Shown here: positions 1 to 41,119 of the stretch, piece by piece
Layout of the letters: every line of letters begins with the position of its first letter
Position numbering within the stretch: position 1 is the stretch's first letter
Assembly (NCBI GenBank): GCA_034190465.1
Contig: JAXINV010000021.1
Coordinates: 1 to 41,119 of the forward strand
Origin: Candidatus Asbonarchaeum danakilense
GTDB lineage: Archaea; Nanohalarchaeota; Nanosalinia; Nanosalinales; Nanoanaerosalinaceae
Length of the DNA: 41,119 nt
Direction: 5' to 3'
Position numbers and translations under genes: made by a program
Notes under the pieces: generated by a model
What the model saw: the letters and a program-made list of their open reading frames with translations, nothing else
Told to the model about the DNA's origin: nothing
The model's database searches: none

Positions 1-2
1 AG

Positions 3-168
3 TGGACTCGCGGGGATTTGAACCCCGGGCCTCCTGCTGTTCCGCGCTCGGTTCTCGGAAGGAACCTCGTCTCGAAGACCGGCGGTCTTCTCGAACCCGG
101 CTTCCCTTCCTGCGGTCGGAAAGCGGGTGTTGCGAAGCAGGCGTTCTGCCAGGCTGAACTACGAGCCC
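3..168 (-). tRNA. tRNA-Ala(CGC) with 92-nt intron at 37/38 (intron 39..130)
   Basis: Reverse complement reads GGGCTCGTAGTTCAGCCTGGCAGAACGCCTGCTTCGCA|intron|AGCAGGAGGCCCGGGGTTCAAATCCCCGCGAGTCCA. Acceptor stem has G3-U70; anticodon stem CCTGC/GCAGG; TTCG pairs with intron CGGA in a BHB-like motif. Confidence 0.93.
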
Positions 169-213
169 TTACGCTATACGTGTGCGAGGTAAAGCTTATG
201 AACGTGACCCGGG

Positions 214-1395
214 TCAAGGGTGGAGGTCGCGCTGCTGTAACGCCGTCCTGAGCCGGAAGTACAGCAGGGAGCTTCCGATCCCCGCTGCAGCGAGTGCGAC
301 GAAGACAGTACCGAGCCCGTACACGACCAGCAGCCCCATGGAAGCCGGTCCAAGCGTCTTCCCGATGTTCTGGAGAGTGGAGTTCAGTGCTACAGTCCCG
401 CCCCGGTGCTCCTGTTCGACGTTCTGTGTCAGCAAGCTCTTGTGCAGAGGGCTCAGCGCCGCATCCGCTAGCCCAATACCAAATATACAGGCGAGGACGA
501 CGCCGAGATGGCCCGTCAGCGCGATGATCAGGCATCCAGCGCCGATGACGAGCAGGGAAATGAACACCGAGGACGTCTTCCGGTACCTGGCATTGATAGC
601 GCCGGCGCCCGCTGACGTCACGATCCCGCCGAGCGAGAGCAGTCCCAGGTAGACACCGACCTCGCTAGAAGCCGCACCGAACCGCCGGACCAGGAGCAGG
701 GGCAGGAACGCAAGCAAACTGTACCGGACGAACATCCGCACGAACCCGATCGAGAGGTACAACCGGATGCGGGGGACCGATGCCACAGCACGGAGATCGT
801 GTATATACTCGCGTGGACGGCTGGAGGTACTGGCTGTCGAGGGGATGCCCCGGTAGATCGCCACCGCGAGCGGGATCATCACGAGGTAGACGAGGAACAC
901 GTTCCGCCACCCGAGCCCTGCGAGGATGCCTCCAAGCACTGTCCAGACGAGTCCTCCGACTTTGTTGAATGAAGTGCGGAGCCCCTGTGCCGTTGTCTCA
1001 CGGCCGTAGCTGTAGAAGTCGCCGAGCAGTGCCACGGTGGCCGGCATCACGCAGGCAAATCCTGCACCCTGGACGATACGGGCTGTGAGCAGTGCGTTGA
1101 ATCCCGGGGCGTAGAACGAGGCGAGGCCGCCGATACCCATCAGGAGGCTTCCAGTGGCCATGACCCGGTTCCGCCCGGCTGTATCGGCAAGAAATCCGGA
1201 TACAGGGGTTATGAAGACGGTCGGAAGGGTGAACGCGGTTATGAGCAACCCGATCCGTGCGTCCGACACCGAGAGACCGGTGGCGATTGCCGGTAGCGCC
1301 GGTGATAGTAAGTTCACCCCAGATACACAGAAGACGCTGCTTGCCACGACGATCAGGAATCGCCGATCGTTCAAAAGCCCATTGAACCGGTCCAT
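214..1395 (-). CDS. MFS transporter
   Basis: About 12 hydrophobic segments; motif-A-like GFLADTAGRNRV; ARIVQGAG. Start taken at ATG 1395. Confidence 0.88.
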   Translation of the reverse strand: MDRFNGLLNDRRFLIVVASSVFCVSGVNLLSPALPAIATGLSVSDARIGLLITAFTLPTVFITPVSGFLADTAGRNRVMATGSLLMGIGGLASFYAPGFNALLTARIVQGAGFACVMPATVALLGDFYSYGRETTAQGLRTSFNKVGGLVWTVLGGILAGLGWRNVFLVYLVMIPLAVAIYRGIPSTASTSSRPREYIHDLRAVASVPRIRLYLSIGFVRMFVRYSLLAFLPLLLVRRFGAASSEVGVYLGLLSLGGIVTSAGAGAINARYRKTSSVFISLLVIGAGCLIIALTGHLGVVLACIFGIGLADAALSPLHKSLLTQNVEQEHRGGTVALNSTLQNIGKTLGPASMGLLVVYGLGTVFVALAAAGIGSSLLYFRLRTALQQRDLHP

Positions 1396-1455
1396 CGCTA
1401 CCACGCGGCAGGTCTGACAACACGGCACCGATGCTTAAAAACGGCGTGTCTCAGG

Positions 1456-1758
1456 TCAGTCGGCATCGACCGGCGGCGACCGGATCGCCAGCAGGGTCAT
1501 CTCGCCCTCCAGCTCGTGCGCCTCCTCGCCGGCGAACACGACGTCCTCCGCGTCCAGCTCCACGATCCTGTCCGCCAGGTGGACGTGGCCCTCGCCCTCA
1601 AGCACGAAGTAGGCCGTCTCGTGGCCTCCGTCGACCTCGTGCGTGCCGTCGACGTCGATGAGCGTGAACGAGAAACTGGCAGCCGGGTTGACGTACTTCT
1701 TCAGCTCCGTCGTCCGGTCGGGTATGTACTCCTCCGCATCGGAGTGCTTGATCCTCAC
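1456..1758 (-). CDS. cupin-domain protein
   Basis: GTG start overlaps the upstream TGA; HET-x-YFVLEGEG...H cupin-like motif; acidic. Confidence 0.7.
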   Translation of the reverse strand: MRIKHSDAEEYIPDRTTELKKYVNPAASFSFTLIDVDGTHEVDGGHETAYFVLEGEGHVHLADRIVELDAEDVVFAGEEAHELEGEMTLLAIRSPPVDAD

Positions 1759-2366
1759 CGGAGCTCGACCTCCTCCCAGTCCTCGACACCGTCGTCGCCC
1801 AGCTCCACGGCGAAGCACTTGCCGGACTCCACGACCGCGCAGTTGAAGACATGGGTCTGCATGAAACTGTAGTGGCCGAACGCCTCGTGGATGTGGCCGC
1901 AGAACCAGGCAGCAGGTTTCAGCTTCATGATCAGCTGGCGGAAGCCTGTCATCCCGGCACGGTTGCCAGAGACCGTCGCATCGCCCAGGCGTTCGGGCGG
2001 GTAGTGGGACATAAACAGCAGCCGGCGGTCGTCGTGGCCGTCCACCCACTCCTCCAGATCGTCCTTGAAGTCGTCAGGGAAGACGGCGCCGATCGCACCG
2101 ATCTTGTACTCCTCCCAGTCGATCTTCATGTAGTTGAACAGGTCGTCGTAGTCGTCGTTCTCCGGTGGCGTGAAGTTGAAATCCCAGTTGCCGGTGCAGG
2201 CGAACATCGGGATCTCCACCCGTTCCTGCATGTCCTGGTAGTCGTCCGGGGTCACGAAGTCGCCGGGCGCGATGAACACATCGTAGTCACCGCTGTTCGC
2301 CTCCTCGACGACCGCATCGATCAGGTCGTCCTCCTCGTGGAAGTCCGCCGCTGCCAGAAGCTTCAT
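1755..2366 (-). CDS. calcineurin-like metallophosphoesterase
   Basis: ADFH, PGD, GNWD, SHYPP and CGHIHE motifs. Confidence 0.9.
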   Translation of the reverse strand: MKLLAAADFHEEDDLIDAVVEEANSGDYDVFIAPGDFVTPDDYQDMQERVEIPMFACTGNWDFNFTPPENDDYDDLFNYMKIDWEEYKIGAIGAVFPDDFKDDLEEWVDGHDDRRLLFMSHYPPERLGDATVSGNRAGMTGFRQLIMKLKPAAWFCGHIHEAFGHYSFMQTHVFNCAVVESGKCFAVELGDDGVEDWEEVELR

Positions 2367-2417
2367 CTTGAGTCCACCTTACACGGCAGTGTTTAAAAAA
2401 GAGGGGACGGGGCGGGA

Positions 2418-3230
2418 TCACTCCCGCAGCTCGATGCTGTCCCCGGCAATCGTCATCGTCGGGTACGGCATGTCGATGCCCGCCTCGTCGAACCGGTCCT
2501 TAACCTGCCGGAGGACCTCTTCCTTGATCGTCATGAACTTCGCCCGCTTCGGGTCATCGACCCAGTACCGGGCCTTGAAGTCGACCGTGGAGTCGCCCAG
2601 CCCGACCAGCTTGATATCCGGCGCGGGCTCATCCGCGATCTTGTCGTTGTCCTCCAGGATCTCCTGGACAATCTGCTTCGCCTCGTCGATGTCGTCCTCG
2701 TAGCCGATCCCGATAGAGAGCTGGACGCGGAGCTGGTCGTTGGCCACTGGGTTCTTGATCGTCGTGTTCGCCAGCTTGTCGTTCGGCACTGTCAGAAGCT
2801 CGTTGTCGAACGTCTCGACCTTCGTCGTCCGGACGCGGATGTCCTCGACCCTGCCCTTCTGGTCGTCCCACTCGATCCAGTCACCGATCTGGAACGGCTT
2901 GTCGACCAGCAGAAAGACGCCGGAGACCGCCGCAGAGATCGTATCCTGCATCGCGAAGCCGATCGCCAGCGTGCCGGCGGCCACGACGGCCCCGAACACG
3001 CCGAGGACCTGGCCGTAGCCGGAGGCCGACAGTCCCGCGACAAGTCCGACAAGTATCGTAATATAGAGCACAGCACGCGACACCGGGCCGCGGAGCGTCG
3101 TGCTCTTCCGCTTCACCAGCACCCCGACAGCGGGCTTGACCACGAGTTTGCCGAGAAGGTATGCAACGACCGTGAACGCCACCAGCGTCAGCGGGCCGAC
3201 AGCCCACTGCGGTACTGCTCCGTGGAACAT
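2418..3230 (-). CDS. mscS: small-conductance mechanosensitive channel
   Basis: Three TM helices, AIGFAMQD, KPFQIGDWI, G-V-DI-VRTT, VPN, GIDMPYP. Start trimmed to ATG 3230. Confidence 0.92.
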   Translation of the reverse strand: MFHGAVPQWAVGPLTLVAFTVVAYLLGKLVVKPAVGVLVKRKSTTLRGPVSRAVLYITILVGLVAGLSASGYGQVLGVFGAVVAAGTLAIGFAMQDTISAAVSGVFLLVDKPFQIGDWIEWDDQKGRVEDIRVRTTKVETFDNELLTVPNDKLANTTIKNPVANDQLRVQLSIGIGYEDDIDEAKQIVQEILEDNDKIADEPAPDIKLVGLGDSTVDFKARYWVDDPKRAKFMTIKEEVLRQVKDRFDEAGIDMPYPTMTIAGDSIELRE

Positions 3231-3377
3231 GTTCTCCACACCGTCACGCAATCTTAAAAGCAGGGCGGCGGTAGCCAGACCATCACCCAGTTTTACGTTT
3301 TTCGTAGAAAAAGAAGATATATTGCAGCTATATCGAAGTTTATTTAAAATTCCTCGCTGCATAGGACAGTGATACCC

Positions 3378-3752
3378 ATGTTCCGAGGATCATACACCGA
3401 AATGGAACCCACAGCACCGGACGAACTGCGCGCACTCGACACCCTGCCGGCAGGCAGCCTCGACGACCTGACGGCGGAGCACAGGCGGACACGGGACTGG
3501 CCGCACTTCGAGGGCCTGGACCACATCTACACCGTCACCATCCCGCTCGACGGGGAGGACTACCCGGTCGCGGTCAAGGTCGAGCAGCCGGACTACCGGG
3601 ACGAAGTCGAGGTCTCCGTGTTCCAGTACGACCCCGTCCCCGACTACGACAGCGAGCCGGACGGCTACGCGGAGTACGACCTGACGATCGACGACCCGCC
3701 ATCGGCCGAAACCGTCGAAGCACTGACACGGGAGACGCTGCAGGAGCTGTGA
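3378..3752 (+). CDS. hypothetical acidic protein
   Basis: Host-like codon usage, acidic, AT-rich TATA region upstream. Confidence 0.65.
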   Translation: MFRGSYTEMEPTAPDELRALDTLPAGSLDDLTAEHRRTRDWPHFEGLDHIYTVTIPLDGEDYPVAVKVEQPDYRDEVEVSVFQYDPVPDYDSEPDGYAEYDLTIDDPPSAETVEALTRETLQEL

Positions 3753-4111
3753 CGATGGAGCTGGAGGACACGGTCCTGCTGAGCCGCGGCTACACACGGG
3801 GCGTGGACGACGACCGGTTCTACGAGCACCGCACCGGCTACTTCGAGATGGATGACGGCTCCCGGTACGGCTTCAAGGCGGTCGAGACCGATTTCGGGTT
3901 CGCCGCCGACCACCGCGAGCTGCGGGACGATCCTCCAGCGTACGCCGTCAGGACGCAGGAGCACGAGCTCGAGCCCGACGACCCGATCCCGGGACTCGCG
4001 GAGGATGACCTGGAGCAGTACGGTACCTGGCTGGCCGTTGAACACACCGTCGAAGGAGAAGAACACGCTGCACGGTACCAGGAACAGGCAACCATCGCCG
4101 CCGACGACTGA
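3749..4111 (+). CDS. hypothetical acidic protein
   Basis: Overlaps the previous stop (GTGA); acidic composition. Confidence 0.65.
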   Translation: MTMELEDTVLLSRGYTRGVDDDRFYEHRTGYFEMDDGSRYGFKAVETDFGFAADHRELRDDPPAYAVRTQEHELEPDDPIPGLAEDDLEQYGTWLAVEHTVEGEEHAARYQEQATIAADD

Positions 4112-4112
4112 G

Positions 4113-4514
4113 TCAGGTCTGCCGATGCTTGAGGACGGTGTACGTCCGCGTGTCCCTGACACCGTCGATCCCACGGATCGTGTCCAGCGTGTCGTTGAGC
4201 TCGTCGACCGTGGCGCGGGAGAACCGGAGCACCAGGTCATGCTCCCCGGCGATCTCGTAGACCGTGATGCCCTGCGGGAACGCGTCGACGACGTCGTCGA
4301 TCGCGTGGTCCGTCGAGAGATCGACCATCACCAGCGCGGTCGAACCCTGGTTGGTTTCCACGGTGAACCGCTGGATGACGCCCTCCTCCTCCATCGCCTG
4401 GACCCGGTTCCGTACCGTTCCCTCGGAGACGCCTATCTCGTCCGCGATCTCGGTGTACGGGGCGCGGCCGTCGTCCGCCAGGATCCGGAGGATCTCCCTG
4501 TCTCGTTCGTCCAT
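4113..4514 (-). CDS. Lrp/AsnC family transcriptional regulator
   Basis: MDERDREIL..L..DGR..YTEIA..IGVSEGTVRNRV HTH followed by a RAM domain (IAGEHD). Confidence 0.93.
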   Translation of the reverse strand: MDERDREILRILADDGRAPYTEIADEIGVSEGTVRNRVQAMEEEGVIQRFTVETNQGSTALVMVDLSTDHAIDDVVDAFPQGITVYEIAGEHDLVLRFSRATVDELNDTLDTIRGIDGVRDTRTYTVLKHRQT

Positions 4515-4592
4515 GCCCGTAGCGTGCGGTGGGAAACCTTAAAACCGCTGCGATTCTCGAAGGATTCCATCCCGATCCCGGGGACACCTTCT

Positions 4593-4748
4593 CCCCACGA
4601 CATCAGCGGACGGGACGAACTGCAGAACGCCGAACCGGAGCTGCCGCTGGACGAAGAGCTGCACGGGTTCTACGAGAACGACGAAGAATTCCGCGAGTTC
4701 TGCGACCAGGTAGGCGTCGAAATCCCGGAAGGCCTTGAACCCGCCTGA
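4593..4748 (+). pseudogene. start-less acidic coding remnant
   Basis: In-frame acidic peptide (PHDISGRDELQNAEPELPLDEELHGFYENDEEF...) with host-like codons but no nearby start codon. Confidence 0.35.
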
Positions 4749-6119
4749 TTAGAACACATACTGCTCGCCATCGGTCGCGCCGTCCGGCACACAGGTGATC
4801 GTGAACCTGGAATTCCCGAGCTCTGCCGTGTATTCCGCAGCGACCCCGTCCTCTCGTTCCTCGACACGGTCCTCATCGACGTGGTCGAACGTGTCCTCAA
4901 GCTCGTCGACGAACGAGCGGTACTCCGTGACCGGGATGTCCTCGAAATCGTCCGATTCGACGACGAGGGAAACGGTATCGTAGTCCGTCGTCTCCAGCAC
5001 ACTGCCCGTCACCTTGAGGTCCCGTTCCTCCGCATCGAGTTCGCCGTAGACGTCCCTGACGGTCTGACGGTCGCCGGGTGTGAGATGGACCTGTTCCCAC
5101 CCCACCGTCGCATCGTCAGGATCATCGCCGCGCTGATCATGGAAGTCCCTGATGTGGTAGGCCCTACCCGCCTCGATCGCGTCATCGAGCGTTTCGATGT
5201 GGCTGTACTGGTCCGTTATGAATGCCTCCTCCGCAACTTCGTCCGCATAGGCCTCCGTGTCCGTGATGTCGATCAGGAGCTGGTAGAACTTTCCATCGAG
5301 CGCATCCTCCCGTACCGTCACCATATCCTCGTACAGTTCGTCGGGGTCGACAGGGAGCTCATCGGCGTCAAGCTCGGGATCGTCTTCGAGGAGTTTCCTC
5401 AGGTACTCCGGCTCCGCACCGACGATCTCCTCCAGCTCGCCCGCGTCGATCCGGCGGTGATCGGGGTCAATGAGGTAGACGTTGTCACGCAGCTCCTCCT
5501 TCCGCTCGACGACGGTCGCGTCAGAGGGCAGTTCGCCCGGATCCATCTCCGTCATCCCCAGTGGCTGCATAACGTGCTTGTTCACCGACTTGGACGCGCT
5601 GTACTTCAGACTCTTGCCGATCTCTCCGGGAGAATAGGTCTCCATGATGTTCCTGGCCCCGTGCTGGATCAGGGCGGCGGACGACATGAAGACGCCGCCC
5701 TCGATCAGCAGGGAGAAGCCTGGAGCAGGGCTTCCGAACGTCATGATGTAGCTGGGCGCGCCGACGAGCACGCCCGCGCCTGCGCCGATCTTGGCGAGGT
5801 CGTTCTTCTCTTCCTGCAGTATCATCCTGGCCGCGTTCTCCGACTCGGCGGCGATATCACTGATCGTATCGTCCACGATCTCCGCCATCTCCCCGATACC
5901 CGTCTCCTGATCAGCCCTGAACTGGGGCTTCGTGTATCCGAGCTCCTTCTCCGTAACGTGTTCCGCCGGGATCAGGTCCTCGACGTCGCCGTGATTGCCC
6001 CAGACCTCATCGATATAGGCGGGGAGGACGTACTCCTCAAGCTCCGCTGTTGACGTGTCAATAGGCTCGTCGAGGAGCGCCTGAATCTCCTCCTCCTTCA
6101 GGTCATCGTCCGTCGCCAT
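4749..6119 (-). CDS. hypothetical acidic protein with 1-2 membrane segments
   Basis: Long, very acidic ORF with a hydrophobic hairpin (IGAGAGVLVGAP...LLIEGGVFMSSAALI). Start at ATG 6119. Confidence 0.75.
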   Translation of the reverse strand: MATDDDLKEEEIQALLDEPIDTSTAELEEYVLPAYIDEVWGNHGDVEDLIPAEHVTEKELGYTKPQFRADQETGIGEMAEIVDDTISDIAAESENAARMILQEEKNDLAKIGAGAGVLVGAPSYIMTFGSPAPGFSLLIEGGVFMSSAALIQHGARNIMETYSPGEIGKSLKYSASKSVNKHVMQPLGMTEMDPGELPSDATVVERKEELRDNVYLIDPDHRRIDAGELEEIVGAEPEYLRKLLEDDPELDADELPVDPDELYEDMVTVREDALDGKFYQLLIDITDTEAYADEVAEEAFITDQYSHIETLDDAIEAGRAYHIRDFHDQRGDDPDDATVGWEQVHLTPGDRQTVRDVYGELDAEERDLKVTGSVLETTDYDTVSLVVESDDFEDIPVTEYRSFVDELEDTFDHVDEDRVEEREDGVAAEYTAELGNSRFTITCVPDGATDGEQYVF

Positions 6120-6226
6120 GGCCGTAGTTACTGTAAGGTAGCTACTTAAAGCTGGTGGTTGTGGTGTCCCCCCTGCACCAGATTCCTCTTTAAGCAACGC
6201 CGCCGCATCCTGTCCCGGTGCCCGGT

Positions 6227-6670
6227 ATGGGATCTGACGACCTGTACGAACGACGGGGACGGCTGGCGGACGACGTCAGGCAGTACGTGACCGACCACGC
6301 GGAAACACGAGGATTCTCACACGGCTACACCGAGCTGACCGACGACGTCTACCTGGACCCGGCCGAGGAAGAACTGATCGACGCAGGATCGGTCCAGGTC
6401 GCGACCGACGGCGCCACAGAGGAGACAGCGGTCGAGTACCTGGAGCAGGAAGGCAGACTGTCCGAGTACCAGCTCAGGGAGCTTCTGGAGGACGAGATGT
6501 ACATGGACCTGGACATCGACCGGGCGCTCAACAGCCTCCCCGAGAAGGACAACGTCCGGTCCAGCGGCGGCACGTACCGGCTCGACACCGATCCGGAGCC
6601 CGCCTCCGACGGCCAGGTCCTCCGGCTGCTCGACGAGGAGGAGGGGATCGACACGTTGCTGGAGCCCTGA
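6227..6670 (+). CDS. hypothetical acidic protein
   Basis: Acidic ORF with TTTAAG upstream. Confidence 0.65.
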   Translation: MGSDDLYERRGRLADDVRQYVTDHAETRGFSHGYTELTDDVYLDPAEEELIDAGSVQVATDGATEETAVEYLEQEGRLSEYQLRELLEDEMYMDLDIDRALNSLPEKDNVRSSGGTYRLDTDPEPASDGQVLRLLDEEEGIDTLLEP

Positions 6671-6753
6671 GACGGGTTCCACGTAGCGGTACCGCACCTT
6701 CAGTCGGTTGGCGAAGCCAACCGGCTCCCTCTACTCGCGAGGCGTGCGAGTGA

Positions 6754-6936
6754 TGGTCCCTCCGGGTCTCGAACCCGGGACCGCCGCCTCTCTCACGACT
6801 GGCGTCCCAGTCGACAGGACGGTCGCGTTCCGATGGAACGCTCCGCCGCTGCGCGGACGGTTGAATCGCGCCGTAACAAGATAGAGACGCGATGTCCGTA
6901 TAAGGACGGTGCTCTAACCAACTGAGCTAAGGGACC
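6754..6936 (-). tRNA. tRNA-Ile(UAU) with 109-nt intron at 37/38 (intron 6790..6898)
   Basis: GGTCCCTTAGCTCAGTTGGTTAGAGCACCGTCCTTATA|intron|AGGCGGCGGTCCCGGGTTCGAGACCCGGAGGGACCA. Spliced loop is CT-TAT-AA; CTTA pairs with intron TGAG (BHB-like). Confidence 0.9.
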
Positions 6937-6943
6937 TTATGAC

Positions 6944-7118
6944 AGACCGCTTCGACCTGAAGGTCACCTGCGGTCCACTCTCGCTTTAGCTCGAGTCCGT
7001 CGCAGGGTTCTCATGAACCCTGCTGTACTGCCAACTGCTACGGCAGTTGTCGGCGAGGGGCGATGAACGGGTTCGCGGGGCGAACCCGGTTGCAGCCATT
7101 CGTTTCCTTCCCTCGCAA
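6944..7118 (-). ncRNA. candidate structured RNA/leader upstream of tRNA-Ile
   Basis: Back-to-back hairpins (GACCGC..GCGGTC, GCAGGGTTC/GAACCCTGC, CAACTGC/GCAGTTG, GCGAGGG..CCCTCGC enclosing CGGGTTCGC/GCGAACCCG); TTTAAA at ~7144-7149. Confidence 0.4.
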
Positions 7119-7387
7119 TCTGTGGCAAGACTGCCGGCCAAGGTTTAAATCGGTTGGTCAACGTGGGCGGCCACGACCCTTCACACAGCCATCCCAGAGT
7201 TACAGCCAAAAGGCCACTCCATCCTCGCAAAGCCGCCATCAATCGGCCGTAACACCGATATACGGCCCGCAAAACCCGACAAACACCGCAACAGTTATAA
7301 AGTCTGGACCGCTGACATCTTTAAGAAAGTTGATGGTCATAGAGGTAGTGGAATTCTACCAACCCCGTACGTACACGGTGATTCATC

Positions 7388-9058
7388 ATGGCACAGCTAG
7401 GAGGACAACCGATTTTGGTAATGTCAGAAGACGCACAGCGTCAAACGGGCAAGGACGCCCAGGAGAATAACATCAACGCATGCAAATCAGTAGCTAACGC
7501 AGTCAGGACCACGCTCGGTCCCAAGGGGATGGACAAGATGATGGTCGACTCCATCGGCGACCTCGTCGTCACCAACGACGGCGTCACCATCCTCGACGAG
7601 ATGGATCTCGAGCATCCCGCGGCCAAGATGATGGTCGAGATCGCGCAGACACAGGACGAAGAGGTCGGCGACGGCACCACCACCGCCGTCGTCATCGCAG
7701 GCGAGCTGCTCAAAGAGGCAGAAGACCTGCTCGACCAGGACATCCACCCAACGGTCATCTCATCCGGCTACCGGCTCGCCAAGGAGCGGGCGCTCGAGGT
7801 GCTGGACGATGTCGCAGAGGATGTCGACTTCGACGACCGCGACAAGCTCGTCTCCGTCGCCAAGACAGCGATGACAGGCAAGTCGGCCGAGACGAATAAA
7901 GAATACCTCGCCGACCTGGCAGTCGACGCCGTCAGGCAGGTCGCCAGCAAGGACAGCGAACTCGACCGCGACCTGATCAAGATGGTCAAGAGCCAGGGCG
8001 GCTCCGTCGACGACACAGAGCTCGTCGAAGGCGTCATCATCGACAAGGAGAAGGTCCACCCGGACATGCCCGACGAGGCAGACGACGCCCGGATCGCACT
8101 GATCAACACCGCCGTCGAGGTCCAGGAGACCGAGACCTCTGCCGAGATCCAGATCAACGACCCGAACAAGCTCCAGGAGTTCGTCAACCAGGAGGAGGAA
8201 TCCCTCAAGGAGATGGTCGAACAGATCAAGGCATCCGGCGCCAACGTCGTCTTCTGCCAGAAAGGCATCGACGACATCGCACAGCACTACCTCGCGAAGA
8301 ACGGCATCATCGCCGTCCGGCGCGTCAAGCAGTCCGACATGGAGAAGCTGTCCAAGGCGACCGGCGCCAAGATCGTCAACAGCCTCCCCGATCTCAGCGA
8401 GGACGATCTCGGCACTGCCGGCCGTGTCAGGCAGCGTAACGTCTCCGGCGACAGCATGATGTTCATCGAGGACATCGACAGCGCCGAGTCTGTCAGCCTG
8501 CTCATCCGTGGCGGCACCGAGCACGTCGTCGACGAAGTCGAGCGAGCGTTCGAGGACGCACTCGGCTCCATCACAGCAGCGCTCCGCCACGGCAAGATCG
8601 TCGGCGGCGGTGGCGCGACCGAGGTCGAGGTCGCCAAAGAGCTCAAGGACTACGCCGACTCCGTCGGCGGCCGTGAGCAGCTGGCGATCACCGCGTTCGC
8701 CGAGGCCCTCGAGGTCATCCCGCGGACGCTGGCTGAGAACGCCGGCCTGGACCCGATCGACGTCCTTGTCGACCTGCGGACCAAGCACGAAGACGGCAAC
8801 ACCTGGTCCGGCATCGACGTCATGACCGGCAACTCCGAGGACCTGTTCAGCCAGCACGTCGTCGAGCCGCTGCAGACCAAGACGCAGGCACTCCAGTCCG
8901 CGTCCGAGTCCGCAGAGCTCATCCTGCGGATCGACGACGTCATCTCCGCCTCCGGCTTCGACGGCGAAGGCGGCGGTGACGAGGCAGGCGGTCCACCCGC
9001 CGGTGGCGCCCCAGGCGGCGGCATGGGCGGAATGGGCGGCATGGGGGGCATGATGTAA
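7388..9058 (+). CDS. ths: thermosome (group II chaperonin) subunit
   Basis: [25 protein letters not shown] and a GGM-repeat tail. Confidence 0.98.
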
Positions 9059-9194
9059 GGCATTAGCCTTACAAATGCCTTCCCTTCGAAGAAAATCCGC
9101 CAGGATTTTCGGGCATGGGCGGAATGATGTGATCATTCCGGCCTTCGAGAAGCGCGAGCTTCGAGCATGGGAGGCAGGATGTAGCCTCCGTACC
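9038..9194 (+). repeat. triplicated thermosome 3' end with fold-back copies and hairpins
   Basis: GGCATGGGGGGCATGATGTAA (9038-9058), GGCATGGGCGGAATGATGTGA (9112-9132), AGCATGGGAGGCAGGATGTAG (9164-9184). Hairpins at 9091-9110 and 9149-9162. Confidence 0.85.
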
Positions 9195-9443
9195 GGCCAT
9201 CACATGGCGGGGTCCTCCCCGCCACCTTTTCCCCTCTTTTTCTTCCCTCCAGTTCATCTTCCAGTGTGCATCGCTCAGCAGCCGTTCCGCAGCGACGGGA
9301 CCGCGGTCGATCAGGAAGCTCCCAGAACGAAACACCGCAAAGCGGCAGGAACCGGACGGGAAAGCACAGCACCGGTGGGTAAGTTATTTATAGAGGGCCA
9401 CCGTATTTGGTGACTGTAAAAGCCCTAGCTAGGTTGATTCATT

Positions 9444-9977
9444 ATGTCTGATGAAGTGGAGCTCCCCCATGACGAGGATTCTGAAGAATACGAAATCATC
9501 CCAATGGGGCCGGTGAGGAAATTGGAAAAAAGGATAGACGAACTCGAGCAGCAGAAGAGCGCTGGCGGCCCGCAGGGAGACTATGTCCGCGACATCCTGG
9601 ACATCATGAAGGCCAACCAGAAAATCGTCAACGACATGGTCGAATCCACCAGCCAGCTCCAGAACTCGATCGAGGACCTCACCCACAAGATGGACAGCGT
9701 CCTCGACAACATGAACGAATTCATGAACCTGCTGCAGGAAGCCTCCGAGGCCTCACTGGAGGAAGATGTCTCCACCGACATCAGCCAGAACCTCGTCCAG
9801 CCCCTCACCGACAGCATGCAGGACATCCGTGAGACCAACGAGAAGATGCTCGAAGGGCTTGGCAAGATCGACGAGAGCCTCAACAACCTGGACAAGCGTA
9901 TGAAGCGTATATACGCTTCCCAGCGCTCTGGTAGAGGGAGTAGCGGAGGCAACCGACAGCGCCAGGGAAGAGGTTGA
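9444..9977 (+). CDS. coiled-coil protein at the head of the pilus locus
   Basis: Heptad-rich helical sequence; TTATTTATA upstream; ends 7 nt before the first pilin. Confidence 0.75.
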   Translation: MSDEVELPHDEDSEEYEIIPMGPVRKLEKRIDELEQQKSAGGPQGDYVRDILDIMKANQKIVNDMVESTSQLQNSIEDLTHKMDSVLDNMNEFMNLLQEASEASLEEDVSTDISQNLVQPLTDSMQDIRETNEKMLEGLGKIDESLNNLDKRMKRIYASQRSGRGSSGGNRQRQGRG

Positions 9978-9984
9978 TACAGAC

Positions 9985-10509
9985 ATGGCAGTGAGCCATC
10001 GAAAAGCTATTACACCAGTTATCGCAGTCGTCCTCCTCCTCATGATGACAGTCGCAGCAGCCGGAGGAGCATACGCCTGGCTCACACAACTCCAAAACCA
10101 ATTCCAGCAGCGCACTCAGGAGAACATCGAACGTGGTATCGACATCGTTAGCCTGGACTGCTACAACGATGGCGGTACAGGCTACGTCGAGGTCTTCTTC
10201 AAGAACTCCGGCACCAAGGCGCTCGACCTCAACCCCATCGACATGAACATCAGGCTCGCCGCGACGAGCAGTATCAACTACAGCCTCACCCGGACAGGGC
10301 TCAAGCTCAGCGATATCGGTGGCCTGGGCAGAGGCATCACATTCATCGAGGGGAGTAACGACTTTGCGAGCCCCCGTGCCTCAGCGCCGTACAAGATCAA
10401 CACGTTCAGCAGGTTCAAGCTCGGCACGCGGTACAAGATCAACTTCATATTCACCGACGAAGACAGTACCACCAAGTCCGGCTCATGTCAGGCAGACCGC
10501 CGGACCTGA
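9985..10509 (+). CDS. archaeal type IV pilin
   Basis: Class III signal peptide RKA|ITPVIAVVLLLMMTVAAAG. Confidence 0.9.
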   Translation: MAVSHRKAITPVIAVVLLLMMTVAAAGGAYAWLTQLQNQFQQRTQENIERGIDIVSLDCYNDGGTGYVEVFFKNSGTKALDLNPIDMNIRLAATSSINYSLTRTGLKLSDIGGLGRGITFIEGSNDFASPRASAPYKINTFSRFKLGTRYKINFIFTDEDSTTKSGSCQADRRT

Positions 10510-10681
10510 ACAGCTATAGAAACATTTTAATGCCATCCCTCCCGATAACTATCCAAGGTCAATGGATCGAAAGGGAATCACACCAGTTATCGCAGTCGTC
10601 CTCCTCCTCATGATGACAGTCGCAGCAGCCGGAGGAGCATACGCCTGGCTCACACAACTCCAAAACCAATTCCAGCAGCGC
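10012..10681 (+). repeat. 102-bp identical direct repeat in two pilin genes (10012-10113 and 10580-10681)
   Basis: ACACCAGTTATCGCAGTC...CAATTCCAGCAGCGC is identical, including third codon positions. Confidence 0.9.
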
Positions 10682-11071
10682 GCTCAGGAAGACGTGCAGC
10701 GAGGGATAAGCCTGAACGACCTTACATGCTACAATAAAGGGGGACAGGCACATGTTGTCGCATTCTTCAAGAACTCCGGCACCACTGAACTCGACCTCAA
10801 CCCCGTCGACATGAACGCACGGTACGCCGCGACCGGTAACATCAACTACAGCCTCACAACGACAGGCATGAGCTTCACACAGGGCAGACTGAGTCAAGGG
10901 GTTGTGTTCAGGACAGGGAACAGCGACTTCTCCCAGCCGCGTTCATCCGCCGCCTACCGCATCGACCTGGATTCGCAGTTCGAAATCGGACGGCGGTACA
11001 AAATGGAGTTCGTCTTCACCGACGAAGACGGCACCACCAAGTCCCAGACCTGTCAGGCGCAGCAGCGGTGA
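10562..11071 (+). CDS. archaeal type IV pilin (paralog)
   Basis: RKG|ITPVIAVVLLLMMTVAAAG; paralogous to the previous gene. Confidence 0.9.
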   Translation: MDRKGITPVIAVVLLLMMTVAAAGGAYAWLTQLQNQFQQRAQEDVQRGISLNDLTCYNKGGQAHVVAFFKNSGTTELDLNPVDMNARYAATGNINYSLTTTGMSFTQGRLSQGVVFRTGNSDFSQPRSSAAYRIDLDSQFEIGRRYKMEFVFTDEDGTTKSQTCQAQQR

Positions 11072-11167
11072 CGTCAAGGTAGGACCGAGCATCTTCACAC
11101 GTCATACCGGCCGCTCCTGTCAAAACTTTTTATTCGGCGACCTCCATTGTGTAGACGTGGATTCATC

Positions 11168-11818
11168 ATGGTCACCCTGAACAAAGGACAGTCCCAGGTC
11201 GTCACCGCGGTCCTTCTCGGCGGGATCCTCATCGTCGGAATCTCCTCCGCCTACACCTGGGGCGTACCGCTCCTCCAGAAGAACAAAGATGTCAACAAAC
11301 TGCAGAACACCGTTTCAACGTTCAAAAAACTCGAACAGGAGATAGAATCCGTCGCACAGCGTGGCGGCACCGGGCAGATCAGGTTCAAGGTGGGCAGTGG
11401 CTTCCTCCGGGTGTCAGCCGAGAACAACACGATCATCTACACAGTCACCACCAACGCCGCCTACGTCGCCACCGGGGAATGGGTCCCGCTCAACGAGAAC
11501 GACCTGGCTGGCATCGCGGTCGCCGGACGGGGTGAAGGATACGGCATCCGGAACCAAGACAAGCCAGGCGTTCTCATAGCGAACGCCGATTACCAGGGCG
11601 ACAACTACCAGACCACCTTCAAGCTCGTCTTCCGCGAACTCCAGAGCCTCAGCTCCAACAAAGGCTACATCATCGACCTCGTCGGCAGCGGCAACCTGGA
11701 GGCTTCCGGTGGCACACACCAGATTATCGTCCAGCAAGGCGACGAAGTAATCGAACAGGGTGCATCAGCGACAAACGGCCCGCTCCAGAAGCAGCGCATC
11801 AAGATCAGGATCAACTAG
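11168..11818 (+). CDS. minor pilin-like protein
   Basis: KG|QSQVVTAVLLGGILIV class III signal. Confidence 0.8.
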   Translation: MVTLNKGQSQVVTAVLLGGILIVGISSAYTWGVPLLQKNKDVNKLQNTVSTFKKLEQEIESVAQRGGTGQIRFKVGSGFLRVSAENNTIIYTVTTNAAYVATGEWVPLNENDLAGIAVAGRGEGYGIRNQDKPGVLIANADYQGDNYQTTFKLVFRELQSLSSNKGYIIDLVGSGNLEASGGTHQIIVQQGDEVIEQGASATNGPLQKQRIKIRIN

Positions 11819-11822
11819 CGGG

Positions 11823-12248
11823 ATGAACTTTACAACCCGGAAAGGACAGTACGCCGTCGTCGAACAAGTCATCCTCTTCGCCCTCGGCGTCGCCATCCTC
11901 TCAGGGTTTCTCACCGCGTTCAACGGATTCAGCCGGGACGTGAAAAGCGACGCCATCCAGGAACAGTCGGCACTCATGGCCCAGGTCGTTGCATCGCACA
12001 CGGCACACCTGGTCAGCACCCATGCCAACGGAGAGCTCTCCTTCAGCATCCCCGACTCCCTCGCAGGGGAGAACTATATAATCAACTTCACAGACGGGGG
12101 GGTTGCAGTCATCGTCGGGGACACCAGCCACCTCTCCACCATCTACGGCATCACCGAAACATACCGGCTGAGAGGCAGCGTCTCAAGCGAGTACGAGACA
12201 GCGGTTATAAGTATCGAACAAGACACAATAAAGATAGGGAGTCCCTGA
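11823..12248 (+). CDS. minor pilin-like protein
   Basis: RKG|QYAVVEQVILFALG class III signal. Confidence 0.8.
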   Translation: MNFTTRKGQYAVVEQVILFALGVAILSGFLTAFNGFSRDVKSDAIQEQSALMAQVVASHTAHLVSTHANGELSFSIPDSLAGENYIINFTDGGVAVIVGDTSHLSTIYGITETYRLRGSVSSEYETAVISIEQDTIKIGSP

Positions 12249-14047
12249 TGGCCCTCGACTTCGCAAAACTTGCACGGCGACTGCGGAAAGCACGGGAAAA
12301 GAAAAGGCAAGAGAAGGAGGAAGAACTCCAGCGACAGTTCCCCGAAAAAATCGAGGTCGAGGGAACAGGCACCGTCCCGGCCCAGCAACAGGAACAGGAA
12401 GAAGAGGAGGAGAAAGACGAGGAAGCAGAACTGGTCGAAGGCGACGAAGAACGTATCAGCCTCAGGCCCAGCTTCAGCGAGGACGAGGCCACAAGCTGGA
12501 TGGAGGAGAGCGAGGAGGAAGAAGACCTCGAAGAGGACCAGGCCGAGGACGTCTCCATGCAGTACCCGTTGATCCCCTCCGCGCCCAGCCAGGACGAACG
12601 TGTCTTTGCCTGGGTCGACATCCAGTACCATTCCAACGAGGACGAACTCATCTACCGGCTGCACGAACCTGACCTCACACAGCGGATGGAGGAGGTCCTG
12701 GACGAGGTCGAGAACCAGCTCAAGGAACAGATCGACGTCGACTTCGGCCAGCTGAAACAGGAGGAGGCCAAGAACTACATGGAGGACCATGTTCAGGACA
12801 TCCTCGAAAGCCACAGCTTCGGCCTGTCAGAGGACGAAAAAGAGGTCATCCAGTACTATGCCTACCGTAACTTCGTCGGTCTCGGCAAGGTCGAGGCGTT
12901 GATGCGGGACAGCCAGATCGAGGACATCTCCTGCGACGGCGTCGGCATCCCGATCTACGTCTACCACCGCAACCCAAAAATCGGGTCCGTCAAGACCAAT
13001 GTTATCTTCGATGACGACGAACAACTCGACGCATTCGTCAGGAAGCTCGCACAGCGGTGTGGACGGTCCATCTCCATGGCCGAACCACTGCTCGACGGCT
13101 CACTGCCAGACGGTTCACGTGTCCAGGCCACGCTGGGCACCGACATCGCACGGAAGGGCACCAACTTCACCATCCGCCGGTTCACCGAGGAACCGCTCAC
13201 ACCCGTCCACCTCATGGACTACGGCACCCTTGACTCCCAGATGCTCGCCTACCTGTGGATGGCCGTCGAACACGGCAAATCCATCCTCATCGCCGGTGCC
13301 ACCGCCGCCGGTAAGACTACATTGCTCAACTCCATCTCACTGTTCATCCGGCCCGAGCTCAAGATCGTGTCCATCGAGGACACGCCCGAGCTGCGGCTCC
13401 CGCACCCGAACTGGGTTCCGGAGACTGCTCGTGAAGGTTTCGGGTTCGGTGAGGACCAGACCGGCAGCGTCAGCCTGGACGACCTGCTCAAGGAATCCCT
13501 GCGGCAGCGTCCCGATTACATCATCGTCGGCGAGGTCCGTGGCGAGGAGGCGTACATCCTCTTCCAGCAGATCGCCACCGGCCACCCTGGCATGTCCACC
13601 CTGCACGCCTCCAGCATGGAGAAGGTCATGGACCGTCTCACCACCAAGCCGATCGACCTCCCGCCGTCCCTGATCGAGAACCTGGACATCATCGTCTTCG
13701 CCAAACGGGCCAGGCGTCAGGGCAGCTACGTCAGGCGTGCGGACAGCATCTACGAGTTCGAAGGTTACAACAAAGAGAAGAACGAACCCATGGTCAACCA
13801 GCTGTTCAAATGGGATGCCAGCAGCGATGACTTCGATAATCCAAGCGACTCCTCCATCCTTGCAGAGATCGCCGAAGAACAGGGTATCGATATCCGGGAG
13901 GTACAGGAGGAGATGACCCGGCGGAAACAGATCCTGGAATGGATGCATGAACAGGACATCACTCATTACAAGGACGTCGGCCGTATCATCCAGACATACT
14001 ACCACTACCCCAACCAAATCATGGACCGGGTCGAGGCAGAGTACTAG
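12248..14047 (+). CDS. type IV pilus assembly ATPase (VirB11/TadA/FlaI family)
   Basis: IEDISCDG, Walker A GATAAGKTT, SIEDTPEL, LRQRPDYIIVGEVRG and TGH..STLHA. Confidence 0.95.
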   Translation: MALDFAKLARRLRKAREKKRQEKEEELQRQFPEKIEVEGTGTVPAQQQEQEEEEEKDEEAELVEGDEERISLRPSFSEDEATSWMEESEEEEDLEEDQAEDVSMQYPLIPSAPSQDERVFAWVDIQYHSNEDELIYRLHEPDLTQRMEEVLDEVENQLKEQIDVDFGQLKQEEAKNYMEDHVQDILESHSFGLSEDEKEVIQYYAYRNFVGLGKVEALMRDSQIEDISCDGVGIPIYVYHRNPKIGSVKTNVIFDDDEQLDAFVRKLAQRCGRSISMAEPLLDGSLPDGSRVQATLGTDIARKGTNFTIRRFTEEPLTPVHLMDYGTLDSQMLAYLWMAVEHGKSILIAGATAAGKTTLLNSISLFIRPELKIVSIEDTPELRLPHPNWVPETAREGFGFGEDQTGSVSLDDLLKESLRQRPDYIIVGEVRGEEAYILFQQIATGHPGMSTLHASSMEKVMDRLTTKPIDLPPSLIENLDIIVFAKRARRQGSYVRRADSIYEFEGYNKEKNEPMVNQLFKWDASSDDFDNPSDSSILAEIAEEQGIDIREVQEEMTRRKQILEWMHEQDITHYKDVGRIIQTYYHYPNQIMDRVEAEY

Positions 14048-14061
14048 GAGGGTTCCCCTAA

Positions 14062-14946
14062 ATGGCCACACAAAGCTGGTACGTCGAACAGGCAGATAGC
14101 TACTTCAGCAGGTACGCCCTCCTGATCAACGACTACTTCCAGGACATCAAAGAGGATCTGAAAAAGGCCGACATGTCGTTCACACTGACAGAGTACCTCA
14201 GCACTGCACTGATGTCCTCCACAATCGCGTTCATCTTCGTCACTCCTCTCATCTCCATCTTCGTCGGCCTGGCGCTCGGCTCCACCTCCGGCATCATCGC
14301 AGGATTGATCGCCGGTCTTTTCATCGGCATGTTCCTCGCCGTGGGCATCTTCATGGGGTTCTACGTCTACCCGTCCGTCAAGGTTTCAAAGCGGCGGGAC
14401 GACATCAACCACAACCTCCCCTTCGCCACCATGTACCTCTCCACCGTCGCAGGGTCCGGCACACCGCCGGCAGCGATGTTCAAGCTACTCGGCCAGTTCG
14501 ACGAATACGGCGAAGTGTCCAAGGAATCCCGGAAGATCGCCCGGGACGTCTACACGTTCGGCGCCGACCTCGACGAAGCATTGACCAACGCCGCCAAGCG
14601 GACCCCCTCTGAGAAGTTCAAAGAACTTCTCTGGGGACTCAATTCCGTAATAACGACCGGGGGCGACCTGAAAAGCTTCCTGCAGCAAAAGAGCGATGCC
14701 TACATGGACGACTACAGGCGTGAGCTGGACAAGTTCACCGACACCCTGTCCCTGATGGTCGAGATGTACATCACCGTCGTCATCGTCGGCTCCGTCTTCC
14801 TCATGATCATCTCGACGATCATGTCCGCGCTCGGTTCCAGCAGGACACTGGTGCTCGGCATCCAGATGGCGACCGTCGTCTTCCTTTTACCGATGGCGGC
14901 GATCGCGTTCATCCTTATCGTCAAGTCGACCTCCCCACTCGAGTGA
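14062..14946 (+). CDS. pilus membrane platform protein (TadC/GspF-like)
   Basis: I..NLPFA..Y......SG, YGEVSKE, A.RTPS..F; multiple TM helices. Confidence 0.9.
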   Translation: MATQSWYVEQADSYFSRYALLINDYFQDIKEDLKKADMSFTLTEYLSTALMSSTIAFIFVTPLISIFVGLALGSTSGIIAGLIAGLFIGMFLAVGIFMGFYVYPSVKVSKRRDDINHNLPFATMYLSTVAGSGTPPAAMFKLLGQFDEYGEVSKESRKIARDVYTFGADLDEALTNAAKRTPSEKFKELLWGLNSVITTGGDLKSFLQQKSDAYMDDYRRELDKFTDTLSLMVEMYITVVIVGSVFLMIISTIMSALGSSRTLVLGIQMATVVFLLPMAAIAFILIVKSTSPLE

Positions 14947-14989
14947 CCAACTGGTTTAAGCACAGCACGCACATACAAGAGGCAGAAAC

Positions 14990-15907
14990 ATGGGCTACCT
15001 CGACAACCTCACCAAACAGGAGAAAGTGGAATACGCCTCCTTCGGGTCAGGCGCCATCATCCTGCTTATCGCCATCATCACATTCATCAGCGGCACCAAA
15101 GGCATCGGCGGTGCACTGTTCCTCGCCGGACTCGGCGTCGCGTTCCTCCCCTACGGCATCTACTCCTACCTTAGAAACAAGAAGTACCAGGCCATGGAGC
15201 GGGAGTTCCCCGGTTTCCTCCGCAACCTCTCCGAATCCAGAAAATCAGGGATGTCACTGCCCAAGGCGTTCCAGAACGCAGCCAAGACCGACTACGGCCG
15301 CCTCAACGACGACGTCAGGAAGGCAGCCGACCAGCTGTCCTGGGGCATCCCGTTCCCCGAGGTCATGGAACGGTTCCAGACACGGATGGGCGGATCAGGC
15401 CTCATCAAGCGCTCGATCTCCATCATCATGCAGTCGTACGAAGCCGGTGGCGACATCGCCGAGACGATGGACTCCATCGCCCAGGACGCCTCCAAGATCA
15501 AAGAAGCGGAAAAGGAGCGGAAGGCGGTGCTCCAGCAGCAGGTGTTCATCATCTACGCCATCTACTTCCTGTTCGTCGGTATCCTGATCGCGCTGTACTA
15601 CATCCTCGTCCCGTTACTGGACATCAGCGGCGGCGGATTCATCGGCACACCGCCGAACTTCTGTCGGTCCGGTGCGGAGGCGATCTGCAGTCTGTGTCCT
15701 GTGCTCGGCCTCCATCCCGACCCGAACGCCAAGCTCTGCTACTACAAGTCGATCTTCCTCCTGATGCTGATTGTCGAGGGCGTTTTCAACGGGCTCGTCG
15801 CCGGTGAGATCGGTTCCGGCAAGGTCTCAGCCGGACTCAAACACGTCATGCTGATGGCGCCCGCCGGCTTCATCATCTACGTCGGCGTCCTCACCATCAT
15901 GGGGTGA
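14990..15907 (+). CDS. second pilus membrane platform protein (TadB/TadC-like)
   Basis: EREFPGFLRNL......SGMSL, DYG.L, SWGIPF, GLVAG..GSG...AGLKH. Confidence 0.9.
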   Translation: MGYLDNLTKQEKVEYASFGSGAIILLIAIITFISGTKGIGGALFLAGLGVAFLPYGIYSYLRNKKYQAMEREFPGFLRNLSESRKSGMSLPKAFQNAAKTDYGRLNDDVRKAADQLSWGIPFPEVMERFQTRMGGSGLIKRSISIIMQSYEAGGDIAETMDSIAQDASKIKEAEKERKAVLQQQVFIIYAIYFLFVGILIALYYILVPLLDISGGGFIGTPPNFCRSGAEAICSLCPVLGLHPDPNAKLCYYKSIFLLMLIVEGVFNGLVAGEIGSGKVSAGLKHVMLMAPAGFIIYVGVLTIMG

Positions 15908-15913
15908 TCACCG

Positions 15914-16738
15914 GTGAAGGGGCAGATCTCTATCGAGTACACCGCAGGAGCCCTGCTGTTCTTCTCCGCCATCCTCTTCGTCGTCTCGGGCGTCCTCGGC
16001 ACGCTACCCCGTTTCACCGACACCATCGACGAGAACAGCATCGAGACCGAGGCATGGACCCTCTCAACACTCCTCATCTCGACACAGGGACGCTGGGAGA
16101 GCGGCCCCCGGAGCGGCACACAGTGGCAGCAGCACACCGGCAACATCAGCCGGGTCGGGCTTCTCGGACAGGACGGTAGCCTGGAACGCGAAAAGATACG
16201 GGCCTTCGTCTCCCTGCGGTACGAACGCCTCAAGGTCCTGTTGAAGACAGGGAAGGACCTCAACATCGAGTTCACAGAATTCGTCGTGGCTGACACCTCG
16301 CAATCGTTCACCAAGCCCACCGCCACAGGCGACATCGGCACAGTACTCACACAGCCCGACAGCCAGGCGTACCAGGACGCCAACGCCACCGTACATTACG
16401 GCACCGTCACACTCAACGGTGATGAACGCCACTTCCTCGTCACAGCACATCAGGGCGTGTACGACACCATCTACATCAGCCAGGACTGGAACTTCACAGA
16501 CGCCATCCGGCTCGGTCCCAACGGCAACCGGGTCCTCAGCTTCAACGGCCGCCGGTACAGGATACAGACGTCAGAATCCGGGATCTTCCAGAGCAACGGC
16601 CAGACAGTCATCTTCAGCAGGCCGATGGGCCGTGTCGGGCGACGGACCCCGACGGCAGAACCCCAGATCATCAACGTCAGACGGTTCGCAAGCATGGACG
16701 GCAAACCCGTCAGGATCGACATGGAGATATGGGAATGA
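15914..16738 (+). CDS. pilin-like protein
   Basis: KG|QISIEY class III signal; GGTGA SD-like sequence before the GTG. Confidence 0.8.
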   Translation: MKGQISIEYTAGALLFFSAILFVVSGVLGTLPRFTDTIDENSIETEAWTLSTLLISTQGRWESGPRSGTQWQQHTGNISRVGLLGQDGSLEREKIRAFVSLRYERLKVLLKTGKDLNIEFTEFVVADTSQSFTKPTATGDIGTVLTQPDSQAYQDANATVHYGTVTLNGDERHFLVTAHQGVYDTIYISQDWNFTDAIRLGPNGNRVLSFNGRRYRIQTSESGIFQSNGQTVIFSRPMGRVGRRTPTAEPQIINVRRFASMDGKPVRIDMEIWE

Positions 16739-18885
16739 TGCGGAAAGGATACATGCACGCCATCGAAGGCGTCATCGCCAGCATGCTCGTCCTCCTCTAC
16801 CTCAGCACCATCATCTCCGCACCGCAGCCCACGGACTGGCGTGAGACCTCGCTCACCAAGCGGGCCGGTGACGTGCTCCGCACCTTGACCGAGAGCGGGA
16901 TCATGCAGCGCGCCCTGCTGGACAACGACCCCGGCGTCATCTCAGCCGTGACCGACGCGCTCGGCACCGGTATGGAGTACACGATGTACATCAGCGGGCT
17001 GCCGCGGCAGCAGCTGGACATCGGGATACTGATGAACGCCTCGGAGATCGTCCGGGTCGGCAGCCAGCCTGGTGGCGGTGGCAGCGGGCTTCCCGGGACC
17101 GAAGGCGACTACCGGTCCGGCACCGTCCTCGGCGTCGAGTTCATCCTCTCCGACAACGCCTCCAACGACATCACGCGGTACACGTCCGTCAACTTCGACT
17201 TCAACGACAACGGCCGGTACAACGAGACCATCGGCAGCATGGACGAAGGTCCGCACAACTTTGGTGACCTCATCGCCTGGTGCCCCGGCGGGACCTGCAG
17301 CGGGCAGCAATACCAGGTCGGCTACATCAACGAGACGCTCACCCTGTACAACCTGTCCAGCTACCGCTGGTTCAACCAGACGGTCAACGATATCCGTGTC
17401 AGCCGGTTCGACATCACCTCGACCCTCACCGCGACAGAGGTATTCACTGCAATCCATCGGCCGTTCAGCTCGTTCAGCCGCAGCGGCGGCTTCTACGAGA
17501 CCACGGCCCAGGTCAAGGACTTCCAGGTCGGAATCCGGGTCGGGACCGACAACGAGACGCTGTACATCAACGAGTCAGGCGGGTTCGAAGGTCCGTACAG
17601 TCAGGGCGACGAGATCGAGATGCTCGGCCAGTTCTTCGAGCTCACCAGCGTCATGCCGGTCAACGCCACACCGACAGGCCGCATCGATCCCGGCATCCTG
17701 TTCACGACCAACGCTCCTTCCCTCCTCGATACGTACAGGGACGCGCTGGAGGACTACCTGACCAACGGCAACACCCTCCTTGAGATGGCCGACTTCACCG
17801 GCTACGACACAGCGCAGTTCGACGGAAGCTTCCACGACCGTGTCGGGTTCGACTGGATCAGCTACCCGCTCATCCGTACCGGTCCCTCCTACAACACGTT
17901 CTTCGACGGCCAGGCGGGCACCGCGTCCTCCATCGCCAAGAGCTACTTCCGCGCCGCCACAATCGACGTGCCACAGGAAAGATACGTGGTCCAAACCGGT
18001 ACAGGCCCCGACTACGCCGTGACCAACGCCTCGATCCGGGGTACGGAGTACATCGTCAACGCGTCGCTGGACGCCGACACCGTCACGTTCAAGCGCGGCG
18101 GGTTCAGCGCGACCTACACCGCTGGCCAGCGCGTCGAGCTCGAAGGCAACCTGTTCCAAGTCATGGACACCTACCCGCTCCGTATGCGGACCTCTGACGC
18201 CTACCAGTTCGCCTCCATGCATCCCGGAAGGATCGTCGGCGGGCAGCCCGTGCTCCATGCCCCTGACTGGTCATGGAACGTCTCTGCTGCCAGCACCAAC
18301 GTCACAGGGCTCAGTACGAACGTCGATTTCGAGGGATGGCCGCAGACTGACTGCAGCCCCGCGCACCGCGGCAGGTTCTTCACCCTTGAAGGCACGACCT
18401 ACGCGGTCACCACGACCAACTTCCAACCCTGCGAACGGCAGTTCGAATACGTCAACTTCGACTTCAACCAGAACGGCCAAGTCGACGACAACAGCACCGT
18501 CACCGGTGAGGGCTACAGCGCCGAGGGCATCTTCCAGGAGGGAGAGATCGTCCAGATCGACGACCGGCAGTACCGGATCAGCATCGGCCGTGACGGTACC
18601 TGGGTCTACCTGAAGCGGGTCGCACCGCCGACCGTCCCGACAGCGATGTGGATCGAGGACGCGTACAACGGCAACGGCGACGTCTTCCTCACCGGCAGGA
18701 CGGACCTCGGCATCGACGGCGAGGCTTTCATCAAGGCCGTGATGGCGCGCGCAGCCATGAAACGCTACCGCTTCTCCAAGCCCAAGGTCATCGGCTCGCC
18801 CTCAAAAGGTGTCAGCTACACCAGCGACATCGAGGGAGCGGTCTACACCCCGTTCCAGGTCGAGAGCCTGTGGTGGTTCCAGTGA
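16735..18885 (+). CDS. large pilin-like / adhesin protein
   Basis: RKG|YMHAIEGVIASMLVLLYL; ATGA overlap; beta-rich with many NxS/T sequons. Confidence 0.8.
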   Translation: MMRKGYMHAIEGVIASMLVLLYLSTIISAPQPTDWRETSLTKRAGDVLRTLTESGIMQRALLDNDPGVISAVTDALGTGMEYTMYISGLPRQQLDIGILMNASEIVRVGSQPGGGGSGLPGTEGDYRSGTVLGVEFILSDNASNDITRYTSVNFDFNDNGRYNETIGSMDEGPHNFGDLIAWCPGGTCSGQQYQVGYINETLTLYNLSSYRWFNQTVNDIRVSRFDITSTLTATEVFTAIHRPFSSFSRSGGFYETTAQVKDFQVGIRVGTDNETLYINESGGFEGPYSQGDEIEMLGQFFELTSVMPVNATPTGRIDPGILFTTNAPSLLDTYRDALEDYLTNGNTLLEMADFTGYDTAQFDGSFHDRVGFDWISYPLIRTGPSYNTFFDGQAGTASSIAKSYFRAATIDVPQERYVVQTGTGPDYAVTNASIRGTEYIVNASLDADTVTFKRGGFSATYTAGQRVELEGNLFQVMDTYPLRMRTSDAYQFASMHPGRIVGGQPVLHAPDWSWNVSAASTNVTGLSTNVDFEGWPQTDCSPAHRGRFFTLEGTTYAVTTTNFQPCERQFEYVNFDFNQNGQVDDNSTVTGEGYSAEGIFQEGEIVQIDDRQYRISIGRDGTWVYLKRVAPPTVPTAMWIEDAYNGNGDVFLTGRTDLGIDGEAFIKAVMARAAMKRYRFSKPKVIGSPSKGVSYTSDIEGAVYTPFQVESLWWFQ

Positions 18886-21218
18886 ACGTGACACGACGCA
18901 AAGCACAGTTCTTCATCATCACCGCCGTCCTGGTAGCCGGGTCACTGTCGATCACCGTCAACGTCCTCGACGACTACACACAGATCAACTACGATGAGAT
19001 AACCACCAGCTCCAGCATTGCGGAGTACGAGAGCCTGGAGCGGAACATCGACGAGCTGTGGTACGAAGAGACCTGGCAGTACCGCCAGCAGGTCACCGTG
19101 TTCGAGCGAGCCGGCCGTGACATCGAGAACTACCCCGTCAGCATCCAGCTCGACACCCAATCACTGATCGGCGCCGGCAAGATGCAGAGCGACTGCGGCG
19201 ACCTGCGGATCGTAGAGGACGGCCGCGAAATCCCGTACCAGATCGAGGACGGGGAATGCGGGGAGAACACAACCACCGTCTGGTTCCTGACCAGCGTCCC
19301 GACCAACTCCCGGGACGAGGACGTCTTCGTCTACTACGGGAACCCTAACAGCCAGGCACCGAACTACGATACCGGGCTGCAGGTCAACGCTGACGATGAG
19401 GCAGTGACCAATGGCGTCATCACGCTCCGTGCCGGCACCACCCCCAGTGGCGCCTACGGACTGGTCGAGGCACGGCGGCTGGACACACCGAACTTCGTCC
19501 GCGGCACGCTCATCTACAAGGGCGACCCGGCGACGGCGGACTTCCAGGTCGTAGAGCAAGGCCCGATTTATGTCACATTCCGGTTCAACGCGACCCACAA
19601 CTACACCGTGTTCACGCAGAACAACTTCATCAGGCGGAACGGCAACATCACGCTCGGTCCTGACACGACCTTCTACTACGGGACCGACAATACCCTACTG
19701 ACGCACTGGCAGGCCGGGAGCGAGGCCAACCAGCATGAGATCGGGTCGACCGACACCTGGACCGGGACGTTCGGCCAGAACCAGTTCCCCTACATCGGTG
19801 CGCTCAACACGACCAGCGAGACAGGCCTGATGCTCACCACCAAAACAACCGGTCTCTCACACCCCCTCTCCGTCTACACCGCCACAGGCGGATGGCAGGC
19901 CGGCGTCGAGGACAGGGTCGGCTTCGGCCCCGCGACAAGTACCGTCGAAGCCCCCTACCTGGACTGGAGCCTGCACAGCAACGGTCTGAACACGTTCACA
20001 GCCGACATCCACTCCAACCCGCCGCTCGCAGTCGTAACAGGTGACGAGGAGGCCGGGACGTTCACACCGTCCGCCGGATGGACGAACAAGGCGACTATCA
20101 CCGTCGAGGAGCGGAACGGGACCAGCCTGACGATGTACCCTGTCAACGCCACGTTCAACCTGGGCGAGATGGATGTCAGAGAGGACTGCCAGGATCTAAT
20201 CTTCGTGGAACGCGGACAGCGCGTCCCGCACCTGCTGCGCGACCAGTGCGACAGCCTCACGTTCAGCGGGCCGGACGGCTTCACCGCGCGGTGGCCGTTC
20301 GACGAGGGCTACGGCAACTGGGCGAACGGCACGACCAACACGTTCAGCGGCCAGCTCCAGGGCTCCCCACAGCCGTCATGGATCCCGGGCAGGTTCGGGT
20401 TCGCGCTCCGGTTCGACGGGCAGAACCGGGTCTTCGTCGACGACATCCCCCGGATCGAGCTCAGGAACTCCGACTTCACCATCTCCCTGTGGTTCCGCGG
20501 GAGCATGGCAGACCAGGACTTCGGCCAGACGGTCGGCCTGGTCAGCTACCCGCAGGACACCCCTGAGCTCCGAATCGTCCAGAACGGCGGCAACCCCCTG
20601 CTGCAGGCACGGTTCAGGAACGAAACCGACGACCTGTTCACGCTCAACGGCGCCACAGACCTGCAGGGACTCGCGCCCGGATGGCACCATGTCGCCTACA
20701 CCTACGACGAGCAGTCGGGCAACATCTCGCTCTACCTCGACGGCAGGTTCGAACGCTCGATGACGGTCGACGGCCCGATGCTGTTCACATCGGACGAGAT
20801 CACCATCGGCGAAGGATTCGACGGCAGCATCGACGAACTGAAAATCTACAAGTCCGAGCTGTCCGCCGATAGCGTTCTTGATCAGGCTGACACACGGACG
20901 ACCGTCACGTTCCTCACCAACATCACCGCGCTCGCCACCGAGTCCGACGTCGCGGCGTTCGCCGGCAACACGGCAGGATTGGACGAGACCTACACACTGG
21001 CCGACATCCAGCCCGATGCCCGCATCGCACAGCCCGCCGACAGACCGGTCACGCTGTCCGTCACCGAGCCACGGAGCTACCGCGAGGCGATCAAGCGGTT
21101 CGAGTCCGTCATCCTGGACGCAGAACTCTCCACCGATATCAGTCTCACCGTGCAGAACCAGTGCACGGTGGTCAGCTTCGAGTCGGAGCACTTCGATCTG
21201 GAGGACCGGGTGTGTTAG
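18882..21218 (+). CDS. pilin-like adhesin with DUF2341-like and LamG-like domains
   Basis: RKA|QFFIITAVLV; WQYRQ...CGDLRI...YYGN; WPFDEG..., FTISLWF, WHHVAYTYD, LYLDG, FDGSIDELKIY. Confidence 0.85.
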   Translation: MNVTRRKAQFFIITAVLVAGSLSITVNVLDDYTQINYDEITTSSSIAEYESLERNIDELWYEETWQYRQQVTVFERAGRDIENYPVSIQLDTQSLIGAGKMQSDCGDLRIVEDGREIPYQIEDGECGENTTTVWFLTSVPTNSRDEDVFVYYGNPNSQAPNYDTGLQVNADDEAVTNGVITLRAGTTPSGAYGLVEARRLDTPNFVRGTLIYKGDPATADFQVVEQGPIYVTFRFNATHNYTVFTQNNFIRRNGNITLGPDTTFYYGTDNTLLTHWQAGSEANQHEIGSTDTWTGTFGQNQFPYIGALNTTSETGLMLTTKTTGLSHPLSVYTATGGWQAGVEDRVGFGPATSTVEAPYLDWSLHSNGLNTFTADIHSNPPLAVVTGDEEAGTFTPSAGWTNKATITVEERNGTSLTMYPVNATFNLGEMDVREDCQDLIFVERGQRVPHLLRDQCDSLTFSGPDGFTARWPFDEGYGNWANGTTNTFSGQLQGSPQPSWIPGRFGFALRFDGQNRVFVDDIPRIELRNSDFTISLWFRGSMADQDFGQTVGLVSYPQDTPELRIVQNGGNPLLQARFRNETDDLFTLNGATDLQGLAPGWHHVAYTYDEQSGNISLYLDGRFERSMTVDGPMLFTSDEITIGEGFDGSIDELKIYKSELSADSVLDQADTRTTVTFLTNITALATESDVAAFAGNTAGLDETYTLADIQPDARIAQPADRPVTLSVTEPRSYREAIKRFESVILDAELSTDISLTVQNQCTVVSFESEHFDLEDRVC

Positions 21219-22423
21219 AATGCCTCGATGAACTCGACCTCGTCCTCCGTCAGGTCAAGCTCCTCGACGATGTTCTCCCGCCATTCCTCTTTCTGGAACA
21301 GCTGCTGGAGGAACGGGATCGTGTCGCTCGCCTCAGAGACCGAGACGTGGAGCGCATCGCCGACCTTGACGCCGATATCCTCCCGTCGCTTCCGGCTGCC
21401 CTTGCTCCGCCCCATCTTCTTGATGCGTGACGGGTACTGGTACCGTGTGAAGCCGCCGTACTTCTCCTCCTTGCTCAGCGCCACGCCGACCGTCATGATC
21501 TCGTAGACGTACTTGAGCAGCGACCAGTTCTGGGCGCCGATCCTGCCGCGGAACACGTCCGCCTTCGACAGCTCATCCATCGCTCGGGCGACGTCCCCGG
21601 TCCTGTCGTACTCCCGGGGTACGTTCTCACGGATCCACTCGAACGCCGTATCGTGATCCTCATCGACGCCGTCCAGGGCATCGGATGCGGTCGCGGCAGT
21701 CGTCGTCTTGAAGATGATCTTCAGCGCCTCAAAGATGTCCTTCTCCTGGTCCCGGTAGCCGAGCTCCTTCGCCGCCTCCCGGTCGATCATGCCGTGCTTC
21801 CGGGCCAGGCTCTGCAGGTCGTTGATCGCAGAGCGGAGGTCGCCGTCCGCGCGGCGGGCGATAGCCTTGATCCCTTTCTCATCGTACGTCAGCCCCTCCG
21901 CCTCAGCGATCTCGCGGAGCCGGGCCTTGATGGAGTTGGTGTGGACCTTGTCGACCTCCACGACCTTCGACTTCCGGCGCAGCGTCTGCATCCCGTTCGC
22001 ATAGGCGTCGTTCGCCGTCAGGATGACCGGGAACCGGGACTCCTCGATGATCGTGTTGATCTCCGACCGGCCGCCCCGGTCGTTCGCCGTCATACCGTCC
22101 ACTTCGTCGATCAGGATCAGCTTGTCCCTGCCGGTGAACGAGCGCTGCTTGACCGCCTGCTCCACGTTGTCACGCAGCGCCTGCTTGGTCCGGACGTCGG
22201 AGGCGTTGGTCTCGAACAGCTCCATGTCCAGCTCGTTGGCGATGGCGGCGACCAACGCGGTCTTGCCGATACCGGGCGGGCCGTGGAGCAGCAGGGCCTG
22301 CGACTTCCTGTTCTCCCAGTTCTTCACCCACTTGAGAACCTCATCGACCGTCTTTGACTTGCCACGGTAGTCATCAAGGCTCTCAGGCCGGTATTTCTCC
22401 GTCCAGTTGATCGACTCCGCCAT
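21215..22423 (-). CDS. rfcL: replication factor C large subunit
   Basis: WTEKYRP, GPPGIGKT, ETNASD, LIDEVDG, GDLRSAINDLQ, WIRENVP. Confidence 0.95.
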   Translation of the reverse strand: MAESINWTEKYRPESLDDYRGKSKTVDEVLKWVKNWENRKSQALLLHGPPGIGKTALVAAIANELDMELFETNASDVRTKQALRDNVEQAVKQRSFTGRDKLILIDEVDGMTANDRGGRSEINTIIEESRFPVILTANDAYANGMQTLRRKSKVVEVDKVHTNSIKARLREIAEAEGLTYDEKGIKAIARRADGDLRSAINDLQSLARKHGMIDREAAKELGYRDQEKDIFEALKIIFKTTTAATASDALDGVDEDHDTAFEWIRENVPREYDRTGDVARAMDELSKADVFRGRIGAQNWSLLKYVYEIMTVGVALSKEEKYGGFTRYQYPSRIKKMGRSKGSRKRREDIGVKVGDALHVSVSEASDTIPFLQQLFQKEEWRENIVEELDLTEDEVEFIEAF

Positions 22424-22485
22424 CGCTGTGACCGACTGGGGCGATGATGTTTTTAACTCCTCTCCCGCATGTATGGCCCGGAACG

Positions 22486-23340
22486 ATGGCGCCCCGCTCC
22501 CCGACACAGCACCGCAGGACCGTTTCTCACGCCCGGAAGGCGATCACACCGATCGTCGCGACCGTGATCCTGATTGGGTTGGTCCTCACCATGGCCACAG
22601 CCGCGATGACATTCCTCCAGGGCCAGCAGGCCCGGATCAGCGAGCAGCTGCAGCAGTCGCTGGACAAAGAGGTGTTCATCGAGGAAACCATCTGCAACGG
22701 GCGGACTGTCTCGTTCCTCGTCAACAATAGCGGCGGAGAACGGCTCAGCACGGGGACAGCAGAACTCGCCGTCTATCAAGGCGGGAGCGTCAACTACAGT
22801 TTCACCAACGAGAGCGTCGTTCTGCAGGGCCCGTTCCAGGCACCCGGCTCCGTCGGCTTCCTCAACGTCTCGGCGGGCGGGGTGTTCCGTTCCGGTCGGC
22901 TCTATACCATCCGGCTCGACTTCGGACAAGACTTCCAGATCAACCGTGCTTGCCGCGCCGGTCTGCCGTGGTGGGACCTGAACTGGAACTACCGGCGGCA
23001 GCTCGTCGTCACGAACACAGGCTCCACAGACCGGGCCAACGCCGTCGCCTCGGTCCAGTTCAACACCACCGGCAACATCTCCCACGGCAAGCTCAACCCT
23101 CACTGCTCCGACATCCGGGTCGTGGAGAACGGCAGCGTCACCGAGTACACGGTCGACGGTTGCAGGGACGAGGACGACCTCGCCACGATCAAGTTCAGGA
23201 CCACCGTCAACCAGAGCGACACCGAGTACGACACCTACCTCTACTACGGCAACCTCCGAGCGGATGACGCCAGCGTCGATTCACTGCCCACCCCCGACGG
23301 CATGCTTGAGACACGGCTCTGGATCGAGGAAGAACGCTGA
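22486..23340 (+). CDS. pilin fused to a DUF2341-like domain
   Basis: RKA|ITPIVATVILIG; C-terminal WWDLNWNYRR...CSDIRV...YLYYGN. Start codon uncertain. Confidence 0.8.
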   Translation: MAPRSPTQHRRTVSHARKAITPIVATVILIGLVLTMATAAMTFLQGQQARISEQLQQSLDKEVFIEETICNGRTVSFLVNNSGGERLSTGTAELAVYQGGSVNYSFTNESVVLQGPFQAPGSVGFLNVSAGGVFRSGRLYTIRLDFGQDFQINRACRAGLPWWDLNWNYRRQLVVTNTGSTDRANAVASVQFNTTGNISHGKLNPHCSDIRVVENGSVTEYTVDGCRDEDDLATIKFRTTVNQSDTEYDTYLYYGNLRADDASVDSLPTPDGMLETRLWIEEER

Positions 23341-23344
23341 GAAG

Positions 23345-24292
23345 TCAGATATCCAGGTTCGCGATCTGCGCCAGCAGCGACTCGATCTGAACGTCGGGCG
23401 AGCCGCCCTCGACGATCCGGAACTCGTATTCTCCCATCTGTTCGATCACTTCCAGCTTGGCGTGCTCCGGGATGTCGAGATCGTAGACCTCGCGGTGGAT
23501 GGCCTTGATCACGTCGATACCGTCGAGTCCGCGGTCGATCATCAGGTCGGAGAGCTCGTCACGGGCGTCCTGAAAGCTGCCGTGCAGCGCCTCGTCCAGC
23601 ACATCCTTGACCTCACCGGGCCGGAGCGAGGCCGAGACCTCGAAGACCGTCTCCTCGGTGATCGTCTCCTCGCGGATGGATGCGGCCTGCAGCACGTTGG
23701 TCGCCTTCCGCAGATCGCCCTCGGAGACACGCGCGACCGCCTCGATGCCTGACTCGTCGATGTCCAGGCCCTCGCCATCGACCACGCGCTCGATGTACTC
23801 CCGGACGCTGTCCTCCTCCAGCCGGTTGAACCGGAAGATCGCGCACCGGGACTGGATCGGGGAGATGATCTTCGACGAGTAGTTGCAGGACAGGATGAAC
23901 CGGCAGGAGCTTGAGAACTTCTCCATCGTCCGGCGCAGTGCCTGCTGCGCGTCAGAGGTCAGCGCGTCGGACTCGTCGAGGAAGATGATCTTGAAGTCCG
24001 CGTTGATCGGGCGTGTCCGGGCGAAGTCCTTGACCTGGTTCCGGACCACGTCGATCCCACGGTCGTCGGAGGCGTTGGTCTCCATGAAATTCTGCTTCCA
24101 GTCCTCGCCGTACAGGTCCTTCGCCATCGCGATGGCAGATGTCGTCTTGCCCGTGCCGGCCGGGCCGGCGAACATCATGTGCGGGACGCTCTCGTTCTCG
24201 ACGAACGCCTGCAGCCGGTCGACGATGTTCTGCTGCCCGATCACCTCGTCCAGCGTATCGGGCCGGTATTTCTCCGTCCACACGTCGATCAT
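23345..24292 (-). CDS. rfcS: replication factor C small subunit
   Basis: WTEKYRP, GPAGTGKT, NASDDRGID, LDESD, AQQALRRTME, SRC; no intein. Confidence 0.96.
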   Translation of the reverse strand: MIDVWTEKYRPDTLDEVIGQQNIVDRLQAFVENESVPHMMFAGPAGTGKTTSAIAMAKDLYGEDWKQNFMETNASDDRGIDVVRNQVKDFARTRPINADFKIIFLDESDALTSDAQQALRRTMEKFSSSCRFILSCNYSSKIISPIQSRCAIFRFNRLEEDSVREYIERVVDGEGLDIDESGIEAVARVSEGDLRKATNVLQAASIREETITEETVFEVSASLRPGEVKDVLDEALHGSFQDARDELSDLMIDRGLDGIDVIKAIHREVYDLDIPEHAKLEVIEQMGEYEFRIVEGGSPDVQIESLLAQIANLDI

Positions 24293-24378
24293 GGTAAGAC
24301 ACCACGACATTCGCTGCCACTCTTTTAACCCTTGCCGCCCCCGCCACCTTTTTTAAACGCTGCCGGGCACTGCTCACT

Positions 24379-24909
24379 ATGATAGTCGCCGTCACCGGCA
24401 CGCCCGGCACCGGGAAGTCCAGCGTCGCGGCCGCGCTGGCCGAGGAGCTCGACCACAAGCTGGTCGACGTCAACGAGGTCGCGAAGAGCGGGACGGTGGA
24501 GACGGAGCGGGACGAACGTCGGGATGCGGACGCCGTCGACATCCCCAGCCTGGTCGAGGCGCTGCAGCAGCGCGTGCCGGACGACGCGGTGCTGGACGGC
24601 CATCTCAGCCACCACTTCCCCGCCGACCTGACCGTCGTGCTGCGCTGCAGCCCGGACGAGCTGGAGGAACGGCTGGCAGGCAAGGGATGGGACGAGGAGA
24701 AGATCGTGGAGAACGTCCAGGCCGAGTCGATGGACGTCATCCTGCAGGAGGCGGTCGCGGAGCGGGATGAGGTCATCGAGATCGACACCACGGCCCGGAA
24801 GGCGGACGACGTGGCCAAGGAGCTCGCCGCGATCATCGAGGACGGCAGCTACGACGACCACCGGCCGGGCCAGGTTGACTGGCAGGTCGCCATGCCCGAC
24901 CCGGCGTGA
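24379..24909 (+). CDS. AK6/Fap7-type adenylate kinase
   Basis: GTPGTGKS, DGHLSH, VLRC.P..L.ERL..KGW...KI.EN. Confidence 0.88.
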   Translation: MIVAVTGTPGTGKSSVAAALAEELDHKLVDVNEVAKSGTVETERDERRDADAVDIPSLVEALQQRVPDDAVLDGHLSHHFPADLTVVLRCSPDELEERLAGKGWDEEKIVENVQAESMDVILQEAVAERDEVIEIDTTARKADDVAKELAAIIEDGSYDDHRPGQVDWQVAMPDPA

Positions 24910-24962
24910 CCACGGAACGATGACAACAAATTATTTAAGGCGAGTGCCCTAATTACAGACCA

Positions 24963-25754
24963 ATGCATCGGCCCGACGAACCCGACCTGACGGTACTGCA
25001 CTTCTCCGATATGCACTTCGAGGACGAAGACGTCTACGGCGTGAACTGGGAGGGGTTGGAGCAGTACCGCGAGGCCGCCTACGACACGCTGGAGCGGCTC
25101 GGCGCGGACGCCGATCAGGCCTGGTTCTCCGGCGACGCTGGAACCACGGAAGACCGCGAGGAGCTGGAAGAGTTCCTCGAAAGGTTCAGCGACAGCGCCA
25201 CCCTCCCCGGCAACTCGGACGAAGAGCTCGAATACTACGAACACGACGAAATCGACGATCCAGAGGATCTGCTGGAAAACACGCGGTCAGACACGCTCGA
25301 CATCGATGACGGGCCGACGTACAATATCCTGCGCAGCCACGACCCGCGCCACGTCGGTGTGCCGCCCGGCAACATGGAGGACCGCCAGCGGTACCTCGAC
25401 CCGGACGACGACCGGCTCGGCGACGCGCGTTGTGGCTGGATGACCGACGAGGCGACCGGCGATTACGACATAATCGTGACCGCGCACAAGCACGGCGAGG
25501 GCACGTTCGTCATGGAGGACGGCAGCCTGGCGGTCCAGGCAGGCAGCACCGCGGACAACTACATCACGGACAGCGAGGAGCTGCCGGACACCAGCGTGCA
25601 GCGGCTGCACTTCGACGGCGACGAGGTCCACGTCGAGCACATCGACTTCCAAGACAAAACAGTGGTCGAGGAACGCGGCTACCGCTGGACCGGGGATAGG
25701 TTCGAGGAGCTGTACGTCGACTCGCCGTGGACGATGGATGAACGGTACAGCTGA
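24963..25754 (+). CDS. metallophosphoesterase (YfcE-like)
   Basis: SDMH, SGD, GNSD and AHKH motifs. Confidence 0.75.
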   Translation: MHRPDEPDLTVLHFSDMHFEDEDVYGVNWEGLEQYREAAYDTLERLGADADQAWFSGDAGTTEDREELEEFLERFSDSATLPGNSDEELEYYEHDEIDDPEDLLENTRSDTLDIDDGPTYNILRSHDPRHVGVPPGNMEDRQRYLDPDDDRLGDARCGWMTDEATGDYDIIVTAHKHGEGTFVMEDGSLAVQAGSTADNYITDSEELPDTSVQRLHFDGDEVHVEHIDFQDKTVVEERGYRWTGDRFEELYVDSPWTMDERYS

Positions 25755-25788
25755 ACCCTTCTTAAAGATTGACGACGAAGACACCACC

Positions 25789-26622
25789 ATGCAGCTGATG
25801 AACACTGCACGGCTCGCAGGCCTGTTCGCGGTCCTTGTCGCACTGTTCGGCGGGCTCGGCTACCTTTTCATGGGTGTCGGCGGCCTCGTCATGGGGCTGC
25901 TGCTCGCCGGGGCGATGAACTTCGCCAGCTACTTCTACTCGGACAGGATCGTCACGAAGATGCACGGCGCCCGGAAGCTGGAACGGTCCGAGGCACCGGA
26001 GCTGCACGAGATGACGGAAAATCTGGCGGACAAGGCAGGCATCCCGGTCCCGGACCTGTACGTGATGGACAACGGGACACCGAACGCGTTCGCGACGGGT
26101 AGGAATCCTGACAACGCCATCGTCTGCGTGACGTCCGGCCTGTTGAACACACTGAGCCAGGACGAGGTCGAGGGCGTTGTCGCGCACGAGCTATCCCACG
26201 TCAAGAACCGGGACACGCTGATCCAGACCGTCGCCGGGACGCTGGCCGGGGGGATCTCGCTGGTCGCGCAGATGCTGGCGTTCGGCATGATGGACGACGA
26301 GGGCGGCAACCCGCTGGTGATGCTCGGCGGCCTGCTGCTGGCACCGCTGGCGGCGTCGATGATCAAGATGGCGATCTCACGGAGCCGCGAGTTCTCCGCG
26401 GACGCGACCGCCGCCACGATGACGGATCCAGGCAACCTGGCCAGCGGCCTCAGGACGATCGAGTCCTCGGTCTCCCGCAGCCCGATGAAAAACGGGGCAC
26501 GCGGCGCCTCCCACATGTTCATCGTCAACCCGTTCCGCGGCGAGTCGCTGGCGAAGCTGTTCTCCACGCACCCGCCGACCGAGGAACGGATCAGGCGGCT
26601 GGAGCAGATGCAGGGGAACTGA
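25789..26622 (+). CDS. htpX: zinc metalloprotease HtpX
   Basis: PNAFATGR, HELSH, SRSREFSAD, STHPP. Confidence 0.95.
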   Translation: MQLMNTARLAGLFAVLVALFGGLGYLFMGVGGLVMGLLLAGAMNFASYFYSDRIVTKMHGARKLERSEAPELHEMTENLADKAGIPVPDLYVMDNGTPNAFATGRNPDNAIVCVTSGLLNTLSQDEVEGVVAHELSHVKNRDTLIQTVAGTLAGGISLVAQMLAFGMMDDEGGNPLVMLGGLLLAPLAASMIKMAISRSREFSADATAATMTDPGNLASGLRTIESSVSRSPMKNGARGASHMFIVNPFRGESLAKLFSTHPPTEERIRRLEQMQGN

Positions 26623-26679
26623 CCCGGCAGCCCGGCTGAAGGTATTTAAGAGTACCAGTGGAACATACCGGTGATACCG

Positions 26680-26841
26680 ATGGCAGAGAAGTTCGACGTG
26701 GCGGAGAAGCGCATCTTCCAGGACGTCTACATCTGCAGGAAGTGCAACGCCAGGAACCGGCTGAAGGATCCTGAAGGCGCCAACTGCAGGAAGTGCGGCT
26801 ACTCCGGCCTCCGGAAGAAGCACAGCGAAGTCACGGAATAG
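26680..26841 (+). CDS. rpl40e: 50S ribosomal protein L40e (53 aa; not in the ORF track)
   Basis: MAEKFDVAEKRIFQDVYICRKCNARNRLKDPEGANCRKCGYSGLRKKHSEVTE. Confidence 0.92.
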   Translation: MAEKFDVAEKRIFQDVYICRKCNARNRLKDPEGANCRKCGYSGLRKKHSEVTE

Positions 26842-26860
26842 ATCACGGAGGCGCTGAGCA

Positions 26861-27427
26861 GTGGGTCTCGATACGCAGCTGTTCCTCGCCGTGCACAGTC
26901 TGACCGGCGGCATGCTCGACCCCTTGATGCTGTACGCTGCTGACTACCTCGTTCTCCTTGTCTCACTCAGCCTGGTGCTCTGCTGGTACAGCGACGACGA
27001 GCTGCGTCTCGACGCGCTGTACGTGTTCACCGTCGCGCTCGTCGGTGTCGCGGCTTCCTACACGATGGGCGTGTTCTACACGCACCAGCCGCCGTCCCTG
27101 GTGTACGACACCCTGGTATCGGCGGCAGGGGAGAACGCGTTCCCGAGCCAGCACACCGCGGTCCTGTTCGCCACGTCGTTCGGCTACTTTTGGCGCCGGC
27201 TGGACCGGTACGGCTGGCCGCTGCTCGGCGCATCTGTGCTGACCGGGCTCGCCCGGGTCTACATCGGTGAGCACTGGCCGGTCGACGTCCTCGGCGGCAT
27301 CGCTGCGGCAGCGCTCGGGCTCGGGCTTGTGTACCTGGCTGAGGACCGGCTCCGACCGTTGCTGGACCGAGGCATCCGTCTCTACGACACGGTGGAGCAG
27401 CGGGTCGCCGCCGCGATCAAGACATAA
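26861..27427 (+). CDS. PAP2-family membrane phosphatase
   Basis: FPSQH and ARVYIGEHWPVDVLGG motifs. Confidence 0.9.
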   Translation: MGLDTQLFLAVHSLTGGMLDPLMLYAADYLVLLVSLSLVLCWYSDDELRLDALYVFTVALVGVAASYTMGVFYTHQPPSLVYDTLVSAAGENAFPSQHTAVLFATSFGYFWRRLDRYGWPLLGASVLTGLARVYIGEHWPVDVLGGIAAAALGLGLVYLAEDRLRPLLDRGIRLYDTVEQRVAAAIKT

Positions 27428-27461
27428 AAATATGCGTTGCCGAACCTGTCACGTCCCACAA

Positions 27462-27534
27462 GCCCCCTTAGCTCAGCTGGTAGAGCACTACCTTGGTAAG
27501 GTAGAGGTCCCGGGTTCGAATCTCGGAGGGGGCT
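27462..27534 (+). tRNA. tRNA-Thr(GGU)
   Basis: GCCCCCTTAGCTCAGCTGGTAGAGCACTACCTTGGTAAGGTAGAGGTCCCGGGTTCGAATCTCGGAGGGGGCT. Confidence 0.96.
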
Positions 27535-27603
27535 TCGAACCTTGCTGTGGCAAAGAAGGCCCGATGCAATGTGTCGGGAAGAGCTTACTGGCGGTTTCCT
27601 GCC

Positions 27604-28203
27604 ATGAATCGTGAACCTTGGGCGCCTTATTCCAAAAATCCCGAAAAATTCGACGAGGAGGTGAAAGAGGAGAACCTCCCTGATACGTTTCTTGAACTAC
27701 GTGAGAGGTTCGTGGACGAGGTCGGAGCGGGCAGCATCCTGGACGCAGGCTGCGGATCAGGCAGAGACACCGATTTCTTTGCAGGGCGAGGATTCAGCGC
27801 CCATGGCATCGATATGGCGGACGGCATGATTGAATACGCCAGACAGCACAGAGACGGTAGCTACCAGAAGATGGATCTCCGCGATCTCAGTTTCCAGGAC
27901 GATTTGTTCGACGGAGTCTGGGCTTCTGCCTCGATTTTTTTCATGCCTCCGGCAGACATGGAGGTCACACTCCAGGAGTTTCACCGCGTCTTGAAGACCA
28001 GCGGCGTTCTTTACGTCAACTTCAAGGAAGGTGAAGGAGAACAGGTCAAACAAATCTGGGGGGACAGCGTAACAGAGTACCACGTCGCAGCGGATACGGC
28101 CGAAGACCTGCTCAAGGCAGCCGGATTTACTCTCATCGACAAGACGACCAACGTATCGAAAAGCAGGGACAACACATTCTTCAACTTCCTCTGCAGAAAA
28201 TAA
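27604..28203 (+). CDS. class I SAM-dependent methyltransferase
   Basis: [27 protein letters not shown]. Confidence 0.9.
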
Positions 28204-28255
28204 CAGCAGATTGGGCCGACCCAGATTCTTAAAGCTGGCACCCGCCCCTCCATAC

Positions 28256-28540
28256 ATGGCACAGGAAGTCAGGGCATCGCACATCCTCGTCGACAACGAG
28301 ACCCATGCGAAACAGATCAAGGCCAAGCTGGACAAGGGTGAGGCCTCGTTCGAGGAGCTCGCCAAGAAGAAGAGCGAAGGACCGTCCAGCAAGGACGGCG
28401 GCGACCTCGGGTTTTTCGGCCGGGGTAAGATGGCCAAGCCGTTCGAACGCAAGGCCTTCGACATGGACGTCGGCGAGATCAGCGAGCCCGTACAGACACA
28501 GTTCGGATGGCACATCATCAAGAAAACCGATGAGCGCTAG
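28256..28540 (+). CDS. parvulin-type peptidyl-prolyl isomerase
   Basis: RASHILV, FEELAK..S, GGDLG.F..G.M...[10 protein letters not shown]. Confidence 0.95.
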
Positions 28541-28690
28541 TCATCGGTTTTCTGGTGAAGCCGAAGATCTCCGATCTTCAATCATCAAAAAGACGGATGA
28601 ACGATAGTCATCCGTCTTTTCTGCATGATGCTGAAGACCTTCAAGGTCTTCAAATCAAAAAGACGGACAACCGATAGCCTCCGTCGTTCC
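28514..28690 (+). repeat. triplicated parvulin 3' end with fold-back copies and hairpins
   Basis: IIKKTDER* (28514-28540), recoded IIKKTDER* (28581-28607), IKKTDNR* (28654-28677). Hairpins at 28563-28579 and 28633-28651. Confidence 0.9.
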
Positions 28691-28923
28691 TACATGCTGG
28701 CCACTCCTTCTGCACAGCGGCCTGGCAACAGCGGAAAGTTTATAAATACTGATCCCGATTTGATGTAGTCCGCCCCTCAGGACACGGGGCGAGGATGGAC
28801 GGACAGCTCACAGGGCTTATCCGGACATCCCGATCTTCTGCATGGCCTCAACGCCATCTGACAGATACGACGCTCACCTCCTCAGTCAGGCGTCACGTTA
28901 TCCTTCACAGGAGGGTTTTGCAC

Positions 28924-29889
28924 ATGGACTGGGACAACTACACAGACACAGGAATGCTCAACGCAGCAGAAGACTTCCACAGCTGCAGCCATGGCGCGAT
29001 CAAGCCCACCTACATGATCGACAGTGACGGCGGACGCATCCTGCACACCGTCAGCCTCGGCGACGAATCCCGGCTCCACATCACGCGGGAGGTCTACGAC
29101 CGGCTCAGCGACACCGCGGTCCCGTCGCCCGACGTCGTCCACGACGCCGCCGACCAGACCGTGCCCTACCTCGTCGTCGAGGCAGTCGACGGCGACAACC
29201 CGGAGACCACGTACAGCGACATGCCGGTGGACGAGAAAGCATCGTTCTCCTACCAGGCCGGCCATGCGCTCGGCGAGGCTCACAGAGCGCTCAGGACAGA
29301 ATCGGCCGGCACGCTGGACGGCACCGGGGACGGCATCGAGATCCGTGACGCGGACTGGGACACGCTGCTCACCGGCCACATGCGGGACAAGATCGACTAC
29401 CTCCGCGAGACCGAGCTGGACAGCGCCCTGCTCGACGACGCCGAGCAACTGGTCGACACGATCGAGGACGAACTCGACGCGCCCGACGAACCCGGCATCA
29501 TCCACCTCGACTACCGGCCCGGCAACCTGATGTGGGACGACGGCGACGTCACCGCCGTCCTGGACTGGGACAACGCCCGAGCGGGCGACCAGCTGTACGA
29601 CTACGTCAACGCCGAGACATCGTTCGTCGAGAACGCTCCCGAAAAGCACCAGGACAATGTCAGGCAATCATTCCGCCAGGGATACGAGGACGCCGGGCAG
29701 ATCGTGGATGAAGACCGGCTGTACGAGACCTACCGCTACCTCTCCCTGCTCTCAAAGACAAAAGGGCTGCTGTACGTCAACGAGGAGTACAGCGCCGGGA
29801 GGGAGCAACGGGCAGAACGGTTCACAGAAGCGTTCAAAGAACAGCAGCCACAGCTGATGGCGCGATACGGGATAGAAGAAGAGAGGTAA
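28924..29889 (+). CDS. APH/choline-kinase-like phosphotransferase
   Basis: HLDYRPGNL and VLDWD motifs. Confidence 0.88.
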   Translation: MDWDNYTDTGMLNAAEDFHSCSHGAIKPTYMIDSDGGRILHTVSLGDESRLHITREVYDRLSDTAVPSPDVVHDAADQTVPYLVVEAVDGDNPETTYSDMPVDEKASFSYQAGHALGEAHRALRTESAGTLDGTGDGIEIRDADWDTLLTGHMRDKIDYLRETELDSALLDDAEQLVDTIEDELDAPDEPGIIHLDYRPGNLMWDDGDVTAVLDWDNARAGDQLYDYVNAETSFVENAPEKHQDNVRQSFRQGYEDAGQIVDEDRLYETYRYLSLLSKTKGLLYVNEEYSAGREQRAERFTEAFKEQQPQLMARYGIEEER

Positions 29890-29898
29890 CGAGGGAGC

Positions 29899-30069
29899 TT
29901 ACTCCTCGTCGTCCTCTTCCTCGCCAGCACCCTGTTTCTTGATCTGTGCGCGCTGGACGAGCTGGTTCTTGACCTTCTCCAGGATGACGATGCTTGTCGC
30001 CAGGTCGAAGCTGGAGTTTGTGTTCATCTTGCCGTCTTCGTCTACCTCGATCTCGATCGTCTGGGCCAT
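29899..30069 (-). CDS. small hypothetical protein
   Basis: MAQTIEIEVDEDG...; host-like codons and an acidic tail. Confidence 0.6.
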   Translation of the reverse strand: MAQTIEIEVDEDGKMNTNSSFDLATSIVILEKVKNQLVQRAQIKKQGAGEEEDDEE

Positions 30070-30116
30070 GGGTAACACGGAACGGTTCACGGGCTCAACA
30101 TTGAAAAAGAAATCGG

Positions 30117-30356
30117 TCACTTCCACGCCGGCATCTCATCCAGCTTCCGCCGCACATGGCGCAGCGCCTTCTCACGGTCGCCGACGTCGTGCTCAGCCAT
30201 CAGCCGGTCCGCCACCTTCTGCTCGACCGCCGAACGGGACAGCAGCTCGCCTTCGTGGTCCGCACAGGCGGAACAGTACGGGATGCCTGCATCGTCCCCC
30301 GCATGGTCCTCCTCCGACGGCATCTCAACACCGCAGCTTTCACACCGTTCAACCAT
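30117..30356 (-). CDS. zinc-ribbon protein
   Basis: CESCG..M...YCSAC...G and C-terminal MPAW. Confidence 0.75.
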   Translation of the reverse strand: MVERCESCGVEMPSEEDHAGDDAGIPYCSACADHEGELLSRSAVEQKVADRLMAEHDVGDREKALRHVRRKLDEMPAWK

Positions 30357-30387
30357 GGGCAGGTATGGGCGGCGCAGGCTTAAGAAG

Positions 30388-31170
30388 TCACGTGGAGTAG
30401 TCCGCGCCGAACTGGTCCAGGTTGGACTGGCTCTCCCGGAACTGGTCGTAGTCCGAGATCACGTCCTCCATCTCGACCTCGACGAACTCCAGGTCGCGTT
30501 CCGCCAGGTAGTCCTGCACGCTGTCTGACGCCTTCGGCGCGACCAGGATGCCGCGCAGCTCACGGCCCGGGAACTCGTCCTCGATCTCGTCCATGTATCG
30601 GTTCAGCTGGAGCACCGAGTTGTGGTCCGGGTTGCGCTTCACCTCGATGACCACCAGCTTGTCGTCCGTGTCCCGCGCAAAGACGTCGATGAACCCGGCC
30701 GGCGTGTCCTTCTCCCGTTCCACCACCGTCAGCCCGTCCTCCACGATGTCCGGCTCCTCCTCGATCGCCTCGTGGATATCGACCTCGTGGCCCCTGACCT
30801 GCAGGTCGCTCCGGTCCACCATCTGCGTGACATAGATCATCTCCAGTTCCTCAAACCGGATCGTCACCGTCTCCTGCGGGTCGTGGCGGCGGGAGTCCAA
30901 GACCAGCTCATCGCCGTCAATCCTCACGTCGAACGAGTCCGTCTCCGGCTGCCAGTTCTTCGGCTGGTACTGTTCCGGGCCGTGGACCAGCAGCGCGTTG
31001 TCCTGCTTCACGATGACAAGCCGCTCACCACGGTCCAGCTTTGACTTGGCCCTGCCCTGGTAGTTGACCGAGCACAGTCCTGTGACCTGGAGCACGTACG
31101 GCCGTGCGATGTACTGCTCCACGAGGTCGCGGGCCTGTTCCAGCGACGGGCCCTGGACGAGTTCCTGCAT
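30388..31170 (-). CDS. nucS: endonuclease NucS/EndoMS
   Basis: C.V.Y.GRA.S.L..GER, P.NWQP, G.IDV...D......IEVKR, QL.RY, RGILVAP. Confidence 0.95.
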   Translation of the reverse strand: MQELVQGPSLEQARDLVEQYIARPYVLQVTGLCSVNYQGRAKSKLDRGERLVIVKQDNALLVHGPEQYQPKNWQPETDSFDVRIDGDELVLDSRRHDPQETVTIRFEELEMIYVTQMVDRSDLQVRGHEVDIHEAIEEEPDIVEDGLTVVEREKDTPAGFIDVFARDTDDKLVVIEVKRNPDHNSVLQLNRYMDEIEDEFPGRELRGILVAPKASDSVQDYLAERDLEFVEVEMEDVISDYDQFRESQSNLDQFGADYST

Positions 31171-31230
31171 GGCCGCTGCTGGGGTTCGAACAGTCTTAAG
31201 GGTTGCGGCAGGTGGGAGAAAGGAAAAAGT

Positions 31231-31379
31231 GAGAGGCAGCGGGCAGCAGGCGGAGTGGGTATGGTATCGTCCTGCTGCCCGGGTTCGGAGCGGTCCTGGC
31301 TTCCCCCGGTGCGGCGGTGCTGCTGTGGGACAGGGCAGCACGACCGCGGCTGGCCGGACGGCTGTCCTCCTAGCCTCTC
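31231..31379 (-). ncRNA. candidate ~150-nt structured RNA
   Basis: Closing stem GAGAGGC/GCCTCTC, 11-bp CGGGCAGCAGG/CCTGCTGCCCG hairpin and GCGG..GTGCTGC/GCAGCAC..CCGC arm; followed by a T-rich tract. Confidence 0.6.
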
Positions 31380-31383
31380 TGTG

Positions 31384-31536
31384 TTATTGTTCTAACTGGG
31401 CGAGTGCATCGTCGAAGTGCTCAGGGCACAGCGTTTTGCCCGAGCGTTTGAACACGCCCTTCCGTTCACGGTGTTCAGGAACTCGGAGCACGAGCGGCAC
31501 CTCAAGCTGTGCACCGCACCGTTCGCAGCTTTCCAT
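31384..31536 (-). CDS. 50-aa Zn-finger-like protein (CxxC...CxxH)
   Basis: MESCERCGAQLEVP...KTLCPEHFDDALAQLEQ; strong GGAGGTGA SD upstream. Confidence 0.65.
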   Translation of the reverse strand: MESCERCGAQLEVPLVLRVPEHRERKGVFKRSGKTLCPEHFDDALAQLEQ

Positions 31537-31556
31537 TGTGTTGTCACCTCCGGAAG

Positions 31557-31706
31557 AACCGTCCGCCCGATTTGAACGGGCAGTTCCGTGCTTAGCCATC
31601 GCACCCCTGAGGAAGGTAGTGCGGTGGGTCGACACGGCGTGTTGCCAGGGAGGCCCTGGGCATGCGGTTGGAGGCAGCAGGGGCATGCCCTTGACACCAG
31701 GACGGC
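31557..31706 (-). ncRNA. tRNA-like RNA with expanded D and anticodon arms
   Basis: Acceptor GCCGTCC/GGACGGT, D-stem GTGT/ACAC with TGG, stem CCGTG/CACGG, variable loop AACT, T-arm GCCCG-TTCAAAT-CGGGC. Confidence 0.72.
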
Positions 31707-32055
31707 ACGAGAAGGATCTTTCGTCCGCCCGTGTTCCACACCCGGTGAGGCCGCGGTGAGAAGGGGAGGCGGGCTACTCGGTTATCATCTCCACATAATA
31801 TTGTGGACAAAATAGGTGGAGACTGTTGAGACTAGGTGCTTGACAAATCCTGTGGGCGTACAGCCCGTCCGAGCACCAGTCTCAACTGTCATGTGGTAGC
31901 CCTCTTACAGCACCTAAATGCCTCCCCTCCTTTAAATATGTTGCGCCAGTCAGGGTCGGCAGCCGGTAAACGATCGTAAGATTTGCTACCCGAAGATATA
32001 ACTTTTATAAGGTTCGCGTCCGCTTCGGGTTTTGAATACAAAGAGGCCGCACCCG

Positions 32056-33183
32056 ATGTCAGACACCGACCAGTACCTCGAGATGGACTCCGTCAAGTGG
32101 ATGGACGAGCAGAACACACTCGTCCTGCGAAACAGCGAGGAGGAACGCTACCGGATGGTACCCGTCGGCCAGGACGTCGGCGAGGAGCTGCTACCAGAAG
32201 CATACGACGCCGTCTTCAACGGCGAAGAGGACGAGTACGCGGACATGGCCAAGCACAGCATCGACTACGCAGAGAACGACATCGGGACGACCACCGTCGA
32301 CTACGACGACGTCGACCTCGGCCTGCAGGACGCGGAAGTACTGGAGACCGAGCTCGATGTCAACGGCGAAGGACTCGAGACCCGTGTCGCCACAGGTATC
32401 CTTTACTCACTTCTCGGCGACGGCGACATCCGGGTCCACGAGGACCTGACCGCCGAACAGGACGCGCTGCAGTACGTCGCCAGCCTGGAATGGGACTGGG
32501 TCCGTGCCAACCAGCGGGACCTGGACGAGGAGTTCACCGCGATCGACGACCTGTCCTACGACGCCGCCACCACCGAGCTCGGCGAATACGAGGACGAGGT
32601 CGTTTTCGACGGCTTCGAGAGCGAGGAGATCCAGCAGCAAGGCATCCAGGCCATGATGGGCGGCCAGGGCATGCAGGAGATCACCTGGACGCGGCTGGAC
32701 AGCACGACGGAAGACGACAGGAGCTACCGGATGCAGACCATCCCCGAGGCCGGCGAGATGCTGTGGAAGGAGTACCAGCAGACCGAGGGTGCGCAGGGCT
32801 CCTTCCAGGACGAGGCACTGGAGAGCATCAACACCTACACACCGATCTCCCTGCCGTCGAAGCTGTTCGAGGACGGCGCGGCAGAGCCCAGGTTGTACGG
32901 CTCGTTCCTCATCGACCAGGACGGCGAATCGATCCAGCCGCACTCGCTGAAGATCCAGCTGGACAAGGAGGACGAGGATCCGGTCGTCTTCGAGGCGCCG
33001 GCCGGCCTCACACCGCACTACGTCCCCTCCGTCGACGAGCAGATGACCGCGCGGAGCCTGACCGAGGAGGAACGTGAGGAGCTGATGCAGCAACAGCAGC
33101 AACAGCAGGCCATCCTTCAGGGCGGTCAGGACCAGCAGGCGGAAGCCCAGCAGCAGGAGCCGGATCTGGACTACATCCAGTGA
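32056..33183 (+). CDS. hypothetical very acidic protein with a Gln-rich tail
   Basis: Long ORF with host-like codons; TTTTATAA upstream. Confidence 0.78.
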   Translation: MSDTDQYLEMDSVKWMDEQNTLVLRNSEEERYRMVPVGQDVGEELLPEAYDAVFNGEEDEYADMAKHSIDYAENDIGTTTVDYDDVDLGLQDAEVLETELDVNGEGLETRVATGILYSLLGDGDIRVHEDLTAEQDALQYVASLEWDWVRANQRDLDEEFTAIDDLSYDAATTELGEYEDEVVFDGFESEEIQQQGIQAMMGGQGMQEITWTRLDSTTEDDRSYRMQTIPEAGEMLWKEYQQTEGAQGSFQDEALESINTYTPISLPSKLFEDGAAEPRLYGSFLIDQDGESIQPHSLKIQLDKEDEDPVVFEAPAGLTPHYVPSVDEQMTARSLTEEEREELMQQQQQQQAILQGGQDQQAEAQQQEPDLDYIQ

Positions 33184-33235
33184 CCGCGTGACAACCACCC
33201 GCATTTAAATCACCGCGACCCGGTTAGTTGGATGT

Positions 33236-34429
33236 ATGTTCATCCAGGACCCGATCCACGGCTACATCCAGCTCAACGACCTGGAGACCGACATCATCAG
33301 CAGCGAGGCCTACCAGCGGCTGCGACGGATCAAGCAGCTCGGCTGCAGCCATCTGGTCTATCCTTCGACCTCGCACACCAGGTTCGAGCACTCTCTCGGC
33401 ACGGCCTACCTCGCGGGCCGGTTCGCGGACTACCTGGACCTGGATGACGACGACAGAAACCATCTCCGGACGGCGGCACTGCTGCACGATACAGGGCACG
33501 GACCGTTCTCCCACGTCAGCGAACGAGTCATGGAAAACTACGGCAAGAGTCACGAAGACTTCTCCGCCGACGTCATCCGCGGCCCGCTCAGCGACACGCT
33601 TGAGCAACACGGCGTCGACCCGGACCGGGTCGTCGACCTGGTGAACGGGCGGACTGAGCTGGGCAGCGTCATCGCCGGGGACATCGATGTCGACCGGATG
33701 GACTACCTGATGCGGGACTCCCATTACTCCGGCGTGGCGCACGGCACGATCGACGACGAGACCATCATGCGGGCCGCCACGCTCCACAATGGTTCACTTG
33801 TCTTCCACGCCAAGTTCCGCCAGGCCTTGGAAGGCCTGCTGACCGCGCGGTACCTGATGATCCCAACCGTCTACACGCACGACTCCGTGACCCGGGCAGA
33901 GAAGATGATGGAGCGAGGTATCGATGAGATGGTCGTGGACGGCAGCATCGACGTGGACGAGCTCGCCACGATGGACGACATCGACCTCAAGTACCGGCTG
34001 CGGCATACCGATAACGAGCGGGCACGTTCCCTTAACAGCCGGCTGGACAACCGCAATATCTTCAAGACAGCGCTCCGCTGGGATGTGGACGACCTCTCAC
34101 GGGACGGGATGCGGGAGATCGCCCGGAACATGGACGATGAGCGGGAGATCGAGGAGGAGATCGCTGACGAGGCCGGGATGCCGGTGGAAGAGGTCCTCGT
34201 CAACTCCCCCCACATCCCGGCAAAACAGGACGTCGATGTCTCGCTGCTGGACGGAGACGAGACCACCTCGCTTGACGAGGTCTCACGGCTGACACAGGCG
34301 GTGCACAGCACCGAGTGGGAGCAGGTGGCACTCGAGGTCTACTGCCCGCCACGGAGGAAGGAAGCTGTGAGCGAGGCGGCCAAGGCCGTGTTGAAGCAGT
34401 ACAAGAGCCTGTTGCAGAAGTTCTTCTAA
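33236..34429 (+). CDS. HD-domain phosphohydrolase (dNTPase/YwfO-like)
   Basis: DPIHG, QRLRRIKQLG, HTRFEHSLG, LLHDTGHGPFSH, DVDRMDYLMRD. Confidence 0.93.
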   Translation: MFIQDPIHGYIQLNDLETDIISSEAYQRLRRIKQLGCSHLVYPSTSHTRFEHSLGTAYLAGRFADYLDLDDDDRNHLRTAALLHDTGHGPFSHVSERVMENYGKSHEDFSADVIRGPLSDTLEQHGVDPDRVVDLVNGRTELGSVIAGDIDVDRMDYLMRDSHYSGVAHGTIDDETIMRAATLHNGSLVFHAKFRQALEGLLTARYLMIPTVYTHDSVTRAEKMMERGIDEMVVDGSIDVDELATMDDIDLKYRLRHTDNERARSLNSRLDNRNIFKTALRWDVDDLSRDGMREIARNMDDEREIEEEIADEAGMPVEEVLVNSPHIPAKQDVDVSLLDGDETTSLDEVSRLTQAVHSTEWEQVALEVYCPPRRKEAVSEAAKAVLKQYKSLLQKFF

Positions 34430-34485
34430 CCCGGACCGCTTTTATAAATGTTGGCGGATATGAGGAGGTACGGAGGTGTTCAATA

Positions 34486-34680
34486 GTGCAAGGCACAGTT
34501 GACTTCTTCCACGATATGAAGAAGTACGGCTTCATCACGCCTGAAGGCGAAGAGGAAGACGATGTCTTCTTCCATGTGAGCGATCTCGAGGGAGAAGAAA
34601 TCGCGGAAGGCGATGAAGTCGAGTTCGAGACAGCCGAGGGCGAGAAGGGTCCCAAGGCAGTCAACATCCAGGTACTGTAA
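34486..34680 (+). CDS. csp: cold-shock protein
   Basis: GTV.FF....YGFI, DVFFHVS, GEKGPKAVN; GGAGGTG SD before the GTG. Confidence 0.93.
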   Translation: MQGTVDFFHDMKKYGFITPEGEEEDDVFFHVSDLEGEEIAEGDEVEFETAEGEKGPKAVNIQVL

Positions 34681-34773
34681 TTCAACGTTCTTTTTCACGG
34701 CGCTTCCGGACCCGTGGCCCCGTCACCGGTCCGGGAGGCACGCCGCTTTATCTTCAGGCATCGCACTGATCTC

Positions 34774-35544
34774 TCAGTTAACCTCCATCCGCTCGAAGAA
34801 GTATGCTCCCATCACCACTAACCCGGCGGCAAAGACCGCGAGCGCCGCTAGGTCGACGACGACAGGGAACATCGACACGCCGATCAGCGACGCACGGAGC
34901 CCGTCGACCCCGTACGTCAAGGGATTGAGGTATGAGAGCGGCCGGAGGAACAGAGGGAGGTTCTGTACCGGGTAGATGGCGCCCGAGAGGAAGAACACCG
35001 GGAAGATGACCAGGTTCATCACCATGCCGAAGCCCTGTGTGTCCCGCATGTTCGATGCGAAACTGATCCCCATCCCGATGAACGTCGCAGCGATCAGGAC
35101 GAGGAAGAGCAGTGCGACCGGCAGTGCAAGGACGCTTACGGGCCGGAAGCCGAGGGTGAGGGAGAACGCCAGCATCAGCACGCCCTGGATCACCGCCATC
35201 GTCCCCCCGCCCGCGATCCTGCCGAGGACGATCGAGACCCGGCTCGCCGGGGCGACGAGCACCTCCTTCAAAAAGCCGTTTTCCCGGTCCCAGAGCACCG
35301 ACATGCCGGCGAACGACGACGTGAACAGCATCGTCATCCCGACGATGCCCGGCACCAGGAACTGGAGGTAGCTCACCCCGTCCGGCAGCCCGCCCAGGTC
35401 CAGCGAGTTGAACCCGGTCCCGAGGAAGAGCATGAACAGCATCGGCATCGCCAGGCTGCCGAAAATGCGTGACGGTGAACGGCGCAGCCGCCGCATCTCC
35501 CGCCGCCACAGCGCATAGACCACGTTCAGATCGATCGGTTTCAT
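34774..35544 (-). CDS. ABC-2 type permease
   Basis: FLVPGI, DRENGFLKEVLVAP, FFLSGA.YP, NPLTYGVDGLR. Confidence 0.92.
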   Translation of the reverse strand: MKPIDLNVVYALWRREMRRLRRSPSRIFGSLAMPMLFMLFLGTGFNSLDLGGLPDGVSYLQFLVPGIVGMTMLFTSSFAGMSVLWDRENGFLKEVLVAPASRVSIVLGRIAGGGTMAVIQGVLMLAFSLTLGFRPVSVLALPVALLFLVLIAATFIGMGISFASNMRDTQGFGMVMNLVIFPVFFLSGAIYPVQNLPLFLRPLSYLNPLTYGVDGLRASLIGVSMFPVVVDLAALAVFAAGLVVMGAYFFERMEVN

Positions 35545-36512
35545 GTCGTATCACCGTCCAGTACAGTGTTCTCGTCGAAGGTGCTGCCCGTGACGTGGAG
35601 GAAGACGTCCTCCAGGCTGGGCTTCCGCATGTTGATGGATTCGATGTCCGCGCCGGCCGACCCGATGACATCAATCAGGCTCGTGATGTGCCGCTCGGCA
35701 TCTGTCGCCGTGATCGAGACAATAGCATCGTCGTTTTCCGCCTTTTCGACCCATTCGCATCCGTCGAGATCGTCGATCAGGCCGTCGACGTACTGGTCGA
35801 GCTCCACCCGTATGATGTCGCCACCGATCTGTTGTTTCAAATTTGCAGGTGTATCCAGTGCCCGTATCCTGCCCTCCTGCAGGATCGCCGTCCGGTCGCA
35901 CAGCGTGTCGGCCTCCTCCATATAGTGGGTGGTCAGGATGATCGTCATGCCCTCGTCCCGGTTCAGGTGCTCGATGTAATCCCAGATACGGCGTCGGGTC
36001 TCCGCGTCCAGCCCCAGGGTGGGCTCATCCAGGAACAGGATTTCCGGTCGGTGCAGCAGGCCGCGGGCCAACTCCAGACGCCGTTTCATGCCGCCAGAGT
36101 AGTCCTCGACCTTCTTGTCCGCGTCTTCCTGCAGGTCGACGAGTTCCAGCATCTCCCGGATCCGTTCCTCCTTGTCTTCCAGGTCGTACATGTCGGCGTG
36201 GAACTCCATGTTGTCCCGCCCTGTCAGCCAGTCATCCAGCGCGGCCTCCTGGAACACCATGCCGATGCTGTCACGCACCCCGCCCGGTTCTTCCTGGATA
36301 TCGAAGCCGTTCACAGTTGCGGAGCCCTGCGTCGGCGCCAGCAGCGTCGCCATCATGTTGACCGTCGTCGTCTTGCCGGCACCGTTCGGGCCCAGGATGC
36401 CGAAGATCTCGCCCTGCCTGACCGTGAACGAGATCGTGTCGACCGCCGGATCGCTGCCGTAGAACTTCGTCAGGCCGTCGACCTGGATCGCGTCACCGCC
36501 GGTCCCGGACAT
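35541..36512 (-). CDS. ABC transporter ATP-binding protein (DrrA-like)
   Basis: GPNGAGKTT, YSGGMKRR, LFLDEPT, TTHYMEEA. Confidence 0.95.
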   Translation of the reverse strand: MSGTGGDAIQVDGLTKFYGSDPAVDTISFTVRQGEIFGILGPNGAGKTTTVNMMATLLAPTQGSATVNGFDIQEEPGGVRDSIGMVFQEAALDDWLTGRDNMEFHADMYDLEDKEERIREMLELVDLQEDADKKVEDYSGGMKRRLELARGLLHRPEILFLDEPTLGLDAETRRRIWDYIEHLNRDEGMTIILTTHYMEEADTLCDRTAILQEGRIRALDTPANLKQQIGGDIIRVELDQYVDGLIDDLDGCEWVEKAENDDAIVSITATDAERHITSLIDVIGSAGADIESINMRKPSLEDVFLHVTGSTFDENTVLDGDTT

Positions 36513-36652
36513 GTACAGTTCACCACCGCTGCAGGCTTTTAACCGTTTACCTCCACTTGACGACAGGATACTACCCACGGCTTCACGGCGAGAAAACCGA
36601 CTGGCAGGGTAAGCATCTCCATTGGAGATGTAGCACCGCCCTTTCTTCAAAA

Positions 36653-36883
36653 TGGCAGGGCCCGGATTTGAACTCGAAAATCAAAGATTTTCTTGGGGTT
36701 CAAATCCACAAGCCTTTCAGTGGGTTCGCTTGCGAACCCGCTCTTGCGTGTCGACCGAGCGTAACCAGTCGGATGGCAGGGCCCGGATTTGAACCGGTCG
36801 CAGATCACAGACCATGCTCAAGGTTCAAAACACGGGCTTGTCAGCGAACGAACGTGAGATGGCAGGGCCCGGATTTGAACCGG
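36653..36883 (-). repeat. two extra copies of the tRNA-Pro 3' end, each preceded by a fold-back copy
   Basis: On the plus strand TGGCAGGGCCCGGATTTGAAC starts at 36653, 36774 and 36860; GAAAATCAAAGATTTTC hairpin at 36676-36692. Confidence 0.9.
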
Positions 36884-36932
36884 GGTCCACAGCGCCCGAG
36901 GCTGCGATGATAGTCCACTACACCACCCCGCC
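36860..36932 (-). tRNA. tRNA-Pro(CGG)
   Basis: GGCGGGGTGGTGTAGTGGACTATCATCGCAGCCTCGGGCGCTGTGGACCCCGGTTCAAATCCGGGCCCTGCCA. Confidence 0.9.
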
Positions 36933-36977
36933 ACATGACACTCAACACGCGGTGATGATGGCCGAACACAGCGGTTC

Positions 36978-36999
36978 GTCCAGTACACCACCCCGCCAC
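36978..36999 (-). repeat. copy of the tRNA-Pro 5' end
   Basis: GTCCAGTACACCACCCCGCCAC versus GTCCACTACACCACCCCGCCAC at 36913-36934 (1 mismatch). Confidence 0.85.
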
Positions 37000-37039
37000 G
37001 TCTCGTCCAGTTCGCTGTATTGAGCAAGACTGGCAACTT

Positions 37040-37495
37040 TTAAATCGTGTCCGGCGCCACGTCACGGACCGCGTCCAGCGGCAGCGAACCGCGCTCCCAC
37101 CAGTCAGCGACTGCCTGCTCGATGTACCGGGCGCGGAGCTCGCGGCTGTCAAACTCGTCGAGCGCGACCCAGGCCACATCCTGCACCGAGTCCTCGGCCG
37201 GAACCGACGGCTCGCCTTCCGCCCTCCCGGCGAACACCAGATTGATCACGCGGTCGTCCGAGGAATCGCTGTCACCGAGATAGACACCGACCAGGCCGTG
37301 CAGCTCCACGTCCAGTCCCGTCTCCTCGCCGGCCTCGCGCCTGGCCGCCTCCTGCGGCTCTTCGTCCATCTCCAGCTTGCCGGCCGGCAGGTTCCACACA
37401 CCAGCGATGTGGTCCTTGCCCTCCTGCACCAGCAGAAGCTCGTCATCCTCCACGATCAGTACCGAGCAGACCGGCAGGTAGTCGTAGCCCTCCAT
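37040..37495 (-). CDS. Nudix hydrolase
   Basis: Nudix box GKLEMDEEPQEAARREAGEETGL. Confidence 0.93.
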   Translation of the reverse strand: MEGYDYLPVCSVLIVEDDELLLVQEGKDHIAGVWNLPAGKLEMDEEPQEAARREAGEETGLDVELHGLVGVYLGDSDSSDDRVINLVFAGRAEGEPSVPAEDSVQDVAWVALDEFDSRELRARYIEQAVADWWERGSLPLDAVRDVAPDTI

Positions 37496-38397
37496 CAGCT
37501 ATCATCCTCCAGTGTCCCGTCCGCGATCGACCGGAACCGGTCGCGCAGCTCCTCGAACCGGGACTGCACATCGTCCGCCTTGTTCTTCGCGTTCCTGACG
37601 TGGCGGTAGAACGTCTCCCAGTCCTCACCGAACGACTCGAACCCCGACCTGAGCTGCTGCAGCTGCTGCTGGACCTCCTCCGCCTGCCGGGACAGCTGCC
37701 TGGCATGGATGTCTGCCTTGATCAGCTCCAGCTTGTGGCCCAGCGTCAGCGGCGAGACCACCTGGACACCGCGCTTCGTGAACTCCTGCAGCATCTCCTG
37801 CTCCTCCGTCACCAGGTGGTGGTAGACCGCCTCCGACGGGATGAACGCGAACGCGAACTCCGTCGTGCCCTGCTCAGGCCGGACATAGTCCGACGCGATC
37901 TTCTCCAGCTGCTGCTCCACATCCCGCCGGAACCGCTTCCTGGCCTGGTCCGCCGTCGCCTCGTCGCCCTGCTGCCTGGCGTCCAGGTACTGCTCATAGT
38001 TGTCCAGCGGGAACTTCGAATCGATGCAGACCGTGCCCGACGAGCTCTCGATGTGGGCGTCTGGCGTCTTCCCATCCACCACCTGTTCACGCACCCCGTA
38101 CATGTCCTCAGGCAGGTGGTCGGCCAGGATCGTGTCCAGCTGCTGTTCGCCGAACGCACCGCGCTCCTTCGGCAGCCGCAGCATCTGCTCCAGATCCCGG
38201 TGCAGGTCCTCCACCGTCGCCGCGTGGTCCTCAAGCTTGCCGACCTGCTGGTCGAACCCCAGCTCACGCCAGGACTCGTTCAACGCGTTCCTGACCTCGG
38301 AGACGTCGACATCGACCCGCGACCGGTTCGACTCCTGCACCGCAACGTAGAGAACAAGCAACAGGATCACGACGAGCAGCATGGTAGTCAGCGCCAT
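37495..38397 (-). CDS. rmuC: DNA recombination protein RmuC
   Basis: N-terminal TM, RG.FGE.QL..IL, PDA, IDSKFPL, FA..FIPSEA.Y, VSP.TL. Confidence 0.9.
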   Translation of the reverse strand: MALTTMLLVVILLLVLYVAVQESNRSRVDVDVSEVRNALNESWRELGFDQQVGKLEDHAATVEDLHRDLEQMLRLPKERGAFGEQQLDTILADHLPEDMYGVREQVVDGKTPDAHIESSSGTVCIDSKFPLDNYEQYLDARQQGDEATADQARKRFRRDVEQQLEKIASDYVRPEQGTTEFAFAFIPSEAVYHHLVTEEQEMLQEFTKRGVQVVSPLTLGHKLELIKADIHARQLSRQAEEVQQQLQQLRSGFESFGEDWETFYRHVRNAKNKADDVQSRFEELRDRFRSIADGTLEDDS

Positions 38398-38429
38398 ACC
38401 TCGTTACGCGGTATCGATGCTTAAGTGTC

Positions 38430-38714
38430 TTAGGCGATGAACACGATGGCGAACGCGATCACCGCGAACATGAAGAAGATCGCCGCAATCCCGATCTGCA
38501 CGTCGCGCTTGCCGAGCAGCTCCTTGATGTCCTCGAACGACATATCCTGGCTCAGCATATCGCCCAGTCCCGATGAACCGGAAGCCTCCATCACGATCTC
38601 GTCGGCCACGGTCTCATTGAACCCTTTCTCCGTCAGGTACTGCTTCACCTGCTGTTCGGACCGTCCCTCCGACAGCATCTCCTTCGCACGATCCACGACC
38701 TCGTCGGTCATCAC
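38430..38714 (-). CDS. small membrane-anchored hypothetical protein
   Basis: Helical N-terminus and a C-terminal TM helix. Confidence 0.7.
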   Translation of the reverse strand: MMTDEVVDRAKEMLSEGRSEQQVKQYLTEKGFNETVADEIVMEASGSSGLGDMLSQDMSFEDIKELLGKRDVQIGIAAIFFMFAVIAFAIVFIA

Positions 38715-38750
38715 TGCCCTCTTGGACGCGGAGGCATAAATTAGCTTCGC

Positions 38751-39677
38751 TCAGAACGGCGTCCCGTACCCTGCCTCATCGGCCGTCTCCTCCTGGAACC
38801 CATCCAGCCGGTCACCGGCGGACGGATCGATGTCCGACAGCCGGGTGTACGGATCCTGCACCGGTGGATCGACCATCGTCAGGTGGCGCGGCACCCTGCG
38901 GCCGCCATTGACGACGTCCATCGACGGATTGATCGCCGTCAGGTCGTCGGCCAGCCGGGAGTCCTCGATCGCCTCCAGCACCGTGTCATCCCGAGCGAAC
39001 AGGTCCTGCTCCTCGATGATGTCCTCCTCCAGCGCACGGTCCAGCAGGTCGGCCATCGCGACCCGTGCCGCCTCCAGCTCCGGCCGGAACCGGACCTGCT
39101 CCGCGTGAGCGATCGACGCGTCCAGCAGCTCGTTCGCCGCATCGACACTGTCAGCGACCAACCGCCCGTCGATGACGCGCAGCCCAGCGACCAGATCACG
39201 GATATCTTCGCGTTCCAGCTCCTCCAGCGCCACCAGGTCGCGGCAGACGTGGTCCAGCTGGTCGGCGCCGATGTCGGGCGGCGCCCGGGTCAGCACTCCG
39301 AACGGCTCCGTGTCGAACACCGTGTCCGGGTCGAAGCCGTGGTCGGCCAGCACCGCACCGATCCCGTCGCCCAGGAGCTCCTCGCGCGCCCCGGCAAGAT
39401 CGCGGCCGAGCAGTGTCAGTGCACCGGCGAACGACGGCGTGAACACGTCGTGGAGCAGCCCTGCAAGCTGCTCGCGTTCCCCGCTGCCGTACTCCCGGAC
39501 CAGGATGGCGACACCCAGTGCGTGGTCGTACCGGGGCGTGGCCAGCTCGGGGACGACGAGCGAGCCGGCCCCGTGCATCGACACGTGTTTCAGCCGCTGG
39601 ACGGCATCGTGCTGGATCAGATCGCGGAACACGCCGTCGAACTCGTACTCGCCGTAGAGCGGGTCCAGGTGCTTCAT
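38751..39677 (-). CDS. HD-domain protein with a degenerate active site
   Basis: DPLYG, QRLK, RYDHALG, LLHDV, ADQLD..RD. Confidence 0.82.
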   Translation of the reverse strand: MKHLDPLYGEYEFDGVFRDLIQHDAVQRLKHVSMHGAGSLVVPELATPRYDHALGVAILVREYGSGEREQLAGLLHDVFTPSFAGALTLLGRDLAGAREELLGDGIGAVLADHGFDPDTVFDTEPFGVLTRAPPDIGADQLDHVCRDLVALEELEREDIRDLVAGLRVIDGRLVADSVDAANELLDASIAHAEQVRFRPELEAARVAMADLLDRALEEDIIEEQDLFARDDTVLEAIEDSRLADDLTAINPSMDVVNGGRRVPRHLTMVDPPVQDPYTRLSDIDPSAGDRLDGFQEETADEAGYGTPF

Positions 39678-39787
39678 GGGGAGGGCTTGCCCGGCCACGG
39701 TTAAAAATGGGGTCGCCGGTCAACATGCGTTCAGCCCACGCCCCGGTCAGCGGTGCGTTTTAATGCCTCCGCAGGCGACGGTGACAC

Positions 39788-40354
39788 ATGGACGCGCTGG
39801 ACGCCATCCAGGAACAGATCGACGCGCCGCCGGAGGACGGCTACGCCATCGACATCGACCGGCAGCGGGTCGACGCCTACAGCCCGAAGCTCGCCAGGAC
39901 GCTGGACACGTACAGGGAACAGTACAGCCAGCTGGAACGGCTGCAGGAGCAGACATACACGGAACTGGACGAGCTGGCATGGGCGCTGCCCGGGGAGATG
40001 ACCGACACGATCGACGACACGTTCTGTTTCTCGCTCACCCGGCACCCGACGCGGGACCGGACCGTGATCTACACACCGCTGCACCGGTTCGTCGAGCGGT
40101 TCGACGACGCGTTCCAGGAGGAGACGTACAGCGCGTTCCGCGAACGGCTGGACGAAAACGCTAGCGATAGCTTCGAGACCTACTTCTCCATCTGGGACGA
40201 GAAGCACGAGGGTTGGGACGAAACGGTCTGGGTCTGGTCGCGGATCGCCGACATCGACGAAATCAGCGACGGACGGGAGCAGACCTACGAGGCGATGACC
40301 GCGACGGAGGGCGACCTCCGTGCACAGGTCGAGGATCTCGCCTCGCGGCTGTGA
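39788..40354 (+). CDS. hypothetical acidic protein
   Basis: Acidic ORF with host-like codons; TTTAAT upstream. Confidence 0.7.
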   Translation: MDALDAIQEQIDAPPEDGYAIDIDRQRVDAYSPKLARTLDTYREQYSQLERLQEQTYTELDELAWALPGEMTDTIDDTFCFSLTRHPTRDRTVIYTPLHRFVERFDDAFQEETYSAFRERLDENASDSFETYFSIWDEKHEGWDETVWVWSRIADIDEISDGREQTYEAMTATEGDLRAQVEDLASRL

Positions 40355-40415
40355 CAGAAATGCTGCATAGCCGGGCCACAATGTGTTTAAGGCAGCAGTG
40401 AGCACTTCTCTACAG

Positions 40416-41039
40416 ATGTTCGCCGACAGGAACGACGCCGGGACGCAGCTGGCCGAGGAGCTGCTGGAACGGGAGATCGACGCCGACATCGTCCTCGCCA
40501 TCCCGCGTGGCGGCCTGCCGCTCGGCCGGAAGGTCGCGGATGCGCTCCACGTCCCGCTGGACATCGTCGTCGCCCGGAAGATCAGTGCGCCGCGGAACGA
40601 GGAACTGGCACTTGGCGCGGTCGCCAGCGACGGCTCCGTCTACCTGGACGAGGACATGGTGCAGCGTTCGGGAGCTACTGACGACTACCTGGAGGAACAG
40701 CAGGAGATCGAAGCGGAGAACGCACGCGAGAAACGTGACCGGTACCGTGACGGCGACACCGGACCGGACCTCGAGGGGAAGACCGTCGTCATCGTCGACG
40801 ACGGCGTCGCGACCGGTTCCACGGCGATCGCCTGCCTCCGGCAGGTCAGGGAGGCGGGAGCAGCACGCGTCATCCTCGCCGTTCCCGTCGGACCGCCGGA
40901 CACGATCGACGACCTGGAGGACGAGGCCGACGAGGTCATCTGCCTGGAGCAGCCCGAGCTCTTCATGGCCGTCGGCCAGTTCTACGACCGGTTCGACCAG
41001 GTCAGCGACGAAGAAGCGATGGAATATCTGGACCGGTGA
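40416..41039 (+). CDS. phosphoribosyltransferase
   Basis: F.DR.DAG..LA, LAIPRGG, VDDGVATGST, AVGQFY..F.QVSD.E. Confidence 0.93.
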   Translation: MFADRNDAGTQLAEELLEREIDADIVLAIPRGGLPLGRKVADALHVPLDIVVARKISAPRNEELALGAVASDGSVYLDEDMVQRSGATDDYLEEQQEIEAENAREKRDRYRDGDTGPDLEGKTVVIVDDGVATGSTAIACLRQVREAGAARVILAVPVGPPDTIDDLEDEADEVICLEQPELFMAVGQFYDRFDQVSDEEAMEYLDR

Positions 41040-41119
41040 CAGCAGAGGGCCAAGTCACGGAGAAGATGCGCCGCACCGGCTTCCGCGTGGGCGGATGGCG
41101 GTTCAACAAGCCTTCCAGT

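What the first reader, a model, noticed from the sequence alone, without database searches (positions are those of the whole stretch)
9038..36999. Shared gene-end fold-back cassette at three unrelated genes: a candidate base-pairing-guided mini mobile element
Seen: the thermosome (9038-9194), parvulin (28514-28690) and tRNA-Pro (36653-36883) genes each end in [gene end]-[imperfect reverse complement of that end]-[short hairpin]-[new copy of gene end], iterated twice. Periods are 74/52, ~67/70 and 86/121 bp. Five of the six cap hairpins have the form GAA...TTC (GAAAATCCGCCAGGATTTTC, GAAGCGCGAGCTTC, GAAGATCTCCGATCTTC, GAAGACCTTCAAGGTCTTC, GAAAATCTTTGATTTTC); the rest of each unit is specific to its target. 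Established: site-specific integrative elements restore the gene end they disrupt, and HUH enzymes (IS200/IS605 TnpA, RAYT) recognise small hairpins; IS200/IS605 TnpA selects targets by base pairing. Inference: these are tiny non-autonomous elements that insert near the end of conserved genes, bring a replacement end and push the old end downstream. The antisense arm could act as a built-in guide and the hairpin as the enzyme handle. No integrase or transposase is in the window, so it would act in trans. I do not know a named family with this architecture.
Basis: partly seen in the sequence, partly recalled or inferred. Interest (0 to 1): 0.9.

Follow-up and report, generated by a model that had tools for sequence, protein, structure and literature searches.

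The report
Gene-end-replacing hairpin mini-cassettes
Behind two protein genes and a tRNA gene of a tiny salt-loving symbiotic archaeon sit stacked 50-120-base hairpin cassettes, each of which supplied a fresh copy of the gene's last 20-27 bases and pushed the old end downstream; they look like an undescribed miniature mobile DNA for which no enzyme is known.

Summary
Thermosome, parvulin and tRNA-Pro each end in three copies of their last 20-27 nt, with an antisense arm and (5 of 6) a GAA...TTC hairpin between copies. It is not an assembly artefact: the same design follows the thermosome gene in 7 of 12 and the parvulin gene in 5 of 15 related genomes, some of them closed. Unit number varies (a ~93% identical strain has none at the thermosome).

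Displaced copies still read as gene ends. At parvulin, 23 of 26 codon differences are synonymous and all 6 copies keep their stop. In one genome the displaced copy matches the cassette-free congener, so the working end is the import. The cassette's non-coding part is more alike across families than the gene.

Best reading (0.55): a non-autonomous, horizontally spreading mini-cassette that replaces gene ends and is lost again through its direct repeats.

Seamless RNA splicing is also excluded.

The same hairpins sit in tRNA introns of this lineage. This scan has noted tRNA-end cassettes of this kind before on other DNA; the protein-gene cases and the import evidence are new here.

The parts
7388..9058 (+). 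Thermosome gene; its last 21 nt (9038-9058, GMGGMM*) are the functional, gene-proximal end copy F
   Evidence: Pfam Cpn60_TCP1 E 4.9e-190; sequence
9044..9084 (+). Hairpin 1 of thermosome unit 0: gene end paired with its antisense arm, stop codon inside the stem
   Evidence: fold of 9038-9111, z -5.07
9091..9110 (+). Cap hairpin GAAAATCC-GCCA-GGATTTTC, identical to a hairpin inside tRNA introns of related genomes
9112..9132 (+). Displaced thermosome end copy 1 (GMGGMM*, TGA stop) followed by its own antisense arm (9132-9143). It corresponds to the functional end of congener G001
9149..9162 (+). Cap hairpin GAAGC-GCGA-GCTTC; the orthologous cap is present in G001
9165..9184 (+). Displaced thermosome end copy 2 (MGGRM*, TAG), the oldest copy, followed by the ancestral 3' flank. 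A ~93% identical strain joins its stop directly to this flank
28211..28540 (+). Parvulin (PpiC-type) gene; last 27 nt (28514-28540, IIKKTDER*) are the functional end copy
   Evidence: Pfam Rotamase E 9.9e-26
28521..28553 (+). Hairpin 1 of parvulin unit 0 (13/13 bp, stop codon in the loop)
28563..28579 (+). Cap hairpin GAAGATC-TCC-GATCTTC. It is identical to the cap behind tRNA-Val (C9:25421) and to the parvulin cassette cap of G014 (another family)
28581..28630 (+). Displaced parvulin end copy 1 (IIKKTDER*, 5 synonymous changes) with its own compensated antisense arm (13/13 bp)
28633..28651 (+). Cap hairpin GAAGACCTT-C-AAGGTCTTC
28654..28699 (+). Displaced parvulin end copy 2 (IKKTDNR*) with a decaying antisense arm
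36858..36933 (-). tRNA-Pro(CGG), the functional gene
   Evidence: ARAGORN, Rfam tRNA 51.3 bits
36772..36843 (-). tRNA-Pro cassette 1: antisense arm (36822-36843), spacer without a GAA...TTC cap, displaced 3'-end copy (36772-36797, 26/26 identical to the gene)
36651..36707 (-). tRNA-Pro cassette 2: antisense arm (36693-36707), cap GAAAATC-TTT-GATTTTC (36676-36692), displaced 3'-end copy (36651-36676). Together they form one long fold-back
   Evidence: z -3.39
36963..36999 (-). 5'-side cassette of tRNA-Pro: displaced 5'-end copy (36978-36999, 21/22) and hairpin CGAAC-CGCTGT-GTTCG (36963-36978), the mirror image of the 3' design
74..90 (-). GAAGACC...GGTCTTC cap inside the predicted intron of tRNA-Ala(CGC) at the window's start (same module, intron context)

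Best explanation
Each unit is a non-autonomous mini-cassette of about 45-100 nt. It consists of a replacement copy of the target's last 20-27 nt (with stop codon, or tRNA discriminator), an antisense arm that pairs with that copy, a short linker, and a small GAA...TTC cap hairpin. It enters at the inner edge of the conserved terminal segment. The imported end becomes the working end and the native end is left just behind the cap. New units enter next to the gene, so arrays grow outward. The direct repeats let a unit be lost again, which restores an intact gene; this makes insertion harmless and keeps the displaced ends coding-competent. Cassette lineages are target-specific and move between lineages. 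Shown: the anatomy, the polarity (newest unit proximal), the gain/loss polymorphism, the coding-type divergence of the copies, and the cross-family homology of the cassette. Inferred: the entry step. I think the likeliest route is recombination or break repair templated by a cassette-bearing allele, with gene body or terminal segment as left homology and the displaced copy annealing to the recipient's own end on the right. Whether the hairpins serve an unknown enzyme, or merely provoke breaks and slippage, is open.
For: Anatomy and folding.

Recurrence at the same genes. Thermosome: cassettes in 7 of 12 loci, none in 4, one ambiguous. Parvulin: displaced copies in 5 of 15 genomes whose gene end was found.

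Polarity. G001's functional thermosome end and cap correspond to this genome's second unit.

Polymorphism. A contig of a ~93% identical strain from another study joins 9057 to 9193 with 10 other letters, so it has no cassette. The same strain replaces 28611-28717 by 36 letters.

Coding-type divergence. Parvulin: 23 synonymous against 3 non-synonymous codon differences, and 6 of 6 copies keep an in-register stop. With two thermosome pairs the count is 25:6, against a null of 13% synonymous; 0 of 5000 simulations reached it. Thermosome: 10:11 over 9 pairs, null 11%, 0 of 5000.

Import. The displaced copy in G014 shares a 17-nt identical run with the cassette-free congener G028, while G014's functional end differs from G028 at 8 of 27 nt.

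Horizontal or strongly constrained module. G000 and G014 share a 17/17 identical cap. By my count on the alignment, G000 and G029 share 33 of 39 aligned non-coding positions, while their gene bodies are 68-69% identical.

Stand-alone units. No distant copies of tRNA ends were found in this genome.
Against: No enzyme is identified. This genome has one tyrosine recombinase, on a 3.2-kb contig beside an Orc1/Cdc6 fragment, and no hit for Y1, TnpB, RT, IS110, serine recombinase or Cas1; the MAG is 92% complete.

A free double-stranded circle of 50-120 bp is physically implausible, so the transfer form is unknown.

The import evidence is thin. The G014/G028 comparison rests on 27 nt in genes only about 80% identical (21/27 against 19/27).

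In G011 the two copies are identical over 24 nt (27 nt by my reading). That fits an in-place duplication equally well.

Recombination between families whose genes are ~69% identical is not expected from ordinary homologous recombination.

Presence/absence does not by itself tell gain from loss.

Caps are not universal: 10 of 20 displaced tRNA 3' copies have one, and G018's parvulin cassette has none.
Confidence: 0.55

Rival explanations
1. The cassettes are scars or cis-mobilisable remnants of ordinary integrase-driven integrative elements (viruses, plasmids). Such elements recombine with gene 3' ends, carry a replacement end in attP, and accrete in tandem; the interior was later deleted, or the mini-unit is moved in trans by an integrase.
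For: Direct repeats of gene ends with the imported copy functional are what attL/attR look like. The targets (tRNA T-loop to 3' end, tRNA 5' end, conserved protein C-termini) are classic att choices (background read in PMC3293823, Discussion). Tyrosine recombinases occur in 19 of 31 genomes of the order. The tRNA-Pro array sits at a synteny break relative to G001.
Against: No kilobase-sized element flanked by tRNA-end copies in this genome. Dozens of different targets would need dozens of element lineages, and none was seen intact. Independent deletions would not leave the same 45-100-nt design with a cap abutting the old end. Cassette junctions were absent from 2.9 million viral contigs. Several cassette-bearing genomes gave no PF00589 hit (G015, G025; both incomplete). 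Spacings of 52-74 bp are short for tyrosine-recombinase synapsis (recalled, not tested).
Confidence: 0.15
2. One reading: single-strand, hairpin-recognising HUH (IS200/IS605 TnpA or RAYT-like) transposition, with the cap as the enzyme handle and the antisense arm as a base-pairing guide.
For: The units fold strongly as single strands. The caps keep GAA/TTC closing pairs while the inner stem co-varies (G-C to A-T between the G000/G014 and G029/G011 parvulin caps). This suggests recognition of a structure with a conserved foot.
Against: PF01797 gave 0 hits in this genome and hits in 2 of 31 relatives, both of one genus; none in the closed cassette-bearing genomes G014, G018 and G026. No TnpB here. 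IS200/IS605 elements do not duplicate or replace 20-27 nt of target (recalled). The arm pairs with the imported end next to it, not with a cleavage site.
Confidence: 0.08
3. In-place origin: replication slippage or template switching at a gene-end hairpin duplicates the end. The structures persist because they serve the host RNA (3'-end protection, termination, processing).
For: Cassette-poor relatives already have a stop-codon-spanning hairpin (G001 parvulin). G011's two copies are identical. The cassette is conserved across families, which could reflect function.
Against: Neutral copies should not differ almost only at synonymous sites. The identical 17-20-nt caps at unrelated loci and in tRNA introns cannot arise locally. 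Cassettes are absent from many relatives with the same genes. Caps are not T-run terminators by sequence.
Confidence: 0.12
4. The cassettes are bulge-helix-bulge introns, removed from the RNA by the tRNA splicing endonuclease so that the downstream copy becomes the real end.
For: The same cap hairpins lie in real tRNA introns here and in relatives. Selection on both copies would explain their coding integrity.
Against: The motif finder placed the splice sites of 5 of 7 annotated tRNA introns correctly. It found 0 motifs whose two cuts lie at equivalent places of successive copies. Motif counts (28, 14, 64) were below shuffled means (44, 17.9, 72). The first copy is complete in every case, so no splicing is needed.
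Confidence: 0.03
5. Assembly artefact of a metagenome bin.
For: The bin has 81 contigs and contains scaffolding artefacts elsewhere: 100-N gaps flanked by identical 60-mers.
Against: The same architecture occurs in independent genomes, including single-contig ones (G014, G018, G026). The copies differ from each other in ordered, codon-respecting ways.
Confidence: 0.01

Closest known systems
attL/attR duplications of integrative elements at tRNA and protein gene ends (SSV-type, pNOB8-type archaeal integrases; tandem accretion; cis-mobilisable elements)
   Same: The insertion restores the gene with an element-borne end and leaves the native end as a direct repeat. The target choices are the same (tRNA T-loop to 3' end, 5' end). 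Units stack in arrays.
   Different: The units are 45-100 nt with no gene, no arm-type sites and no integrase nearby. A hairpin pair takes the place of an element body. No full-size relative was found. Background from PMC3293823 (abstract and Discussion read).
tRNA-linked repeats (TLRs) of Escherichia coli
   Same: Short units behind tRNA or rRNA genes, each ending in 18-19 bp identical to the 3' end of the upstream gene, one to five per locus, origin unexplained (passages of PMC8144298 read).
   Different: TLRs are bacterial, are not reported at protein genes, have no GAA...TTC cap, and carry no evidence of imported ends.
Mitochondrial 'gene hybrids' made by mobile endonuclease elements (Glomus; Allomyces atp6)
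   Same: A mobile insertion brings a foreign C-terminal coding piece that becomes functional, and the native end is displaced downstream. PMC3787672 passages mention gene hybrids through HGT; the Allomyces details are recalled.
   Different: Those insertions carry an endonuclease ORF. Here a 14-20-nt hairpin stands in that place.
Double-hairpin and palindromic mini-elements (Allomyces DHEs, REP/REPIN, PATEs, MITEs)
   Same: Small, ORF-less, hairpin-forming and dispersed. DHE mobility is cited in PMC3787672.
   Different: None of these rebuilds the end of its target gene or is target-specific. REPIN and PATE need RAYT or TnpA, which were not found here.
Transposed tRNA introns of archaea (Thermoproteales)
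   Same: The same short structured modules recur in introns of different tRNAs; how they arrive is an open question (abstract of bioRxiv 10.64898/2026.10.13.758758; PMC4090602 seen only as a search listing).
   Different: Here the module also lies outside genes, as gene-end cassettes that are not spliceable.
Folded single-strand attachment sites (CTX phage attP with XerCD; integron attC)
   Same: The fold-back of antisense arm, cap and end copy would mimic the double-stranded target. The order of parts after integration matches what a single-strand circle would give.
   Different: This is purely a resemblance recalled from memory. No Xer-type enzyme is tied to the cassettes and no single-strand form has been shown.

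Membership tests
Integrase-driven integrative element (att duplication) | Direct repeat of the target end flanking the insert, with the gene restored | tested here: met
Integrase-driven integrative element (att duplication) | Element body encoding, or lying next to, a tyrosine or serine recombinase | tested here: not met
   Inserts are 45-100 nt. No recombinase among 41 window ORFs. One PF00589 hit in the genome, on another contig. No PF00239 hit.
Integrase-driven integrative element (att duplication) | Full-length relatives at the same att site | tested here: not met
   No distant tRNA-end copies in G000. Junction patterns absent from viral contigs. Relatives were not scanned exhaustively.
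IS200/IS605 PATE or REP/RAYT element | HUH Y1 transposase in the genome | tested here: not met
   PF01797: 0 hits in G000; 2 of 31 relatives
IS200/IS605 PATE or REP/RAYT element | Subterminal hairpins, insertion next to a 4-5-nt target without duplication | tested here: not met
   20-27 nt of target are repeated; no shared short target motif at the junctions
Archaeal bulge-helix-bulge intron | BHB motif whose two cuts remove the insert seamlessly | tested here: not met
   0 repeat-consistent motifs; positive controls 5 of 7
MITE (DDE transposon derivative) | Terminal inverted repeats and a short target-site duplication of fixed length | tested here: not met
   The repeats are 11-27 nt, vary in length and differ in sequence between copies. 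The inverted arms are target-derived.
CRISPR array | Identical repeats alternating with unrelated spacers; cas genes | tested here: not met
   Caps differ within an array and the 'spacers' are gene-end copies. No Cas1.
tRNA-linked repeats (E. coli type) | Unit behind a stable-RNA gene ending in about 18-19 nt of that gene's 3' end | tested here: met
   tRNA-Pro and 12 or so other tRNAs. A likeness of design only; homology was not tested, and protein-gene cases fall outside the definition.

The most novel reading that the evidence does not exclude
These are members of a new class of ORF-less mobile element in Nanohaloarchaeota (and perhaps other DPANN archaea and their haloarchaeal hosts). The element is a double-hairpin cassette that homes to the conserved last 20-27 nt of essential genes by mimicking them, is moved by host repair or replication enzymes or by an unrecognised hairpin-binding protein, and spreads between lineages. 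When the same hairpin modules land inside a tRNA body they survive only where the splicing endonuclease can remove them, so this family would be the long-sought source of new archaeal tRNA introns.
Probability: 0.3. Interest if true: 0.9.

Novelty: new variant of a known kind. Interest (0 to 1): 0.75.

Why it matters
Three reasons.

(1) It would be the smallest known DNA insertion that keeps its essential target working by bringing a replacement end. This is the logic of integrative elements and of mitochondrial endonuclease-borne gene hybrids, but without any gene of its own and, in most genomes examined, without a recognisable transposase.

(2) The displaced ends are dated molecular fossils. 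They record horizontal exchange between nanohaloarchaeal lineages at single-gene resolution, in organisms thought to be genetically isolated symbionts.

(3) The same cap hairpins build the tRNA introns of this lineage. How archaeal tRNA introns arrive is stated to be open in a 2026 census (abstract). These cassettes give a concrete, polymorphic sequence family with which that question can be tested.

Practical note: gene callers will misplace gene ends and tRNA fragments at such loci.

Tried and rejected
- Seamless BHB splicing: rejected.
- Long ARAGORN 'introns' of 276-2037 nt as possible homes of an intron-encoded enzyme: the five that I opened (276-776 nt) are coding-region false positives; the 2014- and 2037-nt ones I set aside unopened.
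- Large elements flanked by tRNA-end copies in G000: none.
- Rfam: nothing but tRNAs in the window. Only spurious mir-278-like hairpin hits on the haloarchaeal loci.
- Viral contigs: the thermosome cap gave one unrelated AT-rich hit. Three cassette-junction patterns gave 0 hits.
- Metagenome contigs: one chance match, not a parvulin gene.
- Genome collection scan with the cap: 83 loci, of which 61 are bacterial and probably ordinary hairpins. A perfect 8-bp stem is far commoner than a random 20-mer, so I draw nothing from them.
- TnpB beside the haloarchaeal cap-bearing element: not evident, but contig numbering is uncertain.
- RNA evidence: no RNA holder listed for this stretch, so expression, 3' ends and processing could not be examined.
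- K-turn reading of 'GA-cap-GA': the flanks do not give the 3-nt bulge geometry (by eye); dropped.
- rfcS start-copying cassettes reported by the scan elsewhere: none upstream of rfcS in this window.
- The integrase contig C45 carries no cap hairpin.
- Literature searches found no description of these cassettes. One search was rejected for a badly formed term and was not repeated.

Full report
**What is there**

The window is contig C11 of a 1.2-Mb, 81-contig, 61% G+C genome bin. The scan's earlier notes call it a nanohaloarchaeon.

- The thermosome gene (7388-9058; Cpn60_TCP1, E 4.9e-190) ends GMGGMM*. It is followed by two further copies of that end at +74 and +126 nt.
- The parvulin gene (28211-28540; Rotamase) ends IIKKTDER*, with copies at +67 and +137 nt.
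- tRNA-Pro(CGG) (minus strand, 36858-36933) has two further copies of its T-loop-to-discriminator segment, 86 and 207 nt downstream. It also has a displaced copy of its first 22 nt, 65 nt upstream.

Every copy has a reverse-complement arm of its own. Five of the six spacers hold a small perfect hairpin that opens GAA and closes TTC. As single strands the four protein-gene units fold into two adjacent hairpins with z-scores of -5.0 to -8.8. The distal tRNA unit folds into one long fold-back that encloses the cap (z -3.4), and the cap-less tRNA unit is weak (z -1.8).

**More than chance, and not an artefact**

Genome-wide I found 185 oriented perfect GAA...TTC hairpins with stems of 6 bp or more. 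In 19 of them the 18 nt behind the hairpin recur (14 or more of 18) within the 160 nt before it, whereas 161 score 12 or less.

The 19 are mostly at tRNA 3' ends, with three at tRNA 5' ends in mirror image, plus the thermosome and parvulin units.

Starting instead from tRNA genes, 38 tRNAs have 20 nearby displaced 3'-end copies (one of them an N-gap artefact) and 9 displaced 5'-end copies (one of them also an N-gap duplicate). Ten of the 20 are directly preceded by a GAA...TTC hairpin. Four more 5' cases have GAAC...GTTC with one extra closing pair.

Among 5617 ORF ends, 7 have a 19/24 or better copy downstream, against 0 of 5190 controls. The only real protein genes among the hits are parvulin and, at 18/24 (a score that 5 controls also reach), the thermosome. 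Both lie in this window.

The design recurs in independent genomes, among them single-contig ones. An assembly artefact is therefore excluded.

**Comparison with relatives**

Thermosome, 12 loci:
- Cassettes with a cap and a displaced end follow the stop codon in 7 (G000, G001, G003, G015, G025, G026, G029).
- Four have none (G002, G009, G012, G019).
- One (G017) has a degenerate look-alike.
- In the congener G001 the functional end, its antisense arm and the cap GAAGCGC(A)AGCTTC correspond to unit 2 of this genome. The gene-proximal unit here is therefore the extra one.

Strain variation: a contig from another study, about 93% identical, runs from the stop codon (9057) to 9193 with only 10 other letters, so it has no cassette. 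At parvulin the same strain replaces 28611-28717 by 36 letters, so it lacks at least the distal unit.

Parvulin: displaced ends occur in 5 of the 15 genomes whose gene end I could find (G000 twice, G011, G014, G018, G029). Four of the five carry a cap.

**The copies are, or recently were, real gene ends**

At parvulin, the six displaced copies differ from the functional end by 23 synonymous and 3 non-synonymous codon changes. These include AGA/CGA and CGG/AGA arginine pairs. All six keep a stop codon in register.

With two thermosome pairs the count is 25:6. Random substitution gives 13% synonymous, and 0 of 5000 simulations reached the observed share.

At the thermosome, nine candidate pairs (12 or more of 18 identical) give 10:11 against a null of 11% (0 of 5000). 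Two of the nine (G012, G002) have no cap and no frame, and I regard them as chance matches. Without them the count is 10:4, with the stop kept in 6 of 7.

Neutral decay of a local duplicate cannot give this pattern. The two copies diverged under selection for the peptide, which means in different lineages, or with the displaced copy repeatedly returned to service.

**Which copy is foreign**

In G014 the displaced parvulin copy shares an unbroken 17-nt identity with the end of the cassette-free congener G028, in genes that are about 80% identical overall. G014's functional end differs from G028 at 8 of 27 positions.

The antisense arm matches the functional copy, not the displaced one.

The cassette itself is homologous across families. 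G000 (family f1) and G014 (f3) share the first 14 nt of the replacement end, the arm, and an identical 17-nt cap. G000 and G029 share 33 of 39 aligned non-coding positions (my count on the alignment), while the gene bodies are 68-69% identical.

Between these homologues the cap changes by a compensated pair: GAAGATC/GATCTTC against GAAAATC/GATTTTC.

These points favour a target-specific cassette lineage that moves between lineages and brings its own end. The evidence is thin in places: the segments are short, and in G011 the two copies are identical, which says nothing about origin.

**Link to tRNA introns**

The thermosome cap GAAAATCC-G(C/T)CA-GGATTTTC occurs 96-100% identical in other genera. 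There it lies inside tRNA introns (Leu, Pro/Gln, Glu, Thr, Arg).

In this genome it sits in the introns of tRNA-Leu(TAG) and tRNA-Arg(TCG). Other introns carry sister caps.

The parvulin cap is identical to the cap behind tRNA-Val.

The cap is thus a module shared between introns and gene-end cassettes.

The gene-end cassettes are not themselves spliceable. A bulge-helix-bulge finder placed 5 of 7 annotated introns correctly. It found no motif whose cuts fall at equivalent places of successive copies, and no excess over shuffles.

**Enzymes**

The window's 41 scanned ORFs hold no recombinase or transposase.

The genome gave one tyrosine-recombinase hit, on a 3.2-kb contig beside an Orc1/Cdc6 fragment and without caps. 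It gave none for Y1 transposase, TnpB, reverse transcriptase, IS110, serine recombinase or Cas1. The bin is 92% complete, so absence is not proven.

Across 31 genomes of the order, Y1 transposase occurs in 2 (one genus) and tyrosine recombinases in 19. The HUH model therefore lacks its enzyme. An integrase acting in trans cannot be excluded.

No distant copies of tRNA ends exist in this genome. Cassette junctions are absent from the viral collection. No full-size parent element is in sight.

**Reading**

I commit to a non-autonomous, horizontally spreading, reversible gene-end-replacement cassette (0.55).

The entry step is inferred. The simplest route uses a cassette-bearing allele as template. 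The broken or invading gene end copies the replacement end, arm and cap. The displaced copy on the template then anneals to the recipient's own end.

This gives exactly the observed order and polarity, and it needs only 20-27 nt of conserved homology on the right.

Loss through the direct repeats restores the gene. That explains both the polymorphism and the preserved coding capacity of the displaced ends.

What the hairpins do is open. They may be a handle for an unknown protein, or a provoker of breaks and slippage.

Rivals: integrase scars or trans-mobilised mini-elements (0.15), in-place duplication kept for an RNA function (0.12), HUH-type transposition (0.08), RNA splicing (0.03), artefact (0.01).

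**Known relatives of the idea**

- att duplications of integrative elements (PMC3293823, abstract and Discussion read).
- E. coli tRNA-linked repeats, whose units end in 18-19 bp of the upstream gene's 3' end and have no known origin (PMC8144298, passages read).
- Mitochondrial gene hybrids created by mobile endonucleases, and double-hairpin elements (PMC3787672, passages read; the Allomyces details are recalled).
- Transposed archaeal tRNA introns (PMC4090602, search listing only).

My searches found no paper describing these cassettes.

This scan has noted tRNA-end and gene-start cassettes of this kind before on other DNA and on another contig of this genome. New here are the protein-gene 3' ends, the codon-level evidence, the import evidence, the cross-family homology of one cassette lineage, and the negative tests for splicing and for HUH enzymes.

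Noticed in passing
window 36653-36999 and G000 contig C5:47153-47499: The whole tRNA-Pro(CGG) gene with its 5' hairpin and both 3' cassettes is present twice in the bin at 99% identity over 347 nt, with different flanks on both sides. Each locus keeps its own slightly different displaced 5' fragment, and C5 has a fourth, degenerate 3' copy. The window copy lies at a synteny break relative to congener G001.
   Followed up: partly
loci L057, L059, L065, L095, L100, L120, L121, L122 (Halobacteria MAGs): The same 20-nt cap tips a long hairpin at the 3' side of a conserved ~150-nt multi-copy element in haloarchaea, the host lineage. The element is a structured 52-nt block, 12-16 variable nt, then the hairpin. 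It has no Rfam family and no evident TnpB neighbour.
   Followed up: partly
G000 contigs C1:99550, C4:47400, C5:49190, C6:8586, C17:24194: 100-N gaps flanked by identical 60-nt stretches (spacing 155). These are scaffolding joins of overlapping contig ends, not biology. They create false 'repeats' near tRNA genes.
   Followed up: yes
G000 contig C45:600-1973: The only tyrosine recombinase found in the bin (457 aa, with a C-terminal Cys-rich tail). It lies on a 3.2-kb contig beside an Orc1/Cdc6-like fragment, so it is possibly a provirus or plasmid piece, or foreign DNA.
   Followed up: partly
locus L037 (G018), behind the parvulin stop: A cap-less version of the cassette: functional end, a 12-nt antisense arm, 2 nt, then a displaced end TKKEDER* with four synonymous changes.
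   Followed up: no
window 6754-6936 (-): ARAGORN calls an intron-bearing 'tRNA-Tyr(ATA)' with an 89-nt intron. The anticodon call looks doubtful (perhaps a CAU-type tRNA or a miscall), and the Rfam gathering search did not report it.
   Followed up: no
window 30388-31341 (-) and 37495-38397 (-): NucS/EndoMS endonuclease and an RmuC-family protein lie in the window; RmuC is next to the tRNA-Pro array. RmuC is linked (recalled) to recombination at short inverted repeats. This is probably coincidence.
   Followed up: no
window 9444-21218 (+): Type IV pilus-like locus (PilB-type ATPase, two T2SSF platform genes, a LamG-domain giant protein) directly downstream of the thermosome array. It has already been described in the scan's earlier notes.
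   Followed up: no
window 28522-28552 and 9122-9138: The gene-end hairpins of parvulin unit 0 and thermosome unit 1 themselves open GAA and close TTC, like the caps. Whether this is coincidence or part of what makes these ends targets is open.
   Followed up: no

What the first reader, a model, noticed from the sequence alone, without database searches (positions are those of the whole stretch)
28514..28690. Parvulin C-terminus repeated with purely synonymous recoding, mirrored by its antisense arm
Seen: the gene end ATC ATC AAG AAA ACC GAT GAG CGC TAG and copy 2 ATC ATC AAA AAG ACG GAT GAA CGA TAG differ at 5 positions, all synonymous (IIKKTDER*). Each antisense arm matches its own upstream copy (AAAACCGATGA/TCATCGGTTTT; AAAAGACGGATGA/TCATCCGTCTTTT). 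Copy 3 encodes IKKTDNR*. Inference: each copy was once the functional, selected gene end, and end plus antisense arm travel together as a unit. Neutral decay of a tandem duplication would not be expected to give only synonymous changes.
Basis: partly seen in the sequence, partly recalled or inferred. Interest (0 to 1): 0.8.

Follow-up and report, generated by a model that had tools for sequence, protein, structure and literature searches.

The report
Hairpin cassettes swapping gene tails
Behind a protein-folding gene of a tiny salt-loving archaeon lie short hairpin-forming DNA cassettes, each carrying its own working spelling of the gene's last codons; the same cassettes stack up behind other core genes and tRNAs and change order between relatives, which points to an undescribed kind of mobile DNA whose moving enzyme is still unknown.

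Summary
Confirmed, and larger than the finding. The parvulin end is followed by two ~67-70-nt units (gene end, antisense arm, small GAARATC-type hairpin) and a third, decaying copy. Copy 2 differs from the gene end at 5 of 5 silent sites (P 0.0009-0.008 under neutral decay). The same layout occurs behind thermosome (this window) and ProRS, behind 13 of 34 tRNA calls in this genome, and across DPANN. Over 26 end/copy pairs, 71 changed codons are silent and 17 are not (57-60 expected). Arms match their own upstream copy at 22 of 28 junctions. In the sister genome, units that are spare copies here are the working gene end (thermosome 94% alike; two ProRS units in swapped order), and related contigs differ by one unit. 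Best reading: gene-less, target-restoring mini-cassettes, probably recombining through a folded arm-hairpin-end site (inferred). No enzyme was found. It fails tested features of integrons, ICEs, MITEs and REP/RAYT systems. This scan noted the same kind of element before on other DNA (tRNAs, other gene ends, DPANN and CPR). Nine paper searches showed no description.

The parts
28256..28540 (+). parvulin-type PPIase gene (94 aa), the target
   Evidence: PF00639, E 6e-26; relatives in 40 of 61 genomes searched
28514..28540 (+). working gene end (IIKKTDER*), start of unit 1
28541..28558 (+). antisense arm 1: 13 bp perfect to end 1, 18 bp with one bulge and a G:T pair
   Evidence: compensatory T28531C/A28543G in a related contig of run X6
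28563..28579 (+). small hairpin Y1 (7-bp stem), the motif shared with tRNA and thermosome units
28581..28607 (+). copy 2 of the gene end, 5 silent changes
28608..28628 (+). antisense arm 2, 13 bp perfect to copy 2
28633..28651 (+). small hairpin Y2 (9-bp stem)
28654..28677 (+). copy 3 (IKKTDNR*), one non-silent codon, most distal
28678..28698 (+). degenerate arm 3
7388..9058 (+). thermosome (chaperonin) gene, a second protein target in this window
   Evidence: PF00118, E 5e-190
9038..9184 (+). thermosome array: end 9038-9058, arm region 9059-9090, Y 9091-9110, copy 2 9112-9132 (GMGGMM*), arm 9133-9143, hairpin 9149-9162, copy 3 9165-9184 (MGGRM*)
   Evidence: unit 2 is 94% like the gene-end unit of G001
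36653..36997 (-). tRNA-Pro(cgg) 36858-36933 with two 3'-end copies (about 36794-36774 and 36673-36653, Y at 36676-36692) and a mirrored 5'-end copy with hairpin and arm (about 36997-36940)
27461..28255 (+). tRNA-Thr(ggt) with a short antisense T-loop arm behind it, then a variable slot holding a methyltransferase gene
   Evidence: slot empty in an X3 contig (short 30-nt side) and filled by 555 other letters in an X6 contig

Best explanation
The units are gene-less, target-restoring mobile mini-cassettes: [allele of the target's end][antisense arm][constant small hairpin Y]. A cassette enters just upstream of the last ~8-9 codons, so its own allele becomes the gene end and the former end is pushed downstream. 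Repeated entry builds an array with the newest unit next to the gene and the oldest, decaying copy last. The silent differences are allele differences between the lineages the cassettes passed through. Shown: structure, silent bias, arm covariation, many unrelated targets, unit gain or loss, and swapped order. Inferred: the mobile form is a circle or single strand in which arm, Y and the cassette's own end fold into one rod; Y is the protein-binding part, the arm:end duplex matches the target, and an unidentified enzyme acting in trans does the exchange.
For: Silent bias 71 vs 17 codons, 57-60 non-silent expected (26 pairs). Non-silent changes collect in terminal copies: 10 of 25 changed codons there, against 14 of 78 elsewhere, 5 of which are residues seen in natural alleles (all 31 pairs). 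Arms match their own upstream copy at 22 of 28 junctions. ProRS stem 87% paired with 12 double-sided changes, 0 of 500 shuffles as high, about 46% when slid by one column (10 units). One Y motif serves parvulin, thermosome and tRNA units; 17 of 35 such hairpins lie in tRNA zones that cover 2.5% of the genome. In 29 tRNA-type units the arm sits 6-9 nt (14 units) or 13-14 nt (14 units) before Y (one mis-pick at 91) but 1-174 nt after the upstream end, so its place is set by the junction. Circularised unit 1 folds into an 18-bp stem, a 4x2 internal loop and a 7-bp hairpin. G001 has G000's second ProRS unit first and vice versa (0.83/0.84 vs 0.71/0.75), and G000's second thermosome unit as gene end (0.94). 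Arm 1 resembles arms in another family (0.73-0.82) more than G001's arm (0.57), while the 5' part of the gene is closest to G001. A related X3 contig lacks one unit (joint 28610-28718). One tRNA-Ser unit spans 6.5 kb of redox-type genes.
Against: No enzyme found. G000 has one tyrosine recombinase match and none for Y1, Cas1, RT, IS110 or serine resolvase. No integron integrase over cut-off in 70 genomes. The single-contig genome G032 has a parvulin array but no PF00589 match. No recombinase family recurs among 392 ORFs at 29 DPANN array loci. No circular junction was seen in the 4 runs laid (contigs only), and no attP-like site in 5 viral-contig scans. Y also occurs without arm or copy, in tRNA introns and inside ORFs. 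ProRS units use a different small hairpin. An X6 contig joins arm 1 to a Y2-like hairpin, so borders are not always the ones I propose. G011's copy is identical to its gene end, as a plain target duplication would be. No strand preference could be fixed. Related genomes are not independent, so the pooled z of about -10 overstates.
Confidence: 0.6

Rival explanations
1. No dedicated enzyme. Y is a REP/RPE-like palindrome. DNA taken up from relatives recombines through the long gene body on one side and a short illegitimate joint at the hairpin on the other (homology-facilitated illegitimate recombination, recalled), leaving the donor's end, arm and Y in front of the old end. Unequal exchange between units reshuffles them.
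For: No enzyme found. Y occurs in many settings, including introns and ORFs. The X6 junction mixes units. It explains allelic copies equally well.
Against: It does not explain a target-specific arm at a fixed distance from Y at many different tRNAs, mirrored 5'-end units, or arm 1 being closer to another family than to the congener. My test for a co-transferred gene body was inconclusive: identities upstream of the end were 0.63-0.83 with no clear donor.
Confidence: 0.2
2. The units are collapsed scars of larger integrase-bearing viruses or islands whose attP carries the gene end (ICE/CIME-type tandem accretion).
For: [quoted passage not shown] Tyrosine recombinases occur in 43 of 70 genomes. 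A 6.5-kb cargo unit exists.
Against: At 30 integrase loci viewed, those next to a tRNA show no arm-Y-copy unit there. One Y motif at many unrelated targets would need many integrases. Unit lengths are uniform (63-70 nt in 11 of 12 parvulin units). No viral contig carried such a site.
Confidence: 0.12
3. A host 3'-end RNA hairpin (stabiliser or terminator) was duplicated locally with a Y insertion and a long target duplication; the copies then decayed while palindrome correction kept the arms matched.
For: Arms without copies follow many parvulin ends. The G011 copy is identical. The sense strand folds better as RNA in 10 of 11 parvulin and 7 of 7 thermosome units. Insertion with long target duplication is known (PMC2853133, passages).
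Against: It predicts mostly non-silent decay in the copies (57-60 codons; 17 seen). It does not easily give the swapped ProRS order. The sense strand folds better in only 2 of 10 ProRS units.
Confidence: 0.08

Closest known systems
Target-restoring integration by ICEs, prophages and islands at tRNA or conserved gene ends, with tandem accretion (PMC5812530, passages; e14 and phage 21 at E. coli icd are recalled, not read)
   Same: The element brings a working copy of the target's end, the old end is displaced, and arrays build at one site.
   Different: Units are 50-160 nt with no integrase. One small hairpin motif serves many unrelated targets. Each unit has an arm antisense to its own copy of the target.
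Integron cassettes and attC sites (PMC4792948 and PMC9668308, passages)
   Same: The arm pairs with the start of its own unit; a circular junction would fold as outer stem, internal loop and inner stem; order is shuffled; arrays lack a nearby integrase (as in CALINs); empty and cargo-bearing units both occur.
   Different: No IntI found; no AAC/GTT triplet at the protein targets; the entry site is the end of a housekeeping gene or tRNA, and the outer stem is target sequence.
IMEX / CTX-phage folded single-stranded attP used by XerCD (PMC3442271, start of abstract in listing)
   Same: A gene-less folded site could mimic the chromosomal target and use an enzyme in trans.
   Different: IMEXs use dif only. 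Here there are many targets, and no Xer-like match was found in G000 besides one tyrosine recombinase, nor any in G032.
REP/BIME with RAYT, and RPE-type palindromes (PMC3733652 and PMC3184786, passages; MJRE only from an earlier scan note)
   Same: Short dispersed palindromes, flush with stop codons or in frame inside genes.
   Different: No Y1 transposase in G000 and matches in only 4 of 70 genomes; the passages seen describe no replacement allele of a gene end or target-specific arm.
Insertion with long target duplication (PMC2853133, passages)
   Same: Long direct repeats around an insert with no mobility gene.
   Different: There the repeats are near-identical and flank restriction-modification genes; here they are diverged working alleles.

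Membership tests
Integron (IntI/attI/attC) | Integron integrase in the genome or lineage | tested here: not met
   TIGR02249: 0 of 70 genomes over cut-off, 1 sub-threshold match; many genomes are incomplete, and no control genome passed the cut-off either
Integron (IntI/attI/attC) | AAC/GTT crossover triplet at the outer stem | tested here: not met
   Present in many tRNA units because the T-loop reads GTTC, absent at parvulin, thermosome and ProRS junctions
Integron (IntI/attI/attC) | Imperfect hairpin of two stems separated by an unpaired spacer, arm matching the unit's own start | tested here: met
   (predicted folds only)
Integron (IntI/attI/attC) | Recombination of one folded single strand | not testable with these tools
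   DNA fold energies equal for both strands
ICE / prophage / genomic island | Target restored by an element-borne copy of the gene end | tested here: met
ICE / prophage / genomic island | Cognate integrase in or beside the element | tested here: not met
   one of 29 DPANN array loci (L270) has an integrase-like ORF downstream, judged by eye
MITE | Constant terminal inverted repeats and an identical target-site duplication | tested here: not met
   Arms are target-specific and copies are diverged alleles in 30 of 31 pairs
REP/RAYT or IS200/IS605 (HUH Y1) | Y1 transposase present with the repeats | tested here: not met
   0 in G000, 4 of 70 genomes, while Y occurs in 10 of 10 genomes tested
IMEX (Xer-exploiting elements) | Target is dif, recombined by host Xer | tested here: not met
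   Targets are tRNA and protein gene ends; no PF00589 match in G032
Casposon / CRISPR array | Cas1 enzyme; constant repeat with unique spacers | tested here: not met
   No Cas1 in G000; the repeats are target-specific alleles
Described RNA family | Rfam match at gathering score | tested here: not met
   Only the tRNA reaches threshold in 27000-30500

The most novel reading that the evidence does not exclude
A structure-specific, sequence-reprogrammable integration system of DPANN (and, by earlier unchecked notes, CPR and some methanogens). One unknown enzyme recognises the constant small hairpin, while the cassette's own arm:end duplex sets the target by homology, so almost any conserved gene end, gene start or tRNA loop can serve as an attachment site without breaking the gene. 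The arrays would be an integron-like, shuffling cassette store anchored in essential genes.
Probability: 0.35. Interest if true: 0.92.

Novelty: new variant of a known kind. Interest (0 to 1): 0.74.

Why it matters
It shows the ends of core genes in reduced-genome archaea being exchanged between lineages without changing the protein, and gives dated stacks of former alleles. It ties tRNA-trailer repeats, tRNA-intron hairpins and gene-border repeats in DPANN to one motif. If the arm sets the target, the enzyme would be a recombinase retargeted by about 20 nt of pairing, of clear mechanistic and biotechnological interest. Protein targets are the informative case: unlike tRNA copies, silent differences show which copy each arm belongs to and the order of events.

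Tried and rejected
Rfam: no family besides tRNA. BLAST and nhmmer of the parvulin units find only this locus, so the unit sequence itself is not dispersed; only Y is. Weak PF00589 matches near ProRS in family f3 looked like a linked recombinase but are a DEAD-box helicase. Enzyme searches without a match: Y1, Cas1, RT, IS110, resolvase in G000 (92% complete); large serine recombinase in 5 genomes; Y2 in 5 genomes, where the control rang nowhere, so uninformative. Metagenome scan with parvulin gave mostly distant bacterial homologues; the 17 of 80 loci whose ends I printed showed no array. Viral-contig scans: 5, 0, 2, 0 and 9 hits, none at a tRNA or showing an arm-Y-end site. Thermosome pattern over GTDB: 49 hits, 5 at chaperonin-like ends. 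Sequencing runs: no RNA holder listed; contigs show no circular joint but cannot show absence. A mini tandem-inversion duplication was rejected because Y is not derived from the gene and is shared with tRNA units. IS91-type and IS608-type target motifs (recalled) were considered; no shared tetranucleotide exists across the targets. Test for a co-transferred gene body: inconclusive. Paper searches: one search was for IMEX background; the other nine listings showed no description of this element, and one search returned nothing. No supplements were opened, and subscription papers are missing from the library.

Full report
What is there. The window comes from a 1.2-Mb, 61% GC archaeal genome, 92% complete. 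I take it to be a nanohaloarchaeon from its size, its salt-lake holders and earlier scan notes; this is inference. The ORF 28256-28540 is a parvulin. Its last nine codons are followed by an antisense arm, a 17-nt hairpin (Y1), copy 2, arm 2, a 19-nt hairpin (Y2), copy 3 and a worn arm 3. The two end:arm stems are the longest perfect hairpins of the genome (13 bp; 10 of 11 bp or more). The stretch lies whole in one contig in runs X1 and X2.

Silent bias. For the finding alone, P(5 of 5 silent) is 0.0009-0.008 when the gene drifts silently and the copy neutrally. I then collected copies by nucleotide identity, blind to translation, behind 33 parvulin, 29 thermosome and 33 ProRS ends (loci L026 and L293 were left out because the end was not parsed): 31 pairs. 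I dropped 4 pairs found through a codon-shaped pattern and 1 identical pair, and kept 2 likely chance matches that count against the bias. The 26 left have 71 silent and 17 non-silent changed codons, against 57-60 non-silent expected (lowest 43 in 1500 simulations). Kin are not independent, so the size of the gap matters more than the z-score. Terminal copies of multi-unit arrays carry most of the decay, as expected if the oldest end is last. Copies often keep lineage-specific residues (TEER in G014, RKDD in G069).

Arms. The arm matches its own upstream end better at 22 of 28 junctions, the downstream copy at 1, with 5 ties. In 10 ProRS units chosen for having a copy, not an arm, the stem is 87% paired with 12 double-sided changes (0 of 500 shuffles; about 46% when slid by one). 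A related X6 contig has a silently different end with the compensatory pair T28531C/A28543G.

It is a family. Y recurs in this genome at tRNA trailers, in tRNA introns, behind the thermosome gene and in frame inside ProRS; 17 of 35 such hairpins fall in tRNA zones covering 2.5% of the genome. 13 of 34 tRNA calls with a T-loop have downstream 3'-end copies (one only across an N gap). 10 of 36 were flagged for an upstream 5'-end copy, 2 of them artefacts. A scan of 4957 ORF ends flagged 9, of which parvulin (twice) and thermosome are real arrays; ProRS came. Parvulin arrays were detected in 6 of the 29 loci that parsed, and in 3 more genomes by pattern; thermosome arrays in 6 of 29 and ProRS arrays in 7 of 33. 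The tRNA-type site gave 32 GTDB hits, 26 in archaeal records titled Nanohalarchaeota, Pacearchaeota, Woesearchaeota, Nanoarchaeota or unnamed archaea. Y was found in 10 of 10 genomes chosen partly for having arrays (51 hits, 0 in the reversed control). Rough automatic labels put 20 hits at tRNAs and 7 at duplicated ORF ends; by eye about 11 duplicate a gene start on the other strand.

Units move. G001, of the same genus, has as its working thermosome end the unit that is second here (0.94). It has the first two ProRS units in the opposite order (0.83/0.84 against 0.71/0.75); duplication followed by differential loss could also give that order, but either way each unit served as gene end. For parvulin, G001's end matches copies 2 and 3 at 21 of 24 nt and its arm matches arms 2 and 3 (0.72, 0.71), whereas arm 1 is closer to arms of family f3 (0.73-0.82) than to G001's (0.57). 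So unit 1 looks like the newest arrival. An X3 contig lacks one unit. An X6 contig has a Y2-like hairpin right after arm 1, so exchange between units also happens (both laid at 80% likeness, so these are relatives, not this strain). One tRNA-Ser unit spans 6.5 kb; of the 6 cargo ORFs I scanned, 4 matched redoxin, ArsR, DsbA-cupredoxin and oxidoreductase families and none an integrase.

Mechanism. In 29 tRNA-type units the arm lies at a fixed distance before Y (6-9 or 13-14 nt by lineage) but anywhere from 1 to 174 nt after the upstream end (the 1-3 nt from Y to the copy was imposed by my pattern). With the arm matching its own unit's start, this is the geometry expected if the working site is the junction of a circular unit: arm, Y, own end. 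That junction folds into a single rod with the topology described for attC sites, which share structure rather than sequence (PMC4792948, passages). This step is inferred. No circle was seen, neither strand is favoured, and no enzyme was found. I give 0.6 to target-restoring mini-cassettes moved in trans, 0.2 to enzyme-free uptake with a joint at the hairpin, 0.12 to scars of larger integrase-bearing elements and 0.08 to local duplication.

Comparison with what is known. Restoring a target gene end and stacking in tandem are known for ICEs (PMC5812530, passages). Folded single-strand sites are known for integrons (PMC4792948, PMC9668308, passages) and CTX phage (PMC3442271, start of abstract in a listing). 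Palindromes at stop codons and in frame are known for REPs (PMC3733652, passages); MITE features are from PMC3184786 (passages). Long target duplications are described in PMC2853133 (passages). Keyword passages of PMC8371274, 10.1101/2025.02.15.638363 and 10.64898/2026.06.17.729505 showed no such element. The e14/icd precedent is recalled, not read. Each family fails at least one defining feature tested here, so it works like a target-restoring integrative element, perhaps with an attC-like site, but is a member of none. No supplements were opened.

Earlier scan notes (AI, mostly unchecked) describe the tRNA form in this genome and in other DPANN and CPR genomes, and silent-recoded gene ends at other genes. 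They are not independent support.

Verdict: real, lineage-wide, not described in the papers searched; mobility well supported, chemistry open. Interest 0.74.

Noticed in passing
window 27535-28255: The methyltransferase gene between tRNA-Thr and parvulin is absent in an X3 contig and replaced by 555 other letters in an X6 contig: a variable slot.
   Followed up: partly
G000 C16:18678-18700 (L308/L350): A Y-type hairpin lies in frame inside the ProRS C-terminal domain, in a stretch longer than in relatives.
   Followed up: partly
L415, L421, L422, L431, L448, L451-L453, L460, L462, L463: Two-hairpin modules at gene starts on the other strand appear to supply a GAGGTG ribosome-binding site and a duplicated start codon; read by eye.
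   Followed up: no
L388, L392: Two Methanobacterium records have the same Y-type hairpin just behind a chaperonin-like stop codon, one with a short echo of the end.
   Followed up: partly
window 36653-36997 and G000 C5:47218-47500: The same tRNA-Pro(cgg) gene with the same two trailer units and a near-identical 5' unit occurs on two contigs with different flanks.
   Followed up: no
G000 C10:16453-22990 (L195): 6.5-kb redox island between tRNA-Ser(cga) and a copy of its 3' end, with an arm-like and hairpin-like right border.
   Followed up: partly
G000 C16:8930 and C37:5505: Two more ORF ends have a 10-bp antisense arm around the stop codon but no copy.
   Followed up: no
G000 C44:2193-2660 (L196): An integrase-like N-terminal frame right behind tRNA-Glu(ctc) ends early, probably a broken gene; judged by eye.
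   Followed up: no
L338:8157-9266: DEAD-box helicases of family f3 give a weak false match to PF00589, which inflates integrase counts at E near 1e-4.
   Followed up: yes

Follow-up and report, generated by a model that had tools for sequence, protein, structure and literature searches.

The window analysed here is the whole 41,119-nt stretch of contig C11 from the genome of Candidatus Asbonarchaeum danakilense (G000; 1.2 Mb, 61% GC). It was compared with a phylum sample of 70 genomes, of which 10 belong to the window's family (f1) and 60 lie outside it; G000 and its sister species G001 make up genus g1, G003 and G006 make up g3, and G007 and G008 fall in g5. Inspection of the minus strand upstream of nucS reveals a compact module that runs from a TATA box through ORF1, a bulged-G hairpin, a tRNA mimic, a Shine-Dalgarno sequence (SD), ORF2 and a structured 3' region to a T-tract. 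Its features, with the neighbouring gene, are as follows.

31931-31938, minus: TATA-like box TATTTAAA; a comparable box lies 31-50 nt 5' of the ORF1 ATG in 15/15 copies listed
31785-31892, minus: ORF1, a 35-codon leader peptide ending in NIMWR-stop (homologues of 31-42 codons in 9/9 main-type copies)
31825-31886, minus: core of a long hairpin within ORF1; the stem is conserved across genera while its paired letters differ between them
31789-31821, minus: second hairpin, closing shortly 5' of the ORF1 stop codon
31720-31778, minus: bulged-G hairpin (AGUA/GAA, loop-E type), the element on which the family centres, its foot lying at the ORF1 stop
31557-31706, minus: tRNA mimic, 150 nt; acceptor and T-stem pairing complete over 8 copies
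31670-31674, minus: anti-SD-like CCUCC, carried by the loop of the mimic's D-loop insert
31544-31551, minus: SD GGAGGTGA, 5 nt past the mimic discriminator
31384-31536, minus: ORF2, a 50-aa treble-clef zinc finger (CxxC..CxxH), in 9/10 family genomes
31231-31379, minus: RNA2, 149 nt, a three-way junction plus a locally paired 3' hairpin (genus-limited 3' region)
31217-31228, minus: T-rich, terminator-like tract
30388-31170, minus: nucS, a neighbour outside the module

A first-pass annotation of this DNA had described a single transcript with a TATA-like box, a long hairpin, a tRNA-like RNA, an SD directly behind it, a CxxC..CxxH micro-ORF, a second structured RNA and a T-tract. Each of these parts is present at the positions listed, the core of the tRNA-like RNA covaries across genomes, the layout supports a single promoter-to-terminator unit, and the module matches no Rfam family. 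The inner arms of the long hairpin had been slightly misquoted and read GGTGCTC/AAGCACC; this hairpin lies inside the ORF1 frame. ORF1 and the bulged-G hairpin were absent from that annotation, and the latter is the best-conserved part of the module. The proposed association with nucS applies to G000, where the module lies upstream of the gene; of 27 further nucS loci inspected, only 2 have this arrangement. In G004 nucS lies ~30 nt 3' of ORF2, and six other main-type genomes have different neighbours. Two further small ORFs lie 3' of nucS in the window: 30117-30356 (minus) encodes a 79-aa Zn_ribbon_2 protein above the Pfam cut-off, and 29899-30081 (minus) a 60-aa acidic protein with no family match.

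A hairpin-centred module in one family

The base of the bulged-G hairpin carries invariant AGUAG and CGAA strands. We take its AGUA/GAA letters to be the bulged-G motif of loop E, and the same letters occur in the family's 5S rRNA. Without model fitting, an alignment of 7 copies has two-sided changes at 8 of 17 pairs, a count reached by 2 of 500 shuffles; in a model-fitted alignment of 15 copies the figures are 10 of 17 and 0 of 500, where the fit itself favours the model and kinship of the copies inflates both counts. A refined model finds 17 copies in 10/10 f1 genomes, with one weak coding-frame match outside and no credible match among the 60 other genomes of the phylum. The first model, built from 7 copies in 5 genomes, had likewise matched 10/10 f1 genomes and 0/60 others. 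Searches outside f1 ran under strict filters; relaxing them for 5 outside genomes likewise gave nothing. The coding-frame match outside f1 lies in G064 and lacks AGUAG. C10:17304 was set aside as a coding-region match.

The copies fall into two types. Nine genomes each hold one main-type copy, in which an ORF1 of 31-42 codons with an NI[VM]W[RG]-like end is followed by ORF2; the order ORF1-hairpin-ORF2 is thus conserved in 9 genomes, and 7 of those 9 also have the mimic. The 8 second-type copies carry a different ORF of 15-31 codons and lack the zinc finger; they lie 3' of L7Ae-S28e-L24e in two genomes and 5' of aIF5B in five. The window's genome holds such a copy at G000:C22:6410-6720 (+) (L070 1421-1724), directly 3' of L7Ae-S28e-L24e, with the same hairpin and a different ORF1. 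Downstream of its own tRNA mimic come an SD and ATG-TAG; the orthologue G001:C1 (L068) has ATG-TGA. In genus g3 (G003 and G006), ORF1, the hairpin, the SD and ORF2 are kept and the mimic is at most a remnant by eye. Within the linker between hairpin and SD there (L051 617-735, minus; L052 1390-1500, plus), a short stretch resembles by eye the 3' D-strand and stub arm of the G009 mimic, a likeness in sequence that suggests decay of the mimic in g3. An ORF which appears by eye to be LAGLIDADG-like, presumably so from its motif, lies 3' of the module in both g3 genomes (L069 1942-2436, plus; L067 1-327, minus). Many copies lie within ~600 nt of a true tRNA gene (L052, L071, L073-L076, L080, L081).

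A DNA search of 61 genomes returned one strong homologue, G001 (E 1e-119), all others scoring at most 38 bits; ORF2 searches added relatives in G003, G006 and G004, each with a short ORF1 and the hairpin upstream. A pattern scan of genome contigs gave 21 stretches, 7 of them from nanohaloarchaeal or simply archaeal records at 23-73 bits; where records with the element are named, their labels read Ca. Nanoanaerosalina, Ca. Asbonarchaeaceae and Nanohalarchaeota, which makes f1 a nanohaloarchaeal family. The 14 unrelated records, at up to 22 bits, were taken as chance because they had been selected by the same pattern. Viral contigs gave 4 pattern matches, none bearing the module, metagenome match L056 was spurious, and a protein scan of genome contigs confirmed 0 of 600 candidates. 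The mimic pattern found 5 true copies across the phylum and 5 matches without a T-stem; sister DPANN phyla were covered by the exact-pattern scan only.

Two micro-ORFs and a tRNA mimic

The reading frame upstream of the hairpin ends at a nearly fixed place. An ATG-led ORF of at least 19 codons stops between -5 and +9 nt from AGUAG in 16 of 17 copies, whereas shuffled leaders do so 6-15% of the time (0.06-0.15 per copy); these limits were fixed after 15 copies had been inspected, and the copies are related. The 17th copy has an ORF of 15 codons with its stop at +7. Between G000 and G001 ORF1 differs by an in-frame 3-nt indel, and differences by codon position are 7/5/15 for G005-G008 and 7/6/15 for G005-G007; the third-position excess is smaller in pairs with G009 and missing for G007 versus G008. 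From these patterns ORF1 is probably coding, under an overlapping RNA constraint. The peptide has few acidic residues and is embedded in hairpins, and its best-conserved part is the terminal NI[VM]W[RG], seen in most main-type copies, whose codons also form hairpin. It matched no Pfam family, and its best Atlas match was 0.76. A stop this close to the hairpin foot in nearly every copy suggests that a leader peptide may exert control at the ribosome, and the unit of ORF plus bulged-G hairpin matches no family that we could name.

By its pattern of substitutions ORF2 is clearly coding: G000 and G001 differ by 8 synonymous and 2 non-synonymous codon changes, and third positions are in excess in all 7 pairs compared. 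The G004 version has CxxC..CxxC. The predicted structure (pLDDT 75) resembles treble-clef fingers, with no specific match in fold searches (best Z 4.1; Foldseek E 0.32), and the Atlas matches carry no protein names. The best PDB sequence match, uS14 (E 0.0066), was not accepted as membership. Comparison with ribosomal L24e/TRASH gave an hhalign probability of 13.6% over 21 columns, L24e-type chains appearing among the weak fold matches only. Against Pfam and NCBIfam the window protein passes no cut-off and the G004 member passes DUF7685; a DUF7685 profile search misses ORF2 in G000. No relatives were found outside the family, where the two matches obtained were weak. Basic residues equal or exceed acidic ones in most members, and together with the modelled fold class this makes a nucleic-acid- or ribosome-binding regulator the most likely role. 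Complex prediction for ORF1 with ORF2 scored 0.01.

The RNA between hairpin and SD has the core of a tRNA: a 7-bp acceptor, U8, a GUGU/ACAC D-stem, GG in the D-loop, a 4-nt variable loop, a 5-bp T-stem and a TTCRA loop, with hairpins inserted in the D-loop and at the anticodon position. Besides the seven main-type copies, both second-type copies of the window's own genus carry it. Over 8 full copies, 56/56 acceptor and 40/40 T-stem positions are paired, the copies having been located through the hairpin but the parse picked for pairing. Pair types change at acceptor positions 1, 3, 5 and 7 and T-stem positions 1 and 4; GUGU/ACAC and the D-loop GG occur in 8/8. The degenerate copy G001:C1, which keeps the acceptor (6/7 pairs) and T-arm, was left out of the count because its D-arm is lost. 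A pairwise alignment of G000 and G001 shows two-sided changes in the anticodon-like stem and the T-stem. Full copies span 106-187 nt, and the cloverleaf lies 0-3.6 kcal/mol from the minimum free energy in all 8. The computed D-stem probability is low (0.01-0.07 in 5/8), and the G000 RNA alone is unremarkable against shuffles (z -1.4; 17/200 fold as well).

Other parts are variable. The anticodon arm is a 3-4 bp stub in g4 and g5 and holds 50-65-nt inserts in g1, with no shared triplet; the discriminator is A, G, C or T across copies. The mimic copies lack the 7-nt anticodon loop with its U33, and no anticodon is conserved among them. Pair 3-70 is C-G or U-A in 8/8 copies and never G-U. Judged on its sequence, the mimic is neither a decoding tRNA nor tmRNA, the first because anticodon arm and discriminator vary. 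ARAGORN and Rfam make no call on it: Rfam returned only 2 tRNAs in the window at gathering thresholds, two chance matches in the region at E up to 10, and nothing but true neighbouring tRNAs at 11 homologous loci.

The tRNA genes of this genome have features of their own. A pattern script located two with long anticodon-loop inserts in the window, at 6754-6936 (minus) and 3-168 (minus), both missed by ARAGORN at default settings and by Rfam at gathering; their anticodons read by eye as TAT (an Ile-UAU candidate) and CGC, respectively. At 36860-36997 (minus) a partial 5' copy of tRNA-Pro with a D-loop hairpin lies just upstream of the intact gene, a layout repeated on C5, C17, C23, C31 and C36. 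A tRNA-Gly-like gene at G000:C1:99425-99760 (+) has a D-loop insert between repeated 9-mers, a long anticodon insert and a duplicated 3' end.

Processing, translation and alternative readings

The account we put first, at a little below even confidence, is that the tRNA mimic serves as a processing cassette in one TATA-to-T-tract transcript. The mimic keeps what RNase P and RNase Z read, namely the 7+5-bp top half, the T-loop and the D-loop GG elbow, and the enzymes are encoded, from which we infer excision. RNase Z is encoded in 5/5 genomes tested and Rpp29 in 10/10 f1 genomes. RNase P RNA was found in 6/10 f1 genomes, with G000 and G001 just below the Rfam cut-off, and was not found in G002, G003, G004 and G006 (80-88% complete); HARP was above the cut-off in none of 10 genomes. 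RNase P would probably cut before 31706 and RNase Z after 31557. Three products would result: an ORF1 mRNA, short and with the bulged-G hairpin at its 3' end; the released tRNA-shaped RNA, 105-190 nt long; and an mRNA for ORF2 with its SD 5 nt from the new 5' end. Against the cassette, g3 keeps the ORFs and hairpin with at most a mimic remnant, which makes the mimic dispensable there.

The position of the putative cuts relative to the SD allows a further step. An SD and ATG follow within ~25 nt of the discriminator in all 8 mimic copies parsed, and the 16S 3' end GATCACCTCC was found in G001, G005 and G007. CCUCC occurs in the D-loop insert in 5 of 6 copies with a GGAGG trailer and in 0 of 2 without. 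G009 has lost both, and its loop pairs its own trailer at -7.9 kcal/mol versus -2.3 to -3.9 with 7 other trailers; this change favours the idea that follows, and its being a single event counts on the other side. In the uncut precursor the CCUCC loop would pair with the SD and hold ORF2 off, and the RNase Z cut would sever the tether and free the SD. We propose that, with the tether broken in this way, zinc-finger output would track tRNA-processing activity. Such gating in cis is tentative and rather unlikely. Loop-SD pairing is not significant in any copy (shuffled-loop p 0.11-0.76) and the loops are C-rich anyway; in G004 the match is by wobble only. Pairing of the loops with 16S rRNA near position 340 was rejected, the G001 16S stretch holding no complement.

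ORF1 may be joined to this scheme. A ribosome terminating at the ORF1 stop would most likely pause at the hairpin foot, and the whole could then form a processing-gated translational switch in which the anti-SD loop holds the SD until the RNase Z cut and ORF1 with the bulged-G hairpin senses ribosome activity. This fuller version is doubtful. If true, it would make a zinc-finger regulator, along with the anti-SD tRNA-shaped RNA that is released, depend on tRNA maturation and translation, a state that may report host attachment in this symbiont. Against gating in general, the SD of the second g1 copy is followed by an ATG-stop, which leaves no protein to control.

The main rival to gating in cis is action of the excised RNA in trans. 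Here the tRNA-shaped RNA would be the main product, a stable scaffold presenting CCUCC to SD-led mRNAs or mimicking the 16S tail, and can be likened to S. aureus RNAIII, which has C-rich loops. CCUCC is kept amid differing flanking loop bases, and the 16S tail of the family, TCACCTCC, recurs in the G008 loop. Both the G007 and the G008 loop find stronger partners in the trailers of other genomes than in their own, a point against gating in cis, and they fit the consensus GGAGGTGA trailer best, at -15 to -16 kcal/mol. The absence of CCUCC from 3 of 8 copies and the G009 loop, whose change follows its own trailer, argue the other way, and we consider action in trans distinctly unlikely on these sequence patterns.

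Control by an uncut leader has prospects about as slim. ORF1 would be an arrest peptide, and a ribosome paused at its stop would refold the leader and thereby determine how far ORF2 or neighbouring translation genes are expressed; the mimic would be no more than a protein-binding or stabilising domain. The stop position and the conserved NI[VM]W[RG] end fit such a role, as does the placement of second-type copies after L7Ae-S28e-L24e and/or before aIF5B. The stop statistic carries the thresholds and relatedness described above, however, and RNA structure may explain the conserved codons, which form hairpin. No conserved alternative fold was found, pairing of the 5' leader occurs in g1 only, and T-rich tracts lie 3' of several second-type copies.

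That the mimic is a real tRNA with non-canonical introns, or a relic of a tRNA gene or tRNA-linked mobile cassette, is very improbable and largely refuted already. The genome does have many long-intron tRNAs and part-duplicated tRNA genes, and modules often lie beside tRNA genes; but the copies share no anticodon, neither insert junction shows a bulge-helix-bulge by eye (G000 and G001 have a 5x5 internal loop), the g4 and g5 arm could not accommodate a 5-bp stem with a 7-nt loop, and three genera show compensatory changes, which speaks against a relic in decay. We give a still poorer chance to a type I/III toxin-antitoxin-like or other peptide-RNA addiction unit, with ORF1 as the toxic peptide and the RNA or ORF2 as antidote. 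A peptide of 31-42 aa, low in acidic residues, buried in hairpins and accompanied by ORF2 in 9/9 main-type copies would suit it; most ORF1 members lack a clear transmembrane segment by eye, however, the family has one or two copies per genome throughout, no antisense unit was seen, and no viral contig matched credibly.

The first-pass annotation had favoured pairing between the tRNA-like RNA and RNA2 across ORF2, as an RNP or switch. RNA2 does fold better than 200/200 shuffles (z -4.6), but it is confined to its own genus: it is absent in G004, g3 and g5. The mimic accompanies ORF2 in 7/9 main-type copies, RNA2 in only 2/9. The complementarity described exists in G000, where CCTGCTGCC at 31673-31681 matches GGCAGCAGG at 31271-31279; a second CCTGCTGCC at 31242-31250, 20 nt away, closes a local hairpin with GGCAGCAGG. 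Ensemble pair probability for GGCAGCAGG is 0.99-1.0 locally versus 0.0 at long range, in a model that cannot represent kissing or pseudoknot pairs, so the comparison of species weighs more. In G001 both strands of the local hairpin are altered (GGTGGCAGG/CCTGCCACC); the two original 9-mers are missing, and the RNA1 loops do not follow. The GCCGTCC copy said to pair with the acceptor strand is present in G000 RNA2 and absent from that of G001, and the acceptor/D-stem-like layout claimed for RNA2 (TA plus GGAG/CTCC) is not conserved there. Genus g5 (L072-L075) has at least 2-3 TGAC(C/T)AGAG repeats 50-200 nt 3' of ORF2, which are complementary to 7-8 nt of the mimic 5' strand or could be protein-binding sites, and some contact between 3' region and mimic is possible. 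With the partner strand occupied locally, both matches lost in the sister species and RNA2 missing from 7 of 9 main-type copies, pairing of the two RNA domains across ORF2 is highly improbable.

Relation to known systems

The module forms an RNA family that covariation supports and that Rfam lacks. It occurs throughout the sampled genomes of a single DPANN family, small genomes that retain little that is unneeded. It escapes standard scans for tRNAs and other RNAs, and most gene callers would pass over an ORF as short as ORF1. No description was found in the literature searched, a body in which most subscription papers and bioRxiv supplements were beyond reach. The main text of a study on this family lacks the terms 'non-coding', 'ncRNA' and 'small RNA' (10.1101/2022.05.20.492899). 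Unclassified structured RNAs are also reported from the nanohaloarchaeon Ca. Nanohalococcus occultus, and the five whose sequences are printed have neither the AGUAG..CGAA hairpin nor the mimic core by eye (PMC10266531).

Other parallels are to single components. Brz-type haloarchaeal small zinc-finger proteins (PMC2253796) and DUF7685 likewise place a 50-60-aa Cys/His finger in a small-gene unit; unlike them, the window's ORF2 lies above no Pfam or NCBIfam cut-off, and the searches found it no relatives outside the family. The bulged-G hairpin shares the AGUA/GAA letters closing a helix with the 5S rRNA loop E/sarcin-ricin motif, but is a 55-60-nt hairpin directly after a stop codon with no other 5S similarity and no Rfam match. 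tmRNA also combines a tRNA-like domain lacking an anticodon with a short reading frame. It has the G3-U70 alanine identity, a tag frame inside the tRNA-like domain without a start codon, and the partner SmpB. The module, in contrast, has no G3-U70, its ORFs lie outside the tRNA-like domain with ATG starts, and ARAGORN does not call it.

The closest likeness is to mascRNA and menRNA (MALAT1, MEN-beta), which are tRNA mimics in longer transcripts that keep acceptor, T-arm and D-loop GG elbow without a conserved anticodon, are cut by RNase P and RNase Z via the elbow and are not aminoacylated (PMC11693755). In mascRNA both enzymes measure elbow and top half (PMC11693755, PMC4033280), and like it the mimic here would set the 3' end of the upstream RNA. 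Unlike mascRNA, the present mimic is archaeal, larger than a tRNA through its hairpin inserts where mascRNA is smaller, and placed between two micro-ORFs, with putative cleavage; the mascRNA Rfam model does not match it. The upstream RNA would end in a bulged-G hairpin, where that of MALAT1 ends in a triple helix. Within archaea, a tRNA-like structure in the pre-5S rRNA of Haloferax volcanii is a substrate of tRNase Z (PMC3296008), and there as here a cut 3' of the element would create the 5' end of the next RNA. In the present module, by contrast, that next RNA would be an SD-bearing mRNA, and the element has all four arms of the core. Cleavage of the mimic, if it takes place, would demonstrate for archaea that a protein-coding transcript can be punctuated in tRNA fashion; the archaeal precedent found concerns rRNA. 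A tRNA mimic as a cutting signal is already known, and what is new is an enlarged archaeal one with an anti-SD loop between two micro-ORFs.

Follow-up and report, generated by a model that had tools for sequence, protein, structure and literature searches.

A conserved, apparently non-decoding tRNA-shaped RNA element between two microprotein genes in a family of Nanohaloarchaeota

On the minus strand of contig JAXINV010000021.1 of Candidatus Asbonarchaeum danakilense, 150 nt (31557..31706) can be drawn as a tRNA that has an intact elbow and lacks an anticodon loop. The locus raises the question of whether this sequence is a tRNA gene interrupted by unusual introns, the relic of such a gene, or an RNA that keeps a tRNA shape for some role other than decoding. 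We examined the whole stretch of 41,119 nucleotides that holds the element (the window), the assembly from which it comes (1.2 Mb in 81 contigs, 61% GC, 92% complete, with acidic encoded proteins), and related genomes of the phylum.

Architecture of the element

All features given below lie on the minus strand, where their order is GCCGTCC-TG-GTGT-CAA-hairpin A-hairpin B-GGCA-ACAC-G-CCGTG-TCGAC-helix-CTAAG-CACGG-AACT-T arm-GGACGGT-T. The 7-bp acceptor stem pairs GCCGTCC (31700..31706) with GGACGGT (31558..31564) and is followed by an unpaired discriminator T (31557), which is T, G, C or A among the orthologues described below; no CCA is encoded here or after the discriminator of any orthologue. 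This genome has a G.U wobble at pair 1-72, where its sister species has G-C, and pair 3-70 is C-G or U-A and never G.U. T8 and G9 precede the D stem, whose strands are GTGT (31694..31697) and ACAC (31639..31642), and one additional C separates this stem from the A14-equivalent base. Two hairpins fill the D loop: hairpin A (31658..31690), in which an 8-bp stem (GGGCATGC/GCATGCCC) closes a 17-nt pyrimidine-rich loop containing CCTCC, and hairpin B (about 31646..31658), in which CAGGG/CCCTG closes a 3-nt loop. The GG of the elbow (31646-31645) follows. The anticodon-side arm of 52 nt (31586..31637) begins with a 5-bp stem, CCGTG (31637-31633)/CACGG (31590-31586), and has no 7-nt loop; the variable region AACT lies between CACGG and the T arm, GCCCG-TTCAAAT-CGGGC (31565..31581). 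The element therefore has the canonical elbow features of a decoding tRNA, namely a 7-bp acceptor stem, a D stem, G18 G19, a 5-bp T stem and a loop of the T54-Psi55-C56 type.

The preliminary description, made from the letters of this stretch, had read a tRNA-like string with all four stems, the D-loop GG and a canonical T loop, and this reading was confirmed by the sequence and by covariation. It had also been right that the anticodon loop is replaced by a long helix: the 42 nt between the strands of the anticodon-side stem consist of a 5x5 internal loop (TCGAC/CTAAG) and a hairpin of ~13 bp. An insert of ~43 nt with a hairpin had been reported as well; the insert and its hairpin are present, but the insert lies inside the D loop and not in the D stem, and it forms two hairpins. 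The minimum-energy fold (-69.3 kcal/mol) recovers the acceptor stem, the T arm and the long arm. By itself, folding energy is weak evidence of structure (z = -2.69, with 2 of 200 shuffles folding equally well).

Default tRNA detection passes over this structure. ARAGORN with default settings, run over the whole window, called only tRNA-Thr(GGU) and tRNA-Pro(CGG) and left 31557..31706 uncalled, and Rfam at gathering thresholds returned just the same two tRNAs from the window. Over positions 31300-31950, Rfam at E<=10 gave nothing meaningful, with neither a tRNA (RF00005) nor a tmRNA match at the element, and Rfam E-value scans of the element locus and six related loci yielded only ordinary tRNAs and chance matches. 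The element thus falls outside what RF00005 and default ARAGORN recognize as a tRNA. We also considered the whole conserved region (~350 nt) as an RNase P RNA or SRP RNA, and neither gave a match at the locus. It is neither of these RNAs, because both are encoded elsewhere in the genome (RNase P RNA at C18:1096-1430, with 81.9 bits, just below the 84-bit cut-off; SRP RNA at C3:18918-19188, with 107.5 bits).

Homologues and selection on the fold

Homologues were sought in all 70 species genomes of the phylum Nanohalarchaeota, ten of which make up the family of this genome (G000). BLAST retrieved a single orthologue, from the sister species (G001), which belongs to the same genus (g1). There, the anticodon-side stem is CCGCC/GGCGG (versus CCGTG/CACGG here), the T stem is TCCCG/CGGGA (versus GCCCG/CGGGC), the 5-nt strands of the internal loop are ACAAC/CTTCC, and the D-loop insert is 79 nt long. 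A covariance model of the 3' part, built from two sequences (R1), matched strongly in G000 and G001 only, and true family-level homologues appeared at E = 0.01-0.04; such weak R1 matches led to orthologues in genus g5. A covariance model built from three g5 sequences (R2) then recovered seven orthologues, in G000 (40.8 bits), G001, G004, G005, G007, G008 and G009, which represent three genera of the one family. A model built from homologues was among the checks proposed in the preliminary description. A T loop of the form TTCRANN and the GG of the D loop are retained in every orthologue, and a second D-loop hairpin could be drawn by eye in G001, G005, G007 and G008, being weak or absent in G004 and G009.

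At E<=0.1, R2 found the element in none of the 60 genomes from the four other families of the phylum. A compact 69-nt look-alike in G006 stands in a different context, and an R2 match of 21 bits in the sister species (G001:C3:84535-84676) is likely a false positive, apparently within coding sequence. Copies of the gene cassette that surrounds the element (see below) were not found within the searched sequence of G002, G003 and G006, which are 80-87% complete. So far, the element is confined to the family of Nanohaloarchaeota that holds Candidatus Nanoanaerosalina.

The stems of the element vary in sequence while staying paired. In a model-guided alignment of nine homologues, pairing holds in 98.6% of 215 pair cells, with changes on both sides of 16 of 29 pairs, a result reached by none of 500 shuffles, with slid controls paired at 38-52%. 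Both-sided changes fall in each helix: 5/7 pairs in the acceptor stem, 2/4 in the D stem (where 100% of cells are paired), 4/9 in hairpin A, 2/4 in the anticodon-side stem and 3/5 in the T stem. Because an alignment guided by R2 is biased towards that model's own structure, we report alongside it a structure-blind MAFFT alignment of seven copies, from which only the acceptor and T columns were used because MAFFT misaligns the middle of the seven elements. In these columns, 98.8% of 84 cells are paired and 6 of 12 pairs have changed on both sides, and slid controls paired at 27-60%.

Selection also acts on hairpin A, which has a counterpart at the same place in all seven cassette orthologues and of which the four covarying pairs (of nine) change across genus g5. 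Contigs of related strains carry A>G at 31686 together with U>C at 31662 (minus-strand letters), a compensatory change of A-U to G-C in hairpin A, and C>U at 31683, which turns a C-G pair of the same hairpin into U.G. In the long arm, C>U at 31601 and A>G at 31608 lead to wobbles. A change at 31654 breaks one pair of hairpin B, and three further changes lie in loops. Among these contigs, no variant was found in the acceptor, D, T or proximal anticodon-side stems.

The preliminary description had named homologues without covariation, together with a missing transcript, as findings that would speak against a tRNA mimic; the paired cells and both-sided changes counted here show that the homologues do covary. 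The comparative evidence for the fold is strong, and comparison of the homologues shows that the tRNA-like fold is maintained by selection. No description of such an element in Nanohaloarchaeota emerged from a literature search that included full text, and the paper in which the family was named says nothing of one where it treats tRNAs (PMC9765267). As judged from these alignments and searches, the element is tRNA-shaped, does not decode, and represents an RNA family that has not been described and is absent from Rfam.

The conserved cassette and candidate roles of the element

The seven orthologues, in three genera, share a cassette in the order TATA-like box, ORF1 (31-35 aa), hairpin M, tRNA-like element, Shine-Dalgarno spacer and zinc-finger ORF2 (50-60 aa). 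The genes on either side of the cassette differ by genus, with NucS downstream in g1 and g4, and isochorismatase and DeoC in g5. The ~190 nt upstream of the element are more conserved than the element itself.

ORF1 (31785..31892, minus strand) encodes a 35-aa microprotein that ends in HNIMWR, and its stop codon lies 6 nt before M. It is present at all seven orthologous loci with 31-35 aa, the ending [DN]I[MV]W[RG], and a stop codon 3-8 nt before M. Within g5, differences at third codon positions number 16, versus 7 and 6, and the two g1 sequences differ by a 3-nt in-frame indel. By this coding signature, ORF1 is a real microprotein gene. Upstream of it, a TATA-box-like sequence, TATTTAAAG (31930..31938, minus strand), stands ~40 nt before the ORF1 start; it is conserved in G001, and TTTTTAAAG occupies its position in genus g5. 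We infer that this box acts as a promoter.

Hairpin M (31718..31778, minus strand) lies 12 nt upstream of the element and has the invariant portions AGTAGC..G.C and G.CGG.CGAA. Allowing 0-1 mismatch, there are 11 such loci in the phylum, all within 8 of the 10 family genomes; the copy in G004 has diverged. Some copies are paralogous and consist of a short ORF followed by M; in one paralogous cassette, in G001, M is accompanied by a tRNA-like element that differs from the one here and has a 10-nt loop, with a Shine-Dalgarno site after it. Most copies have an A/T-rich AATATT box ~25 nt before M, so that M and the element could start a transcript of their own. In g1, no TATA box stands at tRNA-promoter distance from the element, because the 35 nt upstream lie within GC-rich hairpin M. 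The AGUA...GAA flanks of M resemble a sarcin-ricin/loop-E module, but no closing helix is conserved; as compared by eye, the consensus positions of M do not fit a kink-turn or a hammerhead. Scanning genome contigs for the M pattern gave at least 119 matches, mostly chance matches in GC-rich bacteria, since the pattern is too degenerate; among the matches listed are two loci in a Candidatus Nanoanaerosalina MAG that are identical to loci of a family genome. A metagenome scan for the pattern of the ORF1 end and M start gave 49 loci, of which none was matched by R2 and none had the M sequence by eye.

Downstream of the element, a 20-nt spacer (31537..31556, minus strand) contains the Shine-Dalgarno sequence GGAGG (31551-31547) of ORF2 (31384..31536, minus strand), which encodes a 50-aa zinc-finger microprotein of the form CxxC ... 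CxxH. Invariant residues of ORF2 are C4, E5, C7, G8, V16, L17, L36, C37 and F41, in the pattern CExCG...VL...LCxx[HC]F. Against Pfam, ORF2 matched no family above threshold and gave only sub-threshold zinc-finger matches, and its relatives in the protein database are just three, all near-identical. The 3' end of the element is followed by the ORF2 start at a distance of 17-20 nt in 7/7 orthologues (14 nt in the paralogue), and a Shine-Dalgarno site lies 4-10 nt past the element in every copy. In this genome, an ORF start follows 9 of 20 real tRNAs and 947 of 2000 random places, proportions too alike to be informative.

We favour the reading, at a probability of about 50%, that the element is a processing signal of the t-element type, acted on by RNase P and tRNase Z in a cassette transcript. 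The whole cassette would be transcribed as one RNA, with the element having no promoter of its own. RNase P would cut at the 5' end of the element and release the part with ORF1 and M; tRNase Z would cut after the discriminator and leave an ORF2 mRNA with a short Shine-Dalgarno leader. The freed tRNA-like RNA, of about 106-187 nt, may then receive CCA. The element has kept what enzymes that process tRNA ends, and factors that bind the elbow, recognize: the 7-bp acceptor stacked on the 5-bp T stem, the canonical T loop, the D stem, the GG, an unpaired discriminator and the absence of CCA. The genome encodes a tRNase Z (324.7 bits), a CCA-adding enzyme and a splicing endonuclease. A search of listed sequencing runs gave ten DNA holders and no RNA holder. 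In 3 of 8 copies, a predicted pairing of leader and trailer lengthens the acceptor stem and could hinder the enzymes. Hoelzle and co-workers (Biochimie, 2012) are reported to have found that other computationally identified tRNA-like elements of Haloferax were uncut in vitro. If so, tRNA likeness alone is no proof of processing.

In plant mitochondria, t-elements are described as non-canonical cloverleaves that are cut by RNase P and RNase Z and make mRNA ends (PMC1920247), and Haloferax volcanii has a t-element upstream of 5S rRNA and can use t-elements as portable processing signals (PMC4326828). The element resembles them in having a non-canonical cloverleaf with an intact acceptor and T arm, in being non-decoding, in its putative place within a longer transcript, and in a 3' end just upstream of the next product (PMC1920247, PMC4326828); the host also has tRNase Z and RNase P RNA. 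Its cloverleaf is non-canonical, with acceptor and T arms kept and no CCA after the discriminator, so that in structure the element belongs to the loose class of t-elements. It differs from the described cases, which are isolated, in being conserved over three genera, in its selected D-loop hairpins and very variable arm, and in standing within a fixed cassette with two microprotein genes and hairpin M.

A related arrangement is that of mascRNA and MALAT1, where a tRNA-like module in a longer RNA is cut by RNase P and RNase Z to give a small RNA and a defined end of its neighbour. The tRNA-like fold studied here would likewise be excised and would define its neighbour's end. The mascRNA module, by contrast, is found in eukaryotic nuclei, has a small arm on the anticodon side and lacks insertions in the D loop, and the downstream product here is an mRNA. 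The preliminary description had likened the element to the tRNA-like domains of tmRNA and YrlA. That comparison stands as a concept, in that acceptor, T arm and elbow are mimicked without an anticodon, but the defining features of these two bacterial RNAs are missing. In tmRNA, G3.U70 is present, a D stem is missing, and the two RNA ends form the tRNA-like domain around an internal tag ORF. Here, pair 3-70 is C-G or U-A, a D stem is present, the ORF is downstream and not internal, and neither ARAGORN nor Rfam made a tmRNA call. YrlA has a Ro-binding helix formed from the RNA ends and a Ro partner, and we found no TROVE match in the 92%-complete genome and no conserved enclosing 5'/3' helix at the locus.

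A processing signal on its own would need the acceptor and T arms only, yet a D-loop hairpin is kept in 7/7 orthologues, which argues for a function beyond cutting. Five of the seven have CCUCC in the loop of a D-loop hairpin, four of them (G000, G005, G007 and G008) in hairpin A and the fifth, G001, in hairpin B; CCUCC is absent from G009, and the tracts of G004 are CU-rich only. That a D-loop hairpin is under selection suggests binding of a partner by the released RNA or its precursor as well.

The same tracts bear on an alternative that we regard as unlikely, in which the element stays uncut in the 5' leader of ORF2 and controls ORF2 translation in cis as a tRNA mimic. It could do so by binding a tRNA-binding protein or the cassette microproteins, comparable to the thrS operator or to the yjdF riboswitch with its tRNA-like fold, or through CCUCC and CUUCUC tracts that mask the Shine-Dalgarno sequence. 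The constant nearness of the Shine-Dalgarno site to the element would fit such control, as would the complementarity of the D-loop pyrimidine tracts to GGAGG and the CUUCUC-type leader tracts of G000, G001, G004, G005 and the paralogue, and a translation-regulating tRNA-like fold is described in bacteria (PMC9142559). The predicted ensembles are divided. The Shine-Dalgarno sequence pairs with the leader in 3 of 8 copies, with P(unpaired) of 0.03-0.16, but is mostly open in the precursor in 4 of 8, with P(unpaired) of 0.55-0.95, so that masking is inconsistent among copies. The want of CCUCC in G009 and G004 also weighs against cis control, as does the failure of ORF2 to match any family above threshold.

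A quite unlikely alternative is that the element yields a stable tRNA-shaped RNA, excised or independently transcribed, that acts in trans as a scaffold or decoy showing an anti-Shine-Dalgarno-like loop, perhaps in a particle with the ORF1 or ORF2 protein. This alternative would account for selection on parts that processing does not need, such as the covariation and the compensatory strain variant in hairpin A. By our own count, the hairpin A loop is 61-76% pyrimidine in 6/7 orthologues, and the paralogous cassette of G001 retains M, a tRNA-like element and the Shine-Dalgarno site. The loop of G008 matches 8 nt of the 16S rRNA 3' end, which we take to read UCACCUCC. Parallels are mascRNA, YrlA and the tRNA-derived ribosome-binding fragments of Haloferax. 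In contrast, conservation of the loop sequence does not extend to G009 or G004, a search of the 92%-complete genome found no Ro/TROVE gene, and an RNA acting in trans does not need the tight, constant spacing to the ORF2 start.

We consider it just as unlikely that the excised RNA is itself the functional product, a stable small RNA whose tRNA body would serve processing, CCA addition and stability while the D-loop hairpin shows an anti-Shine-Dalgarno-like loop. Such an RNA would act on ribosomes or on mRNAs bearing Shine-Dalgarno sequences, possibly as a particle with both microproteins, and would give DPANN archaea a native regulatory RNA on a tRNA scaffold, made from a self-punctuating mini-operon. 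The interest of the locus would rise considerably in that case.

To our knowledge, the main natural example of a tRNA-like processing signal in archaea is a single Haloferax case, located upstream of 5S rRNA. The family-level conservation, covariation support and mRNA context of the element described here make it a clean test case for the use of tRNA punctuation by archaea in forming mRNA 5' ends. Besides the new RNA family, the locus holds hairpin M, which is likewise conserved, and two microprotein genes that lack annotation, in symbionts with reduced genomes, where every element retained is likely to matter.

The anticodon-side arm and decoding

That the element is a decaying, functionless pseudo-tRNA, kept by chance or by hitch-hiking between two genes, is very improbable. 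The missing anticodon, the G1.U72 wobble in this genome and the variable arm lengths would fit decay, but decay is at odds with compensatory change in 16 of 29 pairs at 98.6% paired cells across three genera, with a core that is invariant among related strains, and with a cassette position that is kept although the flanking genes change.

The anticodon-side arm is the most variable part of the element, measuring 52 and 54 nt in the two g1 genomes, 14 nt in G004, and 12, 12, 12 and 13 nt in g5. Its apical loops are ~4-10 nt and never form a 7-nt loop with U33. Five orthologues have no room for an anticodon stem-loop, because the whole arm is just 12-14 nt (for example, CCG-TACCTC-CGG, CCGG-GTTT-CTGG and CCGG-AAAAA-CCGG). 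In the two long-armed copies (G000 and G001), eight single excisions would leave a 7-nt loop. None of these products has U33 or an anticodon common to both, and none (0/8) combines a 5-bp stem, a 7-nt loop, U33, a conserved anticodon and a purine at 37, as decoding would require.

We also scanned for the bulge-helix-bulge (BHB) motif of archaeal introns with our own scan, defined as a 3-nt bulge, a 4-bp helix and a 3-nt bulge. In control tRNAs of this genome (for example, Asn 38..68 and Ser 42..91), the scan recovered canonical introns. Applied to the element, it found only register slips within continuous helices, with no sites at homologous places and none at all in G009, in agreement with the preliminary description, which could draw no canonical BHB at either insert. 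Support for the tRNA mimic suggested there, which has an intact elbow but lacks an anticodon loop, comes from the covariation of the four stems, from the retained T loop and D-loop GG, and from an arm that varies without a conserved loop. By comparison of the orthologues, the element does not decode codons and is tRNA-shaped with its anticodon stem-loop lost.

Least credible of all is a genuine tRNA gene with two non-canonical introns (including the splice to leave CTA in the loop that had been entertained earlier, and that we reject), spliced into a decoding tRNA otherwise missing from the genome: although the genome has a splicing endonuclease gene and numerous intron-bearing tRNA genes, and several anticodons are unseen in the 92%-complete assembly, this reading is opposed by the lack of U33 and of a common anticodon in the eight excision products, the short arms of five orthologues, the BHB scan, a discriminator that is not conserved, and a D-loop insert that, unlike an intron, is selected as a structure at a conserved place. 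The archaeal multi-intron and split tRNAs (reviewed in PMC4033280) are like the element in being archaeal and in having insertions in the D loop and on the anticodon side, and the same genome is rich in intron-bearing tRNAs. The element differs in having neither a BHB nor a recoverable anticodon, and its inserts are conserved structures, not excisable spacers.

The preliminary description had proposed tRNA detectors as a check on the element, and the outcome for ARAGORN and Rfam was mixed, with no call in the default runs and a tRNA call in one other mode. With introns allowed, ARAGORN reported 'tRNA-Glu(ttc) i(32,61)', with a 61-nt intron, at the exact coordinates of the element. We reject this call as a forced fit, because ARAGORN draws a D stem of 3 bp and invents a variable arm. 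In annotation, tRNA detectors run in intron mode will miscall the element as tRNA-Glu.

ORF1 and hairpin M

ORF1, an unannotated reading frame of 35 aa (MTVETGARTGCTPTGFVKHLVSTVSTYFVHNIMWR; window 31785-31892, minus strand), is kept in all seven cassette loci, and comparison of these loci reveals a coding-type substitution pattern. Its mRNA forms a long internal hairpin that pairs codons 3-7 with codons 18-23 (31886-31872 with 31840-31825), and this hairpin is retained, with a different sequence, in genus g5.

Hairpin M (AGUAGC..G.C ... G.CGG.CGAA; window 31718-31778, minus strand) is a multi-copy motif confined to the nanohaloarchaeal family of Candidatus Asbonarchaeum danakilense, with further copies at loci L016, L017, L018, L021, and L034. 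A short ORF always precedes the hairpin at a distance of a few nt. An AATAT-like box lies ≈25 nt upstream of hairpin M and could be a second promoter.

Cassette-related sequences in relatives

The sister species, G001, carries a paralogous cassette in the order short ORF, hairpin M, and a distinct tRNA-like element of 93 nt (L016:1398-1490 on contig C1, minus strand). Beyond this element come the sequence GAGGTGA and a candidate ORF, rich in Cys and His, that would start with GTG. In this tRNA-like element, the D arm is CGGTG/CACCG and a 10-nt loop replaces the anticodon loop. In the cassette-bearing relative G005, three direct copies of TTGACCAGAGC lie a short way past the ORF2 stop (L006:~1215-1300, minus strand), and similar words occur downstream of ORF2 in a second such relative, G008.

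tRNA genes and other cloverleaves

The family genome G006 contains a compact cloverleaf of 69 nt (L167:1501-1569 on contig C51, plus strand) whose D arm is normal but in which a 4-nt loop replaces the anticodon loop (CCGGA-TACA-TCCGG). It heads a cluster of ordinary tRNA genes, and its surroundings differ from those of the cassette. In two genomes from another family of the phylum (G023 and G017), the ATG of a membrane-protein ORF lies 2-5 nt past an intron-bearing tRNA gene (L003:~1411-1530 and L008). This short gap implies that a real tRNA may define a nearly leaderless mRNA in these relatives.

Within the window, an intron-bearing tRNA-Ala(CGC) gene with G3.U70 (2-168, minus strand; anticodon loop TTCGCA|A) contains an intron of ≈92 nt at 37/38 and was undetected by default ARAGORN and by Rfam. 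Another tRNA gene (6754-6936, minus strand) has a normal 5' half (GGTCCCTTAGCTCAGTTGGTTAGAGCA...), the loop CTTATAC, and an insertion of ≈89 nt tentatively placed ahead of the T arm. It is labeled 'Tyr(ata)' by ARAGORN -i and is possibly Ile-UAU.
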